A stretch of DNA of 64,000 nucleotides from the IMG/VR virus record IMGVR_UViG_3300025466_000014; one strand, 5' to 3'. Positions within the stretch are counted from its first letter, which is position 1. Each line of letters begins with the position of its first letter. The notes under the pieces were generated by a model that was not told the DNA's origin, did not search any database, and saw only the letters and a program-made list of their open reading frames with translations. Both the position numbers and the translations under genes were made by a program. This DNA is from a virus. Positions 1-64,000 of this stretch are shown here, in pieces.

Positions 1-2
1 TC

Positions 3-581
3 TTCTCTTGGCCTAGGCACATGGTTGAAGGCGACACAAAAGATTCCAGAGCATGGCGAGAGCAAGAAGACGCGTGGTGGACAGAGCGTCTAGACTTCGG
101 CGTCCCAATTACGCCTCGTTGGGTTTTGCAATATATTGGAACAGAAGTTTTCAGGAACAACTTTCAATCCAATATTTGGGTGCTGGCGCTAGAACGTGCA
201 ATAGACACATGCCCTACAGACGTCGTTATAACCGACGCCCGGTTCTTTCAAGAGTTTGAATTCCTAAAAGCCAAGCAGGCAAAGATTGTAGGTCTTCATC
301 GTGTTACTCCTAAATGGTTAGACAAGTTCTACAAAGGAGTAGAAGCAGAGATGGAGAAGACGGAATGGACTTGGAGTACCCCCACGCTTAATACGGCCTA
401 CCTAGACGACCTGGCTAAGGCTGCAAATCAGGTTGTGGTAAAGCAACAGATTAAGGGGCCTAACGGTCATCTTCTCCACTCCTCCGAGTACCTGCATTTT
501 CTGTGGCAATGGTACGATGTTGTAATTGAAAACAAATCTGACGTAAACAGTCTATTTACCAAAGTAGAAACTTTTGTGTAA
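3..581 (+). CDS. deoxynucleoside monophosphate kinase, 5'-truncated by window edge
   Basis: Frame is open upstream of the ATG at 21 (FSWPRHMVEGDT..SRAWRE); motifs TPRWVLQYIGTEVFR and VVITDARF..E match T4 gp1-like dNMP kinases. Confidence 0.8.
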   Translation, partial: FSWPRHMVEGDTKDSRAWREQEDAWWTERLDFGVPITPRWVLQYIGTEVFRNNFQSNIWVLALERAIDTCPTDVVITDARFFQEFEFLKAKQAKIVGLHRVTPKWLDKFYKGVEAEMEKTEWTWSTPTLNTAYLDDLAKAANQVVVKQQIKGPNGHLLHSSEYLHFLWQWYDVVIENKSDVNSLFTKVETFV

Positions 582-587
582 CTTTCG

Positions 588-2726
588 ATGCTGACAATAA
601 AAAAATTCGGTATAGGTGGTGTAGGTCCCTTTAAGAAGCAGGTTAGCCTGGACATTGTTCCAGGCATAACTTACCTTTACGGTAAGGATATTACAAAGGG
701 TGGTAACGGTAATGCGGCTGGTAAGTCTTTATTTGCCGCGTCCTCAGCAGAGATTTTCTACGATACACCCTTGGTAGGTCATAAGCAGGATAGGGCAAAG
801 AAAGGTTCTAGGTTTATTGAATTCGTTAAGGACGGCAAGACAGTAAGAATCGAAACGGTCTTTAACGGTAAAAGTGAAAAGGTTTCTATTGAGATCTCAG
901 GCAAAGACGGCACGGAGCGCACTAACAAGATGACCAAAGAAGCGGCTAGAAAGCTTTGGTCAATTAGTGAAACAGACTACCGTACATACGCCTATTTAGA
1001 TTCACAGGTCCCCCATCCGCTGGTTCGTGGTTCGACTACAGAGCGTAAAGAGTTCTTTACCTCGTTCTTTAGGCTCGATATACTAGATGCCGAGAAGAAA
1101 ATCTTTCAAGCAGAATTGCTTAGAGTTAAAAAGGCAAGGACTGCTCTTATAGAGCTTGAAACTGCCTATAAAGATTTGACTAAAGATCTTCTTCCAAGAG
1201 AAAAATACATTGAATACTCTGAAAATCTTGCAAGGCTTGAAAAGCGATTAGAGACTCTGCGGGACCAATCTGCAAGTAATGCGCGCCTACAAAGGCTTTT
1301 GGATTTTGAGAGCTATGCTGGCCCTAATTTGACAAAACTTAAAAAGCTTGTTGATGATCTGGACGATTTCCATAAAATCCACAAGAGCTTCCAAAGAAGG
1401 TTAGCAGTAGCCAAGGAGAGAGAATCTCAATTAGAGGAGTACAAACTTTACAGGCGTGAATTAAAGAATTACAAAGACGCAATATCTGATTTGGATATGG
1501 ATGCGTCTATGGAAGATTTACGTGAAGCTTCTGAGGCTTATCAAAAGGCTAGTTCTAAATGTACTGAGCTTGAAGACCTAGAGGCTCCTAAAAAGGTAAG
1601 GCAGCCACAAAAGCCAGAATCAGACAGAGACCTCTTAGTTGCTAGGCGGTCCAAGTTAAAGCATGAGCGCGAACACTTTTTAAAATTCAAAAAAGGTATA
1701 TGCGAAACATGCGGACAATCTGTTAAAGTATCTTCACCAGAAAAGGTCAAAGCAAATCTTCTAAAGGTAGAAGCGGAGCTAGAAGAATGGGATACGTATC
1801 TTGAAGATTTAGAAACCTACAAAGCCTTTCTTAAAGAACAAGAAGCTTACAATAAAGACGTTGCGCTCTTAGAAAAGGCTAAAGCAATTAAGAAGAAAAA
1901 CAAAGAGCTCCACGAACTATATAAAAAGAGGTCTAGTTTAAAAGAGCCTACGCAGGTAGAAAAACCTGAAGACGTGGAAGAGATTGAATTTTTGCAGAAG
2001 AGGTTAGCGGTGCTTGACTTCTGCAAACCGCATATTGAGACTATTAGAGACTTAGAAACTTTAACCGAACAAGACCGTAATAAAAGATTCGATTTAACAG
2101 AGCTTGACGGGCTTCAAGAAGAAGTTACTGAAGTAAAAATAGCTTTAGAGATACATAAGTCTGTTCGAGGCAAGGCCAAAAACGTTAAAAGCCGAATAGA
2201 GGAGATATCTGTTCTAGTAGAGAACGAAAAGGCTTTGGAACTTTTGGTTGAAGGTTACGCAGAGAAGGCCATTAAGAAGATGGCAGTAGAGGCTATATCC
2301 CAGCGTCTAATGTCTACGGTTAACAAATACGCACCCCTGGTATTTGAGGACTATCACTTTGAATTTGTTTGGAATTCTCAAATATCTTTGCTAGTCTCTC
2401 GCAATGGAGGAGAGCCTACAGACGTTAGAAAGTTGTCGGGTGCAGAGTCCAAGTTGTTTACCCTAATCCTTGTCCTAAGTCTTTTAATGTTTGTGCCTAA
2501 AGCAAAGCGGTTGTCTTTAATTATTCTAGACGAACCCCTTGCCTCATTTTCGGAGGAAACTGGAGAGTTGTTTCACAAACTTTTGCCGCACATACAGCAG
2601 GTTATACCTTCAATTCTTGTCGTAACTCCTGACGCAAGAGAACGGTTTGAAGGTGCCAACGAGTTCACAGTTGTAAAAACATCTAAAGGTAGTCAAATTG
2701 TCCAAGGTCATCCATCTACTATCTAA
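588..2726 (+). CDS. sbcC: SbcC/Rad50/gp46-like ABC ATPase (recombination nuclease subunit)
   Basis: Walker A GNAAGKS, long coiled coil with central zinc hook CETCGQ, signature LSGAE, Walker B IILDEP. Confidence 0.92.
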   Translation: MLTIKKFGIGGVGPFKKQVSLDIVPGITYLYGKDITKGGNGNAAGKSLFAASSAEIFYDTPLVGHKQDRAKKGSRFIEFVKDGKTVRIETVFNGKSEKVSIEISGKDGTERTNKMTKEAARKLWSISETDYRTYAYLDSQVPHPLVRGSTTERKEFFTSFFRLDILDAEKKIFQAELLRVKKARTALIELETAYKDLTKDLLPREKYIEYSENLARLEKRLETLRDQSASNARLQRLLDFESYAGPNLTKLKKLVDDLDDFHKIHKSFQRRLAVAKERESQLEEYKLYRRELKNYKDAISDLDMDASMEDLREASEAYQKASSKCTELEDLEAPKKVRQPQKPESDRDLLVARRSKLKHEREHFLKFKKGICETCGQSVKVSSPEKVKANLLKVEAELEEWDTYLEDLETYKAFLKEQEAYNKDVALLEKAKAIKKKNKELHELYKKRSSLKEPTQVEKPEDVEEIEFLQKRLAVLDFCKPHIETIRDLETLTEQDRNKRFDLTELDGLQEEVTEVKIALEIHKSVRGKAKNVKSRIEEISVLVENEKALELLVEGYAEKAIKKMAVEAISQRLMSTVNKYAPLVFEDYHFEFVWNSQISLLVSRNGGEPTDVRKLSGAESKLFTLILVLSLLMFVPKAKRLSLIILDEPLASFSEETGELFHKLLPHIQQVIPSILVVTPDARERFEGANEFTVVKTSKGSQIVQGHPSTI

Positions 2727-3411
2727 GCCTGTGCCCGTATTTGGCACAGCCCGGTATTCTCCTTTCGAGCTGTCTGTTACTCTTAAAGACTTGAGAGTAT
2801 CCCATACCTACAAAGTTCGTGCCTCCGTACCTAATCGAGTCTGTGTCGAGAAGATGGTTAACTGCGGTTACCCTCAACCACATTGGGTTCACGTAACCGA
2901 TAGTCTGGACTTTTTAAAAGAGGGCGCAGTTAATTTTATATCAGCAGCTTTTAGTGAATTAGCTTTAACCAACATACCCAGTTTATCGGTTTTAAGTCTT
3001 GAAAAAGCAATTAAAGACGCATTAGCTAATGACGCAAAACAGAGTGTTCTGCCGCAAGTGGAAGAGTTGTCTCCCATGGACTACGTCAACATTGTCGCAA
3101 AACCCTCTCTTTTAAACTGCATTCAGACTACGGTTTACAAAATAAACCCGTATGCGCTTAGAAAAGAGATTCAGGAGATGATTTTAAATTTCCTGAACTC
3201 TAGAGTGTCTATTGCACAAATGAAAAACACTCTCAAAGGTAACCTTAAACTGGAGCAGCTTATTCCCATGATTATGGAAGCACTTCCTCTAAGAGATGCT
3301 GTCGCAAGACTTAAGACAGAATCCCTAGAAGCAGTATCCTTAGATACTGGGTTTCCTACTTTTGAGCTCTTGTACATTAGTAAAGTACGCAAATTAGAAA
3401 AGGGAAAATAA
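2698..3411 (+). CDS. hypothetical protein (possibly a clamp-loader small subunit; weak)
   Basis: 237-aa ORF overlapping the sbcC end and coupled to the next ORF; function guessed from context only. Confidence 0.6.
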   Translation: MSKVIHLLSKPVPVFGTARYSPFELSVTLKDLRVSHTYKVRASVPNRVCVEKMVNCGYPQPHWVHVTDSLDFLKEGAVNFISAAFSELALTNIPSLSVLSLEKAIKDALANDAKQSVLPQVEELSPMDYVNIVAKPSLLNCIQTTVYKINPYALRKEIQEMILNFLNSRVSIAQMKNTLKGNLKLEQLIPMIMEALPLRDAVARLKTESLEAVSLDTGFPTFELLYISKVRKLEKGK

Positions 3412-3698
3412 TGGCAAGCACCGGAGCACTAATAACCGCAGTATACCTGGATAAAACCGTGCAATTGTTGGTAGCTCCCTCAACGCTGGTTTTCGACGGT
3501 AAAAACTACGTTGACCCGTTTGTTGCCAAAACGGTTGTTATTTTAGGAGACAACCTCCTTACGTCTTCTCCTCAGGTTTATCCTATTAACCCTACGCCTT
3601 CTCCCGTATTCACTTACGAGAACGAACTTATTTGCACGGTAATCTCGGTGTCGGTTACCACTACAGATCAGGTAGACGTTATAAGCACTCCTGCTTAA
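3411..3698 (+). CDS. hypothetical protein
   Basis: TAATG overlap with the upstream ORF; Val/Thr/Pro-rich. Confidence 0.65.
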   Translation: MASTGALITAVYLDKTVQLLVAPSTLVFDGKNYVDPFVAKTVVILGDNLLTSSPQVYPINPTPSPVFTYENELICTVISVSVTTTDQVDVISTPA

Positions 3699-3702
3699 AT
3701 TC

Positions 3703-3742
3703 AATCGGCCAATCAAATAATCAGATAATCAGTCAAACAATT
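3703..3742 (+). repeat. degenerate 8-nt-period AATC array upstream of RBS
   Basis: AATCGGCC AATCAAAT AATCAGAT AATCAGTC AAACAATT, then AAAGGA SD and ATG at 3754; AATC at 3703, 3711, 3719, 3727. Confidence 0.6.
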
Positions 3743-3753
3743 AAAGGAAAATT

Positions 3754-4584
3754 ATGACAGTTACTATTTCTTCTACTGGTGTGCAGCAGGTGCTGGCGGC
3801 TGCTGGCGGTAATGTTTACGGCTTAGCCCTTAAAGTCAAGCCAAGCGCTCAAACTATTTTGCCGGCTCTGAAGCAGGACGGAACTCTGTTGGGGTATTAC
3901 CCACTTACCAGCAGCTACAATTTTCAAGGTACTGAGGTTTCAGCAAACCTAGGGGACACTACAGTACCTTTAACTACGGTTACGCGTCCAGCCGAACCTG
4001 GTAGCGGCGGCAAAGTAACGCAATTTGTGGCGGCCGTGTTTCCTAGCAGCATTGCGTCTAACCTAATTCCTTGGATGTCCTCTATTTTCGTTTCGCAATC
4101 TCCTGGCCTTTATCAGATGCACAACATTGCCAACGGACACGTTGTTACCACAGGTAGCGCAGGCTATACGTTGAACGCCCTTGCGTCCGGCCTGAATGCA
4201 GCCCTACCTACTGTAACTGCGGCAGCCGCTCCGGCAGTAACAACACCAGCAGCCATGACCTGGGCAGTGTCTTCAAAATACGCGGCAATTACTGCTAACA
4301 ATTCTTTTATTGACGTTAACTGGCAAACACTGTTCAAGACAAAAACTGCTGGTGACATTGGTCAGCGCATTTCAATTGTGTCTAATCCCGCTAGTGGCTT
4401 TGTTGCGTCTATTGTTCCAACTTACGCAGTTGAGGCCGGCACTACTGGTGCAATTCATGTCTACAATACTATTCGCATTACGCGCATTGCAGATGTTGCT
4501 CCTGGTCTTTTCACATTCAACTTTTTAGTCTACGGTCTTAACGGTTTGACTTCTGCTGTCGTTTTGAATTTGACAGTTCTCTAA
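3754..4584 (+). CDS. probable virion structural protein (Ala/Thr/Val/Gly-rich, beta-rich)
   Basis: Strong SD AAAGGA; few charged residues, like tail/head accessory proteins; followed by a terminator. Confidence 0.6.
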   Translation: MTVTISSTGVQQVLAAAGGNVYGLALKVKPSAQTILPALKQDGTLLGYYPLTSSYNFQGTEVSANLGDTTVPLTTVTRPAEPGSGGKVTQFVAAVFPSSIASNLIPWMSSIFVSQSPGLYQMHNIANGHVVTTGSAGYTLNALASGLNAALPTVTAAAAPAVTTPAAMTWAVSSKYAAITANNSFIDVNWQTLFKTKTAGDIGQRISIVSNPASGFVASIVPTYAVEAGTTGAIHVYNTIRITRIADVAPGLFTFNFLVYGLNGLTSAVVLNLTVL

Positions 4585-4596
4585 TATTAGAAAATT

Positions 4597-4634
4597 AAAA
4601 ATGGCCCTGTATGGAAACGTGCAGGGCCATTTTT
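4597..4634 (+). terminator. rho-independent terminator (bidirectional shape)
   Basis: AAAAATGGCCCTG..CAGGGCCATTTTT inverted repeat. Confidence 0.85.
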
Positions 4635-4644
4635 GCCCTTCCTT

Positions 4645-4655
4645 AACTGTAAATA
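4645..4655 (+). promoter_or_regulatory. putative phage promoter AACTGTAAATA
   Basis: Follows the terminator and precedes dnaN; same motif recurs ~10 times in coding orientation before genes. Confidence 0.55.
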
Positions 4656-4700
4656 CGGCGGTAAACACCTACCCAATCGTATTAACCTACAGACTATTAA

Positions 4701-5759
4701 ATGATAAACATTAAAGTAGAACTTACCTCCTTGGTTGACTCCCTTAGCGTAGTAACCAAGACTGCTCCGCCCACGTCCGGCAATATTACTTTCTCAGTTG
4801 CAAAAGGCAAGCTTAAACTTATCTCAGTTGCAGACTTAAGCCGGTGTTTTGTTATTGTGCCCTGTGAAGTCCAAGGTGAAGGCGAGTTTGCGTTGCCGCT
4901 TCAGGCAGTTAACGATGCCATTAAAGGTCGTGCATCCTTAAGTATGACCTACGATAAGACAATGCTGACAATTAAAAGCGGGAATTACAAAGCGGAGCTT
5001 GCTACAGTAGACGTAATACCTTTGGACGAGATGGAAGACGAGAAGGATGTACAAGAGTGGAAGGTAACTATTGAGCAAGGTAACTGGCTAGTCAAAGCAC
5101 TGCGCAGTGTGTCACTTAGACCAACCGCTCTTTTAAGTCCTTGGATGCCTGTGGGTGTTAAGTTAGATGACAAATATGCTTTTGTGGCTTGCTACGATAC
5201 GCAAAGACTTAGTTGGGTTTCTTCTAAAGAAATTAAGGGTAATTTGGAGATACTTCTGCCCATTGATACCATGCAGTCTCTAATGGACGTCTTTAGCAAA
5301 ACAAATTTTGTTATTGCACAAGGTAAGGCAAACATCAAGGTCAAGAACAAACTCTACGAAGTAATTCTTTCTATACCTACAGCAGATGATCTGCCCACGC
5401 TTAAAGACGTGCAAGGAAAAATTAAAGAGGCTATGAAAGTTTCCGCGTCTACTTTTGTTACTGCTAAAGAAAGTATTGCATCGTTCCTAGATAATGCTAA
5501 GGCAGTTATAGGTAAAGATCGCGCTGAGATAAATGTATCAGGTAAAGGTACTTCAATAGAGTTTCTGGTAAAGACTGGACAGGGTCAGGTTAAGAACGTT
5601 ATTAAAGGAACAGGTAAGGGCGATTTTAAAATCGACTATGAATACCTGCAAGAGGTCTTAACCAAGGCTGATGCCGAAGTTGTTCTTAACGTTGTTGAAG
5701 AGGCCTTTCTGTCTGTTAAGCTGGCATCCTCGACAGCAATTATTGCGCTTAATCAGTGA
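4701..5759 (+). CDS. dnaN: DNA polymerase III beta-like sliding clamp
   Basis: 352 aa (three-domain clamp size); N-terminus resembles DnaN (..SGNITFSVAKGKLKLISVADL..GEGEFALP..MLTIKSGNYKAELATVD); C-terminal FKIDYEYLQEVL. Confidence 0.75.
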   Translation: MINIKVELTSLVDSLSVVTKTAPPTSGNITFSVAKGKLKLISVADLSRCFVIVPCEVQGEGEFALPLQAVNDAIKGRASLSMTYDKTMLTIKSGNYKAELATVDVIPLDEMEDEKDVQEWKVTIEQGNWLVKALRSVSLRPTALLSPWMPVGVKLDDKYAFVACYDTQRLSWVSSKEIKGNLEILLPIDTMQSLMDVFSKTNFVIAQGKANIKVKNKLYEVILSIPTADDLPTLKDVQGKIKEAMKVSASTFVTAKESIASFLDNAKAVIGKDRAEINVSGKGTSIEFLVKTGQGQVKNVIKGTGKGDFKIDYEYLQEVLTKADAEVVLNVVEEAFLSVKLASSTAIIALNQ

Positions 5760-5772
5760 TTAGAAAGCAAAT

Positions 5773-6144
5773 ATGCAGTCCCTAGTAGATTTTAATCCTG
5801 GTGAGTTTTACGCGTTAGGTACCGGTCACGTTCTTGTTACCTCAAAGCAATCACCGGGAGTATTTTCTTTGGGTGAACAATTCCAAATGGAATCTATGTT
5901 CGATATGTGGGAGTTAAAAAGAAACAAGCAGGTAGTAGGTTTCTTTCTACACTCTGGCTTTACGGTTAAGAACGGCGGCGGCTATGTTGTAACCTATCTG
6001 GAATCCAAAAGAGGTAAAGCTAAGACCGGTTCTCTAACAATTCGCCATCCTGAGATGATGGTGTACACCTTTGAGGGTTGCGGGGCTTTAGCAGTTGCAA
6101 CAAAAGTAAATCCTAAAATGCTTGCAATTTTGCTGGAACAATAA
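5773..6144 (+). CDS. hypothetical protein
   Basis: Fills the gap between dnaN and the next ORF. Confidence 0.65.
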   Translation: MQSLVDFNPGEFYALGTGHVLVTSKQSPGVFSLGEQFQMESMFDMWELKRNKQVVGFFLHSGFTVKNGGGYVVTYLESKRGKAKTGSLTIRHPEMMVYTFEGCGALAVATKVNPKMLAILLEQ

Positions 6145-6145
6145 A

Positions 6146-6667
6146 ATGAGTCAAGCCTTAGTAAAACAGATACGCGGTAACGAAAACTACAAACAGTTTA
6201 TTAAGATTGTTGAGACTGTTCAGCAGCGTATAAACATTGAAAATTCCCAAAAAGAAGCATTAGCATTACACGCTGGTAGACTGAGTAGAAACCTGCATGG
6301 TGAGAAAAGATACTCGCCTAAGGCAATTATAGATGCCAACATGCAAGATATGTCTAACAGAGCCCGTTTAGTTGAGATAAGAGTTAAGAACGATTTGCAG
6401 CTGGCAACATTGCGTTCAGCTATTGAAGCAATGCGCAGGCACGTAAGTACCCAATATTCTGAAGAGCTTCGAGACTTCTCTACAGCAGGGCAACGCACGG
6501 CATTCGTTGACCGCGTACTAAAGGCGTCTGTGCAGCTCTTAGAGGAAGGCGAGGCCCTGATATCCATGTTGGACAGTCTTATAAAAGACTTGGATCAGAC
6601 TTCGCATACAATGCGGCACATTATTGAAGCTTTAAAACTTGTGTCTGAAAAAGGTAAGAACATTTAA
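6146..6667 (+). CDS. UvsY-like recombination mediator (helical)
   Basis: Start at MSQALVK after TAAAATG; C-terminal pattern LISMLDSLIKDL..MRHIIEALKL resembles UvsY; directly upstream of the UvsW-like helicase. Confidence 0.45.
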   Translation: MSQALVKQIRGNENYKQFIKIVETVQQRINIENSQKEALALHAGRLSRNLHGEKRYSPKAIIDANMQDMSNRARLVEIRVKNDLQLATLRSAIEAMRRHVSTQYSEELRDFSTAGQRTAFVDRVLKASVQLLEEGEALISMLDSLIKDLDQTSHTMRHIIEALKLVSEKGKNI

Positions 6668-6675
6668 AGGTTACT

Positions 6676-8193
6676 ATGGAAATTAAAGCCTTCAAGAGAG
6701 AAGCAGTCTTCATACCCATAAAGAAACTTGAGGCAAAGGTAGTAAAGCGAGTAAAAGAAAGACTTGAATTTAAGTTTTATGATGATAAGGTGTGTGCCAC
6801 CTGTGAATGGCTGCCTGAAAAACATAACGACATCTGTGATACTTGTCCTGCCTATAAAGGCGGCTACAACTTGGCTAGCGTTGTAAAGGTAGGCGCTAAA
6901 GCCAACAAGTATCTCAAAGTTCCGGTAGGCACGTTTGATAAAACAGCTAGGTACCTAAAGACTCATGGAGTTGAGATTAATCTTGTTAGCAAGACAGTTG
7001 ACCACAAGATTAAACCTGTAAACTTTACAGGTACGTTGCAGCCCTTGCAAGTAACCGCAGTAGACAAAATGCTAGAAAAGAAGCGCGGCGTCTTAAAGTC
7101 GCCTCCTCGCACCGGCAAGACAGTTATGGGTGCGGCATTGGTATGCAAGTTGCAGAAAAAGACATTGATAATGGCTTCTCAGCGCGACTGGCTAATGGGG
7201 TTTAAAGAAACCTTCGTAGGTTCAAAGACACAAAAACCTTTGACCGACCTAGAACCGGTACGCATTAAAGTATGCAAAACATTAGATGATTTTCGTAATA
7301 CAGATGTATGTTTGGCTACAGTACAGACGTTTTACTCCGAGGCAGGGGAGAAGCTTTTAGCCAAACTGCGTGATACTTTCAGTGTTATCCTAATTGACGA
7401 AGTACAAACTGCGGCTGCTGACAAATACGTCAAGATAATGGCTCGTTTAAATGCCGAATACTTGATAGGTTTATCGGGTACTCCTCAACGCAAGGACATG
7501 AAGGAAGTTTTGGTCGACAACGTGCTGGGCCCTATTTTGCATGAGGTCACAGTCGACAGAGTTCGACCACACGTAAAGCTAACAAAGACCGCTTACACTA
7601 AGACCTACAAAGGGCAGATAATGTGGCAACGCATGGTGTCGGCTCTAGAGAACGACCCGAAAAGATTAAAGTTAATTGCCAATCAAGCCGTTAAAGACAT
7701 AAAAGATGGGCACTTAGTTCTAATTCCAATGGCGCAGGTAAAGCCCATTGCAAAGCTAGTAAAGTTAATAAACGACTTAGCTGGAAAAACAGTTTGTGTG
7801 CCTTTTACTGGCAAAGAGAAAAAAGAAGTTAGGGATTCAGTTATTCAGAAAGCACGTAACTACAGACTTAAATGTTTGGTCGGCACTGCAAAGATTCTCT
7901 CTGTTGGTATTAACATACCAAGAGCTTCTATGCTGTATGAGTCTATTATTTCAAATAATCTGCCTGCAGCAGAACAAAGATTTGCTCGCGTCTTAACGCC
8001 TATGGAAGATAAACCGCCAGCTTGCATACGATTTTTCTTAGACAGCTTTAGCATTAGGCGTAACTGTCTAAGAAACGAGTATTTCAATTGCTTGGTCCCT
8101 AAGTACAAACCTATAGTGGACGAAAGAACAAAGCTCCTGCTAAACTCTTATTTTAAAGAGAAAAATGCGGACGTAGTAAAGGTAGACTTGTGA
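6676..8193 (+). CDS. uvsW: UvsW-like SF2 DNA helicase
   Basis: Q motif LQPLQ, motif I SPPRTGKT, motif II LIDEVQ, motif III GLSGTP, motif V VGINIP, motif VI EQRFARVL; N-terminal CxxC..CxxC. Confidence 0.85.
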   Translation: MEIKAFKREAVFIPIKKLEAKVVKRVKERLEFKFYDDKVCATCEWLPEKHNDICDTCPAYKGGYNLASVVKVGAKANKYLKVPVGTFDKTARYLKTHGVEINLVSKTVDHKIKPVNFTGTLQPLQVTAVDKMLEKKRGVLKSPPRTGKTVMGAALVCKLQKKTLIMASQRDWLMGFKETFVGSKTQKPLTDLEPVRIKVCKTLDDFRNTDVCLATVQTFYSEAGEKLLAKLRDTFSVILIDEVQTAAADKYVKIMARLNAEYLIGLSGTPQRKDMKEVLVDNVLGPILHEVTVDRVRPHVKLTKTAYTKTYKGQIMWQRMVSALENDPKRLKLIANQAVKDIKDGHLVLIPMAQVKPIAKLVKLINDLAGKTVCVPFTGKEKKEVRDSVIQKARNYRLKCLVGTAKILSVGINIPRASMLYESIISNNLPAAEQRFARVLTPMEDKPPACIRFFLDSFSIRRNCLRNEYFNCLVPKYKPIVDERTKLLLNSYFKEKNADVVKVDL

Positions 8194-8774
8194 CACACAC
8201 AAAGGTTAGAGTTGTAGTAAAGAATAAACATCTTCTAGACGGACTAGTTCACGGCTCTATTTGGAGACAAGGCTCTTTTGTATGGGAGCCGCAGTCGTTT
8301 GTTTTAGAGTCGCCAAAGCTAGACGGTCGAATAATAGAAGATTCTGTTATGGTAGAGTCTCTGGAGAATTTCAGAACGAATCCTACAGCACCACAAACAT
8401 ACGTAGTTGCGGGAAATCCAGATGACAATAAGGCTAAATACTTTGCTGCCTATTTAGCCCTAATTCATAAGGAGAGATTAAAACATCATGCCAACATCGT
8501 CTGGGAAAATATCTTTGGTGGATTTGACAATCTTCTTCTTAAAAAAGACACTGACCCTTCGATGCTAATTTTATCTGGTCTAGCTGAAAACTCTACGAAC
8601 ATAAAATTCGAGAAAGCTAGAGACCTTATAGAACGTTGGCCGGACATACCTAAGGTAATTGTCTGCGCAGGTGAAGATCCTATATCGTTTGCCTCAACTA
8701 AATTGCACATAGCTGCGCACTCTATTGCGTACTTCCCAAGTAGAATGTCTAAGACAGTTCAGGAAGTAATGTAA
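8190..8774 (+). CDS. hypothetical protein, possibly a degenerate DnaC-like helicase loader
   Basis: Directly upstream of dnaB; alpha/beta pattern with an eroded P-loop-like VVAGNPDDNKAK. Confidence 0.4.
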   Translation: MTHTKVRVVVKNKHLLDGLVHGSIWRQGSFVWEPQSFVLESPKLDGRIIEDSVMVESLENFRTNPTAPQTYVVAGNPDDNKAKYFAAYLALIHKERLKHHANIVWENIFGGFDNLLLKKDTDPSMLILSGLAENSTNIKFEKARDLIERWPDIPKVIVCAGEDPISFASTKLHIAAHSIAYFPSRMSKTVQEVM

Positions 8775-8783
8775 CTATAAATA
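8773..8783 (+). promoter_or_regulatory. putative phage promoter AACTATAAATA
   Basis: T4-late-like TATAAATA 6 nt before the dnaB ATG. Confidence 0.5.
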
Positions 8784-8789
8784 CAAAGA

Positions 8790-10151
8790 ATGTCTATAAA
8801 AATTGTATCTCCCCGTGCCGAACTCTCTGTGCTTAGAGCAATAACTTCTAAGAACAAAATCATTGCAGGAACTGTTCTACAGGGCGTAGACGAGTCTTAC
8901 TTTGATTCTCCTGAGAGTAAAGAAATCTTTACCGTGATGAAAAATCACATGGCGCGTACAGGTGAAAGTCCTACCTACAAGCTTCTCTTAGAAGACCCAG
9001 AGCTTTCAACAGACGCGCGTTCCTTTTTTAGGGATTCTGAGGCAACAATAACAACACCAGAAGAAGCCGTTAAGGCAGTAAAGATTCTAAACAAGTATCG
9101 CCAGACCCGAGGCCTGTACGAGCTGGCGGCAGACATTGATCGCAAAATGCAGGCGGGTAAATTAGATATTGACGCTGCATTAGAGCAGGCCTCCAACGTT
9201 GTTAGTTCTCTACGTGCTAACAAGAGCAAAAAAGATGCATTCCTGCATTTCGGCAAAAGCAACAATAGTTTGGGTTTCATTAAAGACTTAATCTACAGCG
9301 AAGACAATGACGACGTAATACCGACCGGTATTCCTGTTTTCGATGAACAGTCCGGCGGCTTCATGCGCGGCGGGTTGGTAACACTAGGCGCGTCCTCTGG
9401 TGGCGGTAAATCTGTTCTGGCTAATCAGCTTGCTAAAAATATGGCAGAGCTAGGATACAAGGTCCTCTTGGTTCCTCTTGAAATGACAAGACTCGAGATG
9501 AGCGGGCGCTTAACTGCTAACGTTGCCAAGATGGACGTTACTCGGGTTCTGCAAAAACGGTTAGCATCTGGTGAAAAGGACTTGGCCTTCGCTAAGATGA
9601 AACGCTGGATGCACAAAGTTAAACTTGCAGGTGGGCGTCTAACTTACTTCGATCCAGGTGAAGATCTAGATTTAGAAGAGATTTTTGCAGCCTCTAACAG
9701 CTACGATTGCGATGTAGTTATTATTGATTACATATCGCTTCTTAAAGGTGTTGACGGCGATGACGCTTGGCAGAAATTAGGTGCAGCCGCACGTACTGCT
9801 AAGGTAAACGCTAAGGCTACCAATCGTGTGAACGTTTTGCTCTGTCAGGTATCTGAAGACGGTAAGATTCGATACGCACGTTCTATTTCAGAGCATAGCA
9901 ATAGCAGTTGGGTATGGGTAACGGACAAGAATGAAAGAGCTAAGCCTATTGGACGTATTCGAGTTGAACAGCCTAAATCGCGTAACAGTAGGGCATTCCC
10001 GTTTGAGATTGGCATCGAGTGGGCATTTATGCGAGTAGTTTCAGTGGAGAATCAAAGCGAAGTTGGTGAGGTGGCGGAACCAACAAACACTAAGGGTAGT
10101 CGAGGTGTAACGGAAAAAGAGAAACCTAGAAGGAATTTAGCAGATGTATGA
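8790..10151 (+). CDS. dnaB: DnaB-like replicative helicase
   Basis: N-terminal AELSVLRAI helical domain; IPTG; Walker A GASSGGGKS; LEM; Walker B VVIIDYISLL; CQ; KSRN arginine finger. Confidence 0.9.
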   Translation: MSIKIVSPRAELSVLRAITSKNKIIAGTVLQGVDESYFDSPESKEIFTVMKNHMARTGESPTYKLLLEDPELSTDARSFFRDSEATITTPEEAVKAVKILNKYRQTRGLYELAADIDRKMQAGKLDIDAALEQASNVVSSLRANKSKKDAFLHFGKSNNSLGFIKDLIYSEDNDDVIPTGIPVFDEQSGGFMRGGLVTLGASSGGGKSVLANQLAKNMAELGYKVLLVPLEMTRLEMSGRLTANVAKMDVTRVLQKRLASGEKDLAFAKMKRWMHKVKLAGGRLTYFDPGEDLDLEEIFAASNSYDCDVVIIDYISLLKGVDGDDAWQKLGAAARTAKVNAKATNRVNVLLCQVSEDGKIRYARSISEHSNSSWVWVTDKNERAKPIGRIRVEQPKSRNSRAFPFEIGIEWAFMRVVSVENQSEVGEVAEPTNTKGSRGVTEKEKPRRNLADV

Positions 10152-10404
10152 TGAAATAGTGCCTGACAAAAATACAAGATTTTTAGGTGTCACTAAAATG
10201 GGTAAAGACCTATTCGCCTATCAGCTTTACATTAAAAAGGAATTAGCGAAGACTATTGTTCTAGATGAAACGCTAAGTCCTGCGGAGGCTGAAACCTTTA
10301 GGCTTACCCAGGTGGAGTTGCATTACACGCCGTATAGGGTGTATCAGCGGTCATTAGCTTACCTAGAGTCATGTAGAAAAGGTTCTCAATTAAGCCTAAT
10401 CTAG
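10144..10404 (+). CDS. hypothetical protein ending in a clamp-binding-like motif QLSLI
   Basis: Overlaps the dnaB stop; last gene before the terminator. Confidence 0.65.
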   Translation: MYDEIVPDKNTRFLGVTKMGKDLFAYQLYIKKELAKTIVLDETLSPAEAETFRLTQVELHYTPYRVYQRSLAYLESCRKGSQLSLI

Positions 10405-10464
10405 CCTGTAAAAACAGGGCGCAATTAGGTAAATTTAGTGCTTGACGTGCAAAGTACAGTCAAT

Positions 10465-10503
10465 AAAAAAGCCCGTAGAATAATTGCTATTCTACGGGCT
10501 TTT
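10465..10503. terminator. bidirectional terminator between convergent blocks
   Basis: AAAAAAGCCCGTAGAATA-attgc-TATTCTACGGGCTTTT. Confidence 0.9.
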
Positions 10504-10518
10504 CCTATTTCCTACAAA

Positions 10519-10872
10519 CTAGCTAATTAGTTTTGGCTGCCTTTGATTGTGCAGTTGATAACGTTCCACTGGGTTCTTGGAATCCCAGTAATTCGTAAGA
10601 CCATGCTCTACTGCGTAATCGGCTTTATCTGAGGCGTCACTTAAAAACGTGCAACTCTTGTCGTTTACAGAGGACGCAATCATGCTACCTTGTGGCGACA
10701 CGACAAACACAGACGGGTGTGCGCGTGAGTAGAGACCTGAAAACACTTCGTTTCCTAGTCCGTCAGTTCCATGCCTAGTAACCTCAGTAAAAATCCAGTA
10801 GGCACCTTGATGGTCTCTAAACTTCATTACTAAGTTTGAGGCTAGCAATCTTGTTTTGGCTTCTATCTTCAT
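10519..10872 (-). CDS. leader-bearing putative internal head protein
   Basis: Starts MKIEAKTRLLAS. Confidence 0.75.
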   Translation of the reverse strand: MKIEAKTRLLASNLVMKFRDHQGAYWIFTEVTRHGTDGLGNEVFSGLYSRAHPSVFVVSPQGSMIASSVNDKSCTFLSDASDKADYAVEHGLTNYWDSKNPVERYQLHNQRQPKLIS

Positions 10873-10894
10873 TTTTTAATCCCTCGATTCCTTG

Positions 10895-11122
10895 TTAAGC
10901 GTAACCTGCGGCACTCCAGACTCCGTCTACTTTCAGAGCATTTATTTCGTGTTTATGCTGATGCATACTTCCATAGGGACTCAGCTTGCCCATCATTTGT
11001 TTTAGGTAAGTAGGTGTAGCCTGAGAGGGATCGCAGACAACAAGATGTGTTGAGTACAAAATCTTGTTGTCTTTAATCTTAGGAAACTCAGAAGCTTTTA
11101 GCCTTGTTTTTGCTTTTAGCAT
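10895..11122 (-). CDS. leader-bearing putative internal head protein
   Basis: Starts MLKAKTRLKAS. Confidence 0.75.
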   Translation of the reverse strand: MLKAKTRLKASEFPKIKDNKILYSTHLVVCDPSQATPTYLKQMMGKLSPYGSMHQHKHEINALKVDGVWSAAGYA

Positions 11123-11123
11123 T

Positions 11124-11408
11124 TTACATATGATAGACTAAGAATATAAGCGCACTTATTTCTTTTTTGGTTAAACCTAGTTCTTCAGGTAATCCTTTAA
11201 GACTTAGGGCTTTGCGAACAACTTCTAAATATCGTTCATGCGTAGCAACTTCACCTTTGCCTGTCTTAATTAGCTCTTCTAAAGCAAACTCAAACATGCG
11301 CAACGAATGCTTATCGCCTTGCATAACGCCGTCAGCTAACCCGTCAGCAAACTCATAACAACGGTTAATAGCCTTTAATCGCAACCTAGCCCTAATCTTA
11401 ACACTCAT
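11124..11408 (-). CDS. leader-bearing putative internal head protein (variant leader)
   Basis: Starts MSVKIRARLRLKAI; SD AGGGAG. Confidence 0.7.
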   Translation of the reverse strand: MSVKIRARLRLKAINRCYEFADGLADGVMQGDKHSLRMFEFALEELIKTGKGEVATHERYLEVVRKALSLKGLPEELGLTKKEISALIFLVYHM

Positions 11409-11425
11409 CTTAGCTCCCTAAAGTC

Positions 11426-12607
11426 TTATATAGCCAACATTCGCATATCGAAACGTGAACGCTGAATTTCACCGTGCTTAATATGATACAAAATTGCGTT
11501 CATATCTTGTTCGCTGCGATAACCTTGACCATGATGCCAAGAATCTGACGGAGCTAAAGTACGGTGAGTTTCAACTACACAGCCGGGAAACTCTTTTGCG
11601 GTTTTGTGATGAATGTGCCCACAATGCCAAACACGAAAGTCTGTTTGACCCCAGTCTTCTTTGCGGTCGCGAGCCATTATGAGGGGGAGGTCTTGGAACT
11701 TTGCACCATGGCCGTGATGCGAAGCAATGAGGTTAGCCCCGAAGCGATGATACTTGTAAAGAGAAGTACCCAAGTCTACTTCAACGCGCGGTTCGTTATG
11801 AAAGTAAAACTTGATTGCCATTGCCAAGGCAAATGAGGCTTCTGGGTCATGGTTACCAGGCATCATCCAAAGAATGACCTTTTTATGCTTGGCTAGAAGT
11901 TTAAGGACGCTGTTAATTACCGCAAACGCTCCAGTGTACATTACTTTACCGTAACGACTGTCTACGTCAAGTTTATTGCCTCCACCTGGAGTTTCGTTTT
12001 TGTTGTCGTTGGCATGTGTAAAATCTCCCAGGTTAATTACCAACGCAGTCTCTGCGGGAGGCATAATGGAGATTAGATAGTCAAAAGCAGACTCTAGAGA
12101 ATGCTTGGAGATTTTACAATCGTAGTTTTTACCGGTTTCTTCTGCGTCTGAGCGCATACCATGATGATGGTCACCTATAGGGTAACAAGCCAAAAGGTCG
12201 GCGTTAGTAAAGGTCGGAGGTTTAACTACGGGCGCCTTGCCTTTAACGTCTGCGCACAAATCTTCTATAAATGCTTTAAGCATTGCGATGCGTTGCACAT
12301 CGTCAACTTTAGATTTGTACCAAGTTTGAGTAACTTCGTTGGTGCGATTGTTTACCAGCTGACTTACGCCGCTAAATTGAAAAGGCGTAGGCAGCGGCTT
12401 TCGATAGTCGTGCATATTTGGCATTTGTAATGCCGCTTGCGCTCGAAGTCTAGCTAAACCTCGCTCAATAGCTCTCGGAGCAATACCCATAGCTTTAGCC
12501 GCTTTAACCTGTGACCCATGTTTCTTAAGCGCATCTACGTACTCAATCTGCCTAACGGTTGCAAACTCTATCATGCTATCGTATGCTGTTATATTCTCTT
12601 TAGTCAT
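11426..12607 (-). CDS. calcineurin-like metallophosphoesterase with N-terminal HTH
   Basis: IGDHHHG, NLGDFTH, MPGNHD, SHHGH, CGHIHH motifs; HTH GSQVKAAKAMGIAPRAI. Confidence 0.85.
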   Translation of the reverse strand: MTKENITAYDSMIEFATVRQIEYVDALKKHGSQVKAAKAMGIAPRAIERGLARLRAQAALQMPNMHDYRKPLPTPFQFSGVSQLVNNRTNEVTQTWYKSKVDDVQRIAMLKAFIEDLCADVKGKAPVVKPPTFTNADLLACYPIGDHHHGMRSDAEETGKNYDCKISKHSLESAFDYLISIMPPAETALVINLGDFTHANDNKNETPGGGNKLDVDSRYGKVMYTGAFAVINSVLKLLAKHKKVILWMMPGNHDPEASFALAMAIKFYFHNEPRVEVDLGTSLYKYHRFGANLIASHHGHGAKFQDLPLIMARDRKEDWGQTDFRVWHCGHIHHKTAKEFPGCVVETHRTLAPSDSWHHGQGYRSEQDMNAILYHIKHGEIQRSRFDMRMLAI

Positions 12608-12978
12608 ATATTCCCCGACAAGATGCGTTCAAGGATTACGACCACAGAGTGCTCAGCCGTAGCAATAGCAGCTGGGTCGCGCGATTTAGAAGCTTCAATT
12701 AGTGAGTAAAGAAAGATATGGACCATTTCATGTGCAGCAGCCTGGTCAATACTCTTTTCGTCTATTTTGGTGTTTTCCCAGTTGTCACCGAGTCGAACAG
12801 TTGCAAGTTTATCTTCTAGAGAAAGATCAACATCTGCAATGTTGCCCTTAGACGCTAAACCTCCGCGCTCGACGCGCCAGTCTAGCAAGTTAAGAAGTTT
12901 TTGGTAGTGCTCTAATCTTGTATAGAAAAAGTCTACCTGTTCGGGAGTGGGTGCATTTTTTACTTTTTTCCTAGCCAT
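12604..12978 (-). CDS. small HExxH zincin-like protein
   Basis: AAAHEMVH plus downstream EH; ATGA overlap with the phosphoesterase gene. Confidence 0.6.
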   Translation of the reverse strand: MARKKVKNAPTPEQVDFFYTRLEHYQKLLNLLDWRVERGGLASKGNIADVDLSLEDKLATVRLGDNWENTKIDEKSIDQAAAHEMVHIFLYSLIEASKSRDPAAIATAEHSVVVILERILSGNI

Positions 12979-13071
12979 TGTTTGTCCTATTCAGGGCAAG
13001 CCTATTGGTTCGTCGGGTTGAGGCTCATAAACACCTCATCAAAGGTAACCGTTTTTAGTTTGTAAATCCTT

Positions 13072-13452
13072 CTATTTAGCCGTAGCTAAAAGTCTGCTTT
13101 TTGCTTTTATTAGCCCATAAAAAGATGCGACCATTCTCTGTACTTCAAGAAGGTCATACCTACGAATTTTTGAATACCAAGACATTAAAAATGCCTGAGA
13201 TACGTCAAACACTAAAGTATCGCCTTGTAGCGCATTGTCCGACCAACTTATCTCATCTCCTTCTTTAGGGCCTAAGACGTTTAGACCCAAAGACTCCAAG
13301 TAACGTGACAGCCCATGCAAAAAACCAGAAGACTTGGCACAGGTTTTAGGATTACCTTCTATTTTTACCAGCAGTTCTCTTTTCTTAAAATCAGCTACTA
13401 CTGAAGTCAATGCTATCTTGCCACGACCTGGGTAAATGTAAACCTGTGCCAT
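13072..13452 (-). CDS. hypothetical protein with leader-like motif at the C-terminus
   Basis: Ends LIKAKSRLLATAK*. Confidence 0.7.
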   Translation of the reverse strand: MAQVYIYPGRGKIALTSVVADFKKRELLVKIEGNPKTCAKSSGFLHGLSRYLESLGLNVLGPKEGDEISWSDNALQGDTLVFDVSQAFLMSWYSKIRRYDLLEVQRMVASFYGLIKAKSRLLATAK

Positions 13453-13460
13453 TTCAAGTC

Positions 13461-14048
13461 CTACTTTTTAAAATTCTTTTCAATTGCCGTTTCCAGAGCG
13501 TCTACTGCGTGATAGAATTTGTATGCCCAGTCTGTTAAAGCTTTCATGCGCTCCTGCACTTGCTGGCGGATATCGTCTACCTCATTAGCCCAGGCTTCCA
13601 TCTTTTTAGTGCCTTTGAATTTTTTATTCAGAGTAACCAGGTCTACGTCTTTTTTTACGCTAACGTCAATGACGCTGCTTAAGAGACCTTCAATGCTAAT
13701 AAAGTCTTGAAATCCAAAAATAACTTCTTTCCCCTTTACAGAAAAGCTGAAACCTAATTCAGTGCCCTTTTCTAAGGGATGTTTTGTGGTGAATGAAAGG
13801 TGTGTGTCACCTTCGTTGTCATAAATGCTTTTGTTTAGAGAGACTTTAAGTCCGTTCTTAGAAAAGACGTCAACAATAAATTTACCAGCCTGCTTGGCAT
13901 CCATGTTGGCTTGAACTGCGGTAGCAGCAAGTTCACCTTCACGAACTTTTTTCAAGTCCTCACCGTCAATCTTGCCGTCACCGTTAATGTCAAGCTTCTT
14001 TTGCTTTTGTGTCAATGCAAGCAATCGAGTTTTAGCTTTAAGTTCCAT
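13461..14048 (-). CDS. leader-bearing putative internal protein with EF-hand loop
   Basis: Starts MELKAKTRLLA; residues 20-31 DINGDGKIDGED. Confidence 0.75.
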   Translation of the reverse strand: MELKAKTRLLALTQKQKKLDINGDGKIDGEDLKKVREGELAATAVQANMDAKQAGKFIVDVFSKNGLKVSLNKSIYDNEGDTHLSFTTKHPLEKGTELGFSFSVKGKEVIFGFQDFISIEGLLSSVIDVSVKKDVDLVTLNKKFKGTKKMEAWANEVDDIRQQVQERMKALTDWAYKFYHAVDALETAIEKNFKK

Positions 14049-14074
14049 TTTTTAATTCCTTAGTTCCTTAAAGG

Positions 14075-14097
14075 AAAGGGCCCGTTAAGAGCCCCTT
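14075..14097 (-). terminator. probable terminator
   Basis: Minus-strand AAGGGGCUC-UUAAC-GGGCCCUU followed by UCCUUU. Confidence 0.55.
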
Positions 14098-14103
14098 CTG
14101 TTA

Positions 14104-14838
14104 TTAAGCTACAGTGCCTTCATTGATTTGTTGAGTAATGCTGCGCACATACTCCGGAGAGTATCCATACAATTTTTGGTAGTAGGCAATAGCATTCTTT
14201 TTCTCATCAGCAGTCAACGCAGCCAAAACTTCTTTTTGCAAAGCAGATTTAATGGCAACTGGATGAATAGAAACAACGCTATCGTAGTCAATGGTTACAG
14301 GAATACGACGTGCAAAAGAAACAATCTTAACAGCTTCGTCAGAAGTTGCGACCGCAAAACCGTGGTCAATGTCGCCGTCGCTGTCAACAAAAGCAACCAT
14401 TTCAGATGTAGCGGCTTTAGCGATGGTAACATGGCGCAGGCCAGGCATATCGGAACGACGTTGAGTAGAAGCTTCCACCAAAGCAGTTAGGTCTTCCTTG
14501 TCGTGACGAGCCAGATATTTACCAGCAGCGCCTTCTTTAATGTCCCACAGGCTATTGTCTGTTTTATCCATCAAGATATTGGAAGACATAACACGGTACT
14601 TGGCGCTAACTTCATTCTTAGAAACAGAACGAATTTCTTTGTTAGCACGAATAAAACCAACAGCAACACCTTCTTTAATCTTCTTAAAAGAAGACTCAAC
14701 AGGCACAGCTTGATAGTCCATTTGTTTGCCCAAAGACTCTGCAATGAAGGCTGCGTCTACATCACCGGTATAGGAGATGATAACTTTAGCCAAAGTTGGA
14801 GATTTGATTTTGTAGTCTACGATAGATACGGTCTTCAT
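14104..14838 (-). CDS. putative virion protein
   Basis: Strong SD AAAGGA; internal SAKYRVMSS and ALTAD motifs; lies in the structural block. Confidence 0.7.
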   Translation of the reverse strand: MKTVSIVDYKIKSPTLAKVIISYTGDVDAAFIAESLGKQMDYQAVPVESSFKKIKEGVAVGFIRANKEIRSVSKNEVSAKYRVMSSNILMDKTDNSLWDIKEGAAGKYLARHDKEDLTALVEASTQRRSDMPGLRHVTIAKAATSEMVAFVDSDGDIDHGFAVATSDEAVKIVSFARRIPVTIDYDSVVSIHPVAIKSALQKEVLAALTADEKKNAIAYYQKLYGYSPEYVRSITQQINEGTVA

Positions 14839-14918
14839 TTTAAATTTCCTTTATTGTGACACTTAACAGTGATATAAGGAGCTATCCTAAAAATAAGGAT
14901 TCACTTTTCAATATAAAA

Positions 14919-16268
14919 TTAGCTCTTGCTTATTTTTTGAACAACTAGATTAGTTAAAGCTTTTACGTCTAAGCTTGGCATGTAACCTTTGCAGTTGCTT
15001 TTTAATTTATCCCAGACCTCATTTTCAAGACGGTCACCTGAGTATTTTGCAACGTATCGTTTAGCGTATTCGCCAAAAGCTTCAATAACAGCATCAGCGT
15101 ATTTACCCATTAGCTCTGCGTCGGACGGGTCTACAATAGGCGCTAACTCAAAAGCCTTGGTCTCTTGATCTGTTAGGGCATGTGGGTACGTAATGATTCC
15201 GTGCCTTGCCATTTCGTAATGGACATTGGTTTTCTCAGGCCTAGGGTCAACAGAACTAAAACCTTTAGGGCAAGTGCCAATGCTTAGAGGCCTATTAACC
15301 ATAGCGTACTTAAATTCTTTTGAGGCCACTATCGTTTTGCTGAATGCTTTGAAGGCGTCAATTTCCGTAGGATGCAGAATTTTTGTTTTGTCTTTAAACT
15401 TGGAACCCGGATACTTACTCAGATATTTATGCTTGTCCTCATGAGGCAGTTTAGACAACCAATCTTGAGTTCGCCTAGAAGTCAGCACTGCCGGAGGCTT
15501 GCCAAATCTTTTGCGAAGTTTTTTAGCGCCAGTGTAGAATAAGCAGAGCAGAAGACTACCAGCGTTGTCGCCAATAAAGCTTGCAACCTGTTGCAGAGCA
15601 CCTAAACCATAGTCTACAACAGAGCCACCGGTCATGGCCCCAAAGACTAAGGTTGCTAGTGCGTTTACACCTTCAGCAGACGCAAAGAAGTCTACTAGGT
15701 CGTAATTACCGCGAAGAGCATCTATGATAGACTCAATAACGTCCAAATCACGTTCAATGTGTCCGGTGTTGGAGGCTTTAAAAACCATTAGCAGCAAGAG
15801 ACCTGCAATAGCAAAACCTGTAAGCTTAGACAATACTGGGTTTCGCTTTATAACTGCCTCCAAAGCAGCAATACGCTCTGCAGGTTTAAGGCTTCTTAGA
15901 TAACGAGTATCTTTGAACGTTGCTGCTAGGTCTTGTAGCGCAGCAACAAATAGGTTTGTAGGTAAACCCATTGCAGCCTTAATACCCTTTAGAATGGCCT
16001 TTAGAGAAAAGCCAACACCCTTTAGGAGTTTAAAGACCGATTTTTCTTGAAAAGCCGCAATTATTTCCCCAATGCCTACGCCCACACCCTTAAGTGACTC
16101 CACTAAAGTGCCCAAGTCGCCCTTTAGGACTTTAAGCATTGAGGGAATTTTAAAGTCAAAAGCTTCTACTCTTGAGGTATCAAGAGAGGCAATAACCTTA
16201 GCGTATTGCTCATAGGTTATTGCATTTAGATCATCAGCTTGTAAACGGTATGCGGCTTCGAGTTTCAT
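14919..16268 (-). CDS. leader-bearing protein with hydrophobic helical region and DarA_C-like domain
   Basis: Starts MKLEAAYRLQA; YAMVNRPLSIGTCPKGF..ARHGIITYPHALTDQETKAFEL resembles the DarA C-terminal domain. Confidence 0.7.
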   Translation of the reverse strand: MKLEAAYRLQADDLNAITYEQYAKVIASLDTSRVEAFDFKIPSMLKVLKGDLGTLVESLKGVGVGIGEIIAAFQEKSVFKLLKGVGFSLKAILKGIKAAMGLPTNLFVAALQDLAATFKDTRYLRSLKPAERIAALEAVIKRNPVLSKLTGFAIAGLLLLMVFKASNTGHIERDLDVIESIIDALRGNYDLVDFFASAEGVNALATLVFGAMTGGSVVDYGLGALQQVASFIGDNAGSLLLCLFYTGAKKLRKRFGKPPAVLTSRRTQDWLSKLPHEDKHKYLSKYPGSKFKDKTKILHPTEIDAFKAFSKTIVASKEFKYAMVNRPLSIGTCPKGFSSVDPRPEKTNVHYEMARHGIITYPHALTDQETKAFELAPIVDPSDAELMGKYADAVIEAFGEYAKRYVAKYSGDRLENEVWDKLKSNCKGYMPSLDVKALTNLVVQKISKS

Positions 16269-16597
16269 TTTGCAGCTCTTTTAGCTAGTTCATCTACCTT
16301 CTTGGTCTTAACTTTAACTTCTTTTTCTACTTCGGCTTTTTGTTTAATACCGCCCAAATTAAGGTAGCCGTTATAATTACCCACTTCTACTTTCCAGTCT
16401 AGTTGAAAACCGAAACGCACGGCAGGACGCAATTTAGAAGACCCTACGTCCAAGAAAGCGCGAAAATCCTTGCTGCTGTCTTTAACAACCGCAAATTTAG
16501 CCTCAGGGTATTGTTTAAGAACTTCTTCTTTCCATTCAGCTTTATTCTGCAACAATTTACTGGCAGTTAAAAGTCTTGTCTTGGCTTCGAGTTTCAT
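16265..16597 (-). CDS. leader-bearing putative internal head protein
   Basis: Starts MKLEAKTRLLTAS; SD GAGG. Confidence 0.75.
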   Translation of the reverse strand: MKLEAKTRLLTASKLLQNKAEWKEEVLKQYPEAKFAVVKDSSKDFRAFLDVGSSKLRPAVRFGFQLDWKVEVGNYNGYLNLGGIKQKAEVEKEVKVKTKKVDELAKRAAK

Positions 16598-16615
16598 TTT
16601 TAACCTCTAAATTGT

Positions 16616-17134
16616 TTAGAACGTGTTACCGTCATTCAGATAGTCGAAGCTAAAAGTAATAGACATATCAATAGCTGTAGACTGACTGCCGTCGTAAGCC
16701 ACATCTGCAATAGCTGTAGGGAAGCAGCCTACCAAGATAATAGTCTGGGTAATGTTACCGCTGTTGTCGTAGAGATCCAATTCCAAGTTTACTTTGTATG
16801 CTTGCGAAGTAGAGCCTGAATTGTTTTTCCAGGAACGCATGTAATCACGCCAGCCACGGAAAGCTTGGTAGGTTGAATAGTCAACGGTTTCCAAGAACTG
16901 AGCAGTAAAAGAATGCTCATAAAGAGCACGTCCTGCTTCCTGTTTAGCTGTACCGTGAAGTTCAATCTTAATAGTGTCTACAGAGGATGCCGGAAGCGTA
17001 GACGTTTTGCATTTGTAGGTTAGTCCAGTAGCAGAACCAGACGCGCCGGGAATGTTAGGAAAGAACAAATCAAAGTTCCAACCTTGTGCAGCGTCCGGTA
17101 GTGCGAGTACGTTTTGGTAAGAGGTGCGAGCCAT
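16616..17134 (-). CDS. tail tube protein
   Basis: 172 aa directly after the sheath; T4 gp19-like pattern (NFDLFF, CKTSTLP, LYDNSG..LVGCFPTAIADVAYD..SITFSFD). Confidence 0.88.
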   Translation of the reverse strand: MARTSYQNVLALPDAAQGWNFDLFFPNIPGASGSATGLTYKCKTSTLPASSVDTIKIELHGTAKQEAGRALYEHSFTAQFLETVDYSTYQAFRGWRDYMRSWKNNSGSTSQAYKVNLELDLYDNSGNITQTIILVGCFPTAIADVAYDGSQSTAIDMSITFSFDYLNDGNTF

Positions 17135-17155
17135 ATAAATTCCTTTATCTAAAAG

Positions 17156-17177
17156 ATGAGGGAGTTAACTCCCTCAT
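17156..17177 (-). terminator. hairpin between sheath and tube genes
   Basis: ATGAGGGAG-TTAA-CTCCCTCAT, followed by CUUUU on the minus strand. Confidence 0.65.
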
Positions 17178-17182
17178 TGATA

Positions 17183-19153
17183 TCATGCTGTTTTGCCTGT
17201 AACCTGATTAAGCACTTCGGAGAACGAAACACCAGATTTAGAAATCACAACCTGCAGTTGAATTTCATGAATTGGAATCATCGGAATCAGAATTGCAGTA
17301 CACACCAGAATACCAGCGTTAAAGGTATCAGGAGTATTGTTAGAACTGTCGCAAACAAAGCGAGCAGCAGCAAGGCCCTGAGCAGCAACAATGCTGTCCA
17401 AATAAGCTTGACAGCCATTTGTTAGGCTACGGCGTACTTGGTCAGAATTCATTTCTTCCAAAGCGTACAGCAGATAAGAGTACAAGGAAGTCTTGATTAC
17501 GTTGACAATGCGACGTACAGACAACCAGCTAAGGGCCGATTGCTGACCTGCCAGTGTACGCTGTTCCCAAAGGGCAATACCTTGTCCAATAAAAGTGCGT
17601 GTGTAGTTAACCTGAGCCAAGTAAAGTGCCGTTGCCTTGCCGTCATCGTATTGATAACGGGTTTTAAGCACTGGCAGTAGGCCACGGTTTAGACCTGCAA
17701 TAGAGTAAGCTTGATTTGCCACACGGTCTGTACGAGCACACAAAGCTCCAGCCCAACCTGACGGCGGATTGTAGACTTGCAGTCCGTTAATAGTGTCTGC
17801 TTGCAACAAGTCAGGGCTAAACAAAGCACTATAAGTAGAATTCAAATTCAGTGTAAGATTACGATAGTCGATAGCACTCTGAAAGGCTTGGCTAGCTGAA
17901 GGTACGTCCAAAAGAGCAACCGCGTCACCACGAGCTTGCACTAAAGTATCCAATCCGATTTGTGTAATAGGATCGGTAACGCCGCCGTTAATAAAGACGT
18001 TTGGTTTGTAAACTTGCGTGTTCTTAAACACTTGCAAGGCGTTAACAATGTCGTACGAAGTGGGTGCAGTTCCCGACGCACCGCCAGCCAAAGCCGTTTG
18101 TGCAATAGTGTTAACTGGGGGGATAGTTGTAAGAGCATTAGCAAAGTTAACTACCTGCAGATACGACGAGAACGGGTTAATGGCGCTATCAATTTGCAAT
18201 TGCTGACCAGAGTTAGAAACTTGCGAACCCAATGTGCAAGTCCATGTCTCCAAGGCCAAAGCCAATGGGTTAGTGTTATCCCAGATAGAAACCGTAAACT
18301 GGTTAGTGGTCTTAACGTTAGCAGCCACAGTAATAGGTTGCACCGTAGTGGTTGCGGTCAAAGCACCAGTATCGGTGAATGTAGTAGTAGCGCCGCCCAA
18401 AACGGTTAGCAAGCCGTAGCCCGCACCGCTTGTACGACCGTACACGTTATATCCAACCGCACCAGAAATAGCCGGCCAAGTCAGGGTAACAGCACCTGTG
18501 GACGTAATACCTACAGCTACCGTGATAAGGGTAGACGCAAGACTTTCACCATTAGCACCCAAGGCAGAAACTTGGTAATTATAAGAAGTACTACCAGCCA
18601 AAGTACCGCCAGTAAGCGCAACTGAAGAGGAAAGTACGGGTTGCGATACGTTTAGGCTCTGGATAGAGATAGACAAACCATTACCGTAAGAACCTGGGCC
18701 CTTGTTAGCGTAGAAGAAGGCAACTGCCTGTGTGCCAGCAGACACGTCAGCATTGGTCAACAACGCGCTTAGGTTTGTGTTAGTAGGATCTGCAAGACCT
18801 TGTGGTACCAGAGAATAGATGCCAGTAGAAGAAACTTTTAGCAGTGCGCCAGAAGTTGCATAACTATGAACACCGCCTGTCAAAGTTTGATTAACCACAC
18901 GAACAGCCCAGAGATCGGAGCCTTCGTTAAAGTAGTTCAATGCACTCTGAATGGTCATAGAAACCGCAGGATTGGGGTTTCCGTATTCAGTAATAAAGTC
19001 GTTTGAGTTAGTAAAATGCAAAGGTGCCGTAGATCCCTGACTAGAAACAACGGCAATACATGCGGAGGTAACAGAGTTAGAGACAATAATAGAGCTTAGG
19101 TTAATCTCAGTAACGCGAACGTCCGAGGCTCTTTGAACAATTTGTGCAGCCAT
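17183..19153 (-). CDS. contractile tail sheath protein
   Basis: DVRVTEINLS N-terminus; EYGNP; YNPPSGWAGALCARTD; SIAGLNRG; LWEQRTL..LSWLSVRR; PMIPIHEI. Confidence 0.92.
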   Translation of the reverse strand: MAAQIVQRASDVRVTEINLSSIIVSNSVTSACIAVVSSQGSTAPLHFTNSNDFITEYGNPNPAVSMTIQSALNYFNEGSDLWAVRVVNQTLTGGVHSYATSGALLKVSSTGIYSLVPQGLADPTNTNLSALLTNADVSAGTQAVAFFYANKGPGSYGNGLSISIQSLNVSQPVLSSSVALTGGTLAGSTSYNYQVSALGANGESLASTLITVAVGITSTGAVTLTWPAISGAVGYNVYGRTSGAGYGLLTVLGGATTTFTDTGALTATTTVQPITVAANVKTTNQFTVSIWDNTNPLALALETWTCTLGSQVSNSGQQLQIDSAINPFSSYLQVVNFANALTTIPPVNTIAQTALAGGASGTAPTSYDIVNALQVFKNTQVYKPNVFINGGVTDPITQIGLDTLVQARGDAVALLDVPSASQAFQSAIDYRNLTLNLNSTYSALFSPDLLQADTINGLQVYNPPSGWAGALCARTDRVANQAYSIAGLNRGLLPVLKTRYQYDDGKATALYLAQVNYTRTFIGQGIALWEQRTLAGQQSALSWLSVRRIVNVIKTSLYSYLLYALEEMNSDQVRRSLTNGCQAYLDSIVAAQGLAAARFVCDSSNNTPDTFNAGILVCTAILIPMIPIHEIQLQVVISKSGVSFSEVLNQVTGKTA

Positions 19154-19164
19154 TATTTAGTCCT

Positions 19165-19371
19165 TTAATTCGAGGTGGAAGGCACAGGATTTGAAGGAAC
19201 CGAATCAACAATGTTTACCATAGTTGCAGTGGCTGCCCAATTACTATCTACAGTTTCACCAGGGGCTAGTTTAGCCTTGCTCTTGGCTTGGATATGCACA
19301 AAGTGCGGACCCTGAGCGGTGTTAACTTTTGGCGAGATAGGAAAGTTATTAAAGTTGATAATAGTTGTCAT
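19165..19371 (-). CDS. small tail-associated hypothetical protein
   Basis: SD AAGGA; lies between the tail-completion-like gene and the sheath. Confidence 0.6.
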   Translation of the reverse strand: MTTIINFNNFPISPKVNTAQGPHFVHIQAKSKAKLAPGETVDSNWAATATMVNIVDSVPSNPVPSTSN

Positions 19372-19389
19372 ATAATTCCTTCGTTCCTT

Positions 19390-20046
19390 TTAAAACAACA
19401 TTACTTGTGAATTGGGAGAATTTAAAGCTGCCAACTGGTCACTCGTCTTTATGCCAAATTGCAGATTATTTATTCGACCCCGAGTACCTAGGACTGGTTC
19501 AGACACGTAACCGTTTATAGTTGCCTGAGTAACTACCTGATAAACAGACTCTGCTTCTGCTGGATTCTCTCTGGCAGGTATGGAGATGGAATCTCCTAAT
19601 TGGTAGCTTATACTAAGTTGAGACAGTCCGTAGTCCACATTAAATTGCATAGCGCCGTTGCGTCTTACTAGCAACCAACGACGATTAAAACCCTCAACTG
19701 ATTCTAATCCGCCCGAATAGGCGTTGGTAATGAACGTCATCTCAACTTCAAACAGCGTAGGAATTATTCTCGCTAATTGAAACTGATTATTGTCTGTGTT
19801 TAGCGATACGGGAATACCTTGCCTAGACAACAAGTGAGAAGTGTAAGAGTTAGGATTTGGTGCTTGACTCTGTACATTCAAAAATAGATAAGGGTATTTA
19901 GGTGTAGCGTTGTTCAACAACGTCTGAAGAGCTTTTAATTTATCAGGAGATGTTACATACAGCGCCTGAGCTCTAAACTGTTGAATTACCTTTTGCAGAA
20001 AACCGTCTTTAATAAAAGAATCAACAGGTTGAATAGTTTGCTGCAT
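19390..20046 (-). CDS. probable tail completion/terminator protein
   Basis: Position upstream of the sheath; PKYPYLFL..IPTLFEVEMTFIT pattern typical of this slot. Confidence 0.5.
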   Translation of the reverse strand: MQQTIQPVDSFIKDGFLQKVIQQFRAQALYVTSPDKLKALQTLLNNATPKYPYLFLNVQSQAPNPNSYTSHLLSRQGIPVSLNTDNNQFQLARIIPTLFEVEMTFITNAYSGGLESVEGFNRRWLLVRRNGAMQFNVDYGLSQLSISYQLGDSISIPARENPAEAESVYQVVTQATINGYVSEPVLGTRGRINNLQFGIKTSDQLAALNSPNSQVMLF

Positions 20047-20060
20047 TTTTTATACCCCTG

Positions 20061-20276
20061 TTAAATGATTTTCTTGCACCATTTTTTGTATTCATAACGT
20101 AACTCCTCGTCTGAGGCGTCGTTAATTAAATAACGTTTGGCGTCTGCAAAATCGCCAACCTCACCTTCAACCTCGTAAGTCTTACGCATCTCGTCTAGAA
20201 TTTCTTCTGTGCATGTTTTGCGTTGTTCATTTGTAAGACCGGATGCCAAAAGTCGCAGTTTAGCTGCAAGTTTCAT
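20061..20276 (-). CDS. leader-bearing small putative internal head protein
   Basis: Second ATG gives MKLAAKLRLLAS; either ATG (20285 or 20276) could be the start. Confidence 0.7.
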   Translation of the reverse strand: MKLAAKLRLLASGLTNEQRKTCTEEILDEMRKTYEVEGEVGDFADAKRYLINDASDEELRYEYKKWCKKII

Positions 20277-20309
20277 TGCGTTCACCTTTGTTTTAAACCT
20301 AATAAGAGA

Positions 20310-20329
20310 AAGGGAGCCGAAGCCCCCTT
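20310..20329 (-). terminator. UUCG-tetraloop terminator
   Basis: Minus strand AAGGGGGC-UUCG-GCUCCCUU then UCUCUU. Confidence 0.8.
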
Positions 20330-20345
20330 ATTTTCGACCGTTAAG

Positions 20346-20747
20346 TTACTTGCTGGTACGAACCATACGTTTCAGAACAGAAGCCATTGCCATTGCTGGC
20401 TTGCTTTCTTCTTTCTCTTCTTCGCACTCTTCGTCGCATTCAACTTCATCCAAAGGATCGCCGTCCATTGCGTCAGCTTTAACAGCGTTAGGATCTTCTG
20501 TAGTTTCTTGAACGGCATCTTCCATGATGTTTTCGTTCTCGTAATCCAAAGAAGCATTCAGACGAGTCTTGGCAGAAATTTCCGATGCAAAGGCAGCCTT
20601 GTTAGAGGCTTCCAAAATACGGATTGCTGCTTCCAAGTCGCCTTGCTCACCAGCTTTAGCCAAAAGACGAGCAGCCAAAACAGGCTTGCCGTTTGACAGC
20701 TCATTCAATGCCAATGCAGTGTAATCCAAAGCACGATTGTATTTCAT
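20346..20747 (-). CDS. acidic head protein (internal/scaffold-like)
   Basis: Directly after the MCP; SD GGAG; internal ISAKTRLNAS; acidic C-terminal half. Confidence 0.7.
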   Translation of the reverse strand: MKYNRALDYTALALNELSNGKPVLAARLLAKAGEQGDLEAAIRILEASNKAAFASEISAKTRLNASLDYENENIMEDAVQETTEDPNAVKADAMDGDPLDEVECDEECEEEKEESKPAMAMASVLKRMVRTSK

Positions 20748-20790
20748 GTATTACTCCAAATATAGGTTTATTCAAAAGAACAAACTGGAA

Positions 20791-20821
20791 GGTCAAGTAT
20801 TACTGTTAAAATAACTTGACC
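20791..20821 (-). terminator. hairpin after the major capsid gene
   Basis: GGTCAAGT...ACTTGACC inverted repeat just downstream of the MCP stop. Confidence 0.5.
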
Positions 20822-20844
20822 GACCAGCCTGCCTAATTCAAAGA

Positions 20845-21900
20845 TTAACGAATGCCCTTAGCAAATGAACGGCTGTTAGCAACCGACACTGCCAAAGATT
20901 CGTGAATTGCAAAACCGCGACCTGGCATCTTTTCCATAGAGATGTCAGTAGGAGTAGACTGCAGACCACCACGGTCAGAGTAAGCACCATGGTTAAGAGC
21001 GTCAGCAATAACGTAGAACTCACCCTTGCCGAGAACCTTGTGCTCTGGATGACGATAAGCGTCGGAAGTAACGGTCATGCCGTACATTACGCCCAGTTCA
21101 CCAGTCAACAACAATTCATGACGAGCAACTGGATCGATAGCGTTAAAGAAATCGCTATTACCAGTAATGTCTTGCCACAAGTCAGCAGCCAACAGCAAGT
21201 TAGCAGCCTTCATGCCCCACTGAGTTACTTGCGTAACAACAGTAGACAGCAAGTAAGGAGTCAACTGGCCAGAGATAATGGTCAAAGGATTGTCCACACC
21301 AACCAAAGTTTGCAATTGGTTATAGTACAAACGATCTTCTGCAACCATCGTAGCTTCCACGCCTTCGATGAATTTCTCTTGGAGAACGTCACCAGAAGAT
21401 TGGTTCAATTCAACTTGGGGAATGAAAGGACGTGCAATAACAGTCATTTCAGTTGGGGTAAACCATTTGTCACGAGTGATTTGGCTTTCCACCTTAGTGG
21501 GGCTGGTGCTCCAAACAGCGGTAACGTTCTTGGTGCGAACTGGGAAGCGAGGAATAGAACCTTGCTGCACGTCAATCTTAGCCAGATACTTACGCATGAA
21601 ACCTTGACGATTAGCGGTCTGATAAAGAGCATCAGAAATCTTTTCGCCCAGAACGCGGTGAGCTTCTTTGTCATTGAAAGCAGCCATAACCAATTCGCGG
21701 CTGGTAGCAGCGTCAATGGTCAGCATGTTGCCAGAGGCAGCAGCTTGCAAGAACTTGGATTGCTGAGTCAGCAAATCACGTTTAGACGAAGCATTCAGTT
21801 CGCCATTAGCACCAACAGCACGCTCGTTGGAATTAGCAAACTTCAGTTCTGTGGCCAAAATTGGTGCTTTAGAAGCACGAAGACTAACTTGATTACGCAT
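20845..21900 (-). CDS. major capsid protein
   Basis: 351 aa, strong SD GGAG, strong codon bias; HK97-fold-like segments (QGFMRKYLAK, EAT(M)VAEDR, GELGVMYGMTVTSD); downstream of protease and scaffold. Confidence 0.85.
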   Translation of the reverse strand: MRNQVSLRASKAPILATELKFANSNERAVGANGELNASSKRDLLTQQSKFLQAAASGNMLTIDAATSRELVMAAFNDKEAHRVLGEKISDALYQTANRQGFMRKYLAKIDVQQGSIPRFPVRTKNVTAVWSTSPTKVESQITRDKWFTPTEMTVIARPFIPQVELNQSSGDVLQEKFIEGVEATMVAEDRLYYNQLQTLVGVDNPLTIISGQLTPYLLSTVVTQVTQWGMKAANLLLAADLWQDITGNSDFFNAIDPVARHELLLTGELGVMYGMTVTSDAYRHPEHKVLGKGEFYVIADALNHGAYSDRGGLQSTPTDISMEKMPGRGFAIHESLAVSVANSRSFAKGIR

Positions 21901-21937
21901 TTAGTATTCTCCTAGTTGAGATTAGTTAATTGATTTA

Positions 21938-22666
21938 TTAAACTGCGCTGAACTCAATACCGAGGTAAGGTACAGTAGAGGTAGGCACAGCAATAACGTA
22001 GGCGCCAACCAGGGTAGTACCAGTACCAGTTTGGTCAGTAATTTGACCAGCAGCATTAAGCTTGATGGCAGTAGCAACGTTCCAGTTCTTAGAAGCGTCG
22101 AATTCAGATGTGTAGATAGTACCACGCTTAACAACACCAATTTGGTTAACGGCTGTACCAGCGTAGCCACCAGGTTGCACGTCACCTTGAATTGCGCGAG
22201 CTTGAGAGATGGACAACAGATACTTGTAAACGATAGTGTAGCTGTTACCGACGGTAAGGCCAGTAGTACCAGCAATTGTAACGTTAGTAGCATTGAAGGT
22301 AGCAGAGATCAAAGTACCGTCAATAGTAAGGGCAGCAGGAACAGCCAAAGGATTAGCGACAGGACCGTTATTCAAAATAACCAACTGACCAGAAACGCCC
22401 GGCAGAGCAGTGTTCAGCGAGGTAGCAGTAGCAGTGTAAGTCTCAACAGCCACGCCGTACGTAGGAACAGTAGGAGCAGCAGAGAGACCAGCAACTGCGA
22501 AACCAGCAAAAAGTTCAGAAGTGCCGGAGCCAGTAGAAAGCGTCACACCTTGAGCAGTCGAAGTCGAAGAGCGAACCAACGCAGCGCCTTCAGTAACCAA
22601 GCTAAAGCCAGAAGTAACAACGGCTTCAGAGCTGTCGATAAACTTAGAAAGAGGGAAGTAGATCAT
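21938..22666 (-). CDS. head decoration/minor capsid protein
   Basis: Between scaffold and MCP; Ala/Thr/Gly-rich; high-expression codon bias. Confidence 0.6.
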   Translation of the reverse strand: MIYFPLSKFIDSSEAVVTSGFSLVTEGAALVRSSTSTAQGVTLSTGSGTSELFAGFAVAGLSAAPTVPTYGVAVETYTATATSLNTALPGVSGQLVILNNGPVANPLAVPAALTIDGTLISATFNATNVTIAGTTGLTVGNSYTIVYKYLLSISQARAIQGDVQPGGYAGTAVNQIGVVKRGTIYTSEFDASKNWNVATAIKLNAAGQITDQTGTGTTLVGAYVIAVPTSTVPYLGIEFSAV

Positions 22667-22689
22667 TTCATTTTTCCTTTAATAATGAT

Positions 22690-24117
22690 TTAAACCAGGG
22701 ATTGATTACCAGCCAAAATCGCCATAGCAGAAGACGATTTCACACCAGCAGAAAGAAGAGCACCACGATCACGACGCAATGGAGTATAAAGAGCTGCACT
22801 TACTGTAGTAGGCAAATCTTCCATGTCTTCCATTTCTTCGTCATCTACGTTAGCTTCCAAGTCGTCTTCGCCTTCATAGTCTTCGTCGCTAGTAAGGTCC
22901 AATGCAGACGCGTACTGGTTACGAACTTCTTCTGGCATTTCAGAAATCTTGTTAGCCAATGTCAAAATAGCTTTAGCGTAGCTAACACCGTGTTCGGCAA
23001 ACATAGCACGAACCAGATTAGCACCACCACGAACGCCCGCCTTAACAAGTTCGTTTTCCAAGCCAGCCTTCAGAGTGTTCTCTGCGCCCTTGAAAAACTT
23101 GCGGTTAATACCAACTGCGGCAATAGCCAAGCTTTGTTCCAAAGCCTTAGACTTACGGTCGATAGAAGCAAGAGTAGAAGCAAGTTGCTTTTCTACTTTG
23201 GAAGCAACGATCTTAGAAGCAGCTTTAGAAGCTGTCAACTTAACCTTAGACAGGATGAAACCGGATTGGATAAGACCCTTACGCAGACCTTTTGCGTCCA
23301 CGTTAGCGGCCACAACATCTTGATACTGAGGTGTCAGATAGATGTCGCCGATGCCTGCTTTGTTAGCAGAAGAACGGCCAATAGAAGCAATGATACGATT
23401 GGAACGAATAACGTGAACGGCAGAAGCAATGGTTGCAAACTGCAAATCGTGTTCGTCGTGCTCTTTAACTTCGTCAGCATCAACCACAGCCATTGTGTCG
23501 TCTTCGCCTTCAGCTTCAAATTTCTCTTCAGCAGCAGACTCAACTTCTTCTGGCTCTTCGGTTTCAAGCATTTCTTCAGCAGCGTGGTCTTCCGGAATGC
23601 CCAGTTCTTCGCCGTCTTCCAGTTCTTCGTCATCCTCCAACTCACCCTTGATTTCTTTTTGGTGGTCTTCAAGGAATTCGTCGTTTTCTTCTTCGCTCTC
23701 TTCGCCCAAGTCTTCAAAATCAGATTCAATGGAGTGAATATTGAATTCGTCTTCCATATTATCTTCATCAGCCTCGTCTTCAACATCCGCAGAAACGTTG
23801 GTGTTGATAACTGGCATCTTAACTTGTTTTTCCAGATAGCCAATAGATGGATCTGGGGTATCGGAATTAACACTACCACCGCGTGGCAACTGCTTGTCTG
23901 TCAGAAGGGCAGCCTTTGCAGATGCACGAATAGGTGCTTTAGGAATACCTTTATGATCTTCACGAGTATGAGTTGAGCCGCCTTTGTGTTCATCGGGGTC
24001 AATCAGCATTAGATCTTCTTGGTGATTCGTAGTACCAAATCCCGAATCAGTCGCCTTCATCTTTTCCGTATTAGGGAAATGAGTCGGGGCAGCCTTGACT
24101 CGTACTTTTTCAGTCAT
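22690..24117 (-). CDS. prohead scaffold/core protein
   Basis: Long Glu/Asp-rich tract, coiled-coil C-terminal half, many [ILV]xA motifs; position upstream of MCP. Confidence 0.7.
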   Translation of the reverse strand: MTEKVRVKAAPTHFPNTEKMKATDSGFGTTNHQEDLMLIDPDEHKGGSTHTREDHKGIPKAPIRASAKAALLTDKQLPRGGSVNSDTPDPSIGYLEKQVKMPVINTNVSADVEDEADEDNMEDEFNIHSIESDFEDLGEESEEENDEFLEDHQKEIKGELEDDEELEDGEELGIPEDHAAEEMLETEEPEEVESAAEEKFEAEGEDDTMAVVDADEVKEHDEHDLQFATIASAVHVIRSNRIIASIGRSSANKAGIGDIYLTPQYQDVVAANVDAKGLRKGLIQSGFILSKVKLTASKAASKIVASKVEKQLASTLASIDRKSKALEQSLAIAAVGINRKFFKGAENTLKAGLENELVKAGVRGGANLVRAMFAEHGVSYAKAILTLANKISEMPEEVRNQYASALDLTSDEDYEGEDDLEANVDDEEMEDMEDLPTTVSAALYTPLRRDRGALLSAGVKSSSAMAILAGNQSLV

Positions 24118-24258
24118 GGAAACTCCTTTGTGTTTAAAAACATGAAATGAGTTAGAGAAAGATCACCGATCAATCTTAGCCTAACTCTTTCTAACTTAAG
24201 CTTTGTGAAAAGCTTGTAATTAAATTGCATAGTGCAGAAACCTAAAACGTACAGTCGT

Positions 24259-24292
24259 AAAAAAGGGACGTGATTTTTTACAATCACGTCCC
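24259..24292 (-). terminator. rho-independent terminator
   Basis: GGGACGTGAT..ATCACGTCCC with A6 on plus (U tract on minus). Confidence 0.85.
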
Positions 24293-24318
24293 AAAGGCAA
24301 CTACCCACTCAACTCTTC

Positions 24319-24867
24319 TTATTTGAATGTAACTACTCTACCCATAAGGAAGAACTGCTTAATGCCGCAGTTTATGGGCGTTGTAGACTTTTCAGGAACA
24401 ATACCCTTTTCGGCAATGCTCTTGAGCAGATCGTCTGTTATGTATCGTGCCCGGTCAAACTCGCCTCTAAAGAACATTTGAACAGGCATGTAGGCATCAT
24501 TTGTTAGTTCCCTGATTGCGTCTGCGCGAGCACGGCCTTCGTGTGTCTTAATCTTTGCCATGCCCTTTTCGTCTACTGCAATTTCCAAGAATGGTACGGC
24601 AATAGGACGGCCATCTTCCATTAGCTTTTTTAGCTTTGCCGTGTCTTCAGTTCTGTCCGCCGGCGCCGCTAATTTTCTAAAAACAGAAGGTTTAATAAAA
24701 GTAGTGCATCCAAGGTAGGCTACGTTAGCTCCCAGTGGAGTGTTACCTGCGCCCTTGCGGTTGTCGTAGGCAATCCCTGAGAAGTTAAAAGCGTCATCTA
24801 CATTTTCAGGAGTAGCATTGTCTTCATGAGTTGCTCTAAGTCTATAGGCTGCATTTAGAATCATCAT
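24319..24867 (-). CDS. leader-bearing ParB/Srx-like protein
   Basis: SD AAAGGA before MMILNAAYRLRAT; PIAVPFL..HEGRARADAI resembles the ParB N-terminal fold. Confidence 0.6.
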   Translation of the reverse strand: MMILNAAYRLRATHEDNATPENVDDAFNFSGIAYDNRKGAGNTPLGANVAYLGCTTFIKPSVFRKLAAPADRTEDTAKLKKLMEDGRPIAVPFLEIAVDEKGMAKIKTHEGRARADAIRELTNDAYMPVQMFFRGEFDRARYITDDLLKSIAEKGIVPEKSTTPINCGIKQFFLMGRVVTFK

Positions 24868-24874
24868 GTTTCCT

Positions 24875-25675
24875 TTACTTGGTAACCACCCAAAAGTCAC
24901 ACGCTAAACTTGGATTGGTGACGTAAGCATAGGGTAACCAGAAGTAGCCTTGCTGTGCCCAATTAGGTCCCCAGGAGTTACGAACTAAAACGTACTGACT
25001 TGTATTGTTGTAGCCTACCATTAACACAGCATGACCACCGTGACACGGCTCACCTAGCTGAGGCATAGAAGCAACACCTGACATTGCAACTTGAGGGCTT
25101 TCAAAATTCTCAAAGACTTGGAAACCAAAAACAATGGGATACCCAGAAGCCAAAGTGTGTTTAATGCTTTGAATATCCTGTGGAACCGCAGCGTAAGCAG
25201 AGATTTTTCGGTTAGCGCTCTGATCGTAGGCTGGTTGCGGTGGACGGACCGCAAAAGCCTGAATTACGTAAGGCCATGTTGCCTCGTCGCAAACACCGAC
25301 ATTGGCTAGTACTTTAATACCATCGCGAAGTGCCGCACCGCCATCTTCGGTAACCGTTCCCTCAATAGCCCGTTCGTTAAAATAAAGAAATAGGCGGCTA
25401 AGTGAAGCAAAGCCGTTAATCTCCAAGTCACGGTCTTTGTTTTCTAGATATTCTAAAGCACCGCAAAGAGCATTGGCAGTGCAGCTTCCAAGTTCACCTT
25501 GGTCAAACACAGGAGAGCAATGACTGCGGAGGTCTACGATATTAGGAATTTCAGAAGGCTCTACAAGTTTAAAGGCTTTTGACTCGTGCACCAGATGATC
25601 TCGTGCATCTGGTTTCTGCTTTTGCCAAGTGTACTTTTTACCAACAACAGACGCATGTTTCATGTTTGTTTCCAT
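24875..25675 (-). CDS. papain-like C1A cysteine protease (xylellain-like)
   Basis: VDLR..PVFDQGELGSCTANA (Gln, Cys), GGHAVLMVGY (His), VRNSWG..W..QGYF (Asn). Confidence 0.93.
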   Translation of the reverse strand: METNMKHASVVGKKYTWQKQKPDARDHLVHESKAFKLVEPSEIPNIVDLRSHCSPVFDQGELGSCTANALCGALEYLENKDRDLEINGFASLSRLFLYFNERAIEGTVTEDGGAALRDGIKVLANVGVCDEATWPYVIQAFAVRPPQPAYDQSANRKISAYAAVPQDIQSIKHTLASGYPIVFGFQVFENFESPQVAMSGVASMPQLGEPCHGGHAVLMVGYNNTSQYVLVRNSWGPNWAQQGYFWLPYAYVTNPSLACDFWVVTK

Positions 25676-26070
25676 TAAATAATTTTTCTAATAACAGAGT
25701 GCGACCAATGTTCCGGTTTACCGGCAAGCCCAGCCCTACTAGGATGCGGATCAAAAAAGACGTTACCGTTTAATCCTACCACCGCGTGTTTTACTCTTTT
25801 GTTTCTTGGAGACTCACCGCTTATCTGATGGTACAAGTCTTCGCCCGGAATAATGTATTCTTCTATCTTTACACCCGGTAGAAAATCATAGCCATGGTAG
25901 GCAACAAAATCATAAACTAACTCCCAGAAGTTTATAGCATCGGAAGCTATCGCGGCAAAATGCGGTACTTGACTAATAGGTAAATCTAAAAGAGATGCTA
26001 TGACTGCTCGTTGACAATCGCCTTTTTGCCTTCCTAAACCGTGCTCAAATTCTTGATTTTGAGGAGTCAT
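25675..26070 (-). CDS. small papain-fold/C39-like hypothetical protein
   Basis: QKGDCQRAVIASLL .. HAVVG .. FFDP gives a Cys-His-Asp order. Confidence 0.5.
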   Translation of the reverse strand: MTPQNQEFEHGLGRQKGDCQRAVIASLLDLPISQVPHFAAIASDAINFWELVYDFVAYHGYDFLPGVKIEEYIIPGEDLYHQISGESPRNKRVKHAVVGLNGNVFFDPHPSRAGLAGKPEHWSHSVIRKII

Positions 26071-26089
26071 AGTTTTGACCTATATTTGC

Positions 26090-26839
26090 CTACCAGTTAA
26101 AGTGTGTGTCGGACAAACAGACTACCCAGGCAGGATCAGCAACAAGGCTCATTTCAATTGGAGACAAGCCGTGTGCGTTTAGATACGCAAGCTTTTCTTC
26201 TCCGCCTTCGTTAATTAGCCGCCAATTTACATCCTTAATTGTCGTAATGTGGCCGCAGTTTTTAAACTGATTATCTGTAGCCTCTTTACCGCACACAGAG
26301 CATGTAAAGTAGTCTGCTTCTGTTCCCATAGAGCCGGTGTTAAGTTCGCCAGTAAGAACTCTATTGGCTACTTCAGGATTTTTGGTCTTGTCGATACCAA
26401 CAAGACCCATTACCTTCCAGTGTCGATCTTCGCCAAAACCTTTAATAGGAGTAAGCATTGTATCAAATACTACGCCCAGAGCTTTTGTACAATCTCGGTT
26501 ATCGTGTTCCAAATGCACCGGACAGCCCGCCCAGGCTTTGTACACCTGACGATTTACCGGTGGTGGCTGGAACTTAATAAGCTCTTGCAAAGGAAAGGCA
26601 ATGCCGTTTCGGTTGGGCATATCCGAAGGACAGATAGGCAAAATCTTTAGAATATAGTCTTCAATGCGCGGACTAATGTGGTAAGTTTTTGCTGCAAAAG
26701 GAAGCCATGAGAAATCTACCGCGGCAATAGGATCGGCTGCGTTCATAGCTTCTTCCTTTTTAATAGGCATTTCCGGGTAGCTTATGTCTGCAACAATTGG
26801 TTTTTTGTTTTCATAGTAAGCTTTTGGAAACTTTTGCAT
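26090..26839 (-). CDS. prohead maturation protease
   Basis: Start MQKFPK (TAATG overlap); PNRNG, VHLEHDN, GELNTGSMG, CxxC..C insert, IEMSLVADPA as in HK97/assemblin-fold proteases. Confidence 0.8.
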   Translation of the reverse strand: MQKFPKAYYENKKPIVADISYPEMPIKKEEAMNAADPIAAVDFSWLPFAAKTYHISPRIEDYILKILPICPSDMPNRNGIAFPLQELIKFQPPPVNRQVYKAWAGCPVHLEHDNRDCTKALGVVFDTMLTPIKGFGEDRHWKVMGLVGIDKTKNPEVANRVLTGELNTGSMGTEADYFTCSVCGKEATDNQFKNCGHITTIKDVNWRLINEGGEEKLAYLNAHGLSPIEMSLVADPAWVVCLSDTHFNW

Positions 26840-27225
26840 TATGCCGCTCCAATAAATAAAGTAGCTGCTCCTGTAAACGTTATTAGCAGAGCAGTCGTTG
26901 GATATGAGATGTTTGTTAGTACACCGGTAGAAACAGTAACTGCGGTTTGCCAATGACTAGTTGAGTCATTGTTTGGATCTAGGGCGAACTCAATAGGCAC
27001 TAGCGTCGTTTGTACGTTTACAGGACCAGTGCCCAATTTTTGTACCGAGATAGTGTTAACTCTTACCTTACCGGTTACCAAAGCGTCAATAGGTATGCGA
27101 GCAACATCGCCAGCGCCTCCTTGTACGGTAACGTAACCAAAGGGGACTTTTCGAGTTACGTACCCACCACTTCGGTTATTTCCGTTAATGCCCGAAATGG
27201 CATTGTTTCTAATTATGGCAGCCAT
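26839..27225 (-). CDS. putative structural protein
   Basis: Beta-rich, Thr/Gly/Val-rich; coupled to the protease gene. Confidence 0.65.
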   Translation of the reverse strand: MAAIIRNNAISGINGNNRSGGYVTRKVPFGYVTVQGGAGDVARIPIDALVTGKVRVNTISVQKLGTGPVNVQTTLVPIEFALDPNNDSTSHWQTAVTVSTGVLTNISYPTTALLITFTGAATLFIGAA

Positions 27226-27228
27226 TTA

Positions 27229-27609
27229 TTATGCTCCGGTAGCGGGAGTAGCAGGAGTCGTAGAGTCTGGTGCAGAGATAACAACGGTCTTAATGGTGTC
27301 AGCGGTTGGTAATACAGGTGTGTCGTCAACTTGAACGCCTGCTACCGGAGCTAAAGGGGCTGCCGGTGCAGCCGGAGCTTGCGGTGGTGTGGCTGGCACT
27401 TGAGGGGCAACAGGGGTTTTATCTGCAGGAGCTACGATAAGATCTTTTACAAATTCCTCAAAGCGATGAAATTCGCCACGAATGTCGATACCACGAAAGA
27501 AACAAAAACTGCGAGCATTAACGTCGTCCTCAGGGGTCCACTCGTTATCCGGAGATGTTTTAATTCCGGCGGAGTTCATTGCTTGTTTGATTTTAGTGTA
27601 GTCAGTCAT
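27229..27609 (-). CDS. hypothetical protein with Pro/Ala-rich tail
   Basis: SD AAGGA; PVAPQVPATPPQAPAAPAAP. Confidence 0.7.
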   Translation of the reverse strand: MTDYTKIKQAMNSAGIKTSPDNEWTPEDDVNARSFCFFRGIDIRGEFHRFEEFVKDLIVAPADKTPVAPQVPATPPQAPAAPAAPLAPVAGVQVDDTPVLPTADTIKTVVISAPDSTTPATPATGA

Positions 27610-27643
27610 TTCATTTCCTTCGATTGTTTATTTGCCTAAAAGA

Positions 27644-27671
27644 TTGATAGGGAGTTTATTCTCCCTATCAA
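27644..27671 (-). terminator. hairpin after the SNF2 gene
   Basis: TTGATAGGGAG-tttatt-CTCCCTATCAA. Confidence 0.7.
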
Positions 27672-27687
27672 ATTAACCCACGAGTTT

Positions 27688-30600
27688 TTAGCGTGTCTTC
27701 TTGGTAACCTTTTCCTCTGCCACCGCTTTAGGATCTTGCGCAGGTCCAATATCTACGGTTGCATCGTTTTTAAGTTCCATGATGTTAGACAACTTACGAA
27801 TGGACTTAGCTTGAACATTAAGTTGGTCAATGTTGTTAACGCTAATTCCAGCGTCCTTCAATTGTCCCAGAATCTTATGAATGCCCCCAATGTTGGCTGC
27901 ATAGATACTAAGTGAAGGATTGCTAATTACCCAGTTAGTGGACGGAGCCTTATAACGAGAGCTCATAGCCTTTGCTGTTGCAGGATGACCTGCACCGTAC
28001 GGCATTGCCAAATAAGCTACACCATAACGCGGTGCAACACCAGCCTTAGCTGCTTCCCTCAGAGCCGCAGCATCGCGATCACCACCGTCCGTAACCAACG
28101 CAAACATTTGCAGCAACTTAGGATTCGACGTTGGCTTCCAACCCAAACGCATGTAATTCATATAGGCAGCCTTGCCCATAAGTTTTGCATAGTGTTTGTG
28201 TGTTTGCAAAGCATTGCTATCCAACTCTTGAGCCAACGTAATGAACGCATCCGAATCAACTTCGGTAGAAACGTTAAAGCCTGCGTCAGCCCACAGACGG
28301 AATTGAGTAATCAGTTGCTTATGATTACGAATACGAGTGTGAACCATCTTAGGTTCTAACTTAAAGCCCAAAGCCTCCAAAGCCTTAACCGCGCGTTTGT
28401 CAGAACTTTCAATGTATCCAAGACGAACGTAGCCGTTAACGATAGTCAAGTCCAGACCAATAGAAAGCTTGCCTTCCTTCTTACGAGCCTTCTGTTTTTC
28501 TAACAGACGTTGACGTTCCTGTTCTTTGGCAATTTCGCGTTGCTGTTTTAGTGTCAACTTAGCAGGCTTAGAGTAAACTGCAGGCGCTGTAATTTCGCCG
28601 GTAACAGGCAAGCCAGCGGCCTCTGCGAGTTTAATCTTCATGTCGTTGGAGTTAGTCTCAGTGCGCGTAATAATAAAAGCATTAGTAACACGCAAACGAG
28701 AAACCACAGTGCCGTCGTCTAAGGATACACGCAAAGCAGTAACAGATTCGCCTTTAACACGACCAGCCGACAGGATAAATCCATCACCGTATTCTGTATG
28801 AACACGTTTACCAGCCAACAGTTCTTTTTGACGGCGAATCTCAGGATTCTTTGCACCGGTTTCGTCTTCGTCATCTCCACCTGGACCAGAATCATCATCT
28901 TCGTCATCAGTAGACAACTCAAGGCCAAGGTAGTTGTCAACACGGACTAAACCTAGTTCAGAAGCTGCGTAAAGCTCTGTACCTTGTGCGTAAGGTACCG
29001 CAGACAAAATAGCTGCACCAGTTGGGACAGGGGCCACCTTAATAGGCGTAAATTTCACCCCACCCTCAGCCTGCTGTTTGGCCTTGTATTCTTCGTAGTC
29101 AGAAGTAACAACAGAATTCAGTTGTTGCATCGAACGCTGGTACTGAGCCAGGTTGGTATCAAAGTCATTCTTAGTCTGAATAGCTTCCAGGTTCATTGGA
29201 ATGATTGGGATATCTTCAATTGACTGATAGGCTGGGTCTGTAGAGTTATCAAACTTAGCCAAAGCAACAATCTTTGCCCGCAAACGTGCTGCTTTAGTAA
29301 CGTCAATAGTGCGGTTAGCAACCAATGTGTCGAATCGCAGACGTTGACGTTGGTCACCACCCTTACCAAAGTAAGGACGTGCAATACGGCAATCACCTTG
29401 CTCTTGTTCACCAGGGGTCCACACACCTTCAACACGAGCCAAGTAACCAGCAATCTGCAAGTTTAAGCCAACTTCAAGCGACTTACGAATACCAATCATC
29501 CATTTGATGTTTGGATCTTTCTTGAAACGATTAACGTGTTCTGTCTTTTGTGAGGCAGAATAGAGCAAACCGCATTTTTGCAACTCAGGAGGCATTGAAG
29601 CGAACAGAGACGCAGCAGATGCATTGTAGTTAACGAAAACAATTGCCTTAGAAGTATTGTTTTCAAACCAGTCAGTCAGCAAGCGGGCCAACTGCATAGC
29701 TTTAGGAGATTTCAGGTCGTCACCAGACAAAGGTGGAATAAACTTACCTTCTTCTGTTTTAAAACCGTTAACAGAGTAAGGATGCGATGCTGGATCAGTA
29801 ACAAAGCGCTCAATGTCTGCAAGGTAGGGTTGCAAAGCAGGGCCTACGTCGCCGTTATCGTCAAGAATGTCTTCAGTATTTGCATCTTCGTCAGCTTCGT
29901 CCATATCGCCAAAGTTTTCCTCATCTTCAGCGGAAGCTTTCTTGCCGTTAAGTTTTTCCAGAAGTTTACGCGCACCTTTGTCTGTTTCAGCTAACTTCTT
30001 AATCTGCTGAATCATGTCATCAAAGATAGCGTCGTACATTACCTTTTGATTTGCAGTCAACTCAACCGAAATAAATCGGTCTTCACGTTTAGGGAGAGCG
30101 TAAGCCCACTCACGACGTTTAGCAGAAGCCCATACAACAGAACCCTTTAACTTAGGCAGAATGTGAGCAATCGAGTTCTCACCACTAGTGCGCCACTGCA
30201 TAACACGATCACCGCTGACGTTCTCACCGTAGGTCTGATTGAAGTCGTTACGTGTACCAAAGATTGTTGGGTCAAGAATAGCCATTTGACCAGGGAGGTC
30301 AGAAGGCGAATCCGGATTAAGAGTACCTGAAGCAATACGCTTTTTAGGAATGTCGGCGATAAGGCTCATTACTGCCTTAGCACGAGCAGACTTAGCGTTC
30401 TTGAGAAAGTGCGACTCATCCAAGAACACATACCCAGGACGGAACTGACGAATCAACTCAGTTACAGGGAATACTAGGATAGAAGACGTTCCATAGCCAG
30501 CCGAACGAGCGCGGAATTTCAACGCGTCGTAATCAACAATCATAACAGTATTGATGGGAGCAGCCTTTAGAATCTGCTCATAACGAGCAATACCAGAAGT

Positions 30601-32457
30601 CCTAAAGTTATAGGACGTAATTGGAATCACGTTAACTTGACCGTCAGTAAACTCTACCAGTTCTGAAACGTAGTTAGCCACTAGGTGACCAGGGCACATA
30701 ATCAGATAAGGAGCCGAACGGTTAGCCTTAATCTCGTACAAAACGTCTGTAATAGCAAGCAAGCTCTTACCACCGCCAGCAGCAACATCCAAAACGGCTA
30801 GGTCAGGAGACTCGCGCAGCAGACAACGGATTTTAACTTGATGCGGTTGTAGCCCTGCGTCAGGTTTGCTGAATTTATCTGTAAGCAGCGGAGCGTCCGG
30901 AGGAGTCCAATCAGGAATTACACCCTGATTAAGTGCGCCTTTGTTTGCCTCATTTGCCTCAGCACGTACTTGGCTAATCTTGCTACCGTAGCAAGCAAGG
31001 AGGGAAATGATACCCAGCTGGCTGGTTATAGTAACAACCGCATACTTGGCGTAAAGTGCTTCCAAGTTTTTAGTCATGCCCTCATGCAAGGCATAGATAA
31101 ATTCTACCACTGGCAAAAAGCCAGGCTGATCTGTCTCGGCAGTAAAGTCTGCATAGCGCAAGACAAAGTTGGGCTGTTCTTTAACAGTAGCTTCCCATAC
31201 CTTCTCAAAATACTGATCAATAGTTACGTTGCTTAGGTAACCTTTGGCGTTAGCCTCAGCGGTTTCTTCTGCTGTAAGGGCACCCAGATAGCGCGATACG
31301 TTTGTAGGTACGCTGCATTGCGCCGCAAAGTTAACAAGACCTTTGAGGAAAGCGGGATTAACATTACGATTAAGCAGATTCATTGCCATGGTAGGAGTGC
31401 ATTTGCGGAAATGCTCCATGGGCATAATCTGAATCTTACCGCTTGTATCCGAATAAGAAAATTTGTTGTTAATCCAGTCTACCAAGATGGGCAGATTAGA
31501 CGGTAACCGAGGGCGCATGTTAGACTTAGGAGTGCGCAAAGCAAATTCACCGTTTTCTCCCACGCTTGCACTTGCGTAAGTAGACTCATAGATAGTCGTG
31601 TTATCGCAAACGCTAGGAATGTAGAGTGGGTCTCCGTCCATGTTAATGGCAATAGAGTACTGGTCAACTCGCTCATCCAAGGGATCGTGTTTGGGGAGCG
31701 TCTCAGAAATGCGAGACATCGAAATGGCAGACTTGCCGTAGTATTTAGAGACGTATTCTGCTTCCACCCAGGCACTAACCAAAGGGTACAAATCAACAGC
31801 ACGTACCTGCAGCCAGTCTGTAGAGGTCAAAAACTCTACAACTTCTTTTGGAATCTTAAACTCCAAATAAAGAACAGAAGGCGTACCTGCCTTGATTACT
31901 GCGGCTTCTAGAGTAGTCGAAAATATGGACTTGGTACCGTTATCGAGGCCGGAGTTTAAGAACAATTTTGTAACCGGATAACGCTTACCACCAGAAGCCA
32001 AAGCTACGCGAATCTCTTCAAGAGTCTCTTCTGCCGGAGGCACGTCCGTAAACAACTGGAGAGTGTTAAACAGGTTGTCAACACTATTCATGGCAAGGAT
32101 AGGAAGCTCAAGCTTAAAATACGGAGCTTCGGTATTGAATTTTACCAGAGTAGTGTACTGAGCCAAAGCCATTTCTTGGCGATTATTTTCCCAGTCACTG
32201 AGTGCCTTAGACATTGCCTTCTTTGCCTTGCGCTCTTCTTGAGACACTGCGCGAGGAGGTTTAGCAAGGCTAATAACGCGAGTGTCCATAAAGGCACCCA
32301 ATGCAAGTTTCAAAAGAACCTTTCGGGCATCGCCGGTATAGACCTTACGAAATACTCCAAGAAAACCTGTTTTTAGAGTTGCGTCGGAAACAGAGTAAGC
32401 CTGATCTTGGACGAGGTTCGTCTTAGGTCGAGCTATCTGAAAAGCTTTTAATTCCAT
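27688..32457 (-). CDS. large SNF2/SWI2-family ATPase (1589 aa)
   Basis: LQPHQ, DVAAGGGKS, MCP, FLDESH, IASGT, motif V SLEVGLNLQ, motif VI EQGDCRIAR; SH3/KOW-like VHTEYGDG; starts MELKA. Confidence 0.88.
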   Translation of the reverse strand: MELKAFQIARPKTNLVQDQAYSVSDATLKTGFLGVFRKVYTGDARKVLLKLALGAFMDTRVISLAKPPRAVSQEERKAKKAMSKALSDWENNRQEMALAQYTTLVKFNTEAPYFKLELPILAMNSVDNLFNTLQLFTDVPPAEETLEEIRVALASGGKRYPVTKLFLNSGLDNGTKSIFSTTLEAAVIKAGTPSVLYLEFKIPKEVVEFLTSTDWLQVRAVDLYPLVSAWVEAEYVSKYYGKSAISMSRISETLPKHDPLDERVDQYSIAINMDGDPLYIPSVCDNTTIYESTYASASVGENGEFALRTPKSNMRPRLPSNLPILVDWINNKFSYSDTSGKIQIMPMEHFRKCTPTMAMNLLNRNVNPAFLKGLVNFAAQCSVPTNVSRYLGALTAEETAEANAKGYLSNVTIDQYFEKVWEATVKEQPNFVLRYADFTAETDQPGFLPVVEFIYALHEGMTKNLEALYAKYAVVTITSQLGIISLLACYGSKISQVRAEANEANKGALNQGVIPDWTPPDAPLLTDKFSKPDAGLQPHQVKIRCLLRESPDLAVLDVAAGGGKSLLAITDVLYEIKANRSAPYLIMCPGHLVANYVSELVEFTDGQVNVIPITSYNFRTSGIARYEQILKAAPINTVMIVDYDALKFRARSAGYGTSSILVFPVTELIRQFRPGYVFLDESHFLKNAKSARAKAVMSLIADIPKKRIASGTLNPDSPSDLPGQMAILDPTIFGTRNDFNQTYGENVSGDRVMQWRTSGENSIAHILPKLKGSVVWASAKRREWAYALPKREDRFISVELTANQKVMYDAIFDDMIQQIKKLAETDKGARKLLEKLNGKKASAEDEENFGDMDEADEDANTEDILDDNGDVGPALQPYLADIERFVTDPASHPYSVNGFKTEEGKFIPPLSGDDLKSPKAMQLARLLTDWFENNTSKAIVFVNYNASAASLFASMPPELQKCGLLYSASQKTEHVNRFKKDPNIKWMIGIRKSLEVGLNLQIAGYLARVEGVWTPGEQEQGDCRIARPYFGKGGDQRQRLRFDTLVANRTIDVTKAARLRAKIVALAKFDNSTDPAYQSIEDIPIIPMNLEAIQTKNDFDTNLAQYQRSMQQLNSVVTSDYEEYKAKQQAEGGVKFTPIKVAPVPTGAAILSAVPYAQGTELYAASELGLVRVDNYLGLELSTDDEDDDSGPGGDDEDETGAKNPEIRRQKELLAGKRVHTEYGDGFILSAGRVKGESVTALRVSLDDGTVVSRLRVTNAFIITRTETNSNDMKIKLAEAAGLPVTGEITAPAVYSKPAKLTLKQQREIAKEQERQRLLEKQKARKKEGKLSIGLDLTIVNGYVRLGYIESSDKRAVKALEALGFKLEPKMVHTRIRNHKQLITQFRLWADAGFNVSTEVDSDAFITLAQELDSNALQTHKHYAKLMGKAAYMNYMRLGWKPTSNPKLLQMFALVTDGGDRDAAALREAAKAGVAPRYGVAYLAMPYGAGHPATAKAMSSRYKAPSTNWVISNPSLSIYAANIGGIHKILGQLKDAGISVNNIDQLNVQAKSIRKLSNIMELKNDATVDIGPAQDPKAVAEEKVTKKTR

Positions 32458-32816
32458 TTTTTAATATCCTCGGTTATTTTGGTAAGTTGGGAAAATTCTT
32501 TTAAATCTTGAGGCTCTAGCTGGTACTTGCTTTGGTAGGCTACTCTATATAGCTCTTTGTACTTCTGTATGGTTAAAATTGATAGGCTCAGAGTTAACCT
32601 TAATTCCTTAGCCTGGTTTACGCCTAAGCTAAATTTAGGTGTCCCTGGCTGGTTTTTAAGAACGTTTTTACTATAGGCTCCTCGGGCTCTTGCAACAGCC
32701 TGCGCAACCGATACTCCCAGAATTGTTCCTGAGTATCTAGGCGTACTCTCAAATTCAAAGTTAAACAGATAATATTTAGGCGTAACCTCAGGTATTCTAG
32801 CGGCAACTTTTGTCAT
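32448..32816 (-). CDS. hypothetical protein
   Basis: Tightly packed minus-strand ORF. Confidence 0.65.
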   Translation of the reverse strand: MTKVAARIPEVTPKYYLFNFEFESTPRYSGTILGVSVAQAVARARGAYSKNVLKNQPGTPKFSLGVNQAKELRLTLSLSILTIQKYKELYRVAYQSKYQLEPQDLKEFSQLTKITEDIKKWN

Positions 32817-32817
32817 T

Positions 32818-33471
32818 CTATATTGACCTTATTACTGGAACCTTATAAGGCCTTTTAGAGCTGGCTATAGGTTTCCAAAGACTGTTAAAGATAAAATCCT
32901 TTAAATTTTGACCTTCAGCGTCCGGATGAATTGGGCAACGTAGAATGTAACCTATGTGCCACTGATTGAGAGAGTTTATTTGGTCGTTGGCAATAAACAC
33001 TTCAAGTCCAGGCTCCCAGGAAACGCTGTAGAATGTCTTATCATTTTTACGGAGACGACTAAACCTATAAGGTATAGGAAACCTAAACACCTGCTTGAAC
33101 CAAGAAGCATCCTGTACTCTGTATTGACCTGAGACGCGTATCTCAAATCCGTAGTCGGTAATGGTTACCTCATGTTTGACATTTAATATCGGCTTCAAAC
33201 CTCGAAGAAACTTAGTTCTGTCTAAAAAGAGAACAAACTGAGAACGTCGTTTAAAAAGGTACTGCCTAATAGCACTGTTAGCGTCACCTTTAAAAAACGG
33301 GTCTAAGCCTTGAGCCTGACAAAGATTTATAAACTTTTCTAAGACAATTACCCAAGCTTCTTTAGACGTCAATTTAGCCGCGCCTGTACTAAGGCAGGCT
33401 TGAAACCAAGCGTCCGCAGCAAAAGGGTTTAAGCTCTTAGGAAAGTCTAAAGGGTTTGGGTAGTTGTTCAT
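32818..33471 (-). CDS. hypothetical protein
   Basis: Tightly packed minus-strand ORF. Confidence 0.7.
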   Translation of the reverse strand: MNNYPNPLDFPKSLNPFAADAWFQACLSTGAAKLTSKEAWVIVLEKFINLCQAQGLDPFFKGDANSAIRQYLFKRRSQFVLFLDRTKFLRGLKPILNVKHEVTITDYGFEIRVSGQYRVQDASWFKQVFRFPIPYRFSRLRKNDKTFYSVSWEPGLEVFIANDQINSLNQWHIGYILRCPIHPDAEGQNLKDFIFNSLWKPIASSKRPYKVPVIRSI

Positions 33472-33473
33472 TT

Positions 33474-33878
33474 TTAAGGCTGAAGGTCGTCCATCAAAAG
33501 AGATTGCTCTGGCGGAGTTTCAACACCACCGTCATCGTGGGTTAGAACTTGCAATTCTGGTTTTTCGCCGTTTTCAGGCACACCATCATTTTTTAAGTCA
33601 AACACTACGCCTGTTTTAGGCAGCTCACGTGTTTCAGAGTTAACGTATGTAGCCTCAGGAGGCATTTCAACGCTAACAAACTTGTTTAGCTTATCAAAGT
33701 AACCGTATTTAACTTTTGCACCTTTTACACGGCTAGCATCCTTCTCTGCTGACTTACGGTCAACGTGCTGGTCATGATTTTGACCAGGAAAGAATACCCA
33801 CCAAAGAGGCTTATTATTAAACACATAATCATAGTCGCCTTCAGAAGCCTGAAGGCGAATCTTAGCTGCTAGTTTCAT
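33474..33878 (-). CDS. leader-bearing putative internal head protein
   Basis: Starts MKLAAKIRLQAS; SD AAAGGA. Confidence 0.75.
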   Translation of the reverse strand: MKLAAKIRLQASEGDYDYVFNNKPLWWVFFPGQNHDQHVDRKSAEKDASRVKGAKVKYGYFDKLNKFVSVEMPPEATYVNSETRELPKTGVVFDLKNDGVPENGEKPELQVLTHDDGGVETPPEQSLLMDDLQP

Positions 33879-33879
33879 G

Positions 33880-34170
33880 CTATTTCCTTTTCATATGATT
33901 GTGCCTAGCGTCATGACACTCTTTGCACACCGACATTAAGTTACTCATTGTTGAGGTACCACCTCGGCTTAGCGGTACAATATGATGTACGTCTACAGCC
34001 TTAGCACCGCATTTGTTCCAACCTTTCATTCCCTGACATTTGCCACCATCGCGGTCAAAGACTTTTTTACGCAAGTCCCACCAAGACGTTTTACCGTTTG
34101 AATATGAGTCTCGTACAATTTTCGCTGAACCTGTAGCAGACTTACGAACAAAAGGTCGAGTAAATATCAC
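33880..34170 (-). CDS. HNH endonuclease
   Basis: VFDRDGGKCQ..C..VDVHHIVPLSRGG..NLMSVCKECH. Confidence 0.9.
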   Translation of the reverse strand: MIFTRPFVRKSATGSAKIVRDSYSNGKTSWWDLRKKVFDRDGGKCQGMKGWNKCGAKAVDVHHIVPLSRGGTSTMSNLMSVCKECHDARHNHMKRK

Positions 34171-34502
34171 GGCGTAGTACCCATAGCAGACCGGTCATGG
34201 AAGTAGAATTTCAAGACCGCACCTTGCAGAACCGAGTAAGGTGCGGTAACCGCCGCAATAATCAAGGCCGTGTTACCATCGTTATGAGTATCAGCATAGG
34301 CAAAAGCCCACTTCATTACGTAGACTAAACCAACCAAGGTTGCAGTAGACACTGCATGTTGCTCGATATTGTGTTTGTCTACCCAGGTCCAAAAAACTTC
34401 TAGTTGATTAAACAGAGTATTAAAAAATGACGAGAAAAACCCCATGAGGTTTTTACCCAATGAGGTTTTTACTGCTGCAGGTTGTGCGGTTGTATTTTCC
34501 AT
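34167..34502 (-). CDS. membrane protein with two TM segments (holin-like)
   Basis: SD AAGGA before MENTT; hydrophobic AVSTATLVGLVYVMKWAF and TALIIAAVTAPYSVLQGAVL. Confidence 0.55.
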   Translation of the reverse strand: MENTTAQPAAVKTSLGKNLMGFFSSFFNTLFNQLEVFWTWVDKHNIEQHAVSTATLVGLVYVMKWAFAYADTHNDGNTALIIAAVTAPYSVLQGAVLKFYFHDRSAMGTTP

Positions 34503-34530
34503 TTTAAGTCCTTCACATAAAATTGCGGCT

Positions 34531-35985
34531 TTACAAGAGACCAGTAAAGATAACGCCACTGTTGTAGATGGAAGCAGGCGTTATTGCAATAGCTACACCA
34601 CCAACGTTATTACCCGTTGTGTTTGTTATATCTAGAGAACCGTCTCCGCTGCCGTTGCCACGAATAATCAAGTTAACCTTCAAAGCTTTAACTTCGGCGT
34701 CTAGCGTAGACTGAATTTTGCCAATCATGTTATCTAGGTATTGCGTCTTGTCTACATCCAGGGTTATCGCTGCGCCCGAGAAATTAAAGGCCTTTTCACC
34801 TTCAAGGAGGTATTGTGCCTCAAGTGCATACTTTTCTGCGTACAAGAGCCAAAACTCACGAACAGGTCCCTGAGCGTTAGTCATTGTCAAAGAAGTAAAC
34901 TGACCATAAGCTCCGTTGAAAGCATCTGCGCCTCGACGTAGCCATTTCATTACCTCAATACTGGAATACTGAGAGTCTGGCGTGCCGAACAAAGTTGTGC
35001 GTGCCTTGTTAATCTTACTCTTTACGTCTTCCGCAGCCGAAATTATCGAATCGTTTACGACCCACAAAGAGGAAGATTCACGATAGGTTTGCACTGTGTT
35101 GTTAGAAAAACTCCAGAGTACCTGATAAGGCGTTAAAGACACTGGCAAGTTTGTCGTGTCAATAGCCGCGCCTATAAAATACCCGTTAGCAACGCGCTTA
35201 GGACTACCTAAAGGTTGATAACTTAAAAGAGTGCCGTTTTGTAAAACAGACACGGCACAGTTAGCAAAGGCAGTTTCAGTCACACAGCTAATTGCAGCCA
35301 TGTCTCCGGCGTATTCCATCGCATCTTGTGCGCCCAAAGGCATATTAGGGTAACCAAGTACCCTTATATTTTCGTAGGAATAACAGACATTGTTGCCTTG
35401 CCTAAGAGTATATCGCAACTGATAGGGATTGTCTAGGCTAGGTGGAATTGAGCTAGGTACACTTACAACTGATTTAGCAATAACAATATTTACTGTACCA
35501 GTCATTAAAACTTTATAGTCGTAGGCGTTACCTGAAGCCCAGACAATACCTTGGGAGTCCAACACATCCCAATTAACGTAGCCGCCAGTAGGATCAAAAG
35601 ATGCCGCAAACTGAAACTGCGTTGTTGCCAAGGCAGAGTCACCAGCCTGCAATTGACCCACTAAATTTTGATATGAATCTGGATCTTCGTTGTTTACGGG
35701 CGCAAAACTATCGCTAGTAACTTGAACTGCAATAGTCCATGTTAGAGTCTGCTGCGTAGTTTTTACTGTAGCAACGAATCCGTAAGTAACGCCGGCAGTA
35801 CCGCCAGTTACCTGAAAAGATATTACGTTGGCTACGATCGACAACAGAGATATTATGGGCGTGTTTGCGTCTACAGGAGTAGCTGTAGATATTTGAACAT
35901 TGGTTATTGTCTCACCAACGCCCAAGAGCAGACTAATCTGATTATTTAGGTCTGCTGCGCCTTTAGTAAAGACTGAAGTGTTCAT
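34531..35985 (-). CDS. virion structural protein (neck/head-tail adaptor-like, Ig-like repeats)
   Basis: Beta-rich N-terminal domains plus a helical C-terminal domain (AYGQFTSLT..LLYAEKYAL); context. Confidence 0.5.
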   Translation of the reverse strand: MNTSVFTKGAADLNNQISLLLGVGETITNVQISTATPVDANTPIISLLSIVANVISFQVTGGTAGVTYGFVATVKTTQQTLTWTIAVQVTSDSFAPVNNEDPDSYQNLVGQLQAGDSALATTQFQFAASFDPTGGYVNWDVLDSQGIVWASGNAYDYKVLMTGTVNIVIAKSVVSVPSSIPPSLDNPYQLRYTLRQGNNVCYSYENIRVLGYPNMPLGAQDAMEYAGDMAAISCVTETAFANCAVSVLQNGTLLSYQPLGSPKRVANGYFIGAAIDTTNLPVSLTPYQVLWSFSNNTVQTYRESSSLWVVNDSIISAAEDVKSKINKARTTLFGTPDSQYSSIEVMKWLRRGADAFNGAYGQFTSLTMTNAQGPVREFWLLYAEKYALEAQYLLEGEKAFNFSGAAITLDVDKTQYLDNMIGKIQSTLDAEVKALKVNLIIRGNGSGDGSLDITNTTGNNVGGVAIAITPASIYNSGVIFTGLL

Positions 35986-37001
35986 TATTTATCCTTCCAT
36001 GTAGGCATAACGTAGTCGTCTGCGTAGTAGACAGGACCTGCATTTTCAAGGTAGACTGTCTTAAATAAGGGATGCCTAAAAGTAGGGTCCATCATCTTTA
36101 TAGCCTTACCTAATTTTTCAATAACGCCGGAGGCTACACGCCCCTCGTGTTCAAAAATAACACGGTCCCTATCTTCAGGTTCAGTTACTTTACGTTTACC
36201 TTTAAAAGACTCAGGTGTAATGCGCGGCCCAATTCTGGCTGCCTCAGAAGCCTCACGCTTTGCGCGGTCCATTGCCGTTCCGTATTCTATCTCATCTGTA
36301 TGGTCGTAACGGCTGGGGTTCAGTCCTACTTTAACCATCCATTGTTTCCAGACAGGGCCATGACCCTTTTCAATCGAGTTTTCAGCCCTCGAGAGACGAG
36401 AAATCTGATTGCAGGCCTGGTGGCACATTTCATGCAAAAAGATAGTCAAGAAAACTTGCTCAGTAGCATTAAACACCTTGGTGTTCATCCACAAAGTACC
36501 AGGTTCCCCTTCACACCTAGAGAAGTAGATACCACGAGCGTTCTTTAGATTAGTCTTATGCGGTGGCGTAGGCGAGACAAGCAGGGTAGGCTCCTGCATA
36601 ACCGAATTGAATTTGTGTTCGTTAAAATAGTGCCAAAGCTTTTTGCAGAATGCTACAGCTTTTCCCGGGTTAACCTGAACCTGCATAAACATCTTATGCA
36701 GCTCAGGAGTTACGATAACTTCGTGGTCCACTGTTTGATTTTTAACAGCCGCCCGCGCTTTGCCTTTGTAAACAAAACGCACCAGATTCTTAGAAGGCAA
36801 ATAGCCAATGCTTGCTACGCCAGGTAAATTGTAGACTGCGGTTTTGCCGTTGGACGTTACAGTGCTTTCTCCTAATTTTTTTAGAAGTTTAGGATTAAGA
36901 GAAGTGTACTTGTAGGTTGTGATATGATCTTTGTTGTCAATCAAAGACAAACCCTCAAAACCAAACGTTGCTAGAAATTTTACAATATCCGGTTGATCCA
37001 T
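35985..37001 (-). CDS. SprT-like zinc metalloprotease
   Basis: FNEHKF..ARG..LWMN..IFLHEMCHQ..HGPVWKQWM. Confidence 0.85.
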   Translation of the reverse strand: MDQPDIVKFLATFGFEGLSLIDNKDHITTYKYTSLNPKLLKKLGESTVTSNGKTAVYNLPGVASIGYLPSKNLVRFVYKGKARAAVKNQTVDHEVIVTPELHKMFMQVQVNPGKAVAFCKKLWHYFNEHKFNSVMQEPTLLVSPTPPHKTNLKNARGIYFSRCEGEPGTLWMNTKVFNATEQVFLTIFLHEMCHQACNQISRLSRAENSIEKGHGPVWKQWMVKVGLNPSRYDHTDEIEYGTAMDRAKREASEAARIGPRITPESFKGKRKVTEPEDRDRVIFEHEGRVASGVIEKLGKAIKMMDPTFRHPLFKTVYLENAGPVYYADDYVMPTWKDK

Positions 37002-37002
37002 A

Positions 37003-37524
37003 TTAGGCTCCGTAAAAAGAAGTTACTGCCTTTTTAAAACCAGGATGTAAATTTTCAGGAAATGTAGTAAACCATTTAGCGTCTGTATGCTCTTCATTTA
37101 GCTTAGGTTCAAACTCATAAGGCACTATAGCGTAATGATTATGAAAAGTATAGTGAGTTTCAGGATTGTAAACCCGATGCATATGATGCAAAACCGAAGT
37201 AAACTCGCGAGGGTCAAACCCAATTTCTTCTCGGCATTCTCTTTGCGCGGCTTCTTGAATAGTCTCATCATTCTCAACACCACCACCTGGGGGACACCAC
37301 GTACCTTCACCGTCACCTAAGTTTGAACGTTTCAGGAGAAGGACAGACTGTTTAGGCTCACAATAGAACATTACACCAGCGCCATGTCCGCCCATAGTCT
37401 GAGCGCCTGAGGTTAGCATTGCAGGCTCCATGTTTGTCTGATGGCAATTAGCGCATACCATTCCCATGTAGCCTTTTAAGAGGCTGCTATTGGGTTTACC
37501 GCAAGCATTGCAAAAGAGTTTCAT
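37003..37524 (-). CDS. NUDIX hydrolase with N-terminal zinc ribbon
   Basis: Nudix box GGGVENDETIQEAAQRECREEIG; CNAC..CANC; EHTDAKWF. Confidence 0.9.
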   Translation of the reverse strand: MKLFCNACGKPNSSLLKGYMGMVCANCHQTNMEPAMLTSGAQTMGGHGAGVMFYCEPKQSVLLLKRSNLGDGEGTWCPPGGGVENDETIQEAAQRECREEIGFDPREFTSVLHHMHRVYNPETHYTFHNHYAIVPYEFEPKLNEEHTDAKWFTTFPENLHPGFKKAVTSFYGA

Positions 37525-37536
37525 TTTAATTTCCTT

Positions 37537-38700
37537 TTAACCGTTAATGGTATTAACGATTTTACGCAACTGAGTAGAGTCTAGATGATAGCGGTCTTGG
37601 AGGAATTCAATATCCTGCAAAAGAATACCGTTAGACTGGTCCAGGTTAGAAAACGTGAATGTCAAATCGTTACCCTTTTGAGACATACGAATTTTCACAT
37701 TACGTGACTTACGCATACCTTTAACTTCCATAAAGAGTTGAGCCTTGATTTCCTCAATCTCATTTGGTTTTAGGCCGGGCTTCAATTCAAAAATAAGCTC
37801 TTCATGCTTGGCATGGACGTCTACAATGTTCTTACTTGCCGAGAAAGCTTCGCGACGCAAGCCGCCAGCAGGTTCTTTAATCTGCATTGATACTGGAAGA
37901 TTCCCAATCTCCGCAGAGAAGCCCTCCAAGGCTAGTTGATTAGCAATAGATTTAACAGCCTGTTTGGTGTCCTCAACTACTTTGCCGTGCTCCAGGAGAG
38001 AGGGCGCAACAAACTCGTGCTCTACAAAAATCTCAACGTTACCCTTAACAGTCCACTTAATGGTCACGTAGATATGAGGAGCAATCTTACCGTCGTCAGA
38101 CACGGCGTTTTTAAGAATTACGTAGCCTGCAAATACGAGCTCACCTTCCTTAGACAACGCAACGTAGGTAAACGTATCAATAGAATCGCACTCAATGTGT
38201 TTGTTTTCTTCTAGATTCTTAGCCACACTGGTAACAAAATCCAAATATTCTTTAGGAGCATGTTTTTGTGCTACCTTATGCAGGAAGGCAAATAGCTCGC
38301 GCATTGCGGCTTCCATGTCCTCTTTAAGCTTTGTAAAAGAACCTAGCAAAGCAACAAGATTCTTGTTACTTGCATTCTTAAAATTCATCTTAATTTCGTT
38401 CTCTGTGGCAATCAAACTTTTGTATTGCTCTGAATATTTTGAGACGCGCGAGTAATTCTTCTGTAGTTCGTTCATGTTGGGAACAGTAACCACAGGGAAG
38501 TCTACATTCAAGGTCTTGGTTCGTTTAATCTTCAAGTCCTTATCGCCAGAGATATCCATAATTTTGGGGTCAGCAGCGGTCAAGACAGACTTAGACAGGC
38601 GTGCTACTGAAATATTAAACAGCACCTGCTCCTGAAGGAAGCTTTCCCTTGTTGCCTTAAGGAATGTTTTAATCTCGTCAATTGTGCGAAACGGTTTCAT
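37537..38700 (-). CDS. putative virion protein
   Basis: SD AAGGA; VLTAAD motif near residue 43; structural block. Confidence 0.7.
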   Translation of the reverse strand: MKPFRTIDEIKTFLKATRESFLQEQVLFNISVARLSKSVLTAADPKIMDISGDKDLKIKRTKTLNVDFPVVTVPNMNELQKNYSRVSKYSEQYKSLIATENEIKMNFKNASNKNLVALLGSFTKLKEDMEAAMRELFAFLHKVAQKHAPKEYLDFVTSVAKNLEENKHIECDSIDTFTYVALSKEGELVFAGYVILKNAVSDDGKIAPHIYVTIKWTVKGNVEIFVEHEFVAPSLLEHGKVVEDTKQAVKSIANQLALEGFSAEIGNLPVSMQIKEPAGGLRREAFSASKNIVDVHAKHEELIFELKPGLKPNEIEEIKAQLFMEVKGMRKSRNVKIRMSQKGNDLTFTFSNLDQSNGILLQDIEFLQDRYHLDSTQLRKIVNTING

Positions 38701-38709
38701 AGTTTATTT

Positions 38710-38765
38710 CCTTAATTCTTTGATTCTTTGATTCTTTGATTCTTTGATTCTTTGATTCTTTGATT
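38710..38765 (-). repeat. tandem repeat (AATCAAAG)x6 followed by AATTAAGG containing the SD
   Basis: Read directly: six perfect 8-nt units between the stop at 38775 and the RBS of 37537..38700. Confidence 0.95.
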
Positions 38766-38774
38766 GTCTAATTT

Positions 38775-39131
38775 TCATTTGCCGTTAGTTTGCAGGTCTT
38801 TTAGCTGCTGAGAATACCGCAACATCATTGCGTCATCTACTTTATCAGCCTTGTTGAATTGTTTTTTAAGTTGCAAAGCAAACAGGGCATCTTCTAACTG
38901 ATTCTTTTTGTATTGAGTTAGCTGAGATTGAAGTTGTTGCGTAATCTCAATCTGCTGAGTCTCTGTGCGTTTAAAGAGTTTGTTAACTTCATCTGCATGG
39001 GCATATCGGTCGTCTATAAAAAGAAAACCGCCAACTAGGCTGCCTAAGGATATAATCGCCGCAACAAAAGAAGCAACTACGCTAGGCACTTTAGAAAACT
39101 GCACAATAGGTTGTTTGACTTTTTCTAACAT
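38775..39131 (-). CDS. single-TM coiled-coil membrane protein
   Basis: VVASFVAAIISLGSLVGGFLFI then coiled coil. Confidence 0.7.
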   Translation of the reverse strand: MLEKVKQPIVQFSKVPSVVASFVAAIISLGSLVGGFLFIDDRYAHADEVNKLFKRTETQQIEITQQLQSQLTQYKKNQLEDALFALQLKKQFNKADKVDDAMMLRYSQQLKDLQTNGK

Positions 39132-39175
39132 AATTTATCTCATTCATTAGTTGATGTAATCGGGTAAATGAAAAG

Positions 39176-40378
39176 TTAAAACTGAAAACCTGATAAGGGT
39201 TGTGATATGCTAGGTGCCGCAGGATTAGTTGCCTTTTGCCCGGTTATATGTCTGCGCACTGGCAGTATCTGAAAAAGCTCTTGCGGTTGGGCCACACGTA
39301 CCTGACACTCCCACCCAAGCATTTGCCTATTGCGTGTATTCCAAGGACTGACACTTTGCACAATAAGAAGTTTGCCTAACTGAGATTCAGCTATTACGTC
39401 CAACGTTTGTAAATTAGGAACGTCCGGACTTAAAATTATTTGAAATGGGTCAGATTGGTCTAGTAAACTAATGTCTTGACTTTTAGTCCTCTTAGGAAAC
39501 TCAAAGTAGACAGGCTGAGTGGACATACCTGCTTGAATTTCTAGATGGGTCATAGCCGACTGTGTCGTTATAGTTATAACGTGCATCTTACCATCAAAAA
39601 ACTTTAAAGGACTTACGCTACTTATGCTTTGGTTGTCTATTGTAAAACTAGACACCGTTGCTTGATTGCCATTCATTGTCCTAAAGACGTCAAGAATGGT
39701 TGCACCTTGAGGCAATACAACAGACACGCTGTGTACACCCGGGGATAAAGCCATGCTAGGCAGCTCTAAGTAGCTGCTGGTTACCATCATCGAAGGTACA
39801 GCGACAAAGCGAAAGTTTCTGAAAGACTGATAGCCACCAACGTAGTTAGTGCCAAAACAAATCGGGCAAGATATGTCAGTGAGACCTAACTCTGACAAGT
39901 CAAAACCCTTAAACATATCTTCTAAATCTGGAGAATCTTGACCGTTATCTCCAACAGTAGGTCCAATATCGAATTGGTTTTTACCTACTTTGTTGGTGTT
40001 ATTATCTAACCAGGTAAAGCCACTAGCATTCGGCGTAGTGGGCGTATCCAAAATACCTGCAAACTCATCATCCGACATTTCAGGATTGTAGTCCGAAATG
40101 CCAAAATTATTCTCGCCTGTCAGTGCGCGGTTAATAGCGCCACTAGAGGCTTTACCGTCTGGTGACAGAGCAATAACCTCATTGTTTTTAGACTTGCACG
40201 TACACTTCATGCCTGAGGACAGCCTGGAGTACAAAATGCCAGGAACGCCTTGTACTCTAAAAGCTGCCATTGTTTTTTGCTGTTGGATAGGCACAATGTG
40301 CTCTACCATTTTTGCAGCAACGTCAGCGGCTCTGGCGTTATTGGCAGTTAGATTTGCTCGGCGGTCAATGATAGGCAT
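39176..40378 (-). CDS. head completion/neck-like virion protein
   Basis: SD AGGAG before MPIIDRR; CTC..CPICFGTNYVGGY motif as in myovirus neck proteins. Confidence 0.55.
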   Translation of the reverse strand: MPIIDRRANLTANNARAADVAAKMVEHIVPIQQQKTMAAFRVQGVPGILYSRLSSGMKCTCKSKNNEVIALSPDGKASSGAINRALTGENNFGISDYNPEMSDDEFAGILDTPTTPNASGFTWLDNNTNKVGKNQFDIGPTVGDNGQDSPDLEDMFKGFDLSELGLTDISCPICFGTNYVGGYQSFRNFRFVAVPSMMVTSSYLELPSMALSPGVHSVSVVLPQGATILDVFRTMNGNQATVSSFTIDNQSISSVSPLKFFDGKMHVITITTQSAMTHLEIQAGMSTQPVYFEFPKRTKSQDISLLDQSDPFQIILSPDVPNLQTLDVIAESQLGKLLIVQSVSPWNTRNRQMLGWECQVRVAQPQELFQILPVRRHITGQKATNPAAPSISQPLSGFQF

Positions 40379-40379
40379 T

Positions 40380-42047
40380 TTAGTCTCCTTTGTCGGCCTT
40401 AGCAGCTTTCTCCAGAGCAATAGGAGGACGTAAGCCCCAACGTGCCCAGAGATCCAATTGGGCAGATAGGTCAATGTAGCTTACGGCGGCTGTTGTACCA
40501 GTAACTTTTTCAGTTTCTCCGCCGACGTTGCGTTTATGATTGAGAAGCTTACCAACTTTTTCAGTCATTTCTTTATAACGAGCCAGAGCCTCTTTCATTG
40601 AGGCCGGTGGACGGCGCTTCTCTTCATCTTGATTGCAGAGATCATTAAACAGGTTAGTTGCACGTAAAGTACGTAGTTTATGAACTGTTACTGTCTGTGG
40701 TGCACCGAAGGCATGAAAAGCCCTGTTAATCATTTGCGGTGTAACTCGCAATTGGCGGTTACCAGCCGTGTAGGTAAAGATGAAATCAGACTTTACTTTA
40801 TCCTTTAGCATAATTTCTAAAGCGGCAATGCACTTCTTTTGCCAAGGATCAGAAGTCTTTAGGGCGTGTTTGGTTGGAATAGAGTCCTTACCCAAGTAAG
40901 CAAGGTTTATACCATTGTTAACAATGGACGCGTTTTTAACAAGAAGCGTTCCTAAACCACGGCCAGGTGCGCTACCTATGCGAGCAGCAAATGTTATTAG
41001 GAGCTCTAGCACGACAGCTGCAACACACATTGGATCTGTGTCAGAAAATTTTGTTATCTTTTGACGCCATTTTGCCTGTATCTTATCCAGGTTAACAATA
41101 AGCTCTTTAACATGCTCGGCTTTAAGCTTGCGTTGTTGGCCCATGTAACCAACGGTGTATCCGTAGGCCACCCCAGAGTCGTCATGTTTGATTGCTTTAA
41201 AGACCCAGCTTGAGTCCTCACTACCCTTTTCAGGGTTCATTACTACTTTGCTGTAGGTAGTTAGGTTAGGCGTACCGTTAAGGAGTTCACCTTTAGACGT
41301 ATACCAGCGATTGGAGTCGTCAATCAAGCCAGTAAAACCAGGTACCATAGAGTGAGTAAAACCCTCACCTACTAGGTATTTGTAAGCACCTTGGTAGGGC
41401 ACCAAGGTTTTGCCCTGTGAGCGCACATAAGCAGACAAGGTTGCTGCAAAGTCCTTATTGTGCATACGACGATGTTCTTGATAAGCCGCCAATCCCTTAG
41501 GGTCGGTGGACTTCAACATCTCAATTTCTTGCGGCGTTAGGAACGTACCTTCACGACCTACAAGTTTTTTGACGGTGTTAGACAAAGCCTTTTTGTCTGA
41601 AGCGACTTCGGCAGGCACCAAAATGCGAGCAAGCTCTGGGGAACCCAAAATAGCTGCATTTTTACGAATATAAGTCAGGGCATTCTCAGAGTCGGTTGCC
41701 AAATAAGAGCGAAGCTGGCGAAGCATATTCAGCTCAGGTGTTTCGTACTCTTTAACCGTATAGAAATCGTGATAAGCGTCTTTAATCTCGTTTGAGAGCG
41801 CAAACAAGGCGCTAAGTTTATCGCCGCCTTTTAGACAGACGTTAACAGTCTTATCCAGACTAGGGAGTTGTTTCCACTTCAGCGGGCCCGAAACAAACGG
41901 GCGTAACTCTGCAGACATGGGCTTTGTTGGGTTCTCTACGTAGTCTGCGACTAAAGCCCCTAGTACCTGGAGTAGGTTAACTAATTGCGATGCGGTAAGT
42001 GTGTAGGTTTCCAAAGTTTTCAAGATTAAACTCCAGTTAATTGTCAT
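40380..42047 (-). CDS. topIB: type IB DNA topoisomerase with N-terminal extension
   Basis: Catalytic pentad R (FAARIG), K (YLGKD), R (HKLRT), H (LLNHK), Y (VSYID). Confidence 0.88.
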   Translation of the reverse strand: MTINWSLILKTLETYTLTASQLVNLLQVLGALVADYVENPTKPMSAELRPFVSGPLKWKQLPSLDKTVNVCLKGGDKLSALFALSNEIKDAYHDFYTVKEYETPELNMLRQLRSYLATDSENALTYIRKNAAILGSPELARILVPAEVASDKKALSNTVKKLVGREGTFLTPQEIEMLKSTDPKGLAAYQEHRRMHNKDFAATLSAYVRSQGKTLVPYQGAYKYLVGEGFTHSMVPGFTGLIDDSNRWYTSKGELLNGTPNLTTYSKVVMNPEKGSEDSSWVFKAIKHDDSGVAYGYTVGYMGQQRKLKAEHVKELIVNLDKIQAKWRQKITKFSDTDPMCVAAVVLELLITFAARIGSAPGRGLGTLLVKNASIVNNGINLAYLGKDSIPTKHALKTSDPWQKKCIAALEIMLKDKVKSDFIFTYTAGNRQLRVTPQMINRAFHAFGAPQTVTVHKLRTLRATNLFNDLCNQDEEKRRPPASMKEALARYKEMTEKVGKLLNHKRNVGGETEKVTGTTAAVSYIDLSAQLDLWARWGLRPPIALEKAAKADKGD

Positions 42048-42068
42048 TAAATTGAGAAACCTAAAACG

Positions 42069-42105
42069 AAAAAAGGACGAAATGAATTAACATTTCGTCC
42101 TTTTT
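42069..42105. terminator. bidirectional terminator
   Basis: AAAAAAGGACGAAATG-aattaa-CATTTCGTCCTTTTT. Confidence 0.88.
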
Positions 42106-42127
42106 ATATCAACTCTAAAATTCAGGT

Positions 42128-42562
42128 TTACTGAATAGTTGTGGTAATAGTGATTGTTGCAGGTGCGCCAGCGGTGAACGTAATGGCAACAGAAGCAGTC
42201 AATGAGCCGACCGTAACGGTCAGATTAACAACACCCACAGTTGTGGGAGTTACCACTGCGGTCATGCCGTCCGCAGCAGCAACTACGGTTGCAACAGTTG
42301 GGTTGTCCAATGTCCACACGGGAACAGCGGGTGCTGCTGTTGGGTTACCTTTAGCATCAGCGATAGCCAAAGAAACCAAAACGGTGTGGTCAATACTTGT
42401 AGTAGCGGTCATAGATTTTCCTTTTGAGACTTTGAGATTGCCGTTGTTTGCAACGACGAGGGTTAAGGTGGGCTGATTACTTTTTATCTGCATGAGTTTT
42501 TGCTCAAGCAGATAAAACGCAAGCAACCCGACCGTAATTAGTGCTAGGTGAAGAGGGTTCAT
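42128..42562 (-). CDS. Ig-like (Big_2-type) domain protein
   Basis: PVWTLDNPTVATV..DGMTAVVTP..VGVVNLTVTVG; SD-supported internal start at 42412. Confidence 0.75.
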   Translation of the reverse strand: MNPLHLALITVGLLAFYLLEQKLMQIKSNQPTLTLVVANNGNLKVSKGKSMTATTSIDHTVLVSLAIADAKGNPTAAPAVPVWTLDNPTVATVVAAADGMTAVVTPTTVGVVNLTVTVGSLTASVAITFTAGAPATITITTTIQ

Positions 42563-42577
42563 TTTATGCTAATAAAA

Positions 42578-42835
42578 TTAAAATTTAGACTTAGAAAACT
42601 TACGGTAGTAAGGTTTATTCTTAGGTTCGTTTAAAGCAGGCTTAAGAGAATCTTGCGTCCAGGAATTTAGAGAACTTTGCGCTGCCAGCATCTTTGCTAA
42701 AGCAATTGTACCGCCTGTAATTGTACTTACAGATGAAACTCTTATAAAGACTTTTTCTCCTGGCTCTATCGAGATTTTCATTCCCTTAGATTTGAATTCT
42801 TCCAAAGAAAGACCAAAGAACGGTTCAGGCGTCAT
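42578..42835 (-). CDS. hypothetical protein
   Basis: 85-aa ORF in coding orientation. Confidence 0.55.
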   Translation of the reverse strand: MTPEPFFGLSLEEFKSKGMKISIEPGEKVFIRVSSVSTITGGTIALAKMLAAQSSLNSWTQDSLKPALNEPKNKPYYRKFSKSKF

Positions 42836-42977
42836 AAAAAAGTAGCTGATGTTAATTCATCAGAATGTCAATAGGGTACTAGCGCGATGACTAGCGGATC
42901 AGGGAGACAATTACCGACTAAGGTAACCAAAGAACAGACTATTGAACACAAATAAAAATTCCTACTATAAACTTGAA

Positions 42978-43065
42978 TGCCTTGTACTGAGGGCACATAA
43001 AGCAGTGTAAACAACAGAGGTACATACAAAACTAGGCGCTAACCCTAGCTACTCAGTACAAGGCA
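42978..43065. repeat. 14-bp perfect inverted repeat enclosing 60 nt
   Basis: TGCCTTGTACTGAG (42978-42991) / CTCAGTACAAGGCA (43052-43065); internal CTAGG..CCTAG hairpin; ACTTGAA on both flanks. Confidence 0.8.
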
Positions 43066-43084
43066 ACTTGAAAGCTCTTAGCCC

Positions 43085-43360
43085 TTATTGACTGTGGCTA
43101 AAAATGCTTATTTGGCGTTCTTCTTCTGAGAAGATCTTCTTCTGATAGACGTAAACTCTGTCTAAACCAACTTTATTAACGTACCCGTATGCGTCATCGT
43201 AGGTTGTGAACGATATGACTCGTGTCGTTGCTGCTGGAGTTATTGGAGAGTTACTTGCGTGTAGACGTCGCCAAAAGCTCACAATTCCCAAAAAGGTAAA
43301 TCGAGCAATTTCGATAACCCACTCACCTTTTTTGGTATCCATTACTATTCGATAAATCAT
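43085..43360 (-). CDS. hypothetical protein
   Basis: SD AGGA; promoter-like motif upstream. Confidence 0.7.
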   Translation of the reverse strand: MIYRIVMDTKKGEWVIEIARFTFLGIVSFWRRLHASNSPITPAATTRVISFTTYDDAYGYVNKVGLDRVYVYQKKIFSEEERQISIFSHSQ

Positions 43361-43378
43361 AATATTTCCTAAAAACTC

Positions 43379-43389
43379 TATTTACAGTT
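43379..43389 (-). promoter_or_regulatory. putative phage promoter AACTGTAAATA
   Basis: Exact motif directly after the upstream stop codon. Confidence 0.55.
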
Positions 43390-43653
43390 CTAGGCGTAGC
43401 TTAAGACTTCCTCAAACCGCCTACGTTCGTTCTTAGAGAGCATATTGTTCTTATTGGAGATTTGAACCATTACTGCCAAGGCTTTTTTGTAAGCAGGATG
43501 TTCTGAATTGCGTACGCCCAGATTACGTAGCAGCCACTGAAGGTTCTGCCCGCGTTCTGTGTTAGTACGTATTTCAGGAACGTCCATTGTCTTTAGGATA
43601 TTTTGCAATATCTTATGTAGGTCATCCAAATCCAAATCTTGATTTACTCGCAT
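43390..43653 (-). CDS. hypothetical protein
   Basis: Coupled to the thyX stop. Confidence 0.7.
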   Translation of the reverse strand: MRVNQDLDLDDLHKILQNILKTMDVPEIRTNTERGQNLQWLLRNLGVRNSEHPAYKKALAVMVQISNKNNMLSKNERRRFEEVLSYA

Positions 43654-43655
43654 TT

Positions 43656-44501
43656 TTATACCAATGAAGACTCGACTAGTTTACGAAATTGAATCCAGCC
43701 CTTTAGGTTGCCGTGATACTCAGGCTTTTCCCAAACAATCTTGTTACCAAGGTGGACGAAGTCGTCAGGCGTAGCGGCATGTTCGATTGGCGAAGCATGT
43801 AGGGGTTCGCTTCCTACTAAAGCCTTATACAACTGCAAATCTTTTTCCAAGGAAGGGTTTTCACCATCGTGCGTTAGATAAGACACACGAGCGCATCGAG
43901 CACCGGAAATCTTTGGAAGGTCATCTTTAAATATACCTGCCCGCTCTTCCTCGGTAACATACGGCAAGTGCCATTCGCCTTTACGCAGTTTTTTAGGTTT
44001 GGAAAACTGCATTGCTAAAAGCATTTGATTAGCAAGGGCTTCGATTTCGGGCTGAGCATCCGGATGACAACGCAAGCCAAAGAAGTTAGTCCACTCAGTT
44101 GCCGTAACCACTACGCTAATATGCTGAAAGGGTTCAGTAACTCGATTTGCAACTTGTTTATGAAGACCAAGTTTTTGCATCTTCTCAGAAGACTCTACTG
44201 CCAGCTGAGCTGCAGACAACCAGGCGTTTTTTGCCTCAGTCAAAGCATCGCCTGTTAACTGCTCTTTTGCCTGCATACCAGGGCGATTAGCACCCCAATG
44301 AATAGGCATTGCAGGTTCTTTACGAACCATCTCCAACATCTTTGCAACAGGAATTGCGCGGCTGCTACTGGCATTACGGCTAAAAACACGATGAGTCATA
44401 AACTCTGCGTGAATGAACCTTGGGTACATTAGCTGAATTGTTGTAAGACGAATATTTGCGTCAGAGATTGAGTCTTCAATAATTTTTGCAGAAATAGTCA
44501 T
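43656..44501 (-). CDS. thyX: FAD-dependent thymidylate synthase
   Basis: Start MTISAK; YPRFIHAEFMTHRVFSRNASSSRAIP; ARCARVSY; LHASPIEH. Confidence 0.92.
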   Translation of the reverse strand: MTISAKIIEDSISDANIRLTTIQLMYPRFIHAEFMTHRVFSRNASSSRAIPVAKMLEMVRKEPAMPIHWGANRPGMQAKEQLTGDALTEAKNAWLSAAQLAVESSEKMQKLGLHKQVANRVTEPFQHISVVVTATEWTNFFGLRCHPDAQPEIEALANQMLLAMQFSKPKKLRKGEWHLPYVTEEERAGIFKDDLPKISGARCARVSYLTHDGENPSLEKDLQLYKALVGSEPLHASPIEHAATPDDFVHLGNKIVWEKPEYHGNLKGWIQFRKLVESSLV

Positions 44502-44502
44502 G

Positions 44503-44886
44503 TTAAACTTTAAGGTAGGATTGTTCAATGAGGAGTTTTTCGACTTTGACCCAGTCAACGTAAGGGCGGCTGCTATAGGTAAGATTAAAAACTAGGGGTG
44601 TGCCTAAGGCTGCGTCGTCAATGTAGAGGTTAGCGTAACACTTAGGGCTCGATGTCCACGACTTCTGAGTAGGATTACCATTTGCAGCGTAAAAGGGAAT
44701 TTCGTTCTCTTTAAACCAATTCTTGGCTGCTTCCAACTCTTCGCCAGACCGCATAGTCCAGATTATAAGTTGATGACCTGCTGCAACCAGCTTTCGTAAA
44801 ACAGAGGCGGAACCCACAGGTTTGCCTATCCCCGGGTAATCGTGAGTTACGCAAGTACCGTCAAAGTCTATTGCAATTATTGCCAT
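44503..44886 (-). CDS. HAD-superfamily hydrolase (BT0820-like)
   Basis: IIAIDFDGT, LIIWTMR, ANLYIDD. Confidence 0.85.
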   Translation of the reverse strand: MAIIAIDFDGTCVTHDYPGIGKPVGSASVLRKLVAAGHQLIIWTMRSGEELEAAKNWFKENEIPFYAANGNPTQKSWTSSPKCYANLYIDDAALGTPLVFNLTYSSRPYVDWVKVEKLLIEQSYLKV

Positions 44887-44898
44887 AATATTTGTTGA

Positions 44899-45498
44899 TT
44901 ATGTTTGAAAATACCCAGAGTCCCTAATGCCGTAAAGCACTGTGTATACGGCACTCTTAGCTGGAATATAGCGGGTCATGTCTTTTATGAATTTGCCATT
45001 CTTGTCGTAAATTGGTGTACCGTCGTAGGGAAGTTTAGAAGCGTTAGAACCCTGAATGGCCTCCAGCACTTCCTCTAAAGGAATGCCTAACTTCATAGCC
45101 TCACTTCGACAATAGACAACAATGTCACCTAGCCAGTCTGCCAAGTCAGTAACAACCTGGCGTTTGTACTCTTCGATCTCTATGCCGTCAACAAACTCTT
45201 CGTTAGTCAAAGGCGCTAGTTCTAACTTAGACAACTTAGAAAGAATGCTCTCCTTGCCGTCAAAGTCTTTATCCCCCTTATCGCATTCTGCTCTCAGAAC
45301 ATTTAAAAAGTTTTCTATGCGAGCTCGGGCTGTTTCAGGTTTACCATTAGGTTTAGTTAGCCTGTCTAAAGTAGGTTCTGTGTTAATAGGCAACCTGTAC
45401 ATTCGATTCATAGCTTCAATGTTAAACTTAAAGCTATGAGGACTTGTAGTTGACAACAAAAAATCTAATTCGTGTTGTGCCAAAGCTTTGTAGGTCAT
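44899..45498 (-). CDS. MazG-like/PRA-PH nucleotide pyrophosphohydrolase
   Basis: DLADWLGDIVVY..LEEVLEAIQGSNASK..DG.PI..NGK.IK. Confidence 0.75.
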   Translation of the reverse strand: MTYKALAQHELDFLLSTTSPHSFKFNIEAMNRMYRLPINTEPTLDRLTKPNGKPETARARIENFLNVLRAECDKGDKDFDGKESILSKLSKLELAPLTNEEFVDGIEIEEYKRQVVTDLADWLGDIVVYCRSEAMKLGIPLEEVLEAIQGSNASKLPYDGTPIYDKNGKFIKDMTRYIPAKSAVYTVLYGIRDSGYFQT

Positions 45499-45515
45499 TT
45501 ACTTCTCTTATCTTT

Positions 45516-45974
45516 TTAAAAATCACCGTCAGCAGGCTGATAACAAACTACTCCCAATTCCCGCCACTTTTTGACCATTGAGTTTTGATCTTCAATAACC
45601 ATAAAGATGTCAGAAAAAGGAATACGAGCCTTTATAACCATTTCAGGTTTAAGTTCTATTGTTTTGCGTCTGTCCAATACTGGACGCATTAGCAATTTAT
45701 AAGGCTTTGTGATTACTTTTTCTAATTGCTTTTCGGTGTAGTCTCGAGCCTCCTCGCCGCGAGCCGTAACAAAATAGGTCTTTAGAAAAGGAATACTCAT
45801 TAGCGCATTATAAACTTCCACACCCTGAGGAATGTAGGTGTCATTAACGTGCAAATCATGATAGACGTCCATATTGCCAGACAAAAACGCCCCATCACGA
45901 TGCGCTGAGTTTATTAGGCAGCCATCAATATCTAAAAGCAGATACTTTTGATCAGTTCGATAAAAATTATTCAT
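45516..45974 (-). CDS. HAD phosphatase (PNKP 3'-phosphatase-like)
   Basis: LLDIDGCL, FVTAR, LLMRP..D, VIEDQ..V..WRELG. Confidence 0.85.
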   Translation of the reverse strand: MNNFYRTDQKYLLLDIDGCLINSAHRDGAFLSGNMDVYHDLHVNDTYIPQGVEVYNALMSIPFLKTYFVTARGEEARDYTEKQLEKVITKPYKLLMRPVLDRRKTIELKPEMVIKARIPFSDIFMVIEDQNSMVKKWRELGVVCYQPADGDF

Positions 45975-45982
45975 TTTTAAAT

Positions 45983-46645
45983 TTAGCGGTTAGCAATGGA
46001 CATAAACTCTGCTCGAACCGAAGGTTTCAGGAACGCACCGCCCAGCTTAGAGGTAACCGTAGAAGAACCTACGTCCTTAATGCCCCGCGATTTAACGCAA
46101 TAATGTTCTGCGTCAATCATAACAGCAATGTTTTCTGTATCTAGAATGTAAGATAGCGCATGGTAGATTTGCTCAGTAAGGCGCTCCTGAATTTGAGGAC
46201 GTTTACTAAAAAATTCTACAATACGATTAATCTTAGATAAACCTAATACCCGATTTTTAGGTATGTAGGCAACATTAGCTTTTCCTGAAATGACAACGCC
46301 GTGATGTTCACAGTTGCTTTGCACGTTAATGTTACGCTCAACAAGCATCTCATCGTAGTGCATTTTGTTATCTACTGTCGTACACTTGGGAAAGAAATCG
46401 TAGTTTAGCCCATAGTAGATTTCATTTATGTACATCTTTGCCATTCGATTAGGCGTATCGCGCAAAGAATCGTCAGAAAGGTCCAGACCAACTGTCCGCC
46501 ATACCTCAGTGAAAAGGGTCTCTAGTTCTGCAATCTTATGATGTGCCCCACGCGCAACTGCGGAAGGTACCATGGGTGTTTCAACTTCCATAAGAAGTAG
46601 ATGCTCACCCACTTGCTTACCCAAATCTGGATCGTGTTTTGTCAT
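45983..46645 (-). CDS. folE: GTP cyclohydrolase I
   Basis: LRDTPNRMAKMY, SNCEHH, YIP..VLGLSKINR, RPQIQERLT, HYCVKSRG. Confidence 0.96.
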   Translation of the reverse strand: MTKHDPDLGKQVGEHLLLMEVETPMVPSAVARGAHHKIAELETLFTEVWRTVGLDLSDDSLRDTPNRMAKMYINEIYYGLNYDFFPKCTTVDNKMHYDEMLVERNINVQSNCEHHGVVISGKANVAYIPKNRVLGLSKINRIVEFFSKRPQIQERLTEQIYHALSYILDTENIAVMIDAEHYCVKSRGIKDVGSSTVTSKLGGAFLKPSVRAEFMSIANR

Positions 46646-46654
46646 TTATTACTC

Positions 46655-47497
46655 TTAAGAAGGTTGATAGACAGTAACCGCGTGTTGCTTAGATAACTCA
46701 GCCAGAGCTTTAAGAGGGAAAGTCATGAGGTCAACAGGCGCACCTCGGCCAAAGACAGTATCTACAAAAAGTGCTAGGTTACGTGAATGGAAGCTAGTTA
46801 CGTCGTCAGTGTGACTTAGCAGGCACCACGCGTCAATGTCTGAACCATGCCGCCCTGATTTAACTGCAACAGGAACACTTAGGCTATCAGCTAAAAATTG
46901 CCATTTGGCACTTTCAGCCAGAATTACAGGGTTAGGAGACTGCAAACCTAAAACACCGCGTACCTTTTTAAAGATTTGAGTACGGTCTTCAATGCGCTCA
47001 ATGTTAGGATAATCACCGCTTTGAATAAGATTCATCAGCGTAGCATGAGTGCGCATACGGAAGTCATCTGCGGGACGTTTGCCGTCTTCTTGGTATGGCA
47101 ATGGCGGTAAGTAAAAAACTTTGGTGTAAGTAGTCATCCAAGACTTTACCATTACTCCCAAAGCTTTTACCATCTCACTATCAGGGTGGTCAGTAAGAGC
47201 AATTGCGTACAGGTCAAGAGCAGAGCGGTCTGTAATAACTGTCGTGGCATCGCCTTTAAGCATTGCTTGTACTTCGGCATGAATTAGGTTTGTTATCATG
47301 CCATAGTGAGCAACAGGGTTAACTGGGAAGTGCACATCTGCCCAGGTAATTTTTCGGTCCTGCGAAGAAACAACTTCAGCTAGATGATGATGTTCCGATT
47401 TAAGTCGTCCAGTAACTTCGAGAGCAGTAGTCGTTTTGCCGCTGCAATTTGTTCCAGTAAAAGCAATTTTGTATTCAGAGGATTTAGGTTTAGTCAT
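46655..47497 (-). CDS. AAA_28/NadR-like P-loop kinase fused to a minimal nucleotidyltransferase-like domain
   Basis: AFTGTNCSGKTT, ITDRSALD, Y..VFYLP..YQEDGKR; C-terminal GRHGSDID..VDL. Confidence 0.65.
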   Translation of the reverse strand: MTKPKSSEYKIAFTGTNCSGKTTTALEVTGRLKSEHHHLAEVVSSQDRKITWADVHFPVNPVAHYGMITNLIHAEVQAMLKGDATTVITDRSALDLYAIALTDHPDSEMVKALGVMVKSWMTTYTKVFYLPPLPYQEDGKRPADDFRMRTHATLMNLIQSGDYPNIERIEDRTQIFKKVRGVLGLQSPNPVILAESAKWQFLADSLSVPVAVKSGRHGSDIDAWCLLSHTDDVTSFHSRNLALFVDTVFGRGAPVDLMTFPLKALAELSKQHAVTVYQPS

Positions 47498-47871
47498 GAT
47501 TTGCTGATTTTAGAGGGTTGAGAAGTGCCAATGTTTCGAGCTTTATGCTTTAATTTATCTTTATCGTAAAAGATAAATCCAGGAAAGAATGCCTTTTTAA
47601 GTTTGGCTAAGTCACAAAGCTTGTAACCAGAATGCGGTATCATAACAAGTACCTCTTCTGTTTTAGGCTTAATGCTTGCCTTATTGTAGACGCCGTCTAT
47701 CTTAACTGCGTCTACAATTGGAATACCCACAGCTTTTAGACTAGTAGGTGTGTCGTAAACTTTGCTATTAGAGGGAGCCTTCTCGCGCAACCAAGCGTCT
47801 ACTGTTATGTAGGCGCCTTCTGGCGGTTTGAAAATATAGCCTAGCACCTTGGTTCGTTTAATTGTCTTCAT
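47494..47871 (-). CDS. hypothetical protein in the modification cluster
   Basis: ATGA overlap with the kinase gene. Confidence 0.7.
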   Translation of the reverse strand: MKTIKRTKVLGYIFKPPEGAYITVDAWLREKAPSNSKVYDTPTSLKAVGIPIVDAVKIDGVYNKASIKPKTEEVLVMIPHSGYKLCDLAKLKKAFFPGFIFYDKDKLKHKARNIGTSQPSKISKS

Positions 47872-47873
47872 AT

Positions 47874-49193
47874 TTACAGAAACTTCTTTTTGTGGAAGAC
47901 CTCATAGCGGTGAACGATTTCCTTGTAGTGGTTTAGGCCACCAGGCGGGCGTGTAGGTTTAGAGAAAAGGGAATTAGTTACTTTAGGTTTCCATTCTCTG
48001 TAGCCTTTTGCCATAACAACGTTTAGGTAGTCCACAGCCTTAGCTAAAAGCTCGTAGCGACCACGCGGCATCCATTGGTCAGACAAGTCTCTCAAAGATG
48101 CTCTACCAGCAAGATAGACCTCAACTGAATCAGCTATCATGTTTTTTGTTTCTACAAAATTCCATGAATTGTGGGCTTCAATAAGCCGAGCATCCAAAAA
48201 CAGACGTTGATCAGTTATTGTACGGCAGGTAGGGCATCTGCAAGTAGAACCTACTGGTGTCTTTTGCGTTCTTTTAACGTCGTTAGATCGGGTTGCGTCC
48301 GCGCCTAAACCGTAGCAGTAAGTACCGTTAATAGAGGCCATGCGGTAGCTAACCGAATCTCCACCGCAGCGTTTAACGTAATTTGTACCTGCCATAATAG
48401 CGTACAAGATAACCCAAAAGTTAGACGTAACGCCCAAAAAGTGAAAGTACTCTGTGTTATCTCTAAGACGGTCAATAACCGCTAATCCGTTAGTCAACGC
48501 GGTCATGATTCGATGGTTACTGTCTCCCTCAACCAGCGTATTCAATCCCGCAATTGCAACTACCTTAGAACTGCGCTTAAGCCCGTCAATACGCCTTAAA
48601 CGATTAGCCACACTTGAACCTTGCGATATGAGCGCAAGTATTTTGCCCTCTTCAAGCTTCGGTAGCATGTAGTCATCGTTTGCCCGCATCATCTTTGTCA
48701 CAGCGTCAAAGTAATAGGGCTCTACGTTAGCTGGTAGGGGCAAATCCAGAGGCATACAAATGTCACCGAATTTGTTGTAGAAAGTCAGGAGGTCGTCAGG
48801 GTTAACAAACTCTGTAGTGCCTCGAAGCATCTGAAACCCGCCCGAGTCTACAATTATTTTCTTACCGAAAGGTTTCGCGTTTACATGAAACGTGTTGGTT
48901 GCATGGTAAGGGTTAATAAGCAGAATAGGCTCAGTGGGGCAGTCCAAAGATATAAGTGGTACTACCTGATCAAAGTCCAAATCTCCTAACTGACTAGGCA
49001 GCAACTTATCACGCGAGGTTTTGACCACAATGTAGATTGTGCGGTCAGGTAAATAGACAATTGAAAGGCGCGAGCTGTATCGCTCTAAACCTTGTGGATG
49101 CTTGGGTTTGCCGAATTTAACATAGGCGTGTGTCTCGCAACTATGCCAACTTTCTACCCCAGCTAACACCATGTGTACTCGATTACGTAGCAT
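47874..49193 (-). CDS. dpdA: TGT-fold guanine transglycosylase, DpdA-like
   Basis: VDSGGFQ, PLDLP, SQG, HFLGV, GDSVSY, zinc site CRCPTC..HN; next to folE/queD/queE. Confidence 0.8.
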   Translation of the reverse strand: MLRNRVHMVLAGVESWHSCETHAYVKFGKPKHPQGLERYSSRLSIVYLPDRTIYIVVKTSRDKLLPSQLGDLDFDQVVPLISLDCPTEPILLINPYHATNTFHVNAKPFGKKIIVDSGGFQMLRGTTEFVNPDDLLTFYNKFGDICMPLDLPLPANVEPYYFDAVTKMMRANDDYMLPKLEEGKILALISQGSSVANRLRRIDGLKRSSKVVAIAGLNTLVEGDSNHRIMTALTNGLAVIDRLRDNTEYFHFLGVTSNFWVILYAIMAGTNYVKRCGGDSVSYRMASINGTYCYGLGADATRSNDVKRTQKTPVGSTCRCPTCRTITDQRLFLDARLIEAHNSWNFVETKNMIADSVEVYLAGRASLRDLSDQWMPRGRYELLAKAVDYLNVVMAKGYREWKPKVTNSLFSKPTRPPGGLNHYKEIVHRYEVFHKKKFL

Positions 49194-50304
49194 GAATTTC
49201 TCGAATCATTTGCTGCATTGGTTGCTTTAGGTAAGGCGCTGCGTAGAGATACGGTGCCGCAAAGTCTGGGTATTCCATAAGGTATTCCAGTTTTTCAAGA
49301 GCGTTTTCGTTAGTAAACAGAAACCGTTTGTCATATTGCATTAGTTCTTCATGAGAAGACTCTCCGCACAGTAGTAGGGGTTGGCATCGGTAGATAGCCG
49401 CTTCCATTAGAGCATAACCAAAATTCTCTTCCGGAGAGTGAGATACCATAACCATTGACTCTGCAAGATATTTATGGTACTCTTTTTTAGATATGCCACT
49501 CTTAATTTCTAGTACGCCTTGTGATTCCAGTAATCGGGCGTATTCAACTAGAGAAGGATCGTTACTGCGAAACTCTTTTCTTCCAGTTGTAATCAAGAAA
49601 GTCCAATCAGGATGTACGTCTTTAGCCCACATAAAGAGGTCTAGGGTAGCTCTAGGGTTTTTCTCTGAGTCAAAACGGTTAGTAAGAAGTATCTGTTTCT
49701 TCTTAGAAACTTTATAATTTGGATAATACTTCTTAAACATTGGGTTACCGGTAACCACAAGTTTTTTGCAAATCTCGTTAAAAGTTTGGTCAGACTTTAT
49801 AAGTGACCCTCGCCGTGCAATGATTGCTTTACGATGATAGTGTGAACCTACAAAGACCTTATCAAAAGCGGCAAACCAGCCTAGCTCCGTATACTGCTGA
49901 TAAGGTGCCGCGATTTCAAAAGCATCGCCGCGTGTGTAGGATGCTGCATGTAAAAATCCAAATAGTTTAACTTCTACTTTATTCATCTGCGCCATTAGCC
50001 TAACAGACTCGACGCCCCAGAATTCAATGTCACTAAAGAAAATCACTGTACCTGATTGAACACTACCCGAATCGAAAAGAGCAGCCAACTGCATTAGTTG
50101 GCTGCACTTGTAATGTATAGTAGAGTTAATGTCTAAGAATGCACCTACATTAATGGTATTGTCTTGTAGGGGCTTACCGTCAATAACGGTAACGTCAAAA
50201 CCACCCCTTTTAAATTCTACAGGAAATTGCTCATACCACTGTTCCGTATAACGCTCTGTAAGAGGTTCAATTGGAATAAGAAGCATTGGCACGTTTTTAG
50301 GCAT
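49183..50304 (-). CDS. GT-B fold (GT4-like) glycosyltransferase
   Basis: Start MPKNVP; LLTNRFDSEKN, EENFGYALMEA (E-x7-E motif). Confidence 0.82.
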   Translation of the reverse strand: MPKNVPMLLIPIEPLTERYTEQWYEQFPVEFKRGGFDVTVIDGKPLQDNTINVGAFLDINSTIHYKCSQLMQLAALFDSGSVQSGTVIFFSDIEFWGVESVRLMAQMNKVEVKLFGFLHAASYTRGDAFEIAAPYQQYTELGWFAAFDKVFVGSHYHRKAIIARRGSLIKSDQTFNEICKKLVVTGNPMFKKYYPNYKVSKKKQILLTNRFDSEKNPRATLDLFMWAKDVHPDWTFLITTGRKEFRSNDPSLVEYARLLESQGVLEIKSGISKKEYHKYLAESMVMVSHSPEENFGYALMEAAIYRCQPLLLCGESSHEELMQYDKRFLFTNENALEKLEYLMEYPDFAAPYLYAAPYLKQPMQQMIREIHAT

Positions 50305-50713
50305 AAATATCCAGGTCGTTGTTAAAATCAGAAGGTTCGGTGCAAACTGCTGCACCCATAGGGAAGACGAATACGTTGCGATCTTCTTCAAACTTGAGTT
50401 GATCAGTGTTTTTCATAAAACACAAGTCTGAGTATTTAGGATTACGCACCATCAAGGTTATGTTGTTTGGACGCGCCGGGCACCGTTGCGCAACTGTTAC
50501 CTCGATAGTTATTAAAGTACTGGGAAACGTATCGGCTAAAACTTTGTAGTCTAAAGTGTTCTGTTCGTCGCTAACGTAGAGATGACTAACCAAATGTTTT
50601 TTAAGGGCACTGTAGACCGTCTGTACGCCGTTACCGTCTCTTAGGGCATTAGCATCACAAAAAATAGTAGGTACGCCTTTAAGCCTACCCTCTGCCTCAA
50701 TTCCGTATTTCAT
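50297..50713 (-). CDS. hypothetical protein in the modification cluster
   Basis: Overlaps both neighbours. Confidence 0.7.
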   Translation of the reverse strand: MKYGIEAEGRLKGVPTIFCDANALRDGNGVQTVYSALKKHLVSHLYVSDEQNTLDYKVLADTFPSTLITIEVTVAQRCPARPNNITLMVRNPKYSDLCFMKNTDQLKFEEDRNVFVFPMGAAVCTEPSDFNNDLDIYA

Positions 50714-51384
50714 GCTGAATATTCCTTTCCTTTAAATTCTACCTTAAAGGGCATGTTGTTAGTCTTTATTAGATGGTCTAGCAAATTTTCTAGACTTAGC
50801 CATACGCCAGTGACAAGTTTGTCGCAGGTAACTTTAGCAGTGCTTAACTCCGTTTCAAGCTTACCGTAAACAGTATAGTTGGTATGAACCTCAACATTGT
50901 AGACAGTGCTGACTTGAATGTCCGAATCAACTATGTTTTCAAACAGGTAATAGCTTGCGTTGTTTTCCCAAAGAGCTTTTTGCGATGGATACAGGTTGTT
51001 AAGAGCTTGATATTTTTTAATGTGGTCTTTTTCGGATAAGACTACACGATTTCGACAGGCTTCTAGGTCAACTGAGTAATATTTAATGTCGCTACTAAAG
51101 CTACGGTAATGCCTATTTATAGTTTTGTGGTGCTCGTGATTGTCTTTAATTGACGGAAGAAGTATTTTCTTTCCCCAGACAAGAGAAGTCTTAAGGGGAG
51201 AAAAGAGTTCTTGAAAGTGTGCATTAAAGCCAAAATACTCGGCAGCCTTTAAAGCTTCGCGTTTACGCTCGTCATTTAAATCAAAAAAGTAGAGCACGTC
51301 TGATACTTTACCAGCATTTAGCAGAGACCAGCATCCAATAATTTCGTCGTCAGCATGAGGAGCAAATATGATAGTGTTTTTCAC
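50710..51384 (-). CDS. PIG-L/LmbE-family N-acetylglucosamine deacetylase
   Basis: IIFAPHADDEIIGC; DNHEHH; K..AL..YPSQ. Confidence 0.85.
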   Translation of the reverse strand: MKNTIIFAPHADDEIIGCWSLLNAGKVSDVLYFFDLNDERKREALKAAEYFGFNAHFQELFSPLKTSLVWGKKILLPSIKDNHEHHKTINRHYRSFSSDIKYYSVDLEACRNRVVLSEKDHIKKYQALNNLYPSQKALWENNASYYLFENIVDSDIQVSTVYNVEVHTNYTVYGKLETELSTAKVTCDKLVTGVWLSLENLLDHLIKTNNMPFKVEFKGKEYSA

Positions 51385-51400
51385 AGACGTGCCTCTAAAT

Positions 51401-51976
51401 TTAAATCAAACTAAGAAGTTTTGTTTCTTCTACGTACTCTAGACTGAAGGGCAGATGATTCTTGTAAATACACGCCCATACGTCCGAGTCTGACCAGTCG
51501 AAAAAGGGGAAAACAAACGTCATACCGAACATAGAGTTCGGTTCAATAAGATTCATGTCCACGCGAGATACGTGCAGCCCATTGCGAACAAAATTAGCGG
51601 AGCGATCCAGCCTAGTATACTCGGAGCGACGTGAACCGTCAAACTGTGTCTTGTATTTGGGATTGTTACCCAAAGCACGAGGCCAGTAGGTAATAGGAAA
51701 CGGGCGTTGGTAAAGAAATTCCAGCGTATCAGGATGAATTGCGTTGTCGCCGCCCGGCTTAGAAGTATGAATAATGTCAACTTCATTTAGTTGCGTAATA
51801 ATAGACTTGGAAAGCAACCATTGATTAACTACCGAATCTTTACCACCAGAGTGACCTGCACAGGCAGGATACTCAATCTTATCCACAAGACTATCTAGAC
51901 GTTCTAGAGTAAATTGGACTTTTTCGTCAATTCCCAAAAGAGCAGAACGAATGGAGCTTACTGTTAATTCGGACAT
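51401..51976 (-). CDS. PAPS-reductase-family PP-loop adenine nucleotide hydrolase
   Basis: HSGGKDS, DGSRRSE, FPFFDWSDSDVW; no C-terminal ECG redox motif. Confidence 0.8.
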   Translation of the reverse strand: MSELTVSSIRSALLGIDEKVQFTLERLDSLVDKIEYPACAGHSGGKDSVVNQWLLSKSIITQLNEVDIIHTSKPGGDNAIHPDTLEFLYQRPFPITYWPRALGNNPKYKTQFDGSRRSEYTRLDRSANFVRNGLHVSRVDMNLIEPNSMFGMTFVFPFFDWSDSDVWACIYKNHLPFSLEYVEETKLLSLI

Positions 51977-51985
51977 ATATAACCT

Positions 51986-52339
51986 TTAATTAGAGATTAC
52001 GGCACCGCACTCGCCGTCTTCAGACACTTCAATTTCCAAGGTACGGCCTGGATACTTTTCAATAAGAATGTCCATTAGTTCCTCAGCTAGCATCTCACAA
52101 GACTTGTAATCGAGTTCTAGGGTGCCAGCTGAATACTGAGAAGTACAAAAGTTTAAAAACTGATGGAATTCAATTTCGCGGTCATCATGATAAACGTTAA
52201 CCGAAACGCGAAACTTAAAAAGGTGCCTATGAGGACTTTTAAGATAGGCGACATCTTCAGGAGCATTTGGGTAGCAGTGAATTCCAGGCAACGCAAAGGT
52301 TACCCAGATTTTACGTTGAACAAGAAGGTTGTTTTTCAT
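51986..52339 (-). CDS. QueD-fold paralog (candidate DpdL-like)
   Basis: IWVTF..GIHCYP..HRHLFKFRV..DREIEF..SCEMLAE..VSEDGE; T-fold pattern without CxxxHGH. Confidence 0.65.
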   Translation of the reverse strand: MKNNLLVQRKIWVTFALPGIHCYPNAPEDVAYLKSPHRHLFKFRVSVNVYHDDREIEFHQFLNFCTSQYSAGTLELDYKSCEMLAEELMDILIEKYPGRTLEIEVSEDGECGAVISN

Positions 52340-52341
52340 TA

Positions 52342-52352
52342 TATTTACGGTT
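52342..52352 (-). promoter_or_regulatory. putative phage promoter AACCGTAAATA
   Basis: Motif variant between the queE stop and the next ATG. Confidence 0.4.
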
Positions 52353-53155
52353 TAAGGGATTGCAGTAAACAGATGACCCTGCAAGGACAGAAGGAGGTTG
52401 TGCTTCATTGCGTAAGCCGCAGCATAAGCGTAATTCTTAGCAGTTTTCTCTTTGTTAATTAGTGTGTCATCCCAGATAGACGAAACCTCGCCTTCATAGG
52501 GTCGCAGATACTCTGCCATAGGGCTAACATAAACTGCACACCACTCTTCAGTGCCTCTAGAAAGCGCAAGTGCCCATTCCGGTATTTCGTGGTGGTTACC
52601 TTCTTCTGCAGATACCACAAATTTTAAAACGTCTGTGTAGGCTCTAACTATTGGAGACAACGGCATGTAGCCTTTAGGACTTGCCTTAGGACTGCATACT
52701 ACAAAGAAATTAAACTCTTGTGCGTACTGACCTTCGTATGCTGCAAAAAATGCAGCCTGTGTTCCGTTTGTTTCCAGTTGAACAACTGTACTTCGGTTAG
52801 CTTTTATCTTTTTAATAACCTCTAAAAGATAATGCTGCAACGTAGGTTCGCCGCCAGTAAAAACAATAATGTCAGTGGGGCGCCAGCCTTGGTTACGCAT
52901 TTCTAAAAGCAATTCGTCGGCGGTATAATGTTTTGCTTCCTCAATTCCGAAGAAGGTGTCGCAGAATCGGCAATGGGAATCCTTGGCGCCAAAGTTGCAA
53001 CCAGCCAAACGTATAAACATCGCAGGATGACCTGTGTAGGGACCCTCACTTTGAATAGTGCGAAAAATAGAAGTAACGTAAAGTTTTTTTGCGTCTTTAA
53101 AGTAAGTAGAGTTAACTGGAATATCTCGATGCATTGTTACAATTTTTGAAGTCAT
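52352..53155 (-). CDS. queE: 7-carboxy-7-deazaguanine synthase (radical SAM)
   Basis: IFRTIQSEG..G..FIRLAGCN..CRFCDT (widened cysteine spacing), FTGGEP, ETNG, VCSPK, LSLQGH. Confidence 0.93.
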   Translation of the reverse strand: MTSKIVTMHRDIPVNSTYFKDAKKLYVTSIFRTIQSEGPYTGHPAMFIRLAGCNFGAKDSHCRFCDTFFGIEEAKHYTADELLLEMRNQGWRPTDIIVFTGGEPTLQHYLLEVIKKIKANRSTVVQLETNGTQAAFFAAYEGQYAQEFNFFVVCSPKASPKGYMPLSPIVRAYTDVLKFVVSAEEGNHHEIPEWALALSRGTEEWCAVYVSPMAEYLRPYEGEVSSIWDDTLINKEKTAKNYAYAAAYAMKHNLLLSLQGHLFTAIP

Positions 53156-53158
53156 TTT

Positions 53159-53635
53159 TTACTCCCAGAGTTTTGCGTCTTCGCGATGACCAACCACCAT
53201 TGCCATGTTGTTGTCTGTTTCACGGACTTCAACACGAGAACACCAAACGCGTTCTGCCTCGCCGTTACCAAAGGAGGGCAAGAAAATTGTGTTAATGTAC
53301 TCGTACAAAAAGGATGCGATGCCTTCGCATCCAGTTTTTTCTACTTCAGTAATTTTGGCTAAACCGAGTTTACCTAGATTTAAAAGCGCCTCACGCTGAG
53401 GGTCGTCTGCCGCAACTAGGAGTGTATGGTCAAACCACTCCTCTAATTTGTCTTTGAGTGGCCGTAGTCCGCCGAAGTCCAGAACCCAATTGCGAGCATC
53501 TAGAGTATCCGCCTCAAATTCAAAATAAAAGGATAGTGCGTAACCATGGATTTTATTACAGTGCGAATTGGCACGCCATTGCCGATAAGCGACAGGCGCT
53601 ATCTGCTTGTAGGTTTTTGTAGAAATGAATTTCAT
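53159..53635 (-). CDS. queD: 6-carboxy-5,6,7,8-tetrahydropterin synthase
   Basis: CNKIHGY, WVLDFGGL, FDHTLL, TGCE, VEVRET. Confidence 0.92.
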   Translation of the reverse strand: MKFISTKTYKQIAPVAYRQWRANSHCNKIHGYALSFYFEFEADTLDARNWVLDFGGLRPLKDKLEEWFDHTLLVAADDPQREALLNLGKLGLAKITEVEKTGCEGIASFLYEYINTIFLPSFGNGEAERVWCSRVEVRETDNNMAMVVGHREDAKLWE

Positions 53636-53657
53636 AAGTTAACTCCGTTAAAAATAT

Positions 53658-54044
53658 CTATTTACAGTTGTTTGTTGATACTATCTTAGGCCTCAAAACC
53701 GTAAGGAACTCTCTTAGCCTTTCCATTTGCGCCTCGGAAAGATTAAAATTTATGTTTAACGTCTTTGCTTCTCTATCCTTTTGAAGGACAAAAGGAGCAG
53801 GATGCAGAATGTCTATTAGCGTAGACCAAGACACATCAGACGAGAAGTAGACTAGTGCCCAGGTGTTTCTTTGATCTAGTCGTACAAAATCTTTTAAGGC
53901 AAATATTTTCCCTAATTGCTCCTGAGTTAGAACGCCGTCTACCCATAAGGCACGTTCCCAGTGAACTAGTGCGTAGTTCCTAGCCTGCGCAGCATTTTTG
54001 AAAGCTGGTCTATTTTCGATTGCGGACAATTCCCGGGGTCCCAT
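53658..54044 (-). CDS. hypothetical protein
   Basis: SD GGAG upstream; between primase and queD. Confidence 0.65.
   Translation of the reverse strand: MGPRELSAIENRPAFKNAAQARNYALVHWERALWVDGVLTQEQLGKIFALKDFVRLDQRNTWALVYFSSDVSWSTLIDILHPAPFVLQKDREAKTLNINFNLSEAQMERLREFLTVLRPKIVSTNNCK
53659..53669 (-). promoter_or_regulatory. putative phage promoter AACTGTAAATA
   Basis: Exact motif 24 nt before the queD start. Confidence 0.55.
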
Positions 54045-54985
54045 AGCGTAACTCCTTTAGACTTAGCAGCCTTAGAAGGTTCGTCTTCGTCCTCAAATTC
54101 ATGATACGGAGAGTCTTTTCCCCTCAGGGAGAAAACGCGAGTTTCCATCATGCCTTTAAGTGTAGGTAATATTAAATCTTCTGCACGTTTGCCTGCGTCG
54201 TCTCCGTCCATCATAAGTACCACGTACTTGGCTCCGGACAGTTCTAGATTTCTAGACTTAACAGGTGACCAAGATTGTGTACCTAGAACAGCAACTGCGG
54301 GAATTTTCAAGTTCAGCAGCCTTAGAGCGTCACGCGGACCTTCAACTAAAACTAGATAGTTAAGACCTTGCGCTCGCATCATCCTAACAGAATAGTCATA
54401 GGGAAACAAACCGCTTTGTGCAGACCAACCGCCTGTAGAGTTTATGTAGGAAGTTTCGCCAGGTATCTTTTTTAAACGTGCCTTAATGTAGCCTTTGAGT
54501 TCACCACGAATCTCTACAGGTAAAAACACAAACTTTTCGTCTGACCAAGACTGTTTGCAAACAGCCGCACCTATGTCTATGAGAAGGTTTGTAGGTATCT
54601 TGCGCCACAATTTGTTCTTAGGGAGCGGTGAAAACGTTAGATTGTCTTTTTTTCTCTTCTCAGAGTCTTCCTTTGTTAGTACCTTATGCGTGTACTGAAC
54701 CGAAGGTTTCTGGTGTGCGAAAGCTTTTAAACCTATGCGTGGTGCTAGATCATCCCATTTAGATGTAGCACCGCAACCGTAACACTTAAAGTAACCAGGT
54801 GACCGCGAATTCGGAGAATAGAAAATTCTACCAGAAGGAGTTTTTTCAGAATGAAACGGGCATGGAATAAAAATTGAATGCTCGTTAATTTTCTTCTTAA
54901 CTCCTGAATAGCTGTTTAGTTGGTTTACAACAAATTCATATCGACGACGCACCAAAGAGGCGTCGCTCAATTGCGTTGAGGGCAT
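53966..54985 (-). CDS. dnaG: DnaG-like primase
   Basis: Zinc finger CPFHSEKTPS..CYGC; TOPRIM LVEGPRD, MDGDDAG. Confidence 0.92.
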   Translation of the reverse strand: MPSTQLSDASLVRRRYEFVVNQLNSYSGVKKKINEHSIFIPCPFHSEKTPSGRIFYSPNSRSPGYFKCYGCGATSKWDDLAPRIGLKAFAHQKPSVQYTHKVLTKEDSEKRKKDNLTFSPLPKNKLWRKIPTNLLIDIGAAVCKQSWSDEKFVFLPVEIRGELKGYIKARLKKIPGETSYINSTGGWSAQSGLFPYDYSVRMMRAQGLNYLVLVEGPRDALRLLNLKIPAVAVLGTQSWSPVKSRNLELSGAKYVVLMMDGDDAGKRAEDLILPTLKGMMETRVFSLRGKDSPYHEFEDEDEPSKAAKSKGVTLWDPGNCPQSKIDQLSKMLRRLGTTH

Positions 54986-55565
54986 ATAGAGTAGAAGGAT
55001 GATTTTTATTTAGACGCCACCATTTGGAACACAGAATCTCTCCGGGTAAAAATACAGCACCGCGTTGCAAAACAGGCATCCTGTAAACTAGGTACCTTAA
55101 AGGTTTTGCGTCTAGAACAGATTGAAAAAATTCTTGGCTGGCAGTCCACATAAGGTACGTGTATTCTAATTCAACGTCGTGCAGTCCATAAAAATACAAA
55201 GGTGTATCGTTTGTAAGTACGGCTAAGCTACCATGAGTAGAATTAGAAATGTTATTTACAATTCCAACAAAAGACGAAGATAGGTTAGGAAGAATTAGGT
55301 TAAGCTTGCCGCGATAGTTAGCGTGGTCGTACTCTGAATCTAAAAATTCCATTAGCGAACCAAACTCTGAAAGCTCTGAAGAGGCAAAGATAGTTACGCG
55401 TTTGTCTCTTGATGGAATATTCAGACTTTTATTTTCAAACTTTGTGTCAAAAGCCCACTGACCTCGATTACGTGCATTTATGTGATTACCTTTATAGGTA
55501 CCCTTAAACACAGGTAACGGTATGGGCAGCTGAGGGCCGCCTAATGAAAAGTATCCATTTAGCAT
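54936..55565 (-). CDS. hypothetical protein
   Basis: Between polA and dnaG. Confidence 0.65.
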   Translation of the reverse strand: MLNGYFSLGGPQLPIPLPVFKGTYKGNHINARNRGQWAFDTKFENKSLNIPSRDKRVTIFASSELSEFGSLMEFLDSEYDHANYRGKLNLILPNLSSSFVGIVNNISNSTHGSLAVLTNDTPLYFYGLHDVELEYTYLMWTASQEFFQSVLDAKPLRYLVYRMPVLQRGAVFLPGEILCSKWWRLNKNHPSTLYALNAIERRLFGASSI

Positions 55566-55585
55566 TTAAATTCTCTTTCTAGCTA

Positions 55586-55921
55586 TTAGTGGATAAGCTC
55601 AGGCTTTATAGGCGCCATGGTAATTGGGTTACCTTGCACAGTACCTCCATATTGATAGACAAGCTCCACAGGAAATAGCGCGTCAACACAGGTGTTAACC
55701 CTGGCTATAATCTCACGCAACAAAACTGTAGGTTGTAGAGTAAAGATTTCTGTAGAGTAAATCTCTCTTTTATACACGCAGCGACTCTCTCCCTTGCTGT
55801 ACCTAAGGCTATACTCTGCAAAAATAAATTGGTGGCCTTTTGCAGAAGGTATGCAGATAAAATGCAGCAAGGGCGGCTCTAAAGACGTCCATAAAAATTC
55901 GTCAACTTTGTTTGCTATCAT
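55586..55921 (-). CDS. hypothetical protein
   Basis: Overlaps the polA end. Confidence 0.6.
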   Translation of the reverse strand: MIANKVDEFLWTSLEPPLLHFICIPSAKGHQFIFAEYSLRYSKGESRCVYKREIYSTEIFTLQPTVLLREIIARVNTCVDALFPVELVYQYGGTVQGNPITMAPIKPELIH

Positions 55922-58900
55922 ATTCTTTTAGGGCTTCTTTTATTTGTTTATCTAAATTAGGCACGTTTAGCAAAGGCCATTTAGATTGGAGAAATACGCG
56001 CACTTCCTTGTTACGCCAAGGCTCTAGAACTTCTTTCATAATCTCTTTGGCGTCGCCTGTCAGAATCTTTAAGCTAACGCCTTCTTTAACCGATTCATCT
56101 AACTTCTTAATTAAGTCAGGAATAGCCCAATCCCACTTCTTGGTTAACGTATCTTTGATACCTACCTCGACTTCAATCTCAGGCTCTACAGAGAATTTAA
56201 GCCCAAACTCTTTGTCATAAGCCTGTGCAATGCCATAAGTAGACTCATACTGCAAGATATGAATGAACGGCAAAACCATAGCGTAGGGAACTGTGTAGTA
56301 TTGCGCGTCATGAACTATACGGTTAAACTTAAGCGGGCTCTTTTTGTCTATACCTAGCATTTTCTCAATGACGGGTCTAAATTCAAAATAGGACACCATA
56401 ATAAGTCTAGAGGACTTTACAGCAATTTCAGATGCAAAACCTTGAATAGGTGCGTTCATACCACGACGAACCTGTCGGGATACAATCTTCTTATCTTTGG
56501 TCATCGCTGCATAAAGATGCCTAATACGGCCAATAGGTGAATACACGTAGTATTCTTCCGTAGCCATTTTTTGCATACGCAACACCCATTGATGACCGCG
56601 TGGAAACTCTTTAAACATCTTGTCGATAATGCCTTGCGCAAATTCGGTGCGGTCGTCTTCTACCAGTTCTTCATATTGTTTCTCTAGTTCAGCTAACTTC
56701 TTTTTATCGTTGGCTTTATGGGCTTCACCAATCTTTTCCTTTAGAGCATTAAACTCAGTAAGCTTAATGTCTACTCCCAACGTCTGAGCACTCTTACCGT
56801 ACAAAGTACCGAACACCACCTGCTTAATAGCATCGCGTAAAGGGTCAGCTTTTTCAATCCACCTATCAAAAAAGCGTTTAACGTTCTGAATGTGAACGTC
56901 ACCTTTAGTTTTTAGTTCTATCTTAATTGCTTCTGTTGGCGTCTGTATCCATTGCTGACGTAGAGCTTGACCTGCTTTAAAGGCCGCCGCTAGTGCCATG
57001 TCTTTAGCAACAATAGACCAACCACGAACCTCATGTGCAGAGTAGTCGAAACGAATCTGAAGGCATCCGTCTTCAGTAATAAACATTTCCTTAATAATCT
57101 TAGCCAGCTTACCACGTGAAGGAATGTTTTGAAGATTAGGGTCACCTGAGCCTAAGCGTCCAGTATCAACTACAAAAAAGTAATAGTCTGCACGTAGGCA
57201 GGAATCGTAAATAGCATCTAATTCTCTAGTAAGCTTCTTGTACCAACCTTTAGCGTAAGTAGAGAGTAGTTTAGAGGCAGATTGAAATTCACCAAATTTG
57301 GCTACTAAAAAGTTTCGGTCTTTGTAGTATTCAATAAACTTCTTATCTACAGCAGGCCCACCAGACTTCGTCTTACCTGTAGGCTTTAAGCCCATTGTTT
57401 CAAAAAAGAGCTTGAGCTTATGCGCACCTTTGGTGAAGGAAAAAACCCATTGGCTTTTAGTACCGCCGCCAAATAAAGAATTGGCCTTAAATCCGGACTC
57501 AGACAAAAGCTCTTTGTTTGCTTTTTGAACCTCTGGGAAGGTCTTAAATTCGTCGCGTAGCTCTTCAATAGCCTGCGTTAGTTTAGAGCCAGGCGCAATT
57601 AGTTCTCGAAGATATTTTTTGTCAATCTTAGACCCAGCGTCTTTTAAATGTGACAGCTGATGCACGGTGTCAGACATTTGATGACGCATGTGACGTTCAA
57701 ACATAGGGAGATAGTTCTTATCTCCAATGCTTTTCTTGGCCGCACGGTCCATCTGGGCAGTTCTAATATGCAGAATTGAAACTACGTCAGTAGCACCATA
57801 AAGCAAAAAGTCATTGTCTGAAGGAGAGACTTGACCTGTGGTGTTTCTGTCTTCTTTGCCAAATTTCATGTCTCCGCTTAGGTAGGTGTCGTTACCGTAA
57901 GCGCAGTATACCGCCGCCAAGCCTCCGCTCTTAATGCCTAGAGAGGCCAAGCTAGATATGTTCTCATCTAGCAAATGCTCACCTGCAGTAATCTCCCACA
58001 AGGTCAGATAGATAACTTCTAGCTTAAGAGCTTGTCGAATAATCCTTAAGTCGAACGTTCCGTTAAAGGCTACAAGTTCAGGGCCTTTAGGAGCACCAAG
58101 CCGTTTTTTCAGTTCGCGCTTAATGTACTTTCGCTCTTCGGGAGAGAACGGGTTATCTTTATGCGGATGGTCTACCGGTATAACGTAGCCCTTTAGGGGA
58201 TCTGTGTCAAAAGCAAACTGAATTGTATAAATTGCGTTATGGTGTACTGTCAAATTCTTGGTTTCAGTATCCACCGCAGCCACTTTAGCTGCGTCGAACC
58301 TACGCATAACAGAATCAAATTTCTTTATATTATCCACATAGCCTGGGTTGGCAACCACGTGCGCGAGTGAGTGCGGTAATTTACCTATTAAAAGGTTTGC
58401 CAAATGCCTACACCAGAACCCTAAGAGGTTAGCGTACAGCCCGTCTTTTTCCATCAGACGAGTAAAGTCCAAAGATGAGGCTACTTTTCTATTGTCTATA
58501 TCGTATACCCAGCCGTTTTTGTGCTCTGCATTAGCAGTAGGGTAAAGCAGATTTAGGTCACCTGAAAAAAATACGTGCGTAGGGTCTAGGTGTTCAATTA
58601 GTTTTAAAACGCGATTTTTAAACTCAGCCTCAGCCTCAGCCCGAGCATGACCCTTTAGGTTAAGATGTTTCTTGTCGTTAAAGTTAACAACAGCAAAGCT
58701 GGGTTGAGAGATGTTTTTGTACAGGCGTGCTTGAGTTACCGCGTACTTTAAGACGTGCGTGAGATGTGGCGTAGATACCAGTTCACGAGCCTTGAGGTCT
58801 TCTGTTGAAACCGTTTGTAGAATTACCAAAACACGGAATTTAGAAGACCTCCAATCGACATCCGCTTTTAGCGTGAGGTCGTAGCCTAAGGAGGGAACAT

Positions 58901-58994
58901 TTTTAGGCGTAAAACTTTTTTGTAGCATTAGGAACCTTTGCAGGCATTTAAAAATTAGAGAATTAAGACTTAAGCTTCTTTCGTAGCTCTTCAA
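55902..58994 (-). CDS. polA: family A DNA polymerase with 3'-5' exonuclease and N-terminal UDG-like domain
   Basis: Exo I VDTET, Exo II FNGTFD, Exo III YGATD; TGRLGSGDPNLQNIP, motif A DYSAHE, motif B RDAIKQVVFGTLYG, motif C VHD; true start may be MLQKSF. Confidence 0.94.
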   Translation of the reverse strand: MKSYERSLSLNSLIFKCLQRFLMLQKSFTPKNVPSLGYDLTLKADVDWRSSKFRVLVILQTVSTEDLKARELVSTPHLTHVLKYAVTQARLYKNISQPSFAVVNFNDKKHLNLKGHARAEAEAEFKNRVLKLIEHLDPTHVFFSGDLNLLYPTANAEHKNGWVYDIDNRKVASSLDFTRLMEKDGLYANLLGFWCRHLANLLIGKLPHSLAHVVANPGYVDNIKKFDSVMRRFDAAKVAAVDTETKNLTVHHNAIYTIQFAFDTDPLKGYVIPVDHPHKDNPFSPEERKYIKRELKKRLGAPKGPELVAFNGTFDLRIIRQALKLEVIYLTLWEITAGEHLLDENISSLASLGIKSGGLAAVYCAYGNDTYLSGDMKFGKEDRNTTGQVSPSDNDFLLYGATDVVSILHIRTAQMDRAAKKSIGDKNYLPMFERHMRHQMSDTVHQLSHLKDAGSKIDKKYLRELIAPGSKLTQAIEELRDEFKTFPEVQKANKELLSESGFKANSLFGGGTKSQWVFSFTKGAHKLKLFFETMGLKPTGKTKSGGPAVDKKFIEYYKDRNFLVAKFGEFQSASKLLSTYAKGWYKKLTRELDAIYDSCLRADYYFFVVDTGRLGSGDPNLQNIPSRGKLAKIIKEMFITEDGCLQIRFDYSAHEVRGWSIVAKDMALAAAFKAGQALRQQWIQTPTEAIKIELKTKGDVHIQNVKRFFDRWIEKADPLRDAIKQVVFGTLYGKSAQTLGVDIKLTEFNALKEKIGEAHKANDKKKLAELEKQYEELVEDDRTEFAQGIIDKMFKEFPRGHQWVLRMQKMATEEYYVYSPIGRIRHLYAAMTKDKKIVSRQVRRGMNAPIQGFASEIAVKSSRLIMVSYFEFRPVIEKMLGIDKKSPLKFNRIVHDAQYYTVPYAMVLPFIHILQYESTYGIAQAYDKEFGLKFSVEPEIEVEVGIKDTLTKKWDWAIPDLIKKLDESVKEGVSLKILTGDAKEIMKEVLEPWRNKEVRVFLQSKWPLLNVPNLDKQIKEALKEYDSKQS

Positions 58995-59181
58995 GCTTAA
59001 TTTTTACGTAGTCAGGAGAAGGCTGCGGCAAACCTACCAAAGAGCAGAACTGCTCAATTGAAAGGTCGTCGTGTGTGTATTTACAGTTGTTAGTCTTTCG
59101 ATGTTGCCAATAGCAGGCACCTTGCGGCAAAGGGCAGGTCTTAGTAGGAAGCTGTTCGTGTATTGCAATACAGAAGGCCAT
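58963..59181 (-). CDS. small Cys-rich hypothetical protein
   Basis: TAAATG coupling; C..C..C pattern. Confidence 0.55.
   Translation of the reverse strand: MAFCIAIHEQLPTKTCPLPQGACYWQHRKTNNCKYTHDDLSIEQFCSLVGLPQPSPDYVKIKLEELRKKLKS
59078..59088 (-). promoter_or_regulatory. putative phage promoter AACTGTAAATA upstream of polA
   Basis: Exact motif, inside the small upstream ORF. Confidence 0.45.
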
Positions 59182-59472
59182 TTAAGCTACCTCTCTTTGC
59201 TCTAAATCTAGCTCAAATTTTCTTCTAACAATTGCCTTTAACGTATCTTCTTTTCTAACAATTTGTTTTTTCAGAACATCAATTTCTCTATCAAAAGTGT
59301 TTATTAGATAGGCAAGAGCTTTATCTCTATCTTCAAACAATATACCTGAGGGTACCTTAATTGATTTTCCAGACTCCAAGATGCCTACAGTAGTTAGTAC
59401 CCCTTGGCGAGTAACCTCTAGGGGCTGGAACATTAGCTCTGGGTTTGTTGAGGCAATGCAAAGTGTAGTCAT
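59182..59472 (-). CDS. hypothetical protein
   Basis: Overlaps the sbcD stop. Confidence 0.65.
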   Translation of the reverse strand: MTTLCIASTNPELMFQPLEVTRQGVLTTVGILESGKSIKVPSGILFEDRDKALAYLINTFDREIDVLKKQIVRKEDTLKAIVRRKFELDLEQREVA

Positions 59473-60488
59473 TTAGATTCCTTTAGTAATTTAGAACGTA
59501 AGGCTATTGTTTGCTTTTTCTGCTCTTTTGAAACATCTTGATTTTTAAGCCACTCGACAAAAAACTCTCTAGAAGAAATCTCAATCTCTGAGCCTGAGGA
59601 CAAATCTTCTATGCGAGCCAACGCCAAGTCTTTTTCGCTTTTAACGGAACGTACTTTAACTACGTTCAAATCACCGTAGTCCTTGGTAGTTATCTCACAG
59701 CCTTCCAACAGAATAAGCTTTACCAAGTCTCTAGGGGAGGCTGGTATGTTTTTTAAATCCCTTTTAGTCTTAACCTCTACAGAATGCAGCGTGTAGATGT
59801 TTTTAACTGGAATGTTAAAGACTTCCCAGGAGCCGTCGTAAACAATGTGGTGAAAGAACTTTTCAGGAGCCTCGCCAAAGTTTGTTTGATACAGCGTACC
59901 GGAGTAATGGGTGTTGCGTATTTTCTGCTTAGTGTGGATATGGCCCATAACGCTGGCTGCCTTAGAGGCCGGCAAATCCTCAGCATCTAAAAGACGCCCC
60001 GAATCTGTTTTAGCTCCCTTTACGTCTATGTGACCCACATTAAGCAAATTTGATCGGCTCTTAAAAGAAGCCGATGGCCATGACATAAAGTTTACAAGAG
60101 CATCACCGAATTTAACTACCTTGCTATCGTCCTTGTAGAGAACAAAATTTGGTATCTTCATTGCCTCAATAAGCTGCAATGAATGCCCTGCAGAAGAATC
60201 TATGGCTACCTTATCGTGGTTACCCAAAATCACATGAAATTTTAAATTCGGATTACTCCTAAAAAGAGTTAGCAAGGCTAGTTGACCTTCATAACTCATT
60301 CTAGTGCTTTCACAAATATCTCCGTATAGGAATATTTCTGTAATGGCTCTTTTCTTTGCAAACTCTAAACACTGGTCGACTAGGCGCATAACAAACCTAT
60401 CATGGTTTTTTATATAGGAAGCCAAGCCGCCTTTGCCTAGAGTGTCTGTTAAATGCAAATCACCTATACCAACTGCTTCAAATGTCAT
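59469..60488 (-). CDS. sbcD: SbcD/Mre11/gp47-like nuclease
   Basis: IGDLHL, YGDICE, LGNHD, GHID, MGHIH. Confidence 0.88.
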   Translation of the reverse strand: MTFEAVGIGDLHLTDTLGKGGLASYIKNHDRFVMRLVDQCLEFAKKRAITEIFLYGDICESTRMSYEGQLALLTLFRSNPNLKFHVILGNHDKVAIDSSAGHSLQLIEAMKIPNFVLYKDDSKVVKFGDALVNFMSWPSASFKSRSNLLNVGHIDVKGAKTDSGRLLDAEDLPASKAASVMGHIHTKQKIRNTHYSGTLYQTNFGEAPEKFFHHIVYDGSWEVFNIPVKNIYTLHSVEVKTKRDLKNIPASPRDLVKLILLEGCEITTKDYGDLNVVKVRSVKSEKDLALARIEDLSSGSEIEISSREFFVEWLKNQDVSKEQKKQTIALRSKLLKESK

Positions 60489-60512
60489 TTTAGATTTTTT
60501 TAGTAAAAACAG

Positions 60513-60523
60513 TATTTATAATT
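60513..60523 (-). promoter_or_regulatory. putative phage promoter AATTATAAATA
   Basis: TATAAATA 25 nt before the sbcD ATG. Confidence 0.5.
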
Positions 60524-60926
60524 AAACGTCTAAAGGGCTTATTGCCGCCTGTTCTTTTTGGTATCCCTTAAAGATTTCCTGAGTTACGTAATGTACAGTG
60601 TAGGCCTCAAACTCAGAACCTGCTTCTACCTCGCGCATAAATTTTTTGCAGGCTTGCATAACGTGTGTAGCCTCATGAGCTATTAAGCCTACTTTAGTTG
60701 AAAGGTCCCATGAATAATCTATTTTCATACATAGAATAACAGATGGAGCATCTTCCTCGGTACCAGAAAAATGATGCAGAGTCGCAGCGGCGCCTTCTGT
60801 TACAAAAGCGGAGAAATCTTTTATTTTACGCCTAGACATCTCAGCTTTATAGGCAGCCTCGTGAAAGGTATAGCCTACATCTAAAAACACAGGGCCCATG
60901 TGTATGTAATTTATGCGGTTTTTCAT
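60522..60926 (-). CDS. HExxH zincin-like hypothetical protein
   Basis: LIAHEATH..EFEAY. Confidence 0.7.
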   Translation of the reverse strand: MKNRINYIHMGPVFLDVGYTFHEAAYKAEMSRRKIKDFSAFVTEGAAATLHHFSGTEEDAPSVILCMKIDYSWDLSTKVGLIAHEATHVMQACKKFMREVEAGSEFEAYTVHYVTQEIFKGYQKEQAAISPLDV

Positions 60927-60969
60927 TTGCGGCTAAACGTTGAACAGTCTAGGAATTTGTGCAAAGCAA

Positions 60970-61233
60970 TTAAGATTCTTTATGCCATTTCTGAAAAAGC
61001 TCAAGCTTTATCTCTGCACGAGCATCTATGTTTCTATGATTTAGTTGCAGACTGTCAATCACAAAATCAATAGCTGCTTTTGCATCCGCTATCTCTTCTT
61101 CTAGACGTAAAAACAAATTACCTTTGCCGTCCGGATGCTTGCCGCCCGGGTAGTTTTGTAGTTTTCCTACTACCTGCAAAACTTCTCCGAATTCTTCTGT
61201 TAGCTTTGCCAAACCGTTTAAGGCCATTGCCAT
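60970..61233 (-). CDS. MazG-like pyrophosphohydrolase
   Basis: KLTEEFGEVLQ..LEEEIADAKAAI. Confidence 0.8.
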   Translation of the reverse strand: MAMALNGLAKLTEEFGEVLQVVGKLQNYPGGKHPDGKGNLFLRLEEEIADAKAAIDFVIDSLQLNHRNIDARAEIKLELFQKWHKES

Positions 61234-61253
61234 TGTGTATTCCTTTGATTTCC

Positions 61254-61589
61254 CTAGAGGGTTTCTTTTAACTTTTCAATCTCTTTGGTAACCCAGTATT
61301 CATTGAAAGCTACTTGAGGATGATTGTTTCTAAAAGCCTCGGCTGAATAGTGGTTGTAAAGGTGGTTAGCTGTTTTATCTAAAATGCTTTTTAAAGTATC
61401 TGTAGTCTCTTCAAAGTACGCTAGGTCAGTTTCCAGAACTTCACACCAAATGCGTTCAGGGCTATCAACTTTTGAAAACTGATGCCAGCCACGACTACGA
61501 CCCAGGTACACCAATCTTTCTGGCTGACCTTTCCAGTTATAGAAACCACCTGTTTTAAGATTCAAAGGCTTTGTCATGTAACTTTCCAA
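61254..61589 (-). CDS. hypothetical protein
   Basis: GGFYNWKGQPERLVYLG..WHQF..VW small phage domain; start may be MTKPL. Confidence 0.7.
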   Translation of the reverse strand: MESYMTKPLNLKTGGFYNWKGQPERLVYLGRSRGWHQFSKVDSPERIWCEVLETDLAYFEETTDTLKSILDKTANHLYNHYSAEAFRNNHPQVAFNEYWVTKEIEKLKETL

Positions 61590-61774
61590 CCTGTAATCGG
61601 GTCTGGTAAAAGAGGGAGAGGAGTAGACGTTTGAAAATCTAACCTGGTGGGAAAAAACGTAACCTTTTTAAGAGAACCGTCTGGGTGGTACTCCATAGTC
61701 TGAATTAGAGGGCAGACTCTTTCGTGAATCTGCCCGCAATACGGACAGTTAACACTAGGATGACCTATTAGCAT
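61574..61774 (-). CDS. small zinc-ribbon protein
   Basis: CPYCGQIH..CP. Confidence 0.6.
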   Translation of the reverse strand: MLIGHPSVNCPYCGQIHERVCPLIQTMEYHPDGSLKKVTFFPTRLDFQTSTPLPLLPDPITGWKVT

Positions 61775-61952
61775 AGCTACCCTTTGCTCTTAATTCGGCT
61801 GCGGCCTTTGCCGCTTCTTCGGAGACATAAGATTTGCCAGTAGAACGGACGATAAAGCCTCCACTTAGCCCCCCGTTAATTACTCTATCTATAATCTCAC
61901 CGTCAGGCTTTACAAGCCATTGTTCGTAATAATCTCTTTGTTGCCATTCCAT
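61755..61952 (-). CDS. hypothetical protein
   Basis: SD GGAGG; tightly packed. Confidence 0.65.
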   Translation of the reverse strand: MEWQQRDYYEQWLVKPDGEIIDRVINGGLSGGFIVRSTGKSYVSEEAAKAAAELRAKGSYANRSS

Positions 61953-61953
61953 T

Positions 61954-62751
61954 TTAACCTCCCTGCTGGGTACTAAGATTAGGCGCGGTGTTGAGTTGAA
62001 TTACTTTAGGAGGGACTTCGTTGCCGTTAGGCTGAGACTCATTGAAAAGTGGCTGACCTACGGTTCTACCAGAGTTAAAATGCACAGGGTCTTGCGGTAC
62101 AACCTTACCAATCCTTGTTGATGTGTCTTTTGAAGTACCTGCTGCCTTATTCGCGTCAGAGTAAGGATTAGGTTTTAACAAATTTATCTCAAAAGAAACT
62201 GTCCTGCGTGGGCCGTCAAAGTGACCGCTTGGGACAGAGTGTTTAATGTGCGATTCCCACAGAAACAAATCGCCTTCACGCGGGCCCACGCTCCAATTAT
62301 CAGAGTTAAAAGCAGTTGGAACAGCCGCTTCTAAACTAGCTCTGTCAAAGCGAGACTGAAATCCTGAGAAGAGGGTGCCTGGCGTTCCGTGAGGCATGTT
62401 AACATAGAAGACGCCAGAGAAGTGACTACCGTAATGAGAGTGAGGTGCAATGTTCTGCCCTGCATTTAGCTCATTAAGCCAAATACGCGGAACAGAGACT
62501 TGAAGTCCTTTGGTTGCATACCCAAGTTTAGCCGCAAAAACAAGAGCTTGAAACTTAAGATAAGCCACCAGCTGCGGTGCCTCAATTAGTGTCTCAGTGT
62601 GTACCGAGGTGCTGTGACTCTGCAAGCTTGTTAGATACCCTGCGTCATTTTGCAGTACCGGGTACTTAATAAAAAGCTCTTTACCTTCTTCTATAAGCCA
62701 GGGGGCGGTAAACTCTGCAATTGCGATTGAGAACGGTTGATTGACGATCAT
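61954..62751 (-). CDS. 2OG-Fe(II) dioxygenase (TIGR02466-like)
   Basis: WLNEL..PHSH..FSGVFYV..P..GDLFLWESHIKHSV..RRTVSF. Confidence 0.85.
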   Translation of the reverse strand: MIVNQPFSIAIAEFTAPWLIEEGKELFIKYPVLQNDAGYLTSLQSHSTSVHTETLIEAPQLVAYLKFQALVFAAKLGYATKGLQVSVPRIWLNELNAGQNIAPHSHYGSHFSGVFYVNMPHGTPGTLFSGFQSRFDRASLEAAVPTAFNSDNWSVGPREGDLFLWESHIKHSVPSGHFDGPRRTVSFEINLLKPNPYSDANKAAGTSKDTSTRIGKVVPQDPVHFNSGRTVGQPLFNESQPNGNEVPPKVIQLNTAPNLSTQQGG

Positions 62752-62787
62752 TAGGTTTCCTTTTAAATGTATTGCGTATTTACAATA

Positions 62788-63156
62788 TTAGCCCATAGGC
62801 CAGATAAGTTTGCTAAGAAAATTTGCTAATTTATCTTTGTAATTTAGCTTTAGTGGCTTTGCAATAGACTTAGGCAAGTTTTCAGGATTTTTATAAAAAT
62901 CTAATTCGGCCAAAAACTGTTCCCGGTCAACTAGGGCTTCTTGAAGTTCCTGTTCTTTGGCAGCAAGTTTATCTGTTAGCAGCTCGCAATGTTGCGTTAG
63001 ATTGTAGTAGCTTTGATTTTCTTTATTTTTAATTTGCAGGACTAAAAAATCAATTGTCATTGCGGCTTCATGCGCAAGTTTAGCATCCGCTAAAGTATGA
63101 GTGCTTGCGGTTAATTGGGAAAGACGTCTCGAAACGTCTATTGCTTTCTCAATCAT
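62788..63156 (-). CDS. coiled-coil hypothetical protein
   Basis: Start MIEKAI is coupled (ATGA) to the upstream small ORF. Confidence 0.65.
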   Translation of the reverse strand: MIEKAIDVSRRLSQLTASTHTLADAKLAHEAAMTIDFLVLQIKNKENQSYYNLTQHCELLTDKLAAKEQELQEALVDREQFLAELDFYKNPENLPKSIAKPLKLNYKDKLANFLSKLIWPMG

Positions 63157-63263
63157 TTTCGCCCCGCAAAAGCCACAAGAGGCGAAACAACAATGGTTAG
63201 CATTACAATAAAACCGAACCAAATCCAGAAACTAGAGAAAATAAATTGGAGTATTTCAAGCAT
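63153..63263 (-). CDS. 36-aa single-TM membrane protein (below ORF-track cutoff)
   Basis: MLEILQFIFSSFWIWFGFIVMLTIVVSPLVAFAGRK*; fills the gap; stop overlaps the next ATG. Confidence 0.6.
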   Translation of the reverse strand: MLEILQFIFSSFWIWFGFIVMLTIVVSPLVAFAGRK

Positions 63264-63279
63264 GATTATTTCTTTTATG

Positions 63280-63588
63280 TTACCGCGTGTTACCGGGAGA
63301 TTTAAAGTCTTGCATTAGGTCTGCGTTTACAGCATTCTTGTAAACAGTCGGTACGTCTAATTCATTTGTGGCGTTTGTGGTTATGGCAGTCTCCAGTGCC
63401 CTTCTGGCAGACATTTTGGTCAATGTAGCAGCCTCAACCTGATGACCTTCCTCAATTGCGTTAGCAAGACGTACTGCTGCATTGGCATAATTATCAGCAA
63501 GAAACATAAGTTCATTTTTTGTCATTGAATAATTCTCCATATCTAGATTATAGTAGGGCACGTAGAATGCCTGACCTTTTAAAGACAC
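63280..63588 (-). CDS. hypothetical protein
   Basis: Start uncertain (63588, or internal MENYS/MTKNE). Confidence 0.6.
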   Translation of the reverse strand: MSLKGQAFYVPYYNLDMENYSMTKNELMFLADNYANAAVRLANAIEEGHQVEAATLTKMSARRALETAITTNATNELDVPTVYKNAVNADLMQDFKSPGNTR

Positions 63589-63591
63589 TAT

Positions 63592-63849
63592 TTATAGCTC
63601 TCGCCACTCTACAGGCAGCTGAGGAGGCGGAGCAGCTACACCAACCACCTCAAGCACACAGAACTCTTCGTTATACCTGGATGCCAGTCTAGAGGCTTCT
63701 GCTTTTGCAGCCTCCAGAGAGGGGTGGCGTACACTAGGAAAACCGCCAGTTAACTTCCATACTGCCCAAAATTTGGGATTTTCAGTCTTTAATAGTTTAT
63801 CCTTGGTCATGTTCTTAAAATCAGCCTTTGCTGACTTCCTCAGGTTCAT
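63592..63849 (-). CDS. hypothetical phage protein
   Basis: FWAVW..P..RHPSLEAAKAEASRLA pattern. Confidence 0.7.
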   Translation of the reverse strand: MNLRKSAKADFKNMTKDKLLKTENPKFWAVWKLTGGFPSVRHPSLEAAKAEASRLASRYNEEFCVLEVVGVAAPPPQLPVEWREL

Positions 63850-64000
63850 GGTTAATTACGCGTATTGAGACACATATCTCTTCTAAATCGTATTCTTCCT
63901 GAATCGAAACTTCTAGTTCGTCTTCGCCTTCTGCACTGTCTTTACTAGGACGCTTTAAAAGTAGTGTGCCGTAACCTTCTTCGTCATCAAAGACTTCGTC
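63821..64000 (-). CDS. acidic hypothetical protein, 5'-truncated by window edge
   Basis: Open frame DEVFDDEEGYG..EPEEVSKG* read by hand. Confidence 0.55.
   Translation of the reverse strand, partial: DEVFDDEEGYGTLLLKRPSKDSAEGEDELEVSIQEEYDLEEICVSIRVINHEPEEVSKG

Follow-up and report, generated by a model that had tools for sequence, protein, structure and literature searches.

A shared N-terminal leader in RSL1-like jumbo phages: a candidate capsid-targeting tag and its candidate prohead protease

Known leaders and the present locus

In phage T4, unrelated head-internal proteins (IPI-III and Alt) share an N-terminal capsid-targeting sequence (CTS) of about 10 residues, which ends in the T4 cleavage motif [LI]-x-E and is removed by the protease gp21; sites of the same type are found in the T4 capsid and scaffold proteins (PMC5694885). 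The gp21-type proteases of T4, phiKZ, 201phi2-1 and SPN3US all cut after Glu (PMC5694885). In the jumbo myoviruses phiKZ and SPN3US, many head-internal proteins are processed by such a gp21-like protease (PMC5694885), their propeptides varying in length and sequence and having only [SAG]-x-E in common. Phage P1 uses N-terminal signals to load anti-restriction cargo, and the first 30 residues of DarB are enough to bring a reporter into the head, but its Dar proteins have no consensus leader in common (PMC9024508). P1 DarA is located on the inner surface of the capsid, and its N-terminus is removed by the prohead protease (PMC12810830). In phage 80alpha, non-homologous proteins carry an N-terminal leader of 13-14 residues that is removed at a fixed site, between Phe and Ala, by the host cysteine protease Prp, which also matures ribosomal protein L27 (PMC5744158). 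Finally, herpesvirus assemblins recognize a hydrophobic residue, any residue and Ala, followed by Ser or Thr; in pseudorabies virus, the sites are YLQA-T and VQA-S, both cut after Ala (PMC4498786).

We analyzed a stretch of 64,000 nucleotides of viral DNA from the IMG/VR record IMGVR_UViG_3300025466_000014 (the window, with a G+C content of about 43%). It stems from an uncultured RSL1-like jumbo myovirus. The capsid protein is 67% identical to phiRSL1 ORF136, and no close DNA relative turned up among 50,697 phage records when 24 kb were compared by megablast. As in T4, unrelated proteins begin with a peptide of about ten residues, a protease of the gp21/assemblin fold is present, the peptide ends in a (here predicted) cleavage motif, and the same type of site recurs, as read from the sequence, in the capsid protein and a scaffold-like protein. 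In contrast to the T4 CTS, to which it has no sequence similarity, the leader would be cut after the Ala of R-L-x-A and not after Glu, and it precedes 68 cargo families in the sampled loci as opposed to a handful in T4. The leader logo does not match the T4 CTS sequence family: P4 is Arg, and P1 is Ala with no Glu.

The herpesvirus assemblins share the protease fold and the hydrophobic-x-Ala motif, but their R- and M-sites belong to the interior or the C-terminal end of a protease-scaffold polyprotein and are not N-terminal cargo tags, and the residue after Ala is looser in RSL1-like leaders. The window has a DarA_C domain in common with P1, whereas HHpred relates the P1 protease Pro to HK97 gp4 (PMC9024508) rather than to gp21, and the P1 major capsid protein is cut after Glu120. 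The substrates of 80alpha are structural proteins and not a diverse cargo set, and the RSL1-like leader is devoid of Phe-Ala. Prp is an enzyme of Firmicutes, and the cultured RSL1-like relatives infect Burkholderiales. In phiKZ and SPN3US, which are jumbo myoviruses as well, sharing of the first 15 residues is noted only for paralogues such as SPN3US gp53 and gp54. The leader would vary the principle of the T4 CTS rather than introduce another one, and it is clade-wide, which tempers the original prediction of a new system; that prediction stands insofar as no description of the leader was found in the searched literature, beyond the reach of which lay two papers on the virion of phiRSL1 (Virology 2010; Structure 2013). 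These two papers aside, the searchable literature yielded no report on packaging, cleavage or ejection of tagged proteins in this clade.

A modular leader on nine unrelated proteins

The original prediction had placed one leader on at least eight unrelated ORFs. All nine minus-strand ORFs between positions 10519 and 33878 indeed have an ATG at the predicted start and the expected N-terminus. In seven of them, the leader ATG is the sole possible start, because an in-frame stop lies 1-5 codons upstream with no alternative in between; for the remaining two, there is one weak alternative start upstream. Purine-rich stretches resembling Shine-Dalgarno sequences precede most leader ATGs. Eight of the nine leaders match K-[LI]-x-A-x-x-R-L-x-A, with Met at P10 to P13. 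The 117-aa ORF (10519..10872), which has no match in Pfam and PHROG searches, carries the canonical 11-residue leader with a predicted cut after Ala11, and the 75-aa ORF (10895..11122) a 10-residue leader. The 94-aa ORF (11124..11408), previously called a variant, does have the leader, but follows the standard pattern, ending in the canonical R-L-K-A, in a 13-residue register. The exception is the 110-aa ORF (16265..16597), which adjoins the tail tube gene: its leader has one extra residue (R-L-L-T-A), but L-x-A, followed by Ser, is retained. Leaders also start the 195-aa (13461..14048), 449-aa (14919..16268) and 182-aa (24319..24867) ORFs and two acidic ones of 71 aa (20061..20276) and 134 aa (33474..33878), the latter from a family that is tagged in 7 other loci too. 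Since several tagged genes sit among tail genes (16265-16597; 10519-11408), a destination in the tail or baseplate is possible.

Chance does not account for these counts. R-L-x-A-[STDL] is seen at least 6 times within the first 15 residues, compared to 0.10 occurrences expected by chance for 89 genes (Poisson P ~1.5e-9). Tags are found on 9 of about 31 virion-block genes and on none of about 55 other genes of the window (Fisher P 4e-5), in agreement with the earlier statement that replication and metabolism genes are not tagged. Outside the virion block, one marginal leader-like start with Gly at P1 occurs at 50713; it is compatible with chance, as about 0.2 such matches are expected. Among the leader copies, Arg is encoded by AGA, AGG, CGA, CGT and CGC, Leu by TTG, TTA, CTA and CTT, and Ala by GCC, GCT and GCA. 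This variation between copies means, as had been proposed, that the leader is conserved as protein and is not a DNA repeat. The parts that follow are unrelated: when the nine proteins were stripped of their leaders and all pairs compared by BLASTP, none scored below E 0.03.

Seven of the nine proteins are without any match in Pfam and PHROGs, and of the payload labels originally proposed, one is well supported. The 449-aa protein contains a DarA_C domain at residues 317-378 (PF18789, E 5.8e-14, above the curated cut-off), and matches residues 404-498 of P1 DarA (chain 9ukm_I, E 7e-9). The likeness is confined to the C-terminal domain, the capsid-binding N-terminal part of DarA being absent. 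In a related locus (L005), the leader is joined directly to a 142-aa protein that consists of DarA_C only, while in the window this domain sits 300 residues further in. The EF-hand label for the 195-aa protein corresponds to an EF-hand/dockerin-like Ca-binding loop behind the leader with a Pfam match under the curated cut-off (E 6e-4); its orthologue in L005 is likewise leader-bearing. The ParB-like label for the 182-aa protein goes back to an Atlas lead to a possible ParB_N-like fold. Like this 182-aa ORF, the leader-bearing phiRSL1 ORF133 is located just downstream of the protease gene, which in phiRSL1 is ORF132. In relatives, tagged cargo includes SprT-like, RNase_T-like and GNAT proteins.

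The leader-like peptide is not always N-terminal. In the 126-aa protein (13072..13452, minus strand) it is found at the C-terminus, ending 3 residues short of the stop, and the L005 orthologue, 66% identical, retains A-K-A-R-L at its C-terminus. Similar C-terminal copies occur in proteins of L031, L033 and L048. The giant SNF2 helicase (27688-32457) was considered as tagged cargo and rejected, as the conserved motif at its N-terminus is another one, [LIV]-R-P-x-x-N-L. The apparent leader of the L038 helicase starts at an internal Met without a conserved counterpart in the window, so that the SNF2 and Helicase_C matches among tagged proteins are false positives.

Relatives, prohead protease and shared short motif

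phiRSL1, BcepSauron and Motura have the leader too, as do dozens of uncultured relatives, and it occurs in phages of several hosts; the clade is widespread in soil and water metagenomes. BLASTP sorts the 109 non-identical tagged proteins from 80 protease-centered loci, the loci centered on the major capsid protein and the window into 68 families. The enrichment check proposed for related phages was borne out in Motura, where a 33-kb stretch around the head genes holds 15 of 17 tagged ORFs (P 4e-11). When N-termini were grouped by similarity without any motif, the leader formed the largest group in most loci with a protease at least 48% identical. In 151 unique leaders, P10 is Lys in 41% and P9 Leu or Ile in 75%, although neither position was fixed by the search, and conservation ends after P1, with A, T, S, D or L at P1'. 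Odd positions (P9, P7, P3, P1) are hydrophobic or small, even ones (P10, P8, P4) polar. Directly after a Met stand 92 of 118 core-motif matches.

The candidate for the leader peptidase is a 249-aa protein encoded in the head module (26090..26839, minus strand; phrog_18299). A PDB sequence search and Pfam gave no match to its sequence, and Foldseek alone no significant match to its AlphaFold2 model (pLDDT 85). In an exhaustive structural search, the top three PDB fold matches are all capsid-maturation proteases, namely T4 gp21 (5jbl; Z 8.8 over 128 residues at 3.0 A, a score slightly above the usual background of the tool), the VZV protease (1vzv; Z 7.1) and the HCMV protease (8j3s; Z 5.8). Residues H112, S170 and H197 are invariant and H109 is at least 90% conserved, with a spacing like that in gp21. 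In an hhalign comparison, which is itself not significant (E 0.3), H109 and S170 pair with gp21 residues 85 and 140, which we take to be the catalytic His85 and Ser140. By its modeled fold, the protein is a prohead protease of the gp21/assemblin type; its specificity for Ala we infer by analogy.

[quoted passage not shown] The capsid protein (20845..21900, minus strand; phrog_2522) starts with a decapeptide ending in L-R-A-S, and, as judged by eye, [VIL]-x-A-[SAT]-[KR]-x-P is retained in the majority of 47 unique orthologues. In p475 (22690..24117, minus strand), an N-terminal R-V-K-A-A is followed by the acidic half and then by a leader-like site at residues 236-245. Of 48 unique orthologues, about 40 have [VIL]-x-A both at the N-terminus and past the acidic half, where the conserved internal site reads N-R-[IV]-[IV]-A-[ST] and follows a stretch with about 20-38% Asp plus Glu. 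These capsid protein and p475 motifs are short, and a structural constraint could also explain their conservation. The phage G capsid protein structure (6wkk) is too distant to place the mature N-terminus, and the phage G papers contained no cleavage data.

More distant lineages lack the leader, the capsid protein motif and the p475 site all together. PhiXhv-12 (L004) retains homologues of the capsid protein and p475, and its close relative PhiXhv-15 has a protease that is 37% identical; L082 and L084 retain the genes for the protease (40-43% identical), capsid protein and p475.

A proposed tag and its alternatives

Our data favor a model in which the leader is a T4-CTS-like tag that directs cargo into the prohead and comes off by a cut after Ala; judged from motif, modeled fold and analogy, we consider this reading probable on balance. 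Late proteins would be made with an N-terminal tag of about 11-13 residues, with Met at P11, Lys at P10, Leu or Ile at P9, Ala at P7, Arg at P4, Leu at P3 and Ala at P1. The tag may bind a component of the prohead core, either the acidic p475 or the protease itself, and we propose that the cargo would for this reason be enclosed during shell assembly. The protease would then cut after the P1 Ala, and the minimal [VIL]-x-Ala site would also let it trim about 9 residues off the capsid protein and cut p475 near its N-terminus and past its acidic half. Mature cargo would stay in the head and probably enter the host alongside the DNA. Among the delivered proteins would be small ones, acidic or basic, the DarA_C protein and, in related phages, the SprT-like, RNase_T-like and GNAT proteins.

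Some observations sit uneasily with cleavage after Ala. P1' is often Leu, Asp or Ile, unlike the Ser or Thr of assemblin sites; the characterized gp21-type proteases cut after Glu; and a cut after Ala would not remove the C-terminal copy in the 126-aa protein.

If the model is correct, the leader offers a way to list, from sequence only, the packaged and probably injected proteins of an uncultured giant-phage clade, and points to candidate anti-defense and host-takeover effectors, most of them ORFans. An Ala-specific phage enzyme would connect the gp21-type proteases of phages with the maturation proteases of herpesviruses not by fold only, but also by their choice of substrate. The tag might also serve to bring foreign proteins into the capsids of jumbo phages, a use for which the T4 and P1 signals are already available. 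The cultured relatives phiRSL1, BcepSauron and Motura make the reading testable. More tentatively, we suggest that in RSL1-like phages one portable 11-residue tag loads dozens of interchangeable effectors and is removed by a protease that cuts after Ala like the assemblins, that distant lineages with the same protease family have leaders of their own, and that tag and protease co-evolve in what may be a general jumbo-phage system, open to use in protein delivery. We regard this broader reading as a whole as possible, but somewhat less likely than not.

It is unlikely that the leader is a propeptide only, that is, a prohead-protease or autocatalytic site that keeps proteins inactive or soluble until maturation while other parts decide incorporation. 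Such a role would suit the minimal ending shared with the capsid protein and p475, which need no address, and the fact that conservation stops exactly at P1. However, the cargo leaders conserve P10, P9, P7 and P4 and a fixed length of about 11-13 residues, which goes beyond the sites of these two proteins, and it is improbable that each of 68 unrelated, mostly tiny families has a head-binding surface of its own. We likewise give little credence to an uncleaved docking peptide, an amphipathic beta-strand or hook that attaches to the inner capsid surface, portal, tail tube lumen or baseplate and stays on the mature protein. The alternation of hydrophobic or small with polar positions is as in an amphipathic strand, and the C-terminal copies in the 126-aa protein and in L031, L033 and L048, together with the tagged genes among the tail genes, speak for it. 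Against it, the same ending is found in the capsid protein and p475 and disappears along with the leader in outgroups with a diverged but retained protease, and the N-terminal preference (92 of 118) suits a removable propeptide.

It is hardly conceivable that there is no protein signal at all and that the pattern reflects a conserved element of DNA or RNA where late genes begin, an optimum for translation initiation or residual paralogy. M-K starts are common in general and the upstream regions are A-rich, yet the diversity of Arg, Leu and Ala codons effectively refutes this explanation; moreover, the mature parts are unrelated, and copies of the motif are found at C-termini and in the interior of p475 as well. 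Processing by a different protease, a host enzyme or the papain-like C1 peptidase of the window (Peptidase_C1, 24875-25675), is very unlikely. The leader of the 80alpha capsid and scaffold proteins, which ribosomal protein L27 also carries and host Prp removes, is a precedent (PMC5744158), and the C1 peptidase gene adjoins a tagged gene in the head block. Nevertheless, the C1 peptidase was rejected as leader peptidase because loci L001-L011 (phiRSL1, BcepSauron, Motura and others), several of them leader-bearing, contain no homologue, and a host enzyme fits poorly with a leader that is carried by phages of several hosts and in a window of this G+C content. Its absence from the outgroups PhiXhv-12 and L082/L084 indicates that the leader follows the phage lineage.

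The leader and its setting in the window

All nine starts listed in the original prediction prove to be ATG codons on the minus strand, and translating from them gives the sequences quoted. In seven of these nine open reading frames (ORFs) the ATG lies 1-5 codons 3' of an in-frame stop, without another start between the two, so the leader is truly N-terminal. Eight of the nine match K-[LI]-x-A-x-x-R-L-x-A, their Met lying at P10-P13 (counted back from P1, the residue before the predicted cut). The one at 11408 had been called a variant; the start stands, but read in a 13-residue register its leader is canonical. The leader of the ORF starting at 16597 has one inserted residue and retains L-x-A-S.

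R-L-x-A-[STDL] was observed within the first 15 residues at least six times against 0.1 expected (89 genes; P about 1.5e-9). As had been proposed, an enrichment check places the leader in the virion block (10.5-39 kb, minus strand), where 9 of about 31 genes carry it, versus 0 of about 55 elsewhere (P = 4e-5). A marginal leader-like start at 50713, in the DNA-modification block, has Gly in place of the P1 Ala and can be explained by chance. The tagged ORFs are indeed otherwise unrelated, none of the nine pairing up by BLASTP once stripped of the leader. Conservation is at the protein level, as claimed: Leu and Ala codons vary among the copies just as the Arg codons do, and this codon diversity rules out a nucleic-acid-level signal.

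The block encodes, all on the minus strand, the tail tube (16616-17134, from its resemblance to the phiRSL1 ORF142 N-terminus), tail sheath (17183-19153), major capsid protein (MCP, 20845-21900), a virion protein (21938-22666), an acidic 475-residue scaffold-like protein, p475 (22690-24117), a 249-residue head-maturation protease (26090-26839) and a connector/portal-like protein (34531-35985). The mechanical call for the protease (26090-26953, TTG start, 287 residues) is too long; the database form and the homologues begin at the ATG at 26839, which leaves room for a separate 128-residue ORF (26839-27225). A megablast search with 24 kb found no close DNA relative among 50,697 phage records. 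The MCP shares 67% identity with its counterpart in Ralstonia phage phiRSL1, which has the same gene order, and 58-66% with the capsid proteins of Burkholderia phages BcepSauron/BcepSaruman and BCSR5 and Achromobacter phage Motura.

Leaders across relatives

The same kind of leader is present in phiRSL1, BcepSauron and Motura. In the Motura genome, 15 of the 17 tagged ORFs fall within a 33-kb stretch around the head genes (P = 4e-11). A survey that took in 80 IMG/VR loci around protease homologues as well as MCP-centred loci and the window yielded 151 unique leaders. Positions left free by the search are still conserved (P11 Met 41%, P10 Lys 41%, P9 Leu/Ile 75%), and conservation stops sharply past the P1 Ala, where P1' is Ala, Thr, Ser, Asp or Leu. 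The core motif has 118 unique matches in 564,000 translated residues, with Met immediately before it in 92 of the 118. When similarity of N-termini within each locus was the sole criterion, with no motif given, the leader was the largest group in most loci with a protease of at least 48% identity.

BLASTP sorts the 109 non-identical tagged proteins into 68 families with few recognizable domains (DarA_C, DUF3175, SprT-like, RNase_T and GNAT); SNF2 and Helicase_C matches were rejected as false positives. In one relative (L005) the leader is joined straight to a DarA_C-only protein, whereas 300 residues lie in between in the window homologue, indicating that the tag moves separately from the cargo. 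More distant lineages, with protease homologues 40-48% identical, have N-termini of other kinds in common around their head genes: M-K-L-x-I-S-L-A-S-type starts in L081 and L084, M-K-V-L-N in L079, M-N-F-A-[ST]-R-[VL]-L-A in L068 and I-A-x-R-L-Q in L077. These sequences hint that lineage-specific leaders are general among jumbo phages with this protease family.

A putative substrate of the head-maturation protease

Searches with the protease sequence, of Pfam and of the PDB gave no match. Its AF2 model (pLDDT 85), compared with 48,161 chains, matched T4 gp21 best, with a moderate score (Z 8.8, 128 residues, 3.0 A), followed by the VZV (Z 7.1) and HCMV (Z 5.8) proteases, so that the top three are all capsid-maturation proteases. 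H112, S170 and H197 do not vary among 40 homologues, and conservation of H109 reaches at least 90%. In a weak hhalign alignment (E 0.3), H109 and S170 pair with gp21 residues 85 and 140, the catalytic His85 and Ser140 of that enzyme.

The gp21-type proteases of T4, phiKZ, 201phi2-1 and SPN3US cut after Glu (PMC5694885), whereas for the pseudorabies virus assemblin the published sites are YLQA-T and VQA-S (PMC4498786). By this comparison, the leader looks like the substrate of an Ala-specific member of the gp21/assemblin clan, with the predicted cut after the P1 Ala. The frequent Leu, Asp or Ile at P1' and the moderate fold score weaken this reading. By eye, most of 47 unique MCP orthologues begin with M-x(2-5)-[VI]-x-[VIL]-x-A-[SAT]-[KR]-x-P, which matches the last three leader positions equally far from the N-terminus. 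The N-terminus of p475 has a similar [VIL]-x-A, and about 40 of 48 orthologues keep an internal site resembling the full leader, [KR]-x-N-R-[IV]-[IV]-A-[ST], downstream of a segment with about 20-38% Asp+Glu. MCP and p475 homologues occur in PhiXhv-12 and the protease (37% identity) in PhiXhv-15, a close relative of that phage, and L082 and L084 retain homologues of all three proteins (protease 40-43%); leader, capsid motif and p475 site are absent together in the PhiXhv lineage and in L082/L084. Such co-occurrence and joint loss across three unrelated protein classes are expected of a protease recognition site.

In a rival reading the leader would be a propeptide for cleavage only. Conservation in the capsid and p475 sites is limited to P5-P1, whereas cargo leaders conserve P10, P9, P7 and P4 and are of fixed length; by analogy with the T4 capsid-targeting sequence (PMC5694885), the additional conserved positions could plausibly direct proteins to the prohead core. 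Residues that are hydrophobic or small (P9, P7, P3, P1) take turns with polar ones (P10, P8, P4), a pattern that may reflect an extended strand. Alternatively, the leader could be a docking peptide that is left uncleaved. A 126-residue ORF (13072-13452, minus strand) ends in K-A-K-S-R-L-L-A-T, two more residues and the stop, its L005 orthologue keeps A-K-A-R-L at the C-terminus, and leader-like C-terminal ends occur on unrelated-looking proteins of L031, L033 and L048. These copies suit uncleaved docking better than a removable propeptide; the tag may work at the C-terminus too, or they may be remnants of gene fusions. Processing by another protease has a precedent in 80alpha/Prp (PMC5744158), and the head module contains a papain-like peptidase (24875-25675, minus strand; Peptidase_C1, E 7.5e-19), but no homologue of this enzyme turned up in the relatives checked (early loci, including phiRSL1, BcepSauron and Motura). 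The location of some tagged genes among tail genes weakens the reading of the leader as a head-loading signal.

Cargo, known systems and neighbouring genes

The cargo described as DarA_C-like (449 residues, 14919-16268, minus strand) does match phage P1 DarA (E 7e-9), and is the only one with a known relative. DarA lines the capsid interior and its N-terminus is processed by the phage P1 prohead protease (PMC12810830); DarB is loaded via its first 30 residues, but the Dar proteins have no consensus leader in common (PMC9024508). No description of the RSL1-clade leader was found in the searchable literature. Its proposed novelty holds for the sequence, predicted Ala specificity, number of cargo families and lineage, but not for the principle, which is already known from T4 and partly from phage P1, phiKZ/SPN3US and 80alpha.

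Between the genes for the head protease and the portal-like protein, the window encodes a 1589-residue SNF2 helicase (27688-32457, minus strand), an arrangement shared with phiRSL1 (ORF129), BcepSauron and Motura. At the N-terminus the helicase has a motif of its own, [LIV]-R-P-x-x-N-L, conserved across all relatives, and it could be an enzyme packaged as DarB is, but through another signal. Other minus-strand genes encode, within the virion block, a protein with HTH and calcineurin-like phosphoesterase parts (11426-12607), an HNH endonuclease with a tagged gene on one side and the portal-like gene on the other (33880-34170; the phiRSL1 head region likewise has one, ORF122), a SprT-like metallopeptidase-domain protein (35985-37001) and a type IB topoisomerase-like protein (40380-42047, PF01028). 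A TGT/DpdA-like transglycosylase gene (47874-50391, minus strand, PF01702) adjoins a group-1 glycosyltransferase gene and small ORFs, and with its neighbours to about 53600 looks like a DNA base-hypermodification cluster.

Follow-up and report, generated by a model that had tools for sequence, protein, structure and literature searches.

A 64,000-nucleotide stretch of viral DNA (here called the window) carries on its minus strand, at positions 45516-53635, a run of 12 co-directional genes which is an operon of the DpdL-type 7-deazaguanine DNA-replacement kind, from a jumbo phage whose relatives include Burkholderia phage BCSR5. Embedded in this operon is a pair of genes for a glycosyltransferase and an LmbE-fold protein resembling the enzyme pair of bacillithiol synthesis, and no published system that we found explains the occurrence of this pair beside deazaguanine genes. 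We consider it somewhat more probable than its negation that the pair serves to produce an amino-sugar-bearing 7-deazaguanine in the phage DNA. As listed in Table 1, the genes are tightly spaced, neighbours being separated by 2-16 nt or overlapping by 4-11 nt. The original prediction had named 11 of them as a tightly packed run, and both their positions on the minus strand and the packing were confirmed. The PNKP-type HAD phosphatase gene (PF25109, E=8.2e-13), which was absent from that list, was added to the conserved run as its 12th member; homologs follow FolE in BCSR5, in locus L005, and in five more loci. The glycosyltransferase had been assigned a TTG start at 50391, but the ATG at 50286 is most likely the start codon.

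Table 1. Genes of the deazaguanine operon in the window
Product	Position	Strand	Basis
QueD (6-carboxy-tetrahydropterin synthase), 158 aa	53159..53635	-	PF01242, phrog_2389
QueE (7-carboxy-7-deazaguanine synthase, radical SAM), 267 aa	52352..53155	-	PF04055, phrog_2076
DpdL-type QueD paralog (predicted CDG decarboxylase), 117 aa	51986..52339	-	LKSPHRHLF signature
PAPS-reductase/FAD-synthetase-type PP-loop ATP pyrophosphatase, 191 aa	51401..51976	-	SGGKDS, PF01507 sub-threshold
LmbE/PIG-L-fold metal hydrolase (predicted sugar de-N-acetylase), 224 aa	50710..51384	-	AlphaFold/Foldseek, invariant motifs
unk138, conserved unknown, acidic, 138 aa, PP-loop gene partner	50297..50713	-	conservation
GT4-type retaining GT-B glycosyltransferase, 367 aa	49183..50286	-	EX7E, fold, PF00534 near cut-off
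TGT-fold DNA transglycosylase (DpdA family), 439 aa, pI 9.2	47874..49193	-	PF01702, DSGGFQ
unk125, basic unknown, 125 aa, pI 9.8	47494..47871	-	conserved after dpdA
AAA_28 P-loop kinase-like protein with C-terminal domain of ~100 aa, 280 aa	46655..47497	-	PF13521
FolE (GTP cyclohydrolase I), 220 aa	45983..46645	-	PF01227
PNKP-type HAD phosphatase, 152 aa	45516..45974	-	PF25109

The core deazaguanine genes were readily assigned. FolE matched PF01227 with E=4.4e-56, and QueD matched PF01242 (E=1.4e-16) and the QueD-like phrog_2389 (E=5.7e-41) and shares 73% identity with QueD of phage ACP17. For QueE, matches were obtained to PF04055 (E=1.6e-10) and to the QueE-like phrog_2076 (E=2.9e-35), and the top five NCBIfam matches were all QueE models, each under its own cut-off. 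The third gene had been described as encoding a QueD paralog; the relationship to QueD holds (hhalign probability 80%), and the protein is more exactly of the DpdL type, as its sequence LKSPHRHLF matches the published LxxxHRHxF signature and it is 62.5% identical to DpdL of ACP17 and 29% identical to DpdL of Cellulophaga phage phiST. The DpdA protein scored 29.8 bits with PF01702 (cut-off, 26.3) and contains the DSGGFQ motif. Its identity to the homologs in BCSR5 and Motura is 36% and 25%, respectively, and it clusters with these two proteins, apart from the ACP17/BUDD clade.

In line with the original statement, no QueC was found in any frame of the 64-kb window by six-frame HMM and tblastn searches, and the complete genomes of BCSR5, the closest cultured relative, and ACP17 gave no QueC either, whereas the QueC-bearing relative Motura scored positive in the same search. 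The missing QueC had been taken as a mark of novelty. This view is no longer tenable, because the absence is accounted for by the DpdL/DpdA3-type 2'-deoxy-7-deazaguanosine (dDG) pathway, a route to 7-deazaguanine which is known from phiST and has been predicted for Acidovorax phage ACP17 as well (Cui, Hutinet et al., NAR 2023, PMC10516641), and because the glycosyltransferase-LmbE pair is also found in QueC-bearing clusters. The removal of the CDG carboxyl group by DpdL is a published prediction; expression of DpdL and DpdA in Escherichia coli did not lead to dDG formation (PMC10516641). The window resembles phiST in having FolE, QueD, QueE, the LxxxHRHxF-type QueD paralog, and a TGT-fold transglycosylase and in lacking QueC. 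In contrast to the window, phiST has no glycosyltransferase, LmbE, or PP-loop genes, and its DpdA comprises 259 rather than 439 residues. Since phiST, which lacks the sugar genes, still produces plain dDG, these genes are dispensable for dDG, and their target is deduced solely from linkage. In ACP17, the glycosyltransferase gene adjoins dpdA and dpdL, a point absent from PMC10516641.

The original assignment of the glycosyltransferase as GT4-like was supported by its GT-B fold (AlphaFold pLDDT, 92.6), an EX7E motif, and Foldseek searches in which GT4/GT5 enzymes ranked first, the top matches being glycogen synthase, MshA, BshA, GlgM, and GtfA; the PF00534 score of 25.5 bits was slightly below the cut-off. 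Among 54 sequences, 11 residues are invariant. The N-terminal (acceptor) half contains 8 invariant residues that are retained in all classes of loci described below at sequence identities of 17-50%, which suggests that the enzymes of these classes share a common acceptor. The LmbE/PIG-L protein gave no Pfam match. Its model (pLDDT of 84 overall and >90 within the catalytic domain) comprises a catalytic domain of approximately residues 1-155 and a poorly modelled tail, and its best Foldseek match was BshB, with TT1542, BC1534, and diacetylchitobiose deacetylases also among the best matches. The motif APHxDDE...HxxH is invariant in 52 sequences (H10, D12, D13, H83, and H86), and together with the structural matches these Zn-binding and catalytic residues substantiate the proposed membership in the PIG-L deacetylase family.

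In bacillithiol and mycothiol synthesis (BshA/BshB and MshA/MshB), a GT4 GlcNAc transferase is followed by an LmbE de-N-acetylase. The analogy drawn previously between these enzymes and the phage pair holds at the level of folds, with MshA, BshA, and BshB among the top structural matches, with the EX7E and AHPDDE/HxxH-type motifs kept, and with the two folds again encoded by an obligate gene pair. The two systems differ in that sequence identity is only 12-20%, that the phage genes are located in a DNA-modification operon, that the phage acceptor is neither malate nor inositol phosphate, and that a BshC/MshC-type ligase is absent from the phage, with an optional PAPS-reductase-type PP-loop enzyme in that position. 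The T-even phages also use GT-B enzymes (AGT and BGT) to attach sugar to an already noncanonical base, presumably as a protection against restriction. However, they glucosylate a different base, 5-hydroxymethylcytosine, without a deacetylation step, and T4 AGT and BGT did not appear in the 50 best structural matches of the window glycosyltransferase. BCSR5, BUDD, and ACP17 contain no ThyA-family gene and thus no such hydroxymethylase, which argues against a hydroxymethyl-pyrimidine as target.

The distribution of the pair was surveyed in 72 distinct IMG/VR contigs retrieved with a glycosyltransferase profile. Both genes were present in 68 contigs, in 64 of them no more than 1.5 kb apart, and in 35 of 46 contigs a distance of 200 bp or less separated the glycosyltransferase gene from dpdA. 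In 66 of the 72 contigs, one or more deazaguanine genes lay within 9 kb, which, together with BCSR5, BUDD, and X1, confirms the expected co-occurrence of the pair with dpdA and que genes. Among cultured phages, a glycosyltransferase homolog was present in 18 records, each of which contained a DpdL homolog as well; the distance between the two genes was within ~2.5 kb in the five records inspected (BCSR5, BUDD, ACP17, Phosso, and PA5oct) and, as judged from match coordinates, no more than 1.5 kb in X1 and BUCT-ZZ01. The DpdA proteins found with the pair fall into at least four clades that are very distant from one another, and the pair occurs in three classes of loci, in which it is accompanied by DpdL, by QueC, or only by QueE, QueE being the deazaguanine gene most widely common to them. 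Eight contigs, representing two lineages, have the LmbE domain fused in frame with DpdL in a single ORF. The median pI of the glycosyltransferase, LmbE, DpdL, and PP-loop families is 5.7-6.5, similar to that of FolE, QueD, and QueE, compared to 9.1 for DpdA. The recurrence of the sugar module with guanine-replacement genes in dozens of other phages predicts an amino-sugar-bearing purine in DNA, of which we found no published description.

The PP-loop gene is optional to the module, being present in 15 of the 72 contigs. In its product, SGGKDS, QIDGxR, and DWSDxDVW are invariant or nearly so and no cysteine is conserved; PF01507 gave 19.3 bits for the window protein, which is below the cut-off, and is precomputed for most of 53 relatives. 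The protein is of the PAPS-reductase/FAD-synthetase type and is related to QueC only at superfamily level. The unk138 gene occurs in 19 loci, accompanied by a PP-loop gene in all but one of them, and a weak homolog is located next to dpdA in ACP17. No family match was obtained for unk138, and language-model and structure look-ups were not informative.

According to established functions of their families, FolE, QueD, and QueE would convert GTP to 7-carboxy-7-deazaguanine (CDG), which DpdL is predicted to decarboxylate to 7-deazaguanine, and the TGT-fold DpdA would exchange guanine in DNA for the deazaguanine base. We propose that the GT4-type enzyme adds an N-acetyl-hexosamine, most likely GlcNAc from UDP-GlcNAc, to deazaguanine and that the LmbE-fold enzyme removes the acetyl group of the sugar, so that the DNA would carry an amino-sugar-bearing 7-deazaguanine. 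The PP-loop enzyme and its small partner would contribute an optional ATP-using step, probably derivatising the freed amine or activating a cosubstrate. Tailoring of a sugar is also suggested by one related contig, in which a CmcI-type sugar O-methyltransferase gene adjoins the module. As no O-nucleophile is evident in 7-deazaguanine, a bond through C or N or an amide bond must be invoked, and we lean towards attachment on the C7 (major-groove) side. The occurrence of the pair with QueC or with QueE alone implies that acceptor specificity is not confined to the decarboxylated form of deazaguanine. We also lean towards tailoring of the free base ahead of its insertion by DpdA, by analogy with HuiG, a GT4-type enzyme which in huimycin synthesis attaches GlcNAc to the 2-amino group of the free 7-deazaguanine base (huimycin/dapiramicin; PMC7439116; bioRxiv 10.64898/2026.04.15.718813); the acidic pI of the tailoring enzymes is a weak argument in the same direction. 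The huimycin cluster likewise combines FolE, QueD, and QueE with a GT4-type enzyme using UDP-GlcNAc on a deazaguanine, but this actinomycete metabolite cluster includes QueC and an O-methyltransferase, lacks DpdA and a deacetylase, and yields a free product. In agreement with the original statement, a literature search revealed no published description of a glycosylated deazaguanine in DNA.

The gene content, the co-occurrence, and the thiol-pathway analogy of the original prediction thus stand, whereas its novelty argument from QueC does not and its amide proposal is weakened, because the presence of DpdL probably means that the CDG carboxyl group is removed. According to that proposal, CDG is kept, with DpdL binding it without decarboxylation, and the PP-loop enzyme adenylates the carboxyl group for attack by the amine of the de-N-acetylated sugar in an MshC/BshC-like step, giving 7-(N-glucosaminyl)carboxamido-7-deazaguanine. 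We regard this as unlikely. The resemblance of the pair to MshA/BshA and BshB fits, as does the QueC-like RoyL, which in natural-product pathways of the roseomycin type joins adenylated CDG to amines through an amide bond. Furthermore, each class has near the pair a HUP-type enzyme using a nucleotide alpha-phosphate (PAPS-reductase, QueC, or cytidylyltransferase type), the QueC-containing class having a short QueC homolog (182 aa) two genes upstream of LmbE; the LmbE-DpdL fusion would place the freed amine next to a CDG-binding T-fold domain; and the gene most widely common to the three classes is that of the CDG synthase. Nevertheless, the DpdL homologs of 29% identity go with plain dDG in phiST, many loci with glycosyltransferase, LmbE, and DpdL genes (L030-L033), as well as ACP17 and PA5oct, have no PP-loop gene, known PAPS-reductase members adenylylate sulfate or phosphate or perform redox or DNA-sulfur chemistry rather than carboxylate adenylation, and the acceptor of the glycosyltransferase itself is left unexplained.

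The acidic tailoring enzymes, similar to the small-molecule enzymes of the pathway, the known HuiG-type GlcNAc transfer onto free deazaguanine, and the fusion of LmbE to DpdL, predicted to work on the free base, would also be consistent with DNA containing plain 7-deazaguanine, the sugar and PP-loop enzymes making a free huimycin-like deazapurine or a transiently protected or soluble base. A Vibrio phage with full replacement of G was reported to contain plain 7-deazaguanine, although this phage is known here by its DNA composition alone. This explanation appears improbable to us, given that the glycosyltransferase gene directly adjoins dpdA at most loci, that the module is embedded in replication-gene blocks of lytic phages, that transporters and regulators of the kind typical of metabolite clusters were not seen in the inspected loci, and that a secreted nucleoside analogue would be of no evident benefit to the phage. 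It is equally doubtful that the pair is only physically linked to que and dpdA genes and has a target unrelated to deazaguanine, such as a different DNA base, a protein of the phage or its host, or a sugar of the cell envelope. The usual substrates of GT4 and LmbE enzymes are lipids, small molecules, or proteins, 6 of the 72 contigs have no deazaguanine gene within 9 kb, and a complete 312-kb phage genome has the pair without Pfam-detectable FolE or TGT; yet in this genome and its relatives there is a QueE-like gene that has the N-terminal motif of QueE. The persistence of the linkage across three classes of pathway and at least four clades of DpdA, the in-frame LmbE-DpdL fusion, and the lack of a ThyA-type hydroxymethylase in BCSR5, BUDD, and ACP17 also oppose an unrelated target and favour our proposal of an amino-sugar-bearing deazaguanine.

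For the remaining genes, the predicted kinase-nucleotidyltransferase fusion was upheld for the kinase-like half, which matched PF13521 (E=8.2e-10) and the phrog 'thymidylate kinase' (E=8.7e-12) and has AAA_28 proteins as structural neighbours over residues 3-186. The nucleotidyltransferase half is indicated by a GSDID motif and by weak language-model neighbours (kinase plus NTP_transf_2 proteins, 0.84-0.85; a lead only), so that the C-terminal ~100 residues may represent a minimal nucleotidyltransferase. The protein is 54% identical to its BCSR5 homolog. The unk125 gene, whose product gave no family match, is conserved immediately after dpdA in BCSR5, L005, and five further loci, and with a family median pI of 10.0 this putative DNA-binding protein is a possible partner of DpdA.

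The cluster under study forms a continuous run of genes on the minus strand of the window, from 53635 to 45516, with a primase upstream and ThyX downstream; no ThyA-family gene was found in the window. As consecutive genes are separated by only 2 to 16 nt or overlap by 4 to 11 nt, the run is a single operon. Family searches supported the assignments of QueD, QueE, FolE, the TGT fold, and the AAA_28 domain, and a megablast search of the region against cultured phages gave no match.

Features of the cluster in the window, LmbE-DpdL fusions and second glycosyltransferase (GT)-like genes in comparison loci
Sequence	Feature	Coordinates	Strand	Characteristics
Window	QueD	53159-53635	-	PF01242, E=1.4e-16
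Window	QueE	52352-53155	-	phrog QueE-like, E=2.9e-35
Window	DpdL-type QueD paralog, 117 aa	51986-52339	-	LKSPHRHLF
Window	PP-loop protein, 191 aa	51401-51976	-	SGGKDS
Window	LmbE-fold protein, 224 aa	50710-51384	-	APHADDE motif
Window	unk138, 138 aa	50297-50713	-	no family
Window	GT, 367 aa	49183-50286	-	GT-B fold, EX7E
Window	TGT-fold DpdA	47874-49193	-	PF01702, DSGGFQ
Window	Basic protein of 125 aa, function unassigned	47494-47871	-	directly after dpdA in transcription order
Window	AAA_28 kinase-like protein	46655-47497	-	AAA_28 domain by family search
Window	FolE	45983-46645	-	PF01227, E=4.4e-56
Window	PNKP-type HAD phosphatase	45516-45974	-	last gene of run
Window	ThyX-type (flavin-dependent) thymidylate synthase, 300 aa	43656-44558	-	conserved in Burkholderia phage BCSR5
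L017	LmbE-DpdL fusion	7639-8550
L018	LmbE-DpdL fusion	7729-8568
L021	LmbE-DpdL fusion	6336-7229
L023	LmbE-DpdL fusion	7779-8573
L027	LmbE-DpdL fusion	7743-8603
L030	LmbE-DpdL fusion	1457-2287
L031	LmbE-DpdL fusion	221-1048
L032	LmbE-DpdL fusion	5408-6238
L019	Longer GT-like gene	5969-7333		~450 aa
L021	Longer GT-like gene	7186-8577		~450 aa
L024	Longer GT-like gene	5955-7313		~450 aa
L091 (Synechococcus phage BUCT-ZZ01)	Longer GT-like gene	4001-5344		~450 aa

The core of the cluster is a known DpdL-type deazaguanine system. DpdL is defined by having LxxxHRHxF where QueD has the motif CxxxHGH, is predicted to decarboxylate 7-carboxy-7-deazaguanine (CDG), and is known from phages having FolE, QueD, QueE, and a DpdA but no QueC (Cui, Hutinet et al., NAR 2023, PMC10516641). 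In the type case, Cellulophaga phage phiST, 2'-deoxy-7-deazaguanosine (dDG) takes the place of all dG (PMC10516641). FolE, QueD, and QueE of such a system are all present in the cluster, and the short QueD paralog fits the published signature, with 62.5% identity to DpdL of Acidovorax phage ACP17 and 29% to that of phiST. By the established steps, FolE, QueD, and QueE would form CDG, which DpdL would convert into 7-deazaguanine by its previously predicted activity, and DpdA would exchange this base into DNA. The original prediction that the window lacks QueC was borne out when all six frames of the 64 kb were searched with a phage QueC HMM and two QueC queries without a hit. The Pfam QueC search had no match in the complete genomes of BCSR5, the closest cultured relative, and ACP17, and the identical search was positive in a syntenic relative, Achromobacter phage Motura. 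Since QueC-less phages with the DpdL signature have already been published (PMC10516641), the apparent lack of QueC is part of a known system and cannot serve, as had been proposed, as the mark of novelty.

The DpdA of the window (29.8 bits for PF01702, cut-off 26.3) grouped in BLAST with the proteins of BCSR5 and Motura and not with that of ACP17. At the syntenic position of Motura (L002:7022-10326), QueC and an asparagine-synthetase-like gene replace DpdL, the PP-loop gene, the LmbE gene, the small gene, and the GT gene. The tailoring cassette beside dpdA has been exchanged within one phage lineage.

For the LmbE-fold protein no Pfam match (PF02585) was obtained at E<=0.01. Residues H10, D12, D13, H83, and H86 were invariant in 52 sequences, and in a profile search of the PDB both LmbE motifs aligned to diacetylchitobiose deacetylases. 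In Foldseek searches with the AlphaFold model (pLDDT >90 over residues 1-155), the top 12 matches (E=1.7e-5 to 7e-4) all had the LmbE fold, with BshB in first place; the others included TT1542, BC1534, GalB, and diacetylchitobiose deacetylases. GalB illustrates that the fold can also carry other chemistry, in this case hydration. Eight contigs of two lineages have a single open reading frame in which the LmbE domain is joined to a complete DpdL domain, and both motif sets are kept, HxDDE and HxxH of LmbE and HRHxF of DpdL. Profile drift was rejected as the reason why the iterated LmbE HMM matched DpdL, as these real fusion proteins were responsible. The fusion is the strongest single indication that the predicted deacetylase serves the deazaguanine pathway and not an unrelated substrate.

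The start codon of the glycosyltransferase was set to the ATG at 50286 by alignment with its relatives. The AlphaFold model (pLDDT 92.6) has the two Rossmann domains of a GT-B fold, and Foldseek matched it to glycogen synthase, MshA, and BshA (E=1e-11), with GlgM and the O-GlcNAc transferase GtfA as further best matches among solved structures. The EX7E motif is kept in the C-terminal half, where E286 is invariant within EENFGYALMEA. The scores for Pfam Glycos_transf_1 (25.2-25.5 bits) were below the cut-off of 26.4, and six of seven family members matched this profile at E<=10. Kinship with GTDC1/QTMAN, the eukaryotic queuosine mannosyltransferase, was rejected, as DUF3524 gave no match even at E<=10. 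T4 AGT and BGT were absent from the top 50 structural matches. A glycosyltransferase for hydroxymethyl-pyrimidines was likewise rejected, as BCSR5, ACP17, and Xanthomonas phage BUDD have no ThyA-family gene and the thymidylate synthase of the window is ThyX. Some DpdL-class clusters contain a second, longer GT-like gene (see table). One of them is that of BUCT-ZZ01, where an annotated xanthine-guanine phosphoribosyltransferase among the que genes may point to a route at the nucleotide level.

The PP-loop protein contains an invariant SGGKDS (SGGxDS PP-loop) and the C-terminal DW..DVW motif of PAPS reductases. PF01507 scored 19.3 bits on the window protein, below the cut-off of 22.5, and is precomputed on almost all of its 53 database relatives. 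True PAPS/APS reductases have a catalytic C-terminal cysteine and DndC has Fe-S cysteines; no cysteine was conserved among 16 aligned sequences of the PP-loop family, which argues for an ATP pyrophosphatase or adenylyltransferase and against a reductase. The protein was also considered as a divergent QueC, which was rejected because it matched no QueC family in Pfam or NCBIfam. The BCSR5 genome had no PF06508 match at E<=0.1. A comparison with phage QueC by hhalign reached a probability of only 61%, and the two proteins appear to be related at the superfamily level only. Of 72 GT-bearing IMG/VR contigs, 15 carried the PP-loop gene, whose occurrence coincided with that of unk138, the conserved 138-aa protein, in all loci but one. 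For unk138 no family match was obtained, and its ESM Atlas neighbors were uninformative. Homology of unk138 to a 141-aa protein of the QueC-containing clusters described below, and assignment of either protein to the T-fold, were rejected (hhalign <=1.5% in both cases). A hypothetical gene just upstream of dpdA in ACP17 (L004:8227-8712) is a weak homolog of unk138 (E=9.5e-5), so the distribution of unk138 may be wider than that of the PP-loop gene.

Every gene of the run was found in the jumbo phage BCSR5, with 33-63% identity. BUDD and X1, T4-like Xanthomonas phages unrelated to BCSR5, have the order FolE, PP-loop, LmbE, a gene of unassigned function, GT, TGT, DpdL, and QueE. The GT gene directly adjoins DpdL in ACP17, Sinorhizobium phage Phosso, the PA5oct group, and BUCT-ZZ01, and all 18 cultured-phage records with a GT homolog also contained a DpdL homolog. 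When IMG/VR was scanned with the GT profile, 72 distinct contigs were obtained, whose genes were then scored with local iterated HMMs. GT and LmbE were both present in 68 of the 72 contigs and lay at most 1.5 kb apart in 64 of these 68; at least one deazaguanine gene was located within 9 kb in 66 of 72. The original prediction had named co-occurrence of the pair with dpdA in other genomes as a check, and the GT gene was in fact located at most 200 bp from dpdA in 35 of 46 contigs.

Three contexts were distinguished. DpdL occurs without QueC in 16 contigs, and 12 of these contain the PP-loop gene and the small gene as well. A QueC homolog is present in 32 contigs, in many of them together with additional radical-SAM and short-chain dehydrogenase genes, and the third context, in 24 contigs, has only a QueE-like gene. 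Among the DpdA proteins of these loci, at least four clades can be told apart, with hardly any alignment between clades. Given the three contexts and the DpdA clades, the sugar pair is a mobile add-on to deazaguanine systems, neither confined to one lineage nor dependent on the absence of QueC. Eight residues in the half of the glycosyltransferase that binds the acceptor are the same in all three contexts, at sequence identities of 17-50%. This conservation points to a shared acceptor, the simplest candidate being the deazaguanine core.

The QueC class (L006:6826-10004 and about 30 related IMG/VR loci) has a richer tailoring set than the window, in the order FolE, short-chain dehydrogenase, a 341-aa radical SAM protein, a short QueC (182 aa), the conserved 141-aa protein, a 189-aa radical SAM protein, LmbE, GT, and DpdA. 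A tblastn search with a GT of this class found no cultured phage that belongs to it. In the contig L029, a gene of the CmcI/rhamnosyl O-methyltransferase family (10565-11308) lies two genes after GT; PP-loop, LmbE, the small gene, and GT are present, with no que or dpdA gene within 9 kb. A sugar O-methyltransferase beside the module fits real sugar chemistry.

With regard to the chemistry, the glycosyltransferase would add an N-acetyl-hexosamine, from which the LmbE enzyme would then remove the acetyl group. The same two steps are performed by a GT4 enzyme and an LmbE enzyme in the synthesis of mycothiol, bacillithiol, and GPI anchors, and by this analogy the BshA/BshB-like pair predicts an amino-sugar-bearing deazaguanine. 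A precedent for GT4-type transfer onto a deazaguanine is HuiG, which in huimycin synthesis attaches GlcNAc to the 2-amino group of the free 7-deazaguanine base (PMC7439116; bioRxiv 10.64898/2026.04.15.718813). A sugar at N2 is unlikely in the phages, because in a fully substituted genome it would lie in the minor groove, and we lean toward the C7 side. Tailoring of the free base rather than of DNA is weakly favored by two observations. The median pI values of the GT, LmbE, DpdL, and PP-loop families (5.7-6.5) resemble those of FolE, QueD, and QueE and contrast with those of DpdA (9.1) and the small protein following it (10.0), and LmbE is fused to DpdL, which has been modeled as a free-base enzyme (PMC10516641). 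The PP-loop enzyme would probably use ATP for a further step at the sugar amine or activate a co-substrate; sulfate activation is one possible role, judged from family membership. Our tentative proposal, which we regard as possible rather than probable, is that in at least three phage lineages guanine gives way to a 7-deazaguanine carrying a de-N-acetylated amino sugar on the major-groove side, either as a C-glycoside at C7 or via the C7 carboxyl group. Where the PAPS-reductase-type PP-loop enzyme is present, the sugar amine would be further derivatized with ATP, being N-acylated, or N-sulfated as in the N-deacetylation/N-sulfation of heparan sulfate.

The original prediction had suggested a possible amide between CDG and the amino sugar. 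This less likely model draws support from the RoyL enzymes, QueC-like proteins of roseomycin-type pathways by which adenylated CDG is coupled to amines, a support that applies chiefly to the QueC-containing class. A role of GT and LmbE unrelated to deazaguanine might be argued from a complete 312-kb IMG/VR genome with terminal repeats (L061), which carries the pair with no FolE or TGT detectable by Pfam; however, this genome has a QueE-like gene, and the LmbE-DpdL fusion and the linkage statistics make such a role unlikely. It is also possible that a glycosylated deazapurine is formed that stays free and never enters DNA. The combination of LmbE, GT, and a QueE-like gene is shared by the contig L009, where FolE and TGT were again not detectable by Pfam, and in this class the module adjoins a family-B DNA polymerase fused to a uracil-DNA glycosylase domain. 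In L009 a cytidylyltransferase-like gene lies between LmbE and GT, and a weak ThyA-like gene is nearby.

In literature searches on glycosylated deazaguanine in phage DNA, on DpdA3 and DpdL, and on these cultured phages, no account of the module was found. PA5oct is reported to contain an unidentified modified G (PMC12191111). The jumbo-phage survey of Iyer et al. reports deazaguanine systems in Motura and PA5oct, and a term search of the paper for LmbE, PIG-L, and PAPS-reductase genes gave no match. With its optional PP-loop step, the BshA/BshB-like pair built into the cluster is an uncharacterized, widespread variant. To our knowledge, the sugar-bearing DNA bases described so far are all pyrimidines (glucosyl-hmC, base J, and arabinosyl- or other hexosyl-hmC and -hmU), and the deazaguanine DNA bases carry only small groups at C7. 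If the proposal is correct, sugar-bearing 7-deazaguanine would add a new class to the known DNA hypermodifications. It would be the first purine in any DNA to bear a sugar, and its formation might involve the first C-glycosylation of a nucleobase by an enzyme of a DNA pathway. It would probably alter recognition by restriction enzymes, CRISPR nucleases, the recently described deazaguanine-specific glycosylases, and END nucleases.

The prediction of an amino sugar can be tested now by mass spectrometry on phages already in culture, because these carry graded versions of the module. In phiST, where plain dDG was measured, neither GT nor LmbE is present. ACP17 and PA5oct have GT and DpdL, with no LmbE gene found within the 15-21 kb inspected, and the full set is present in BCSR5, BUDD, and X1. 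Expression of ACP17 DpdL and DpdA in E. coli yielded no dDG (PMC10516641), a failure that the module may explain.
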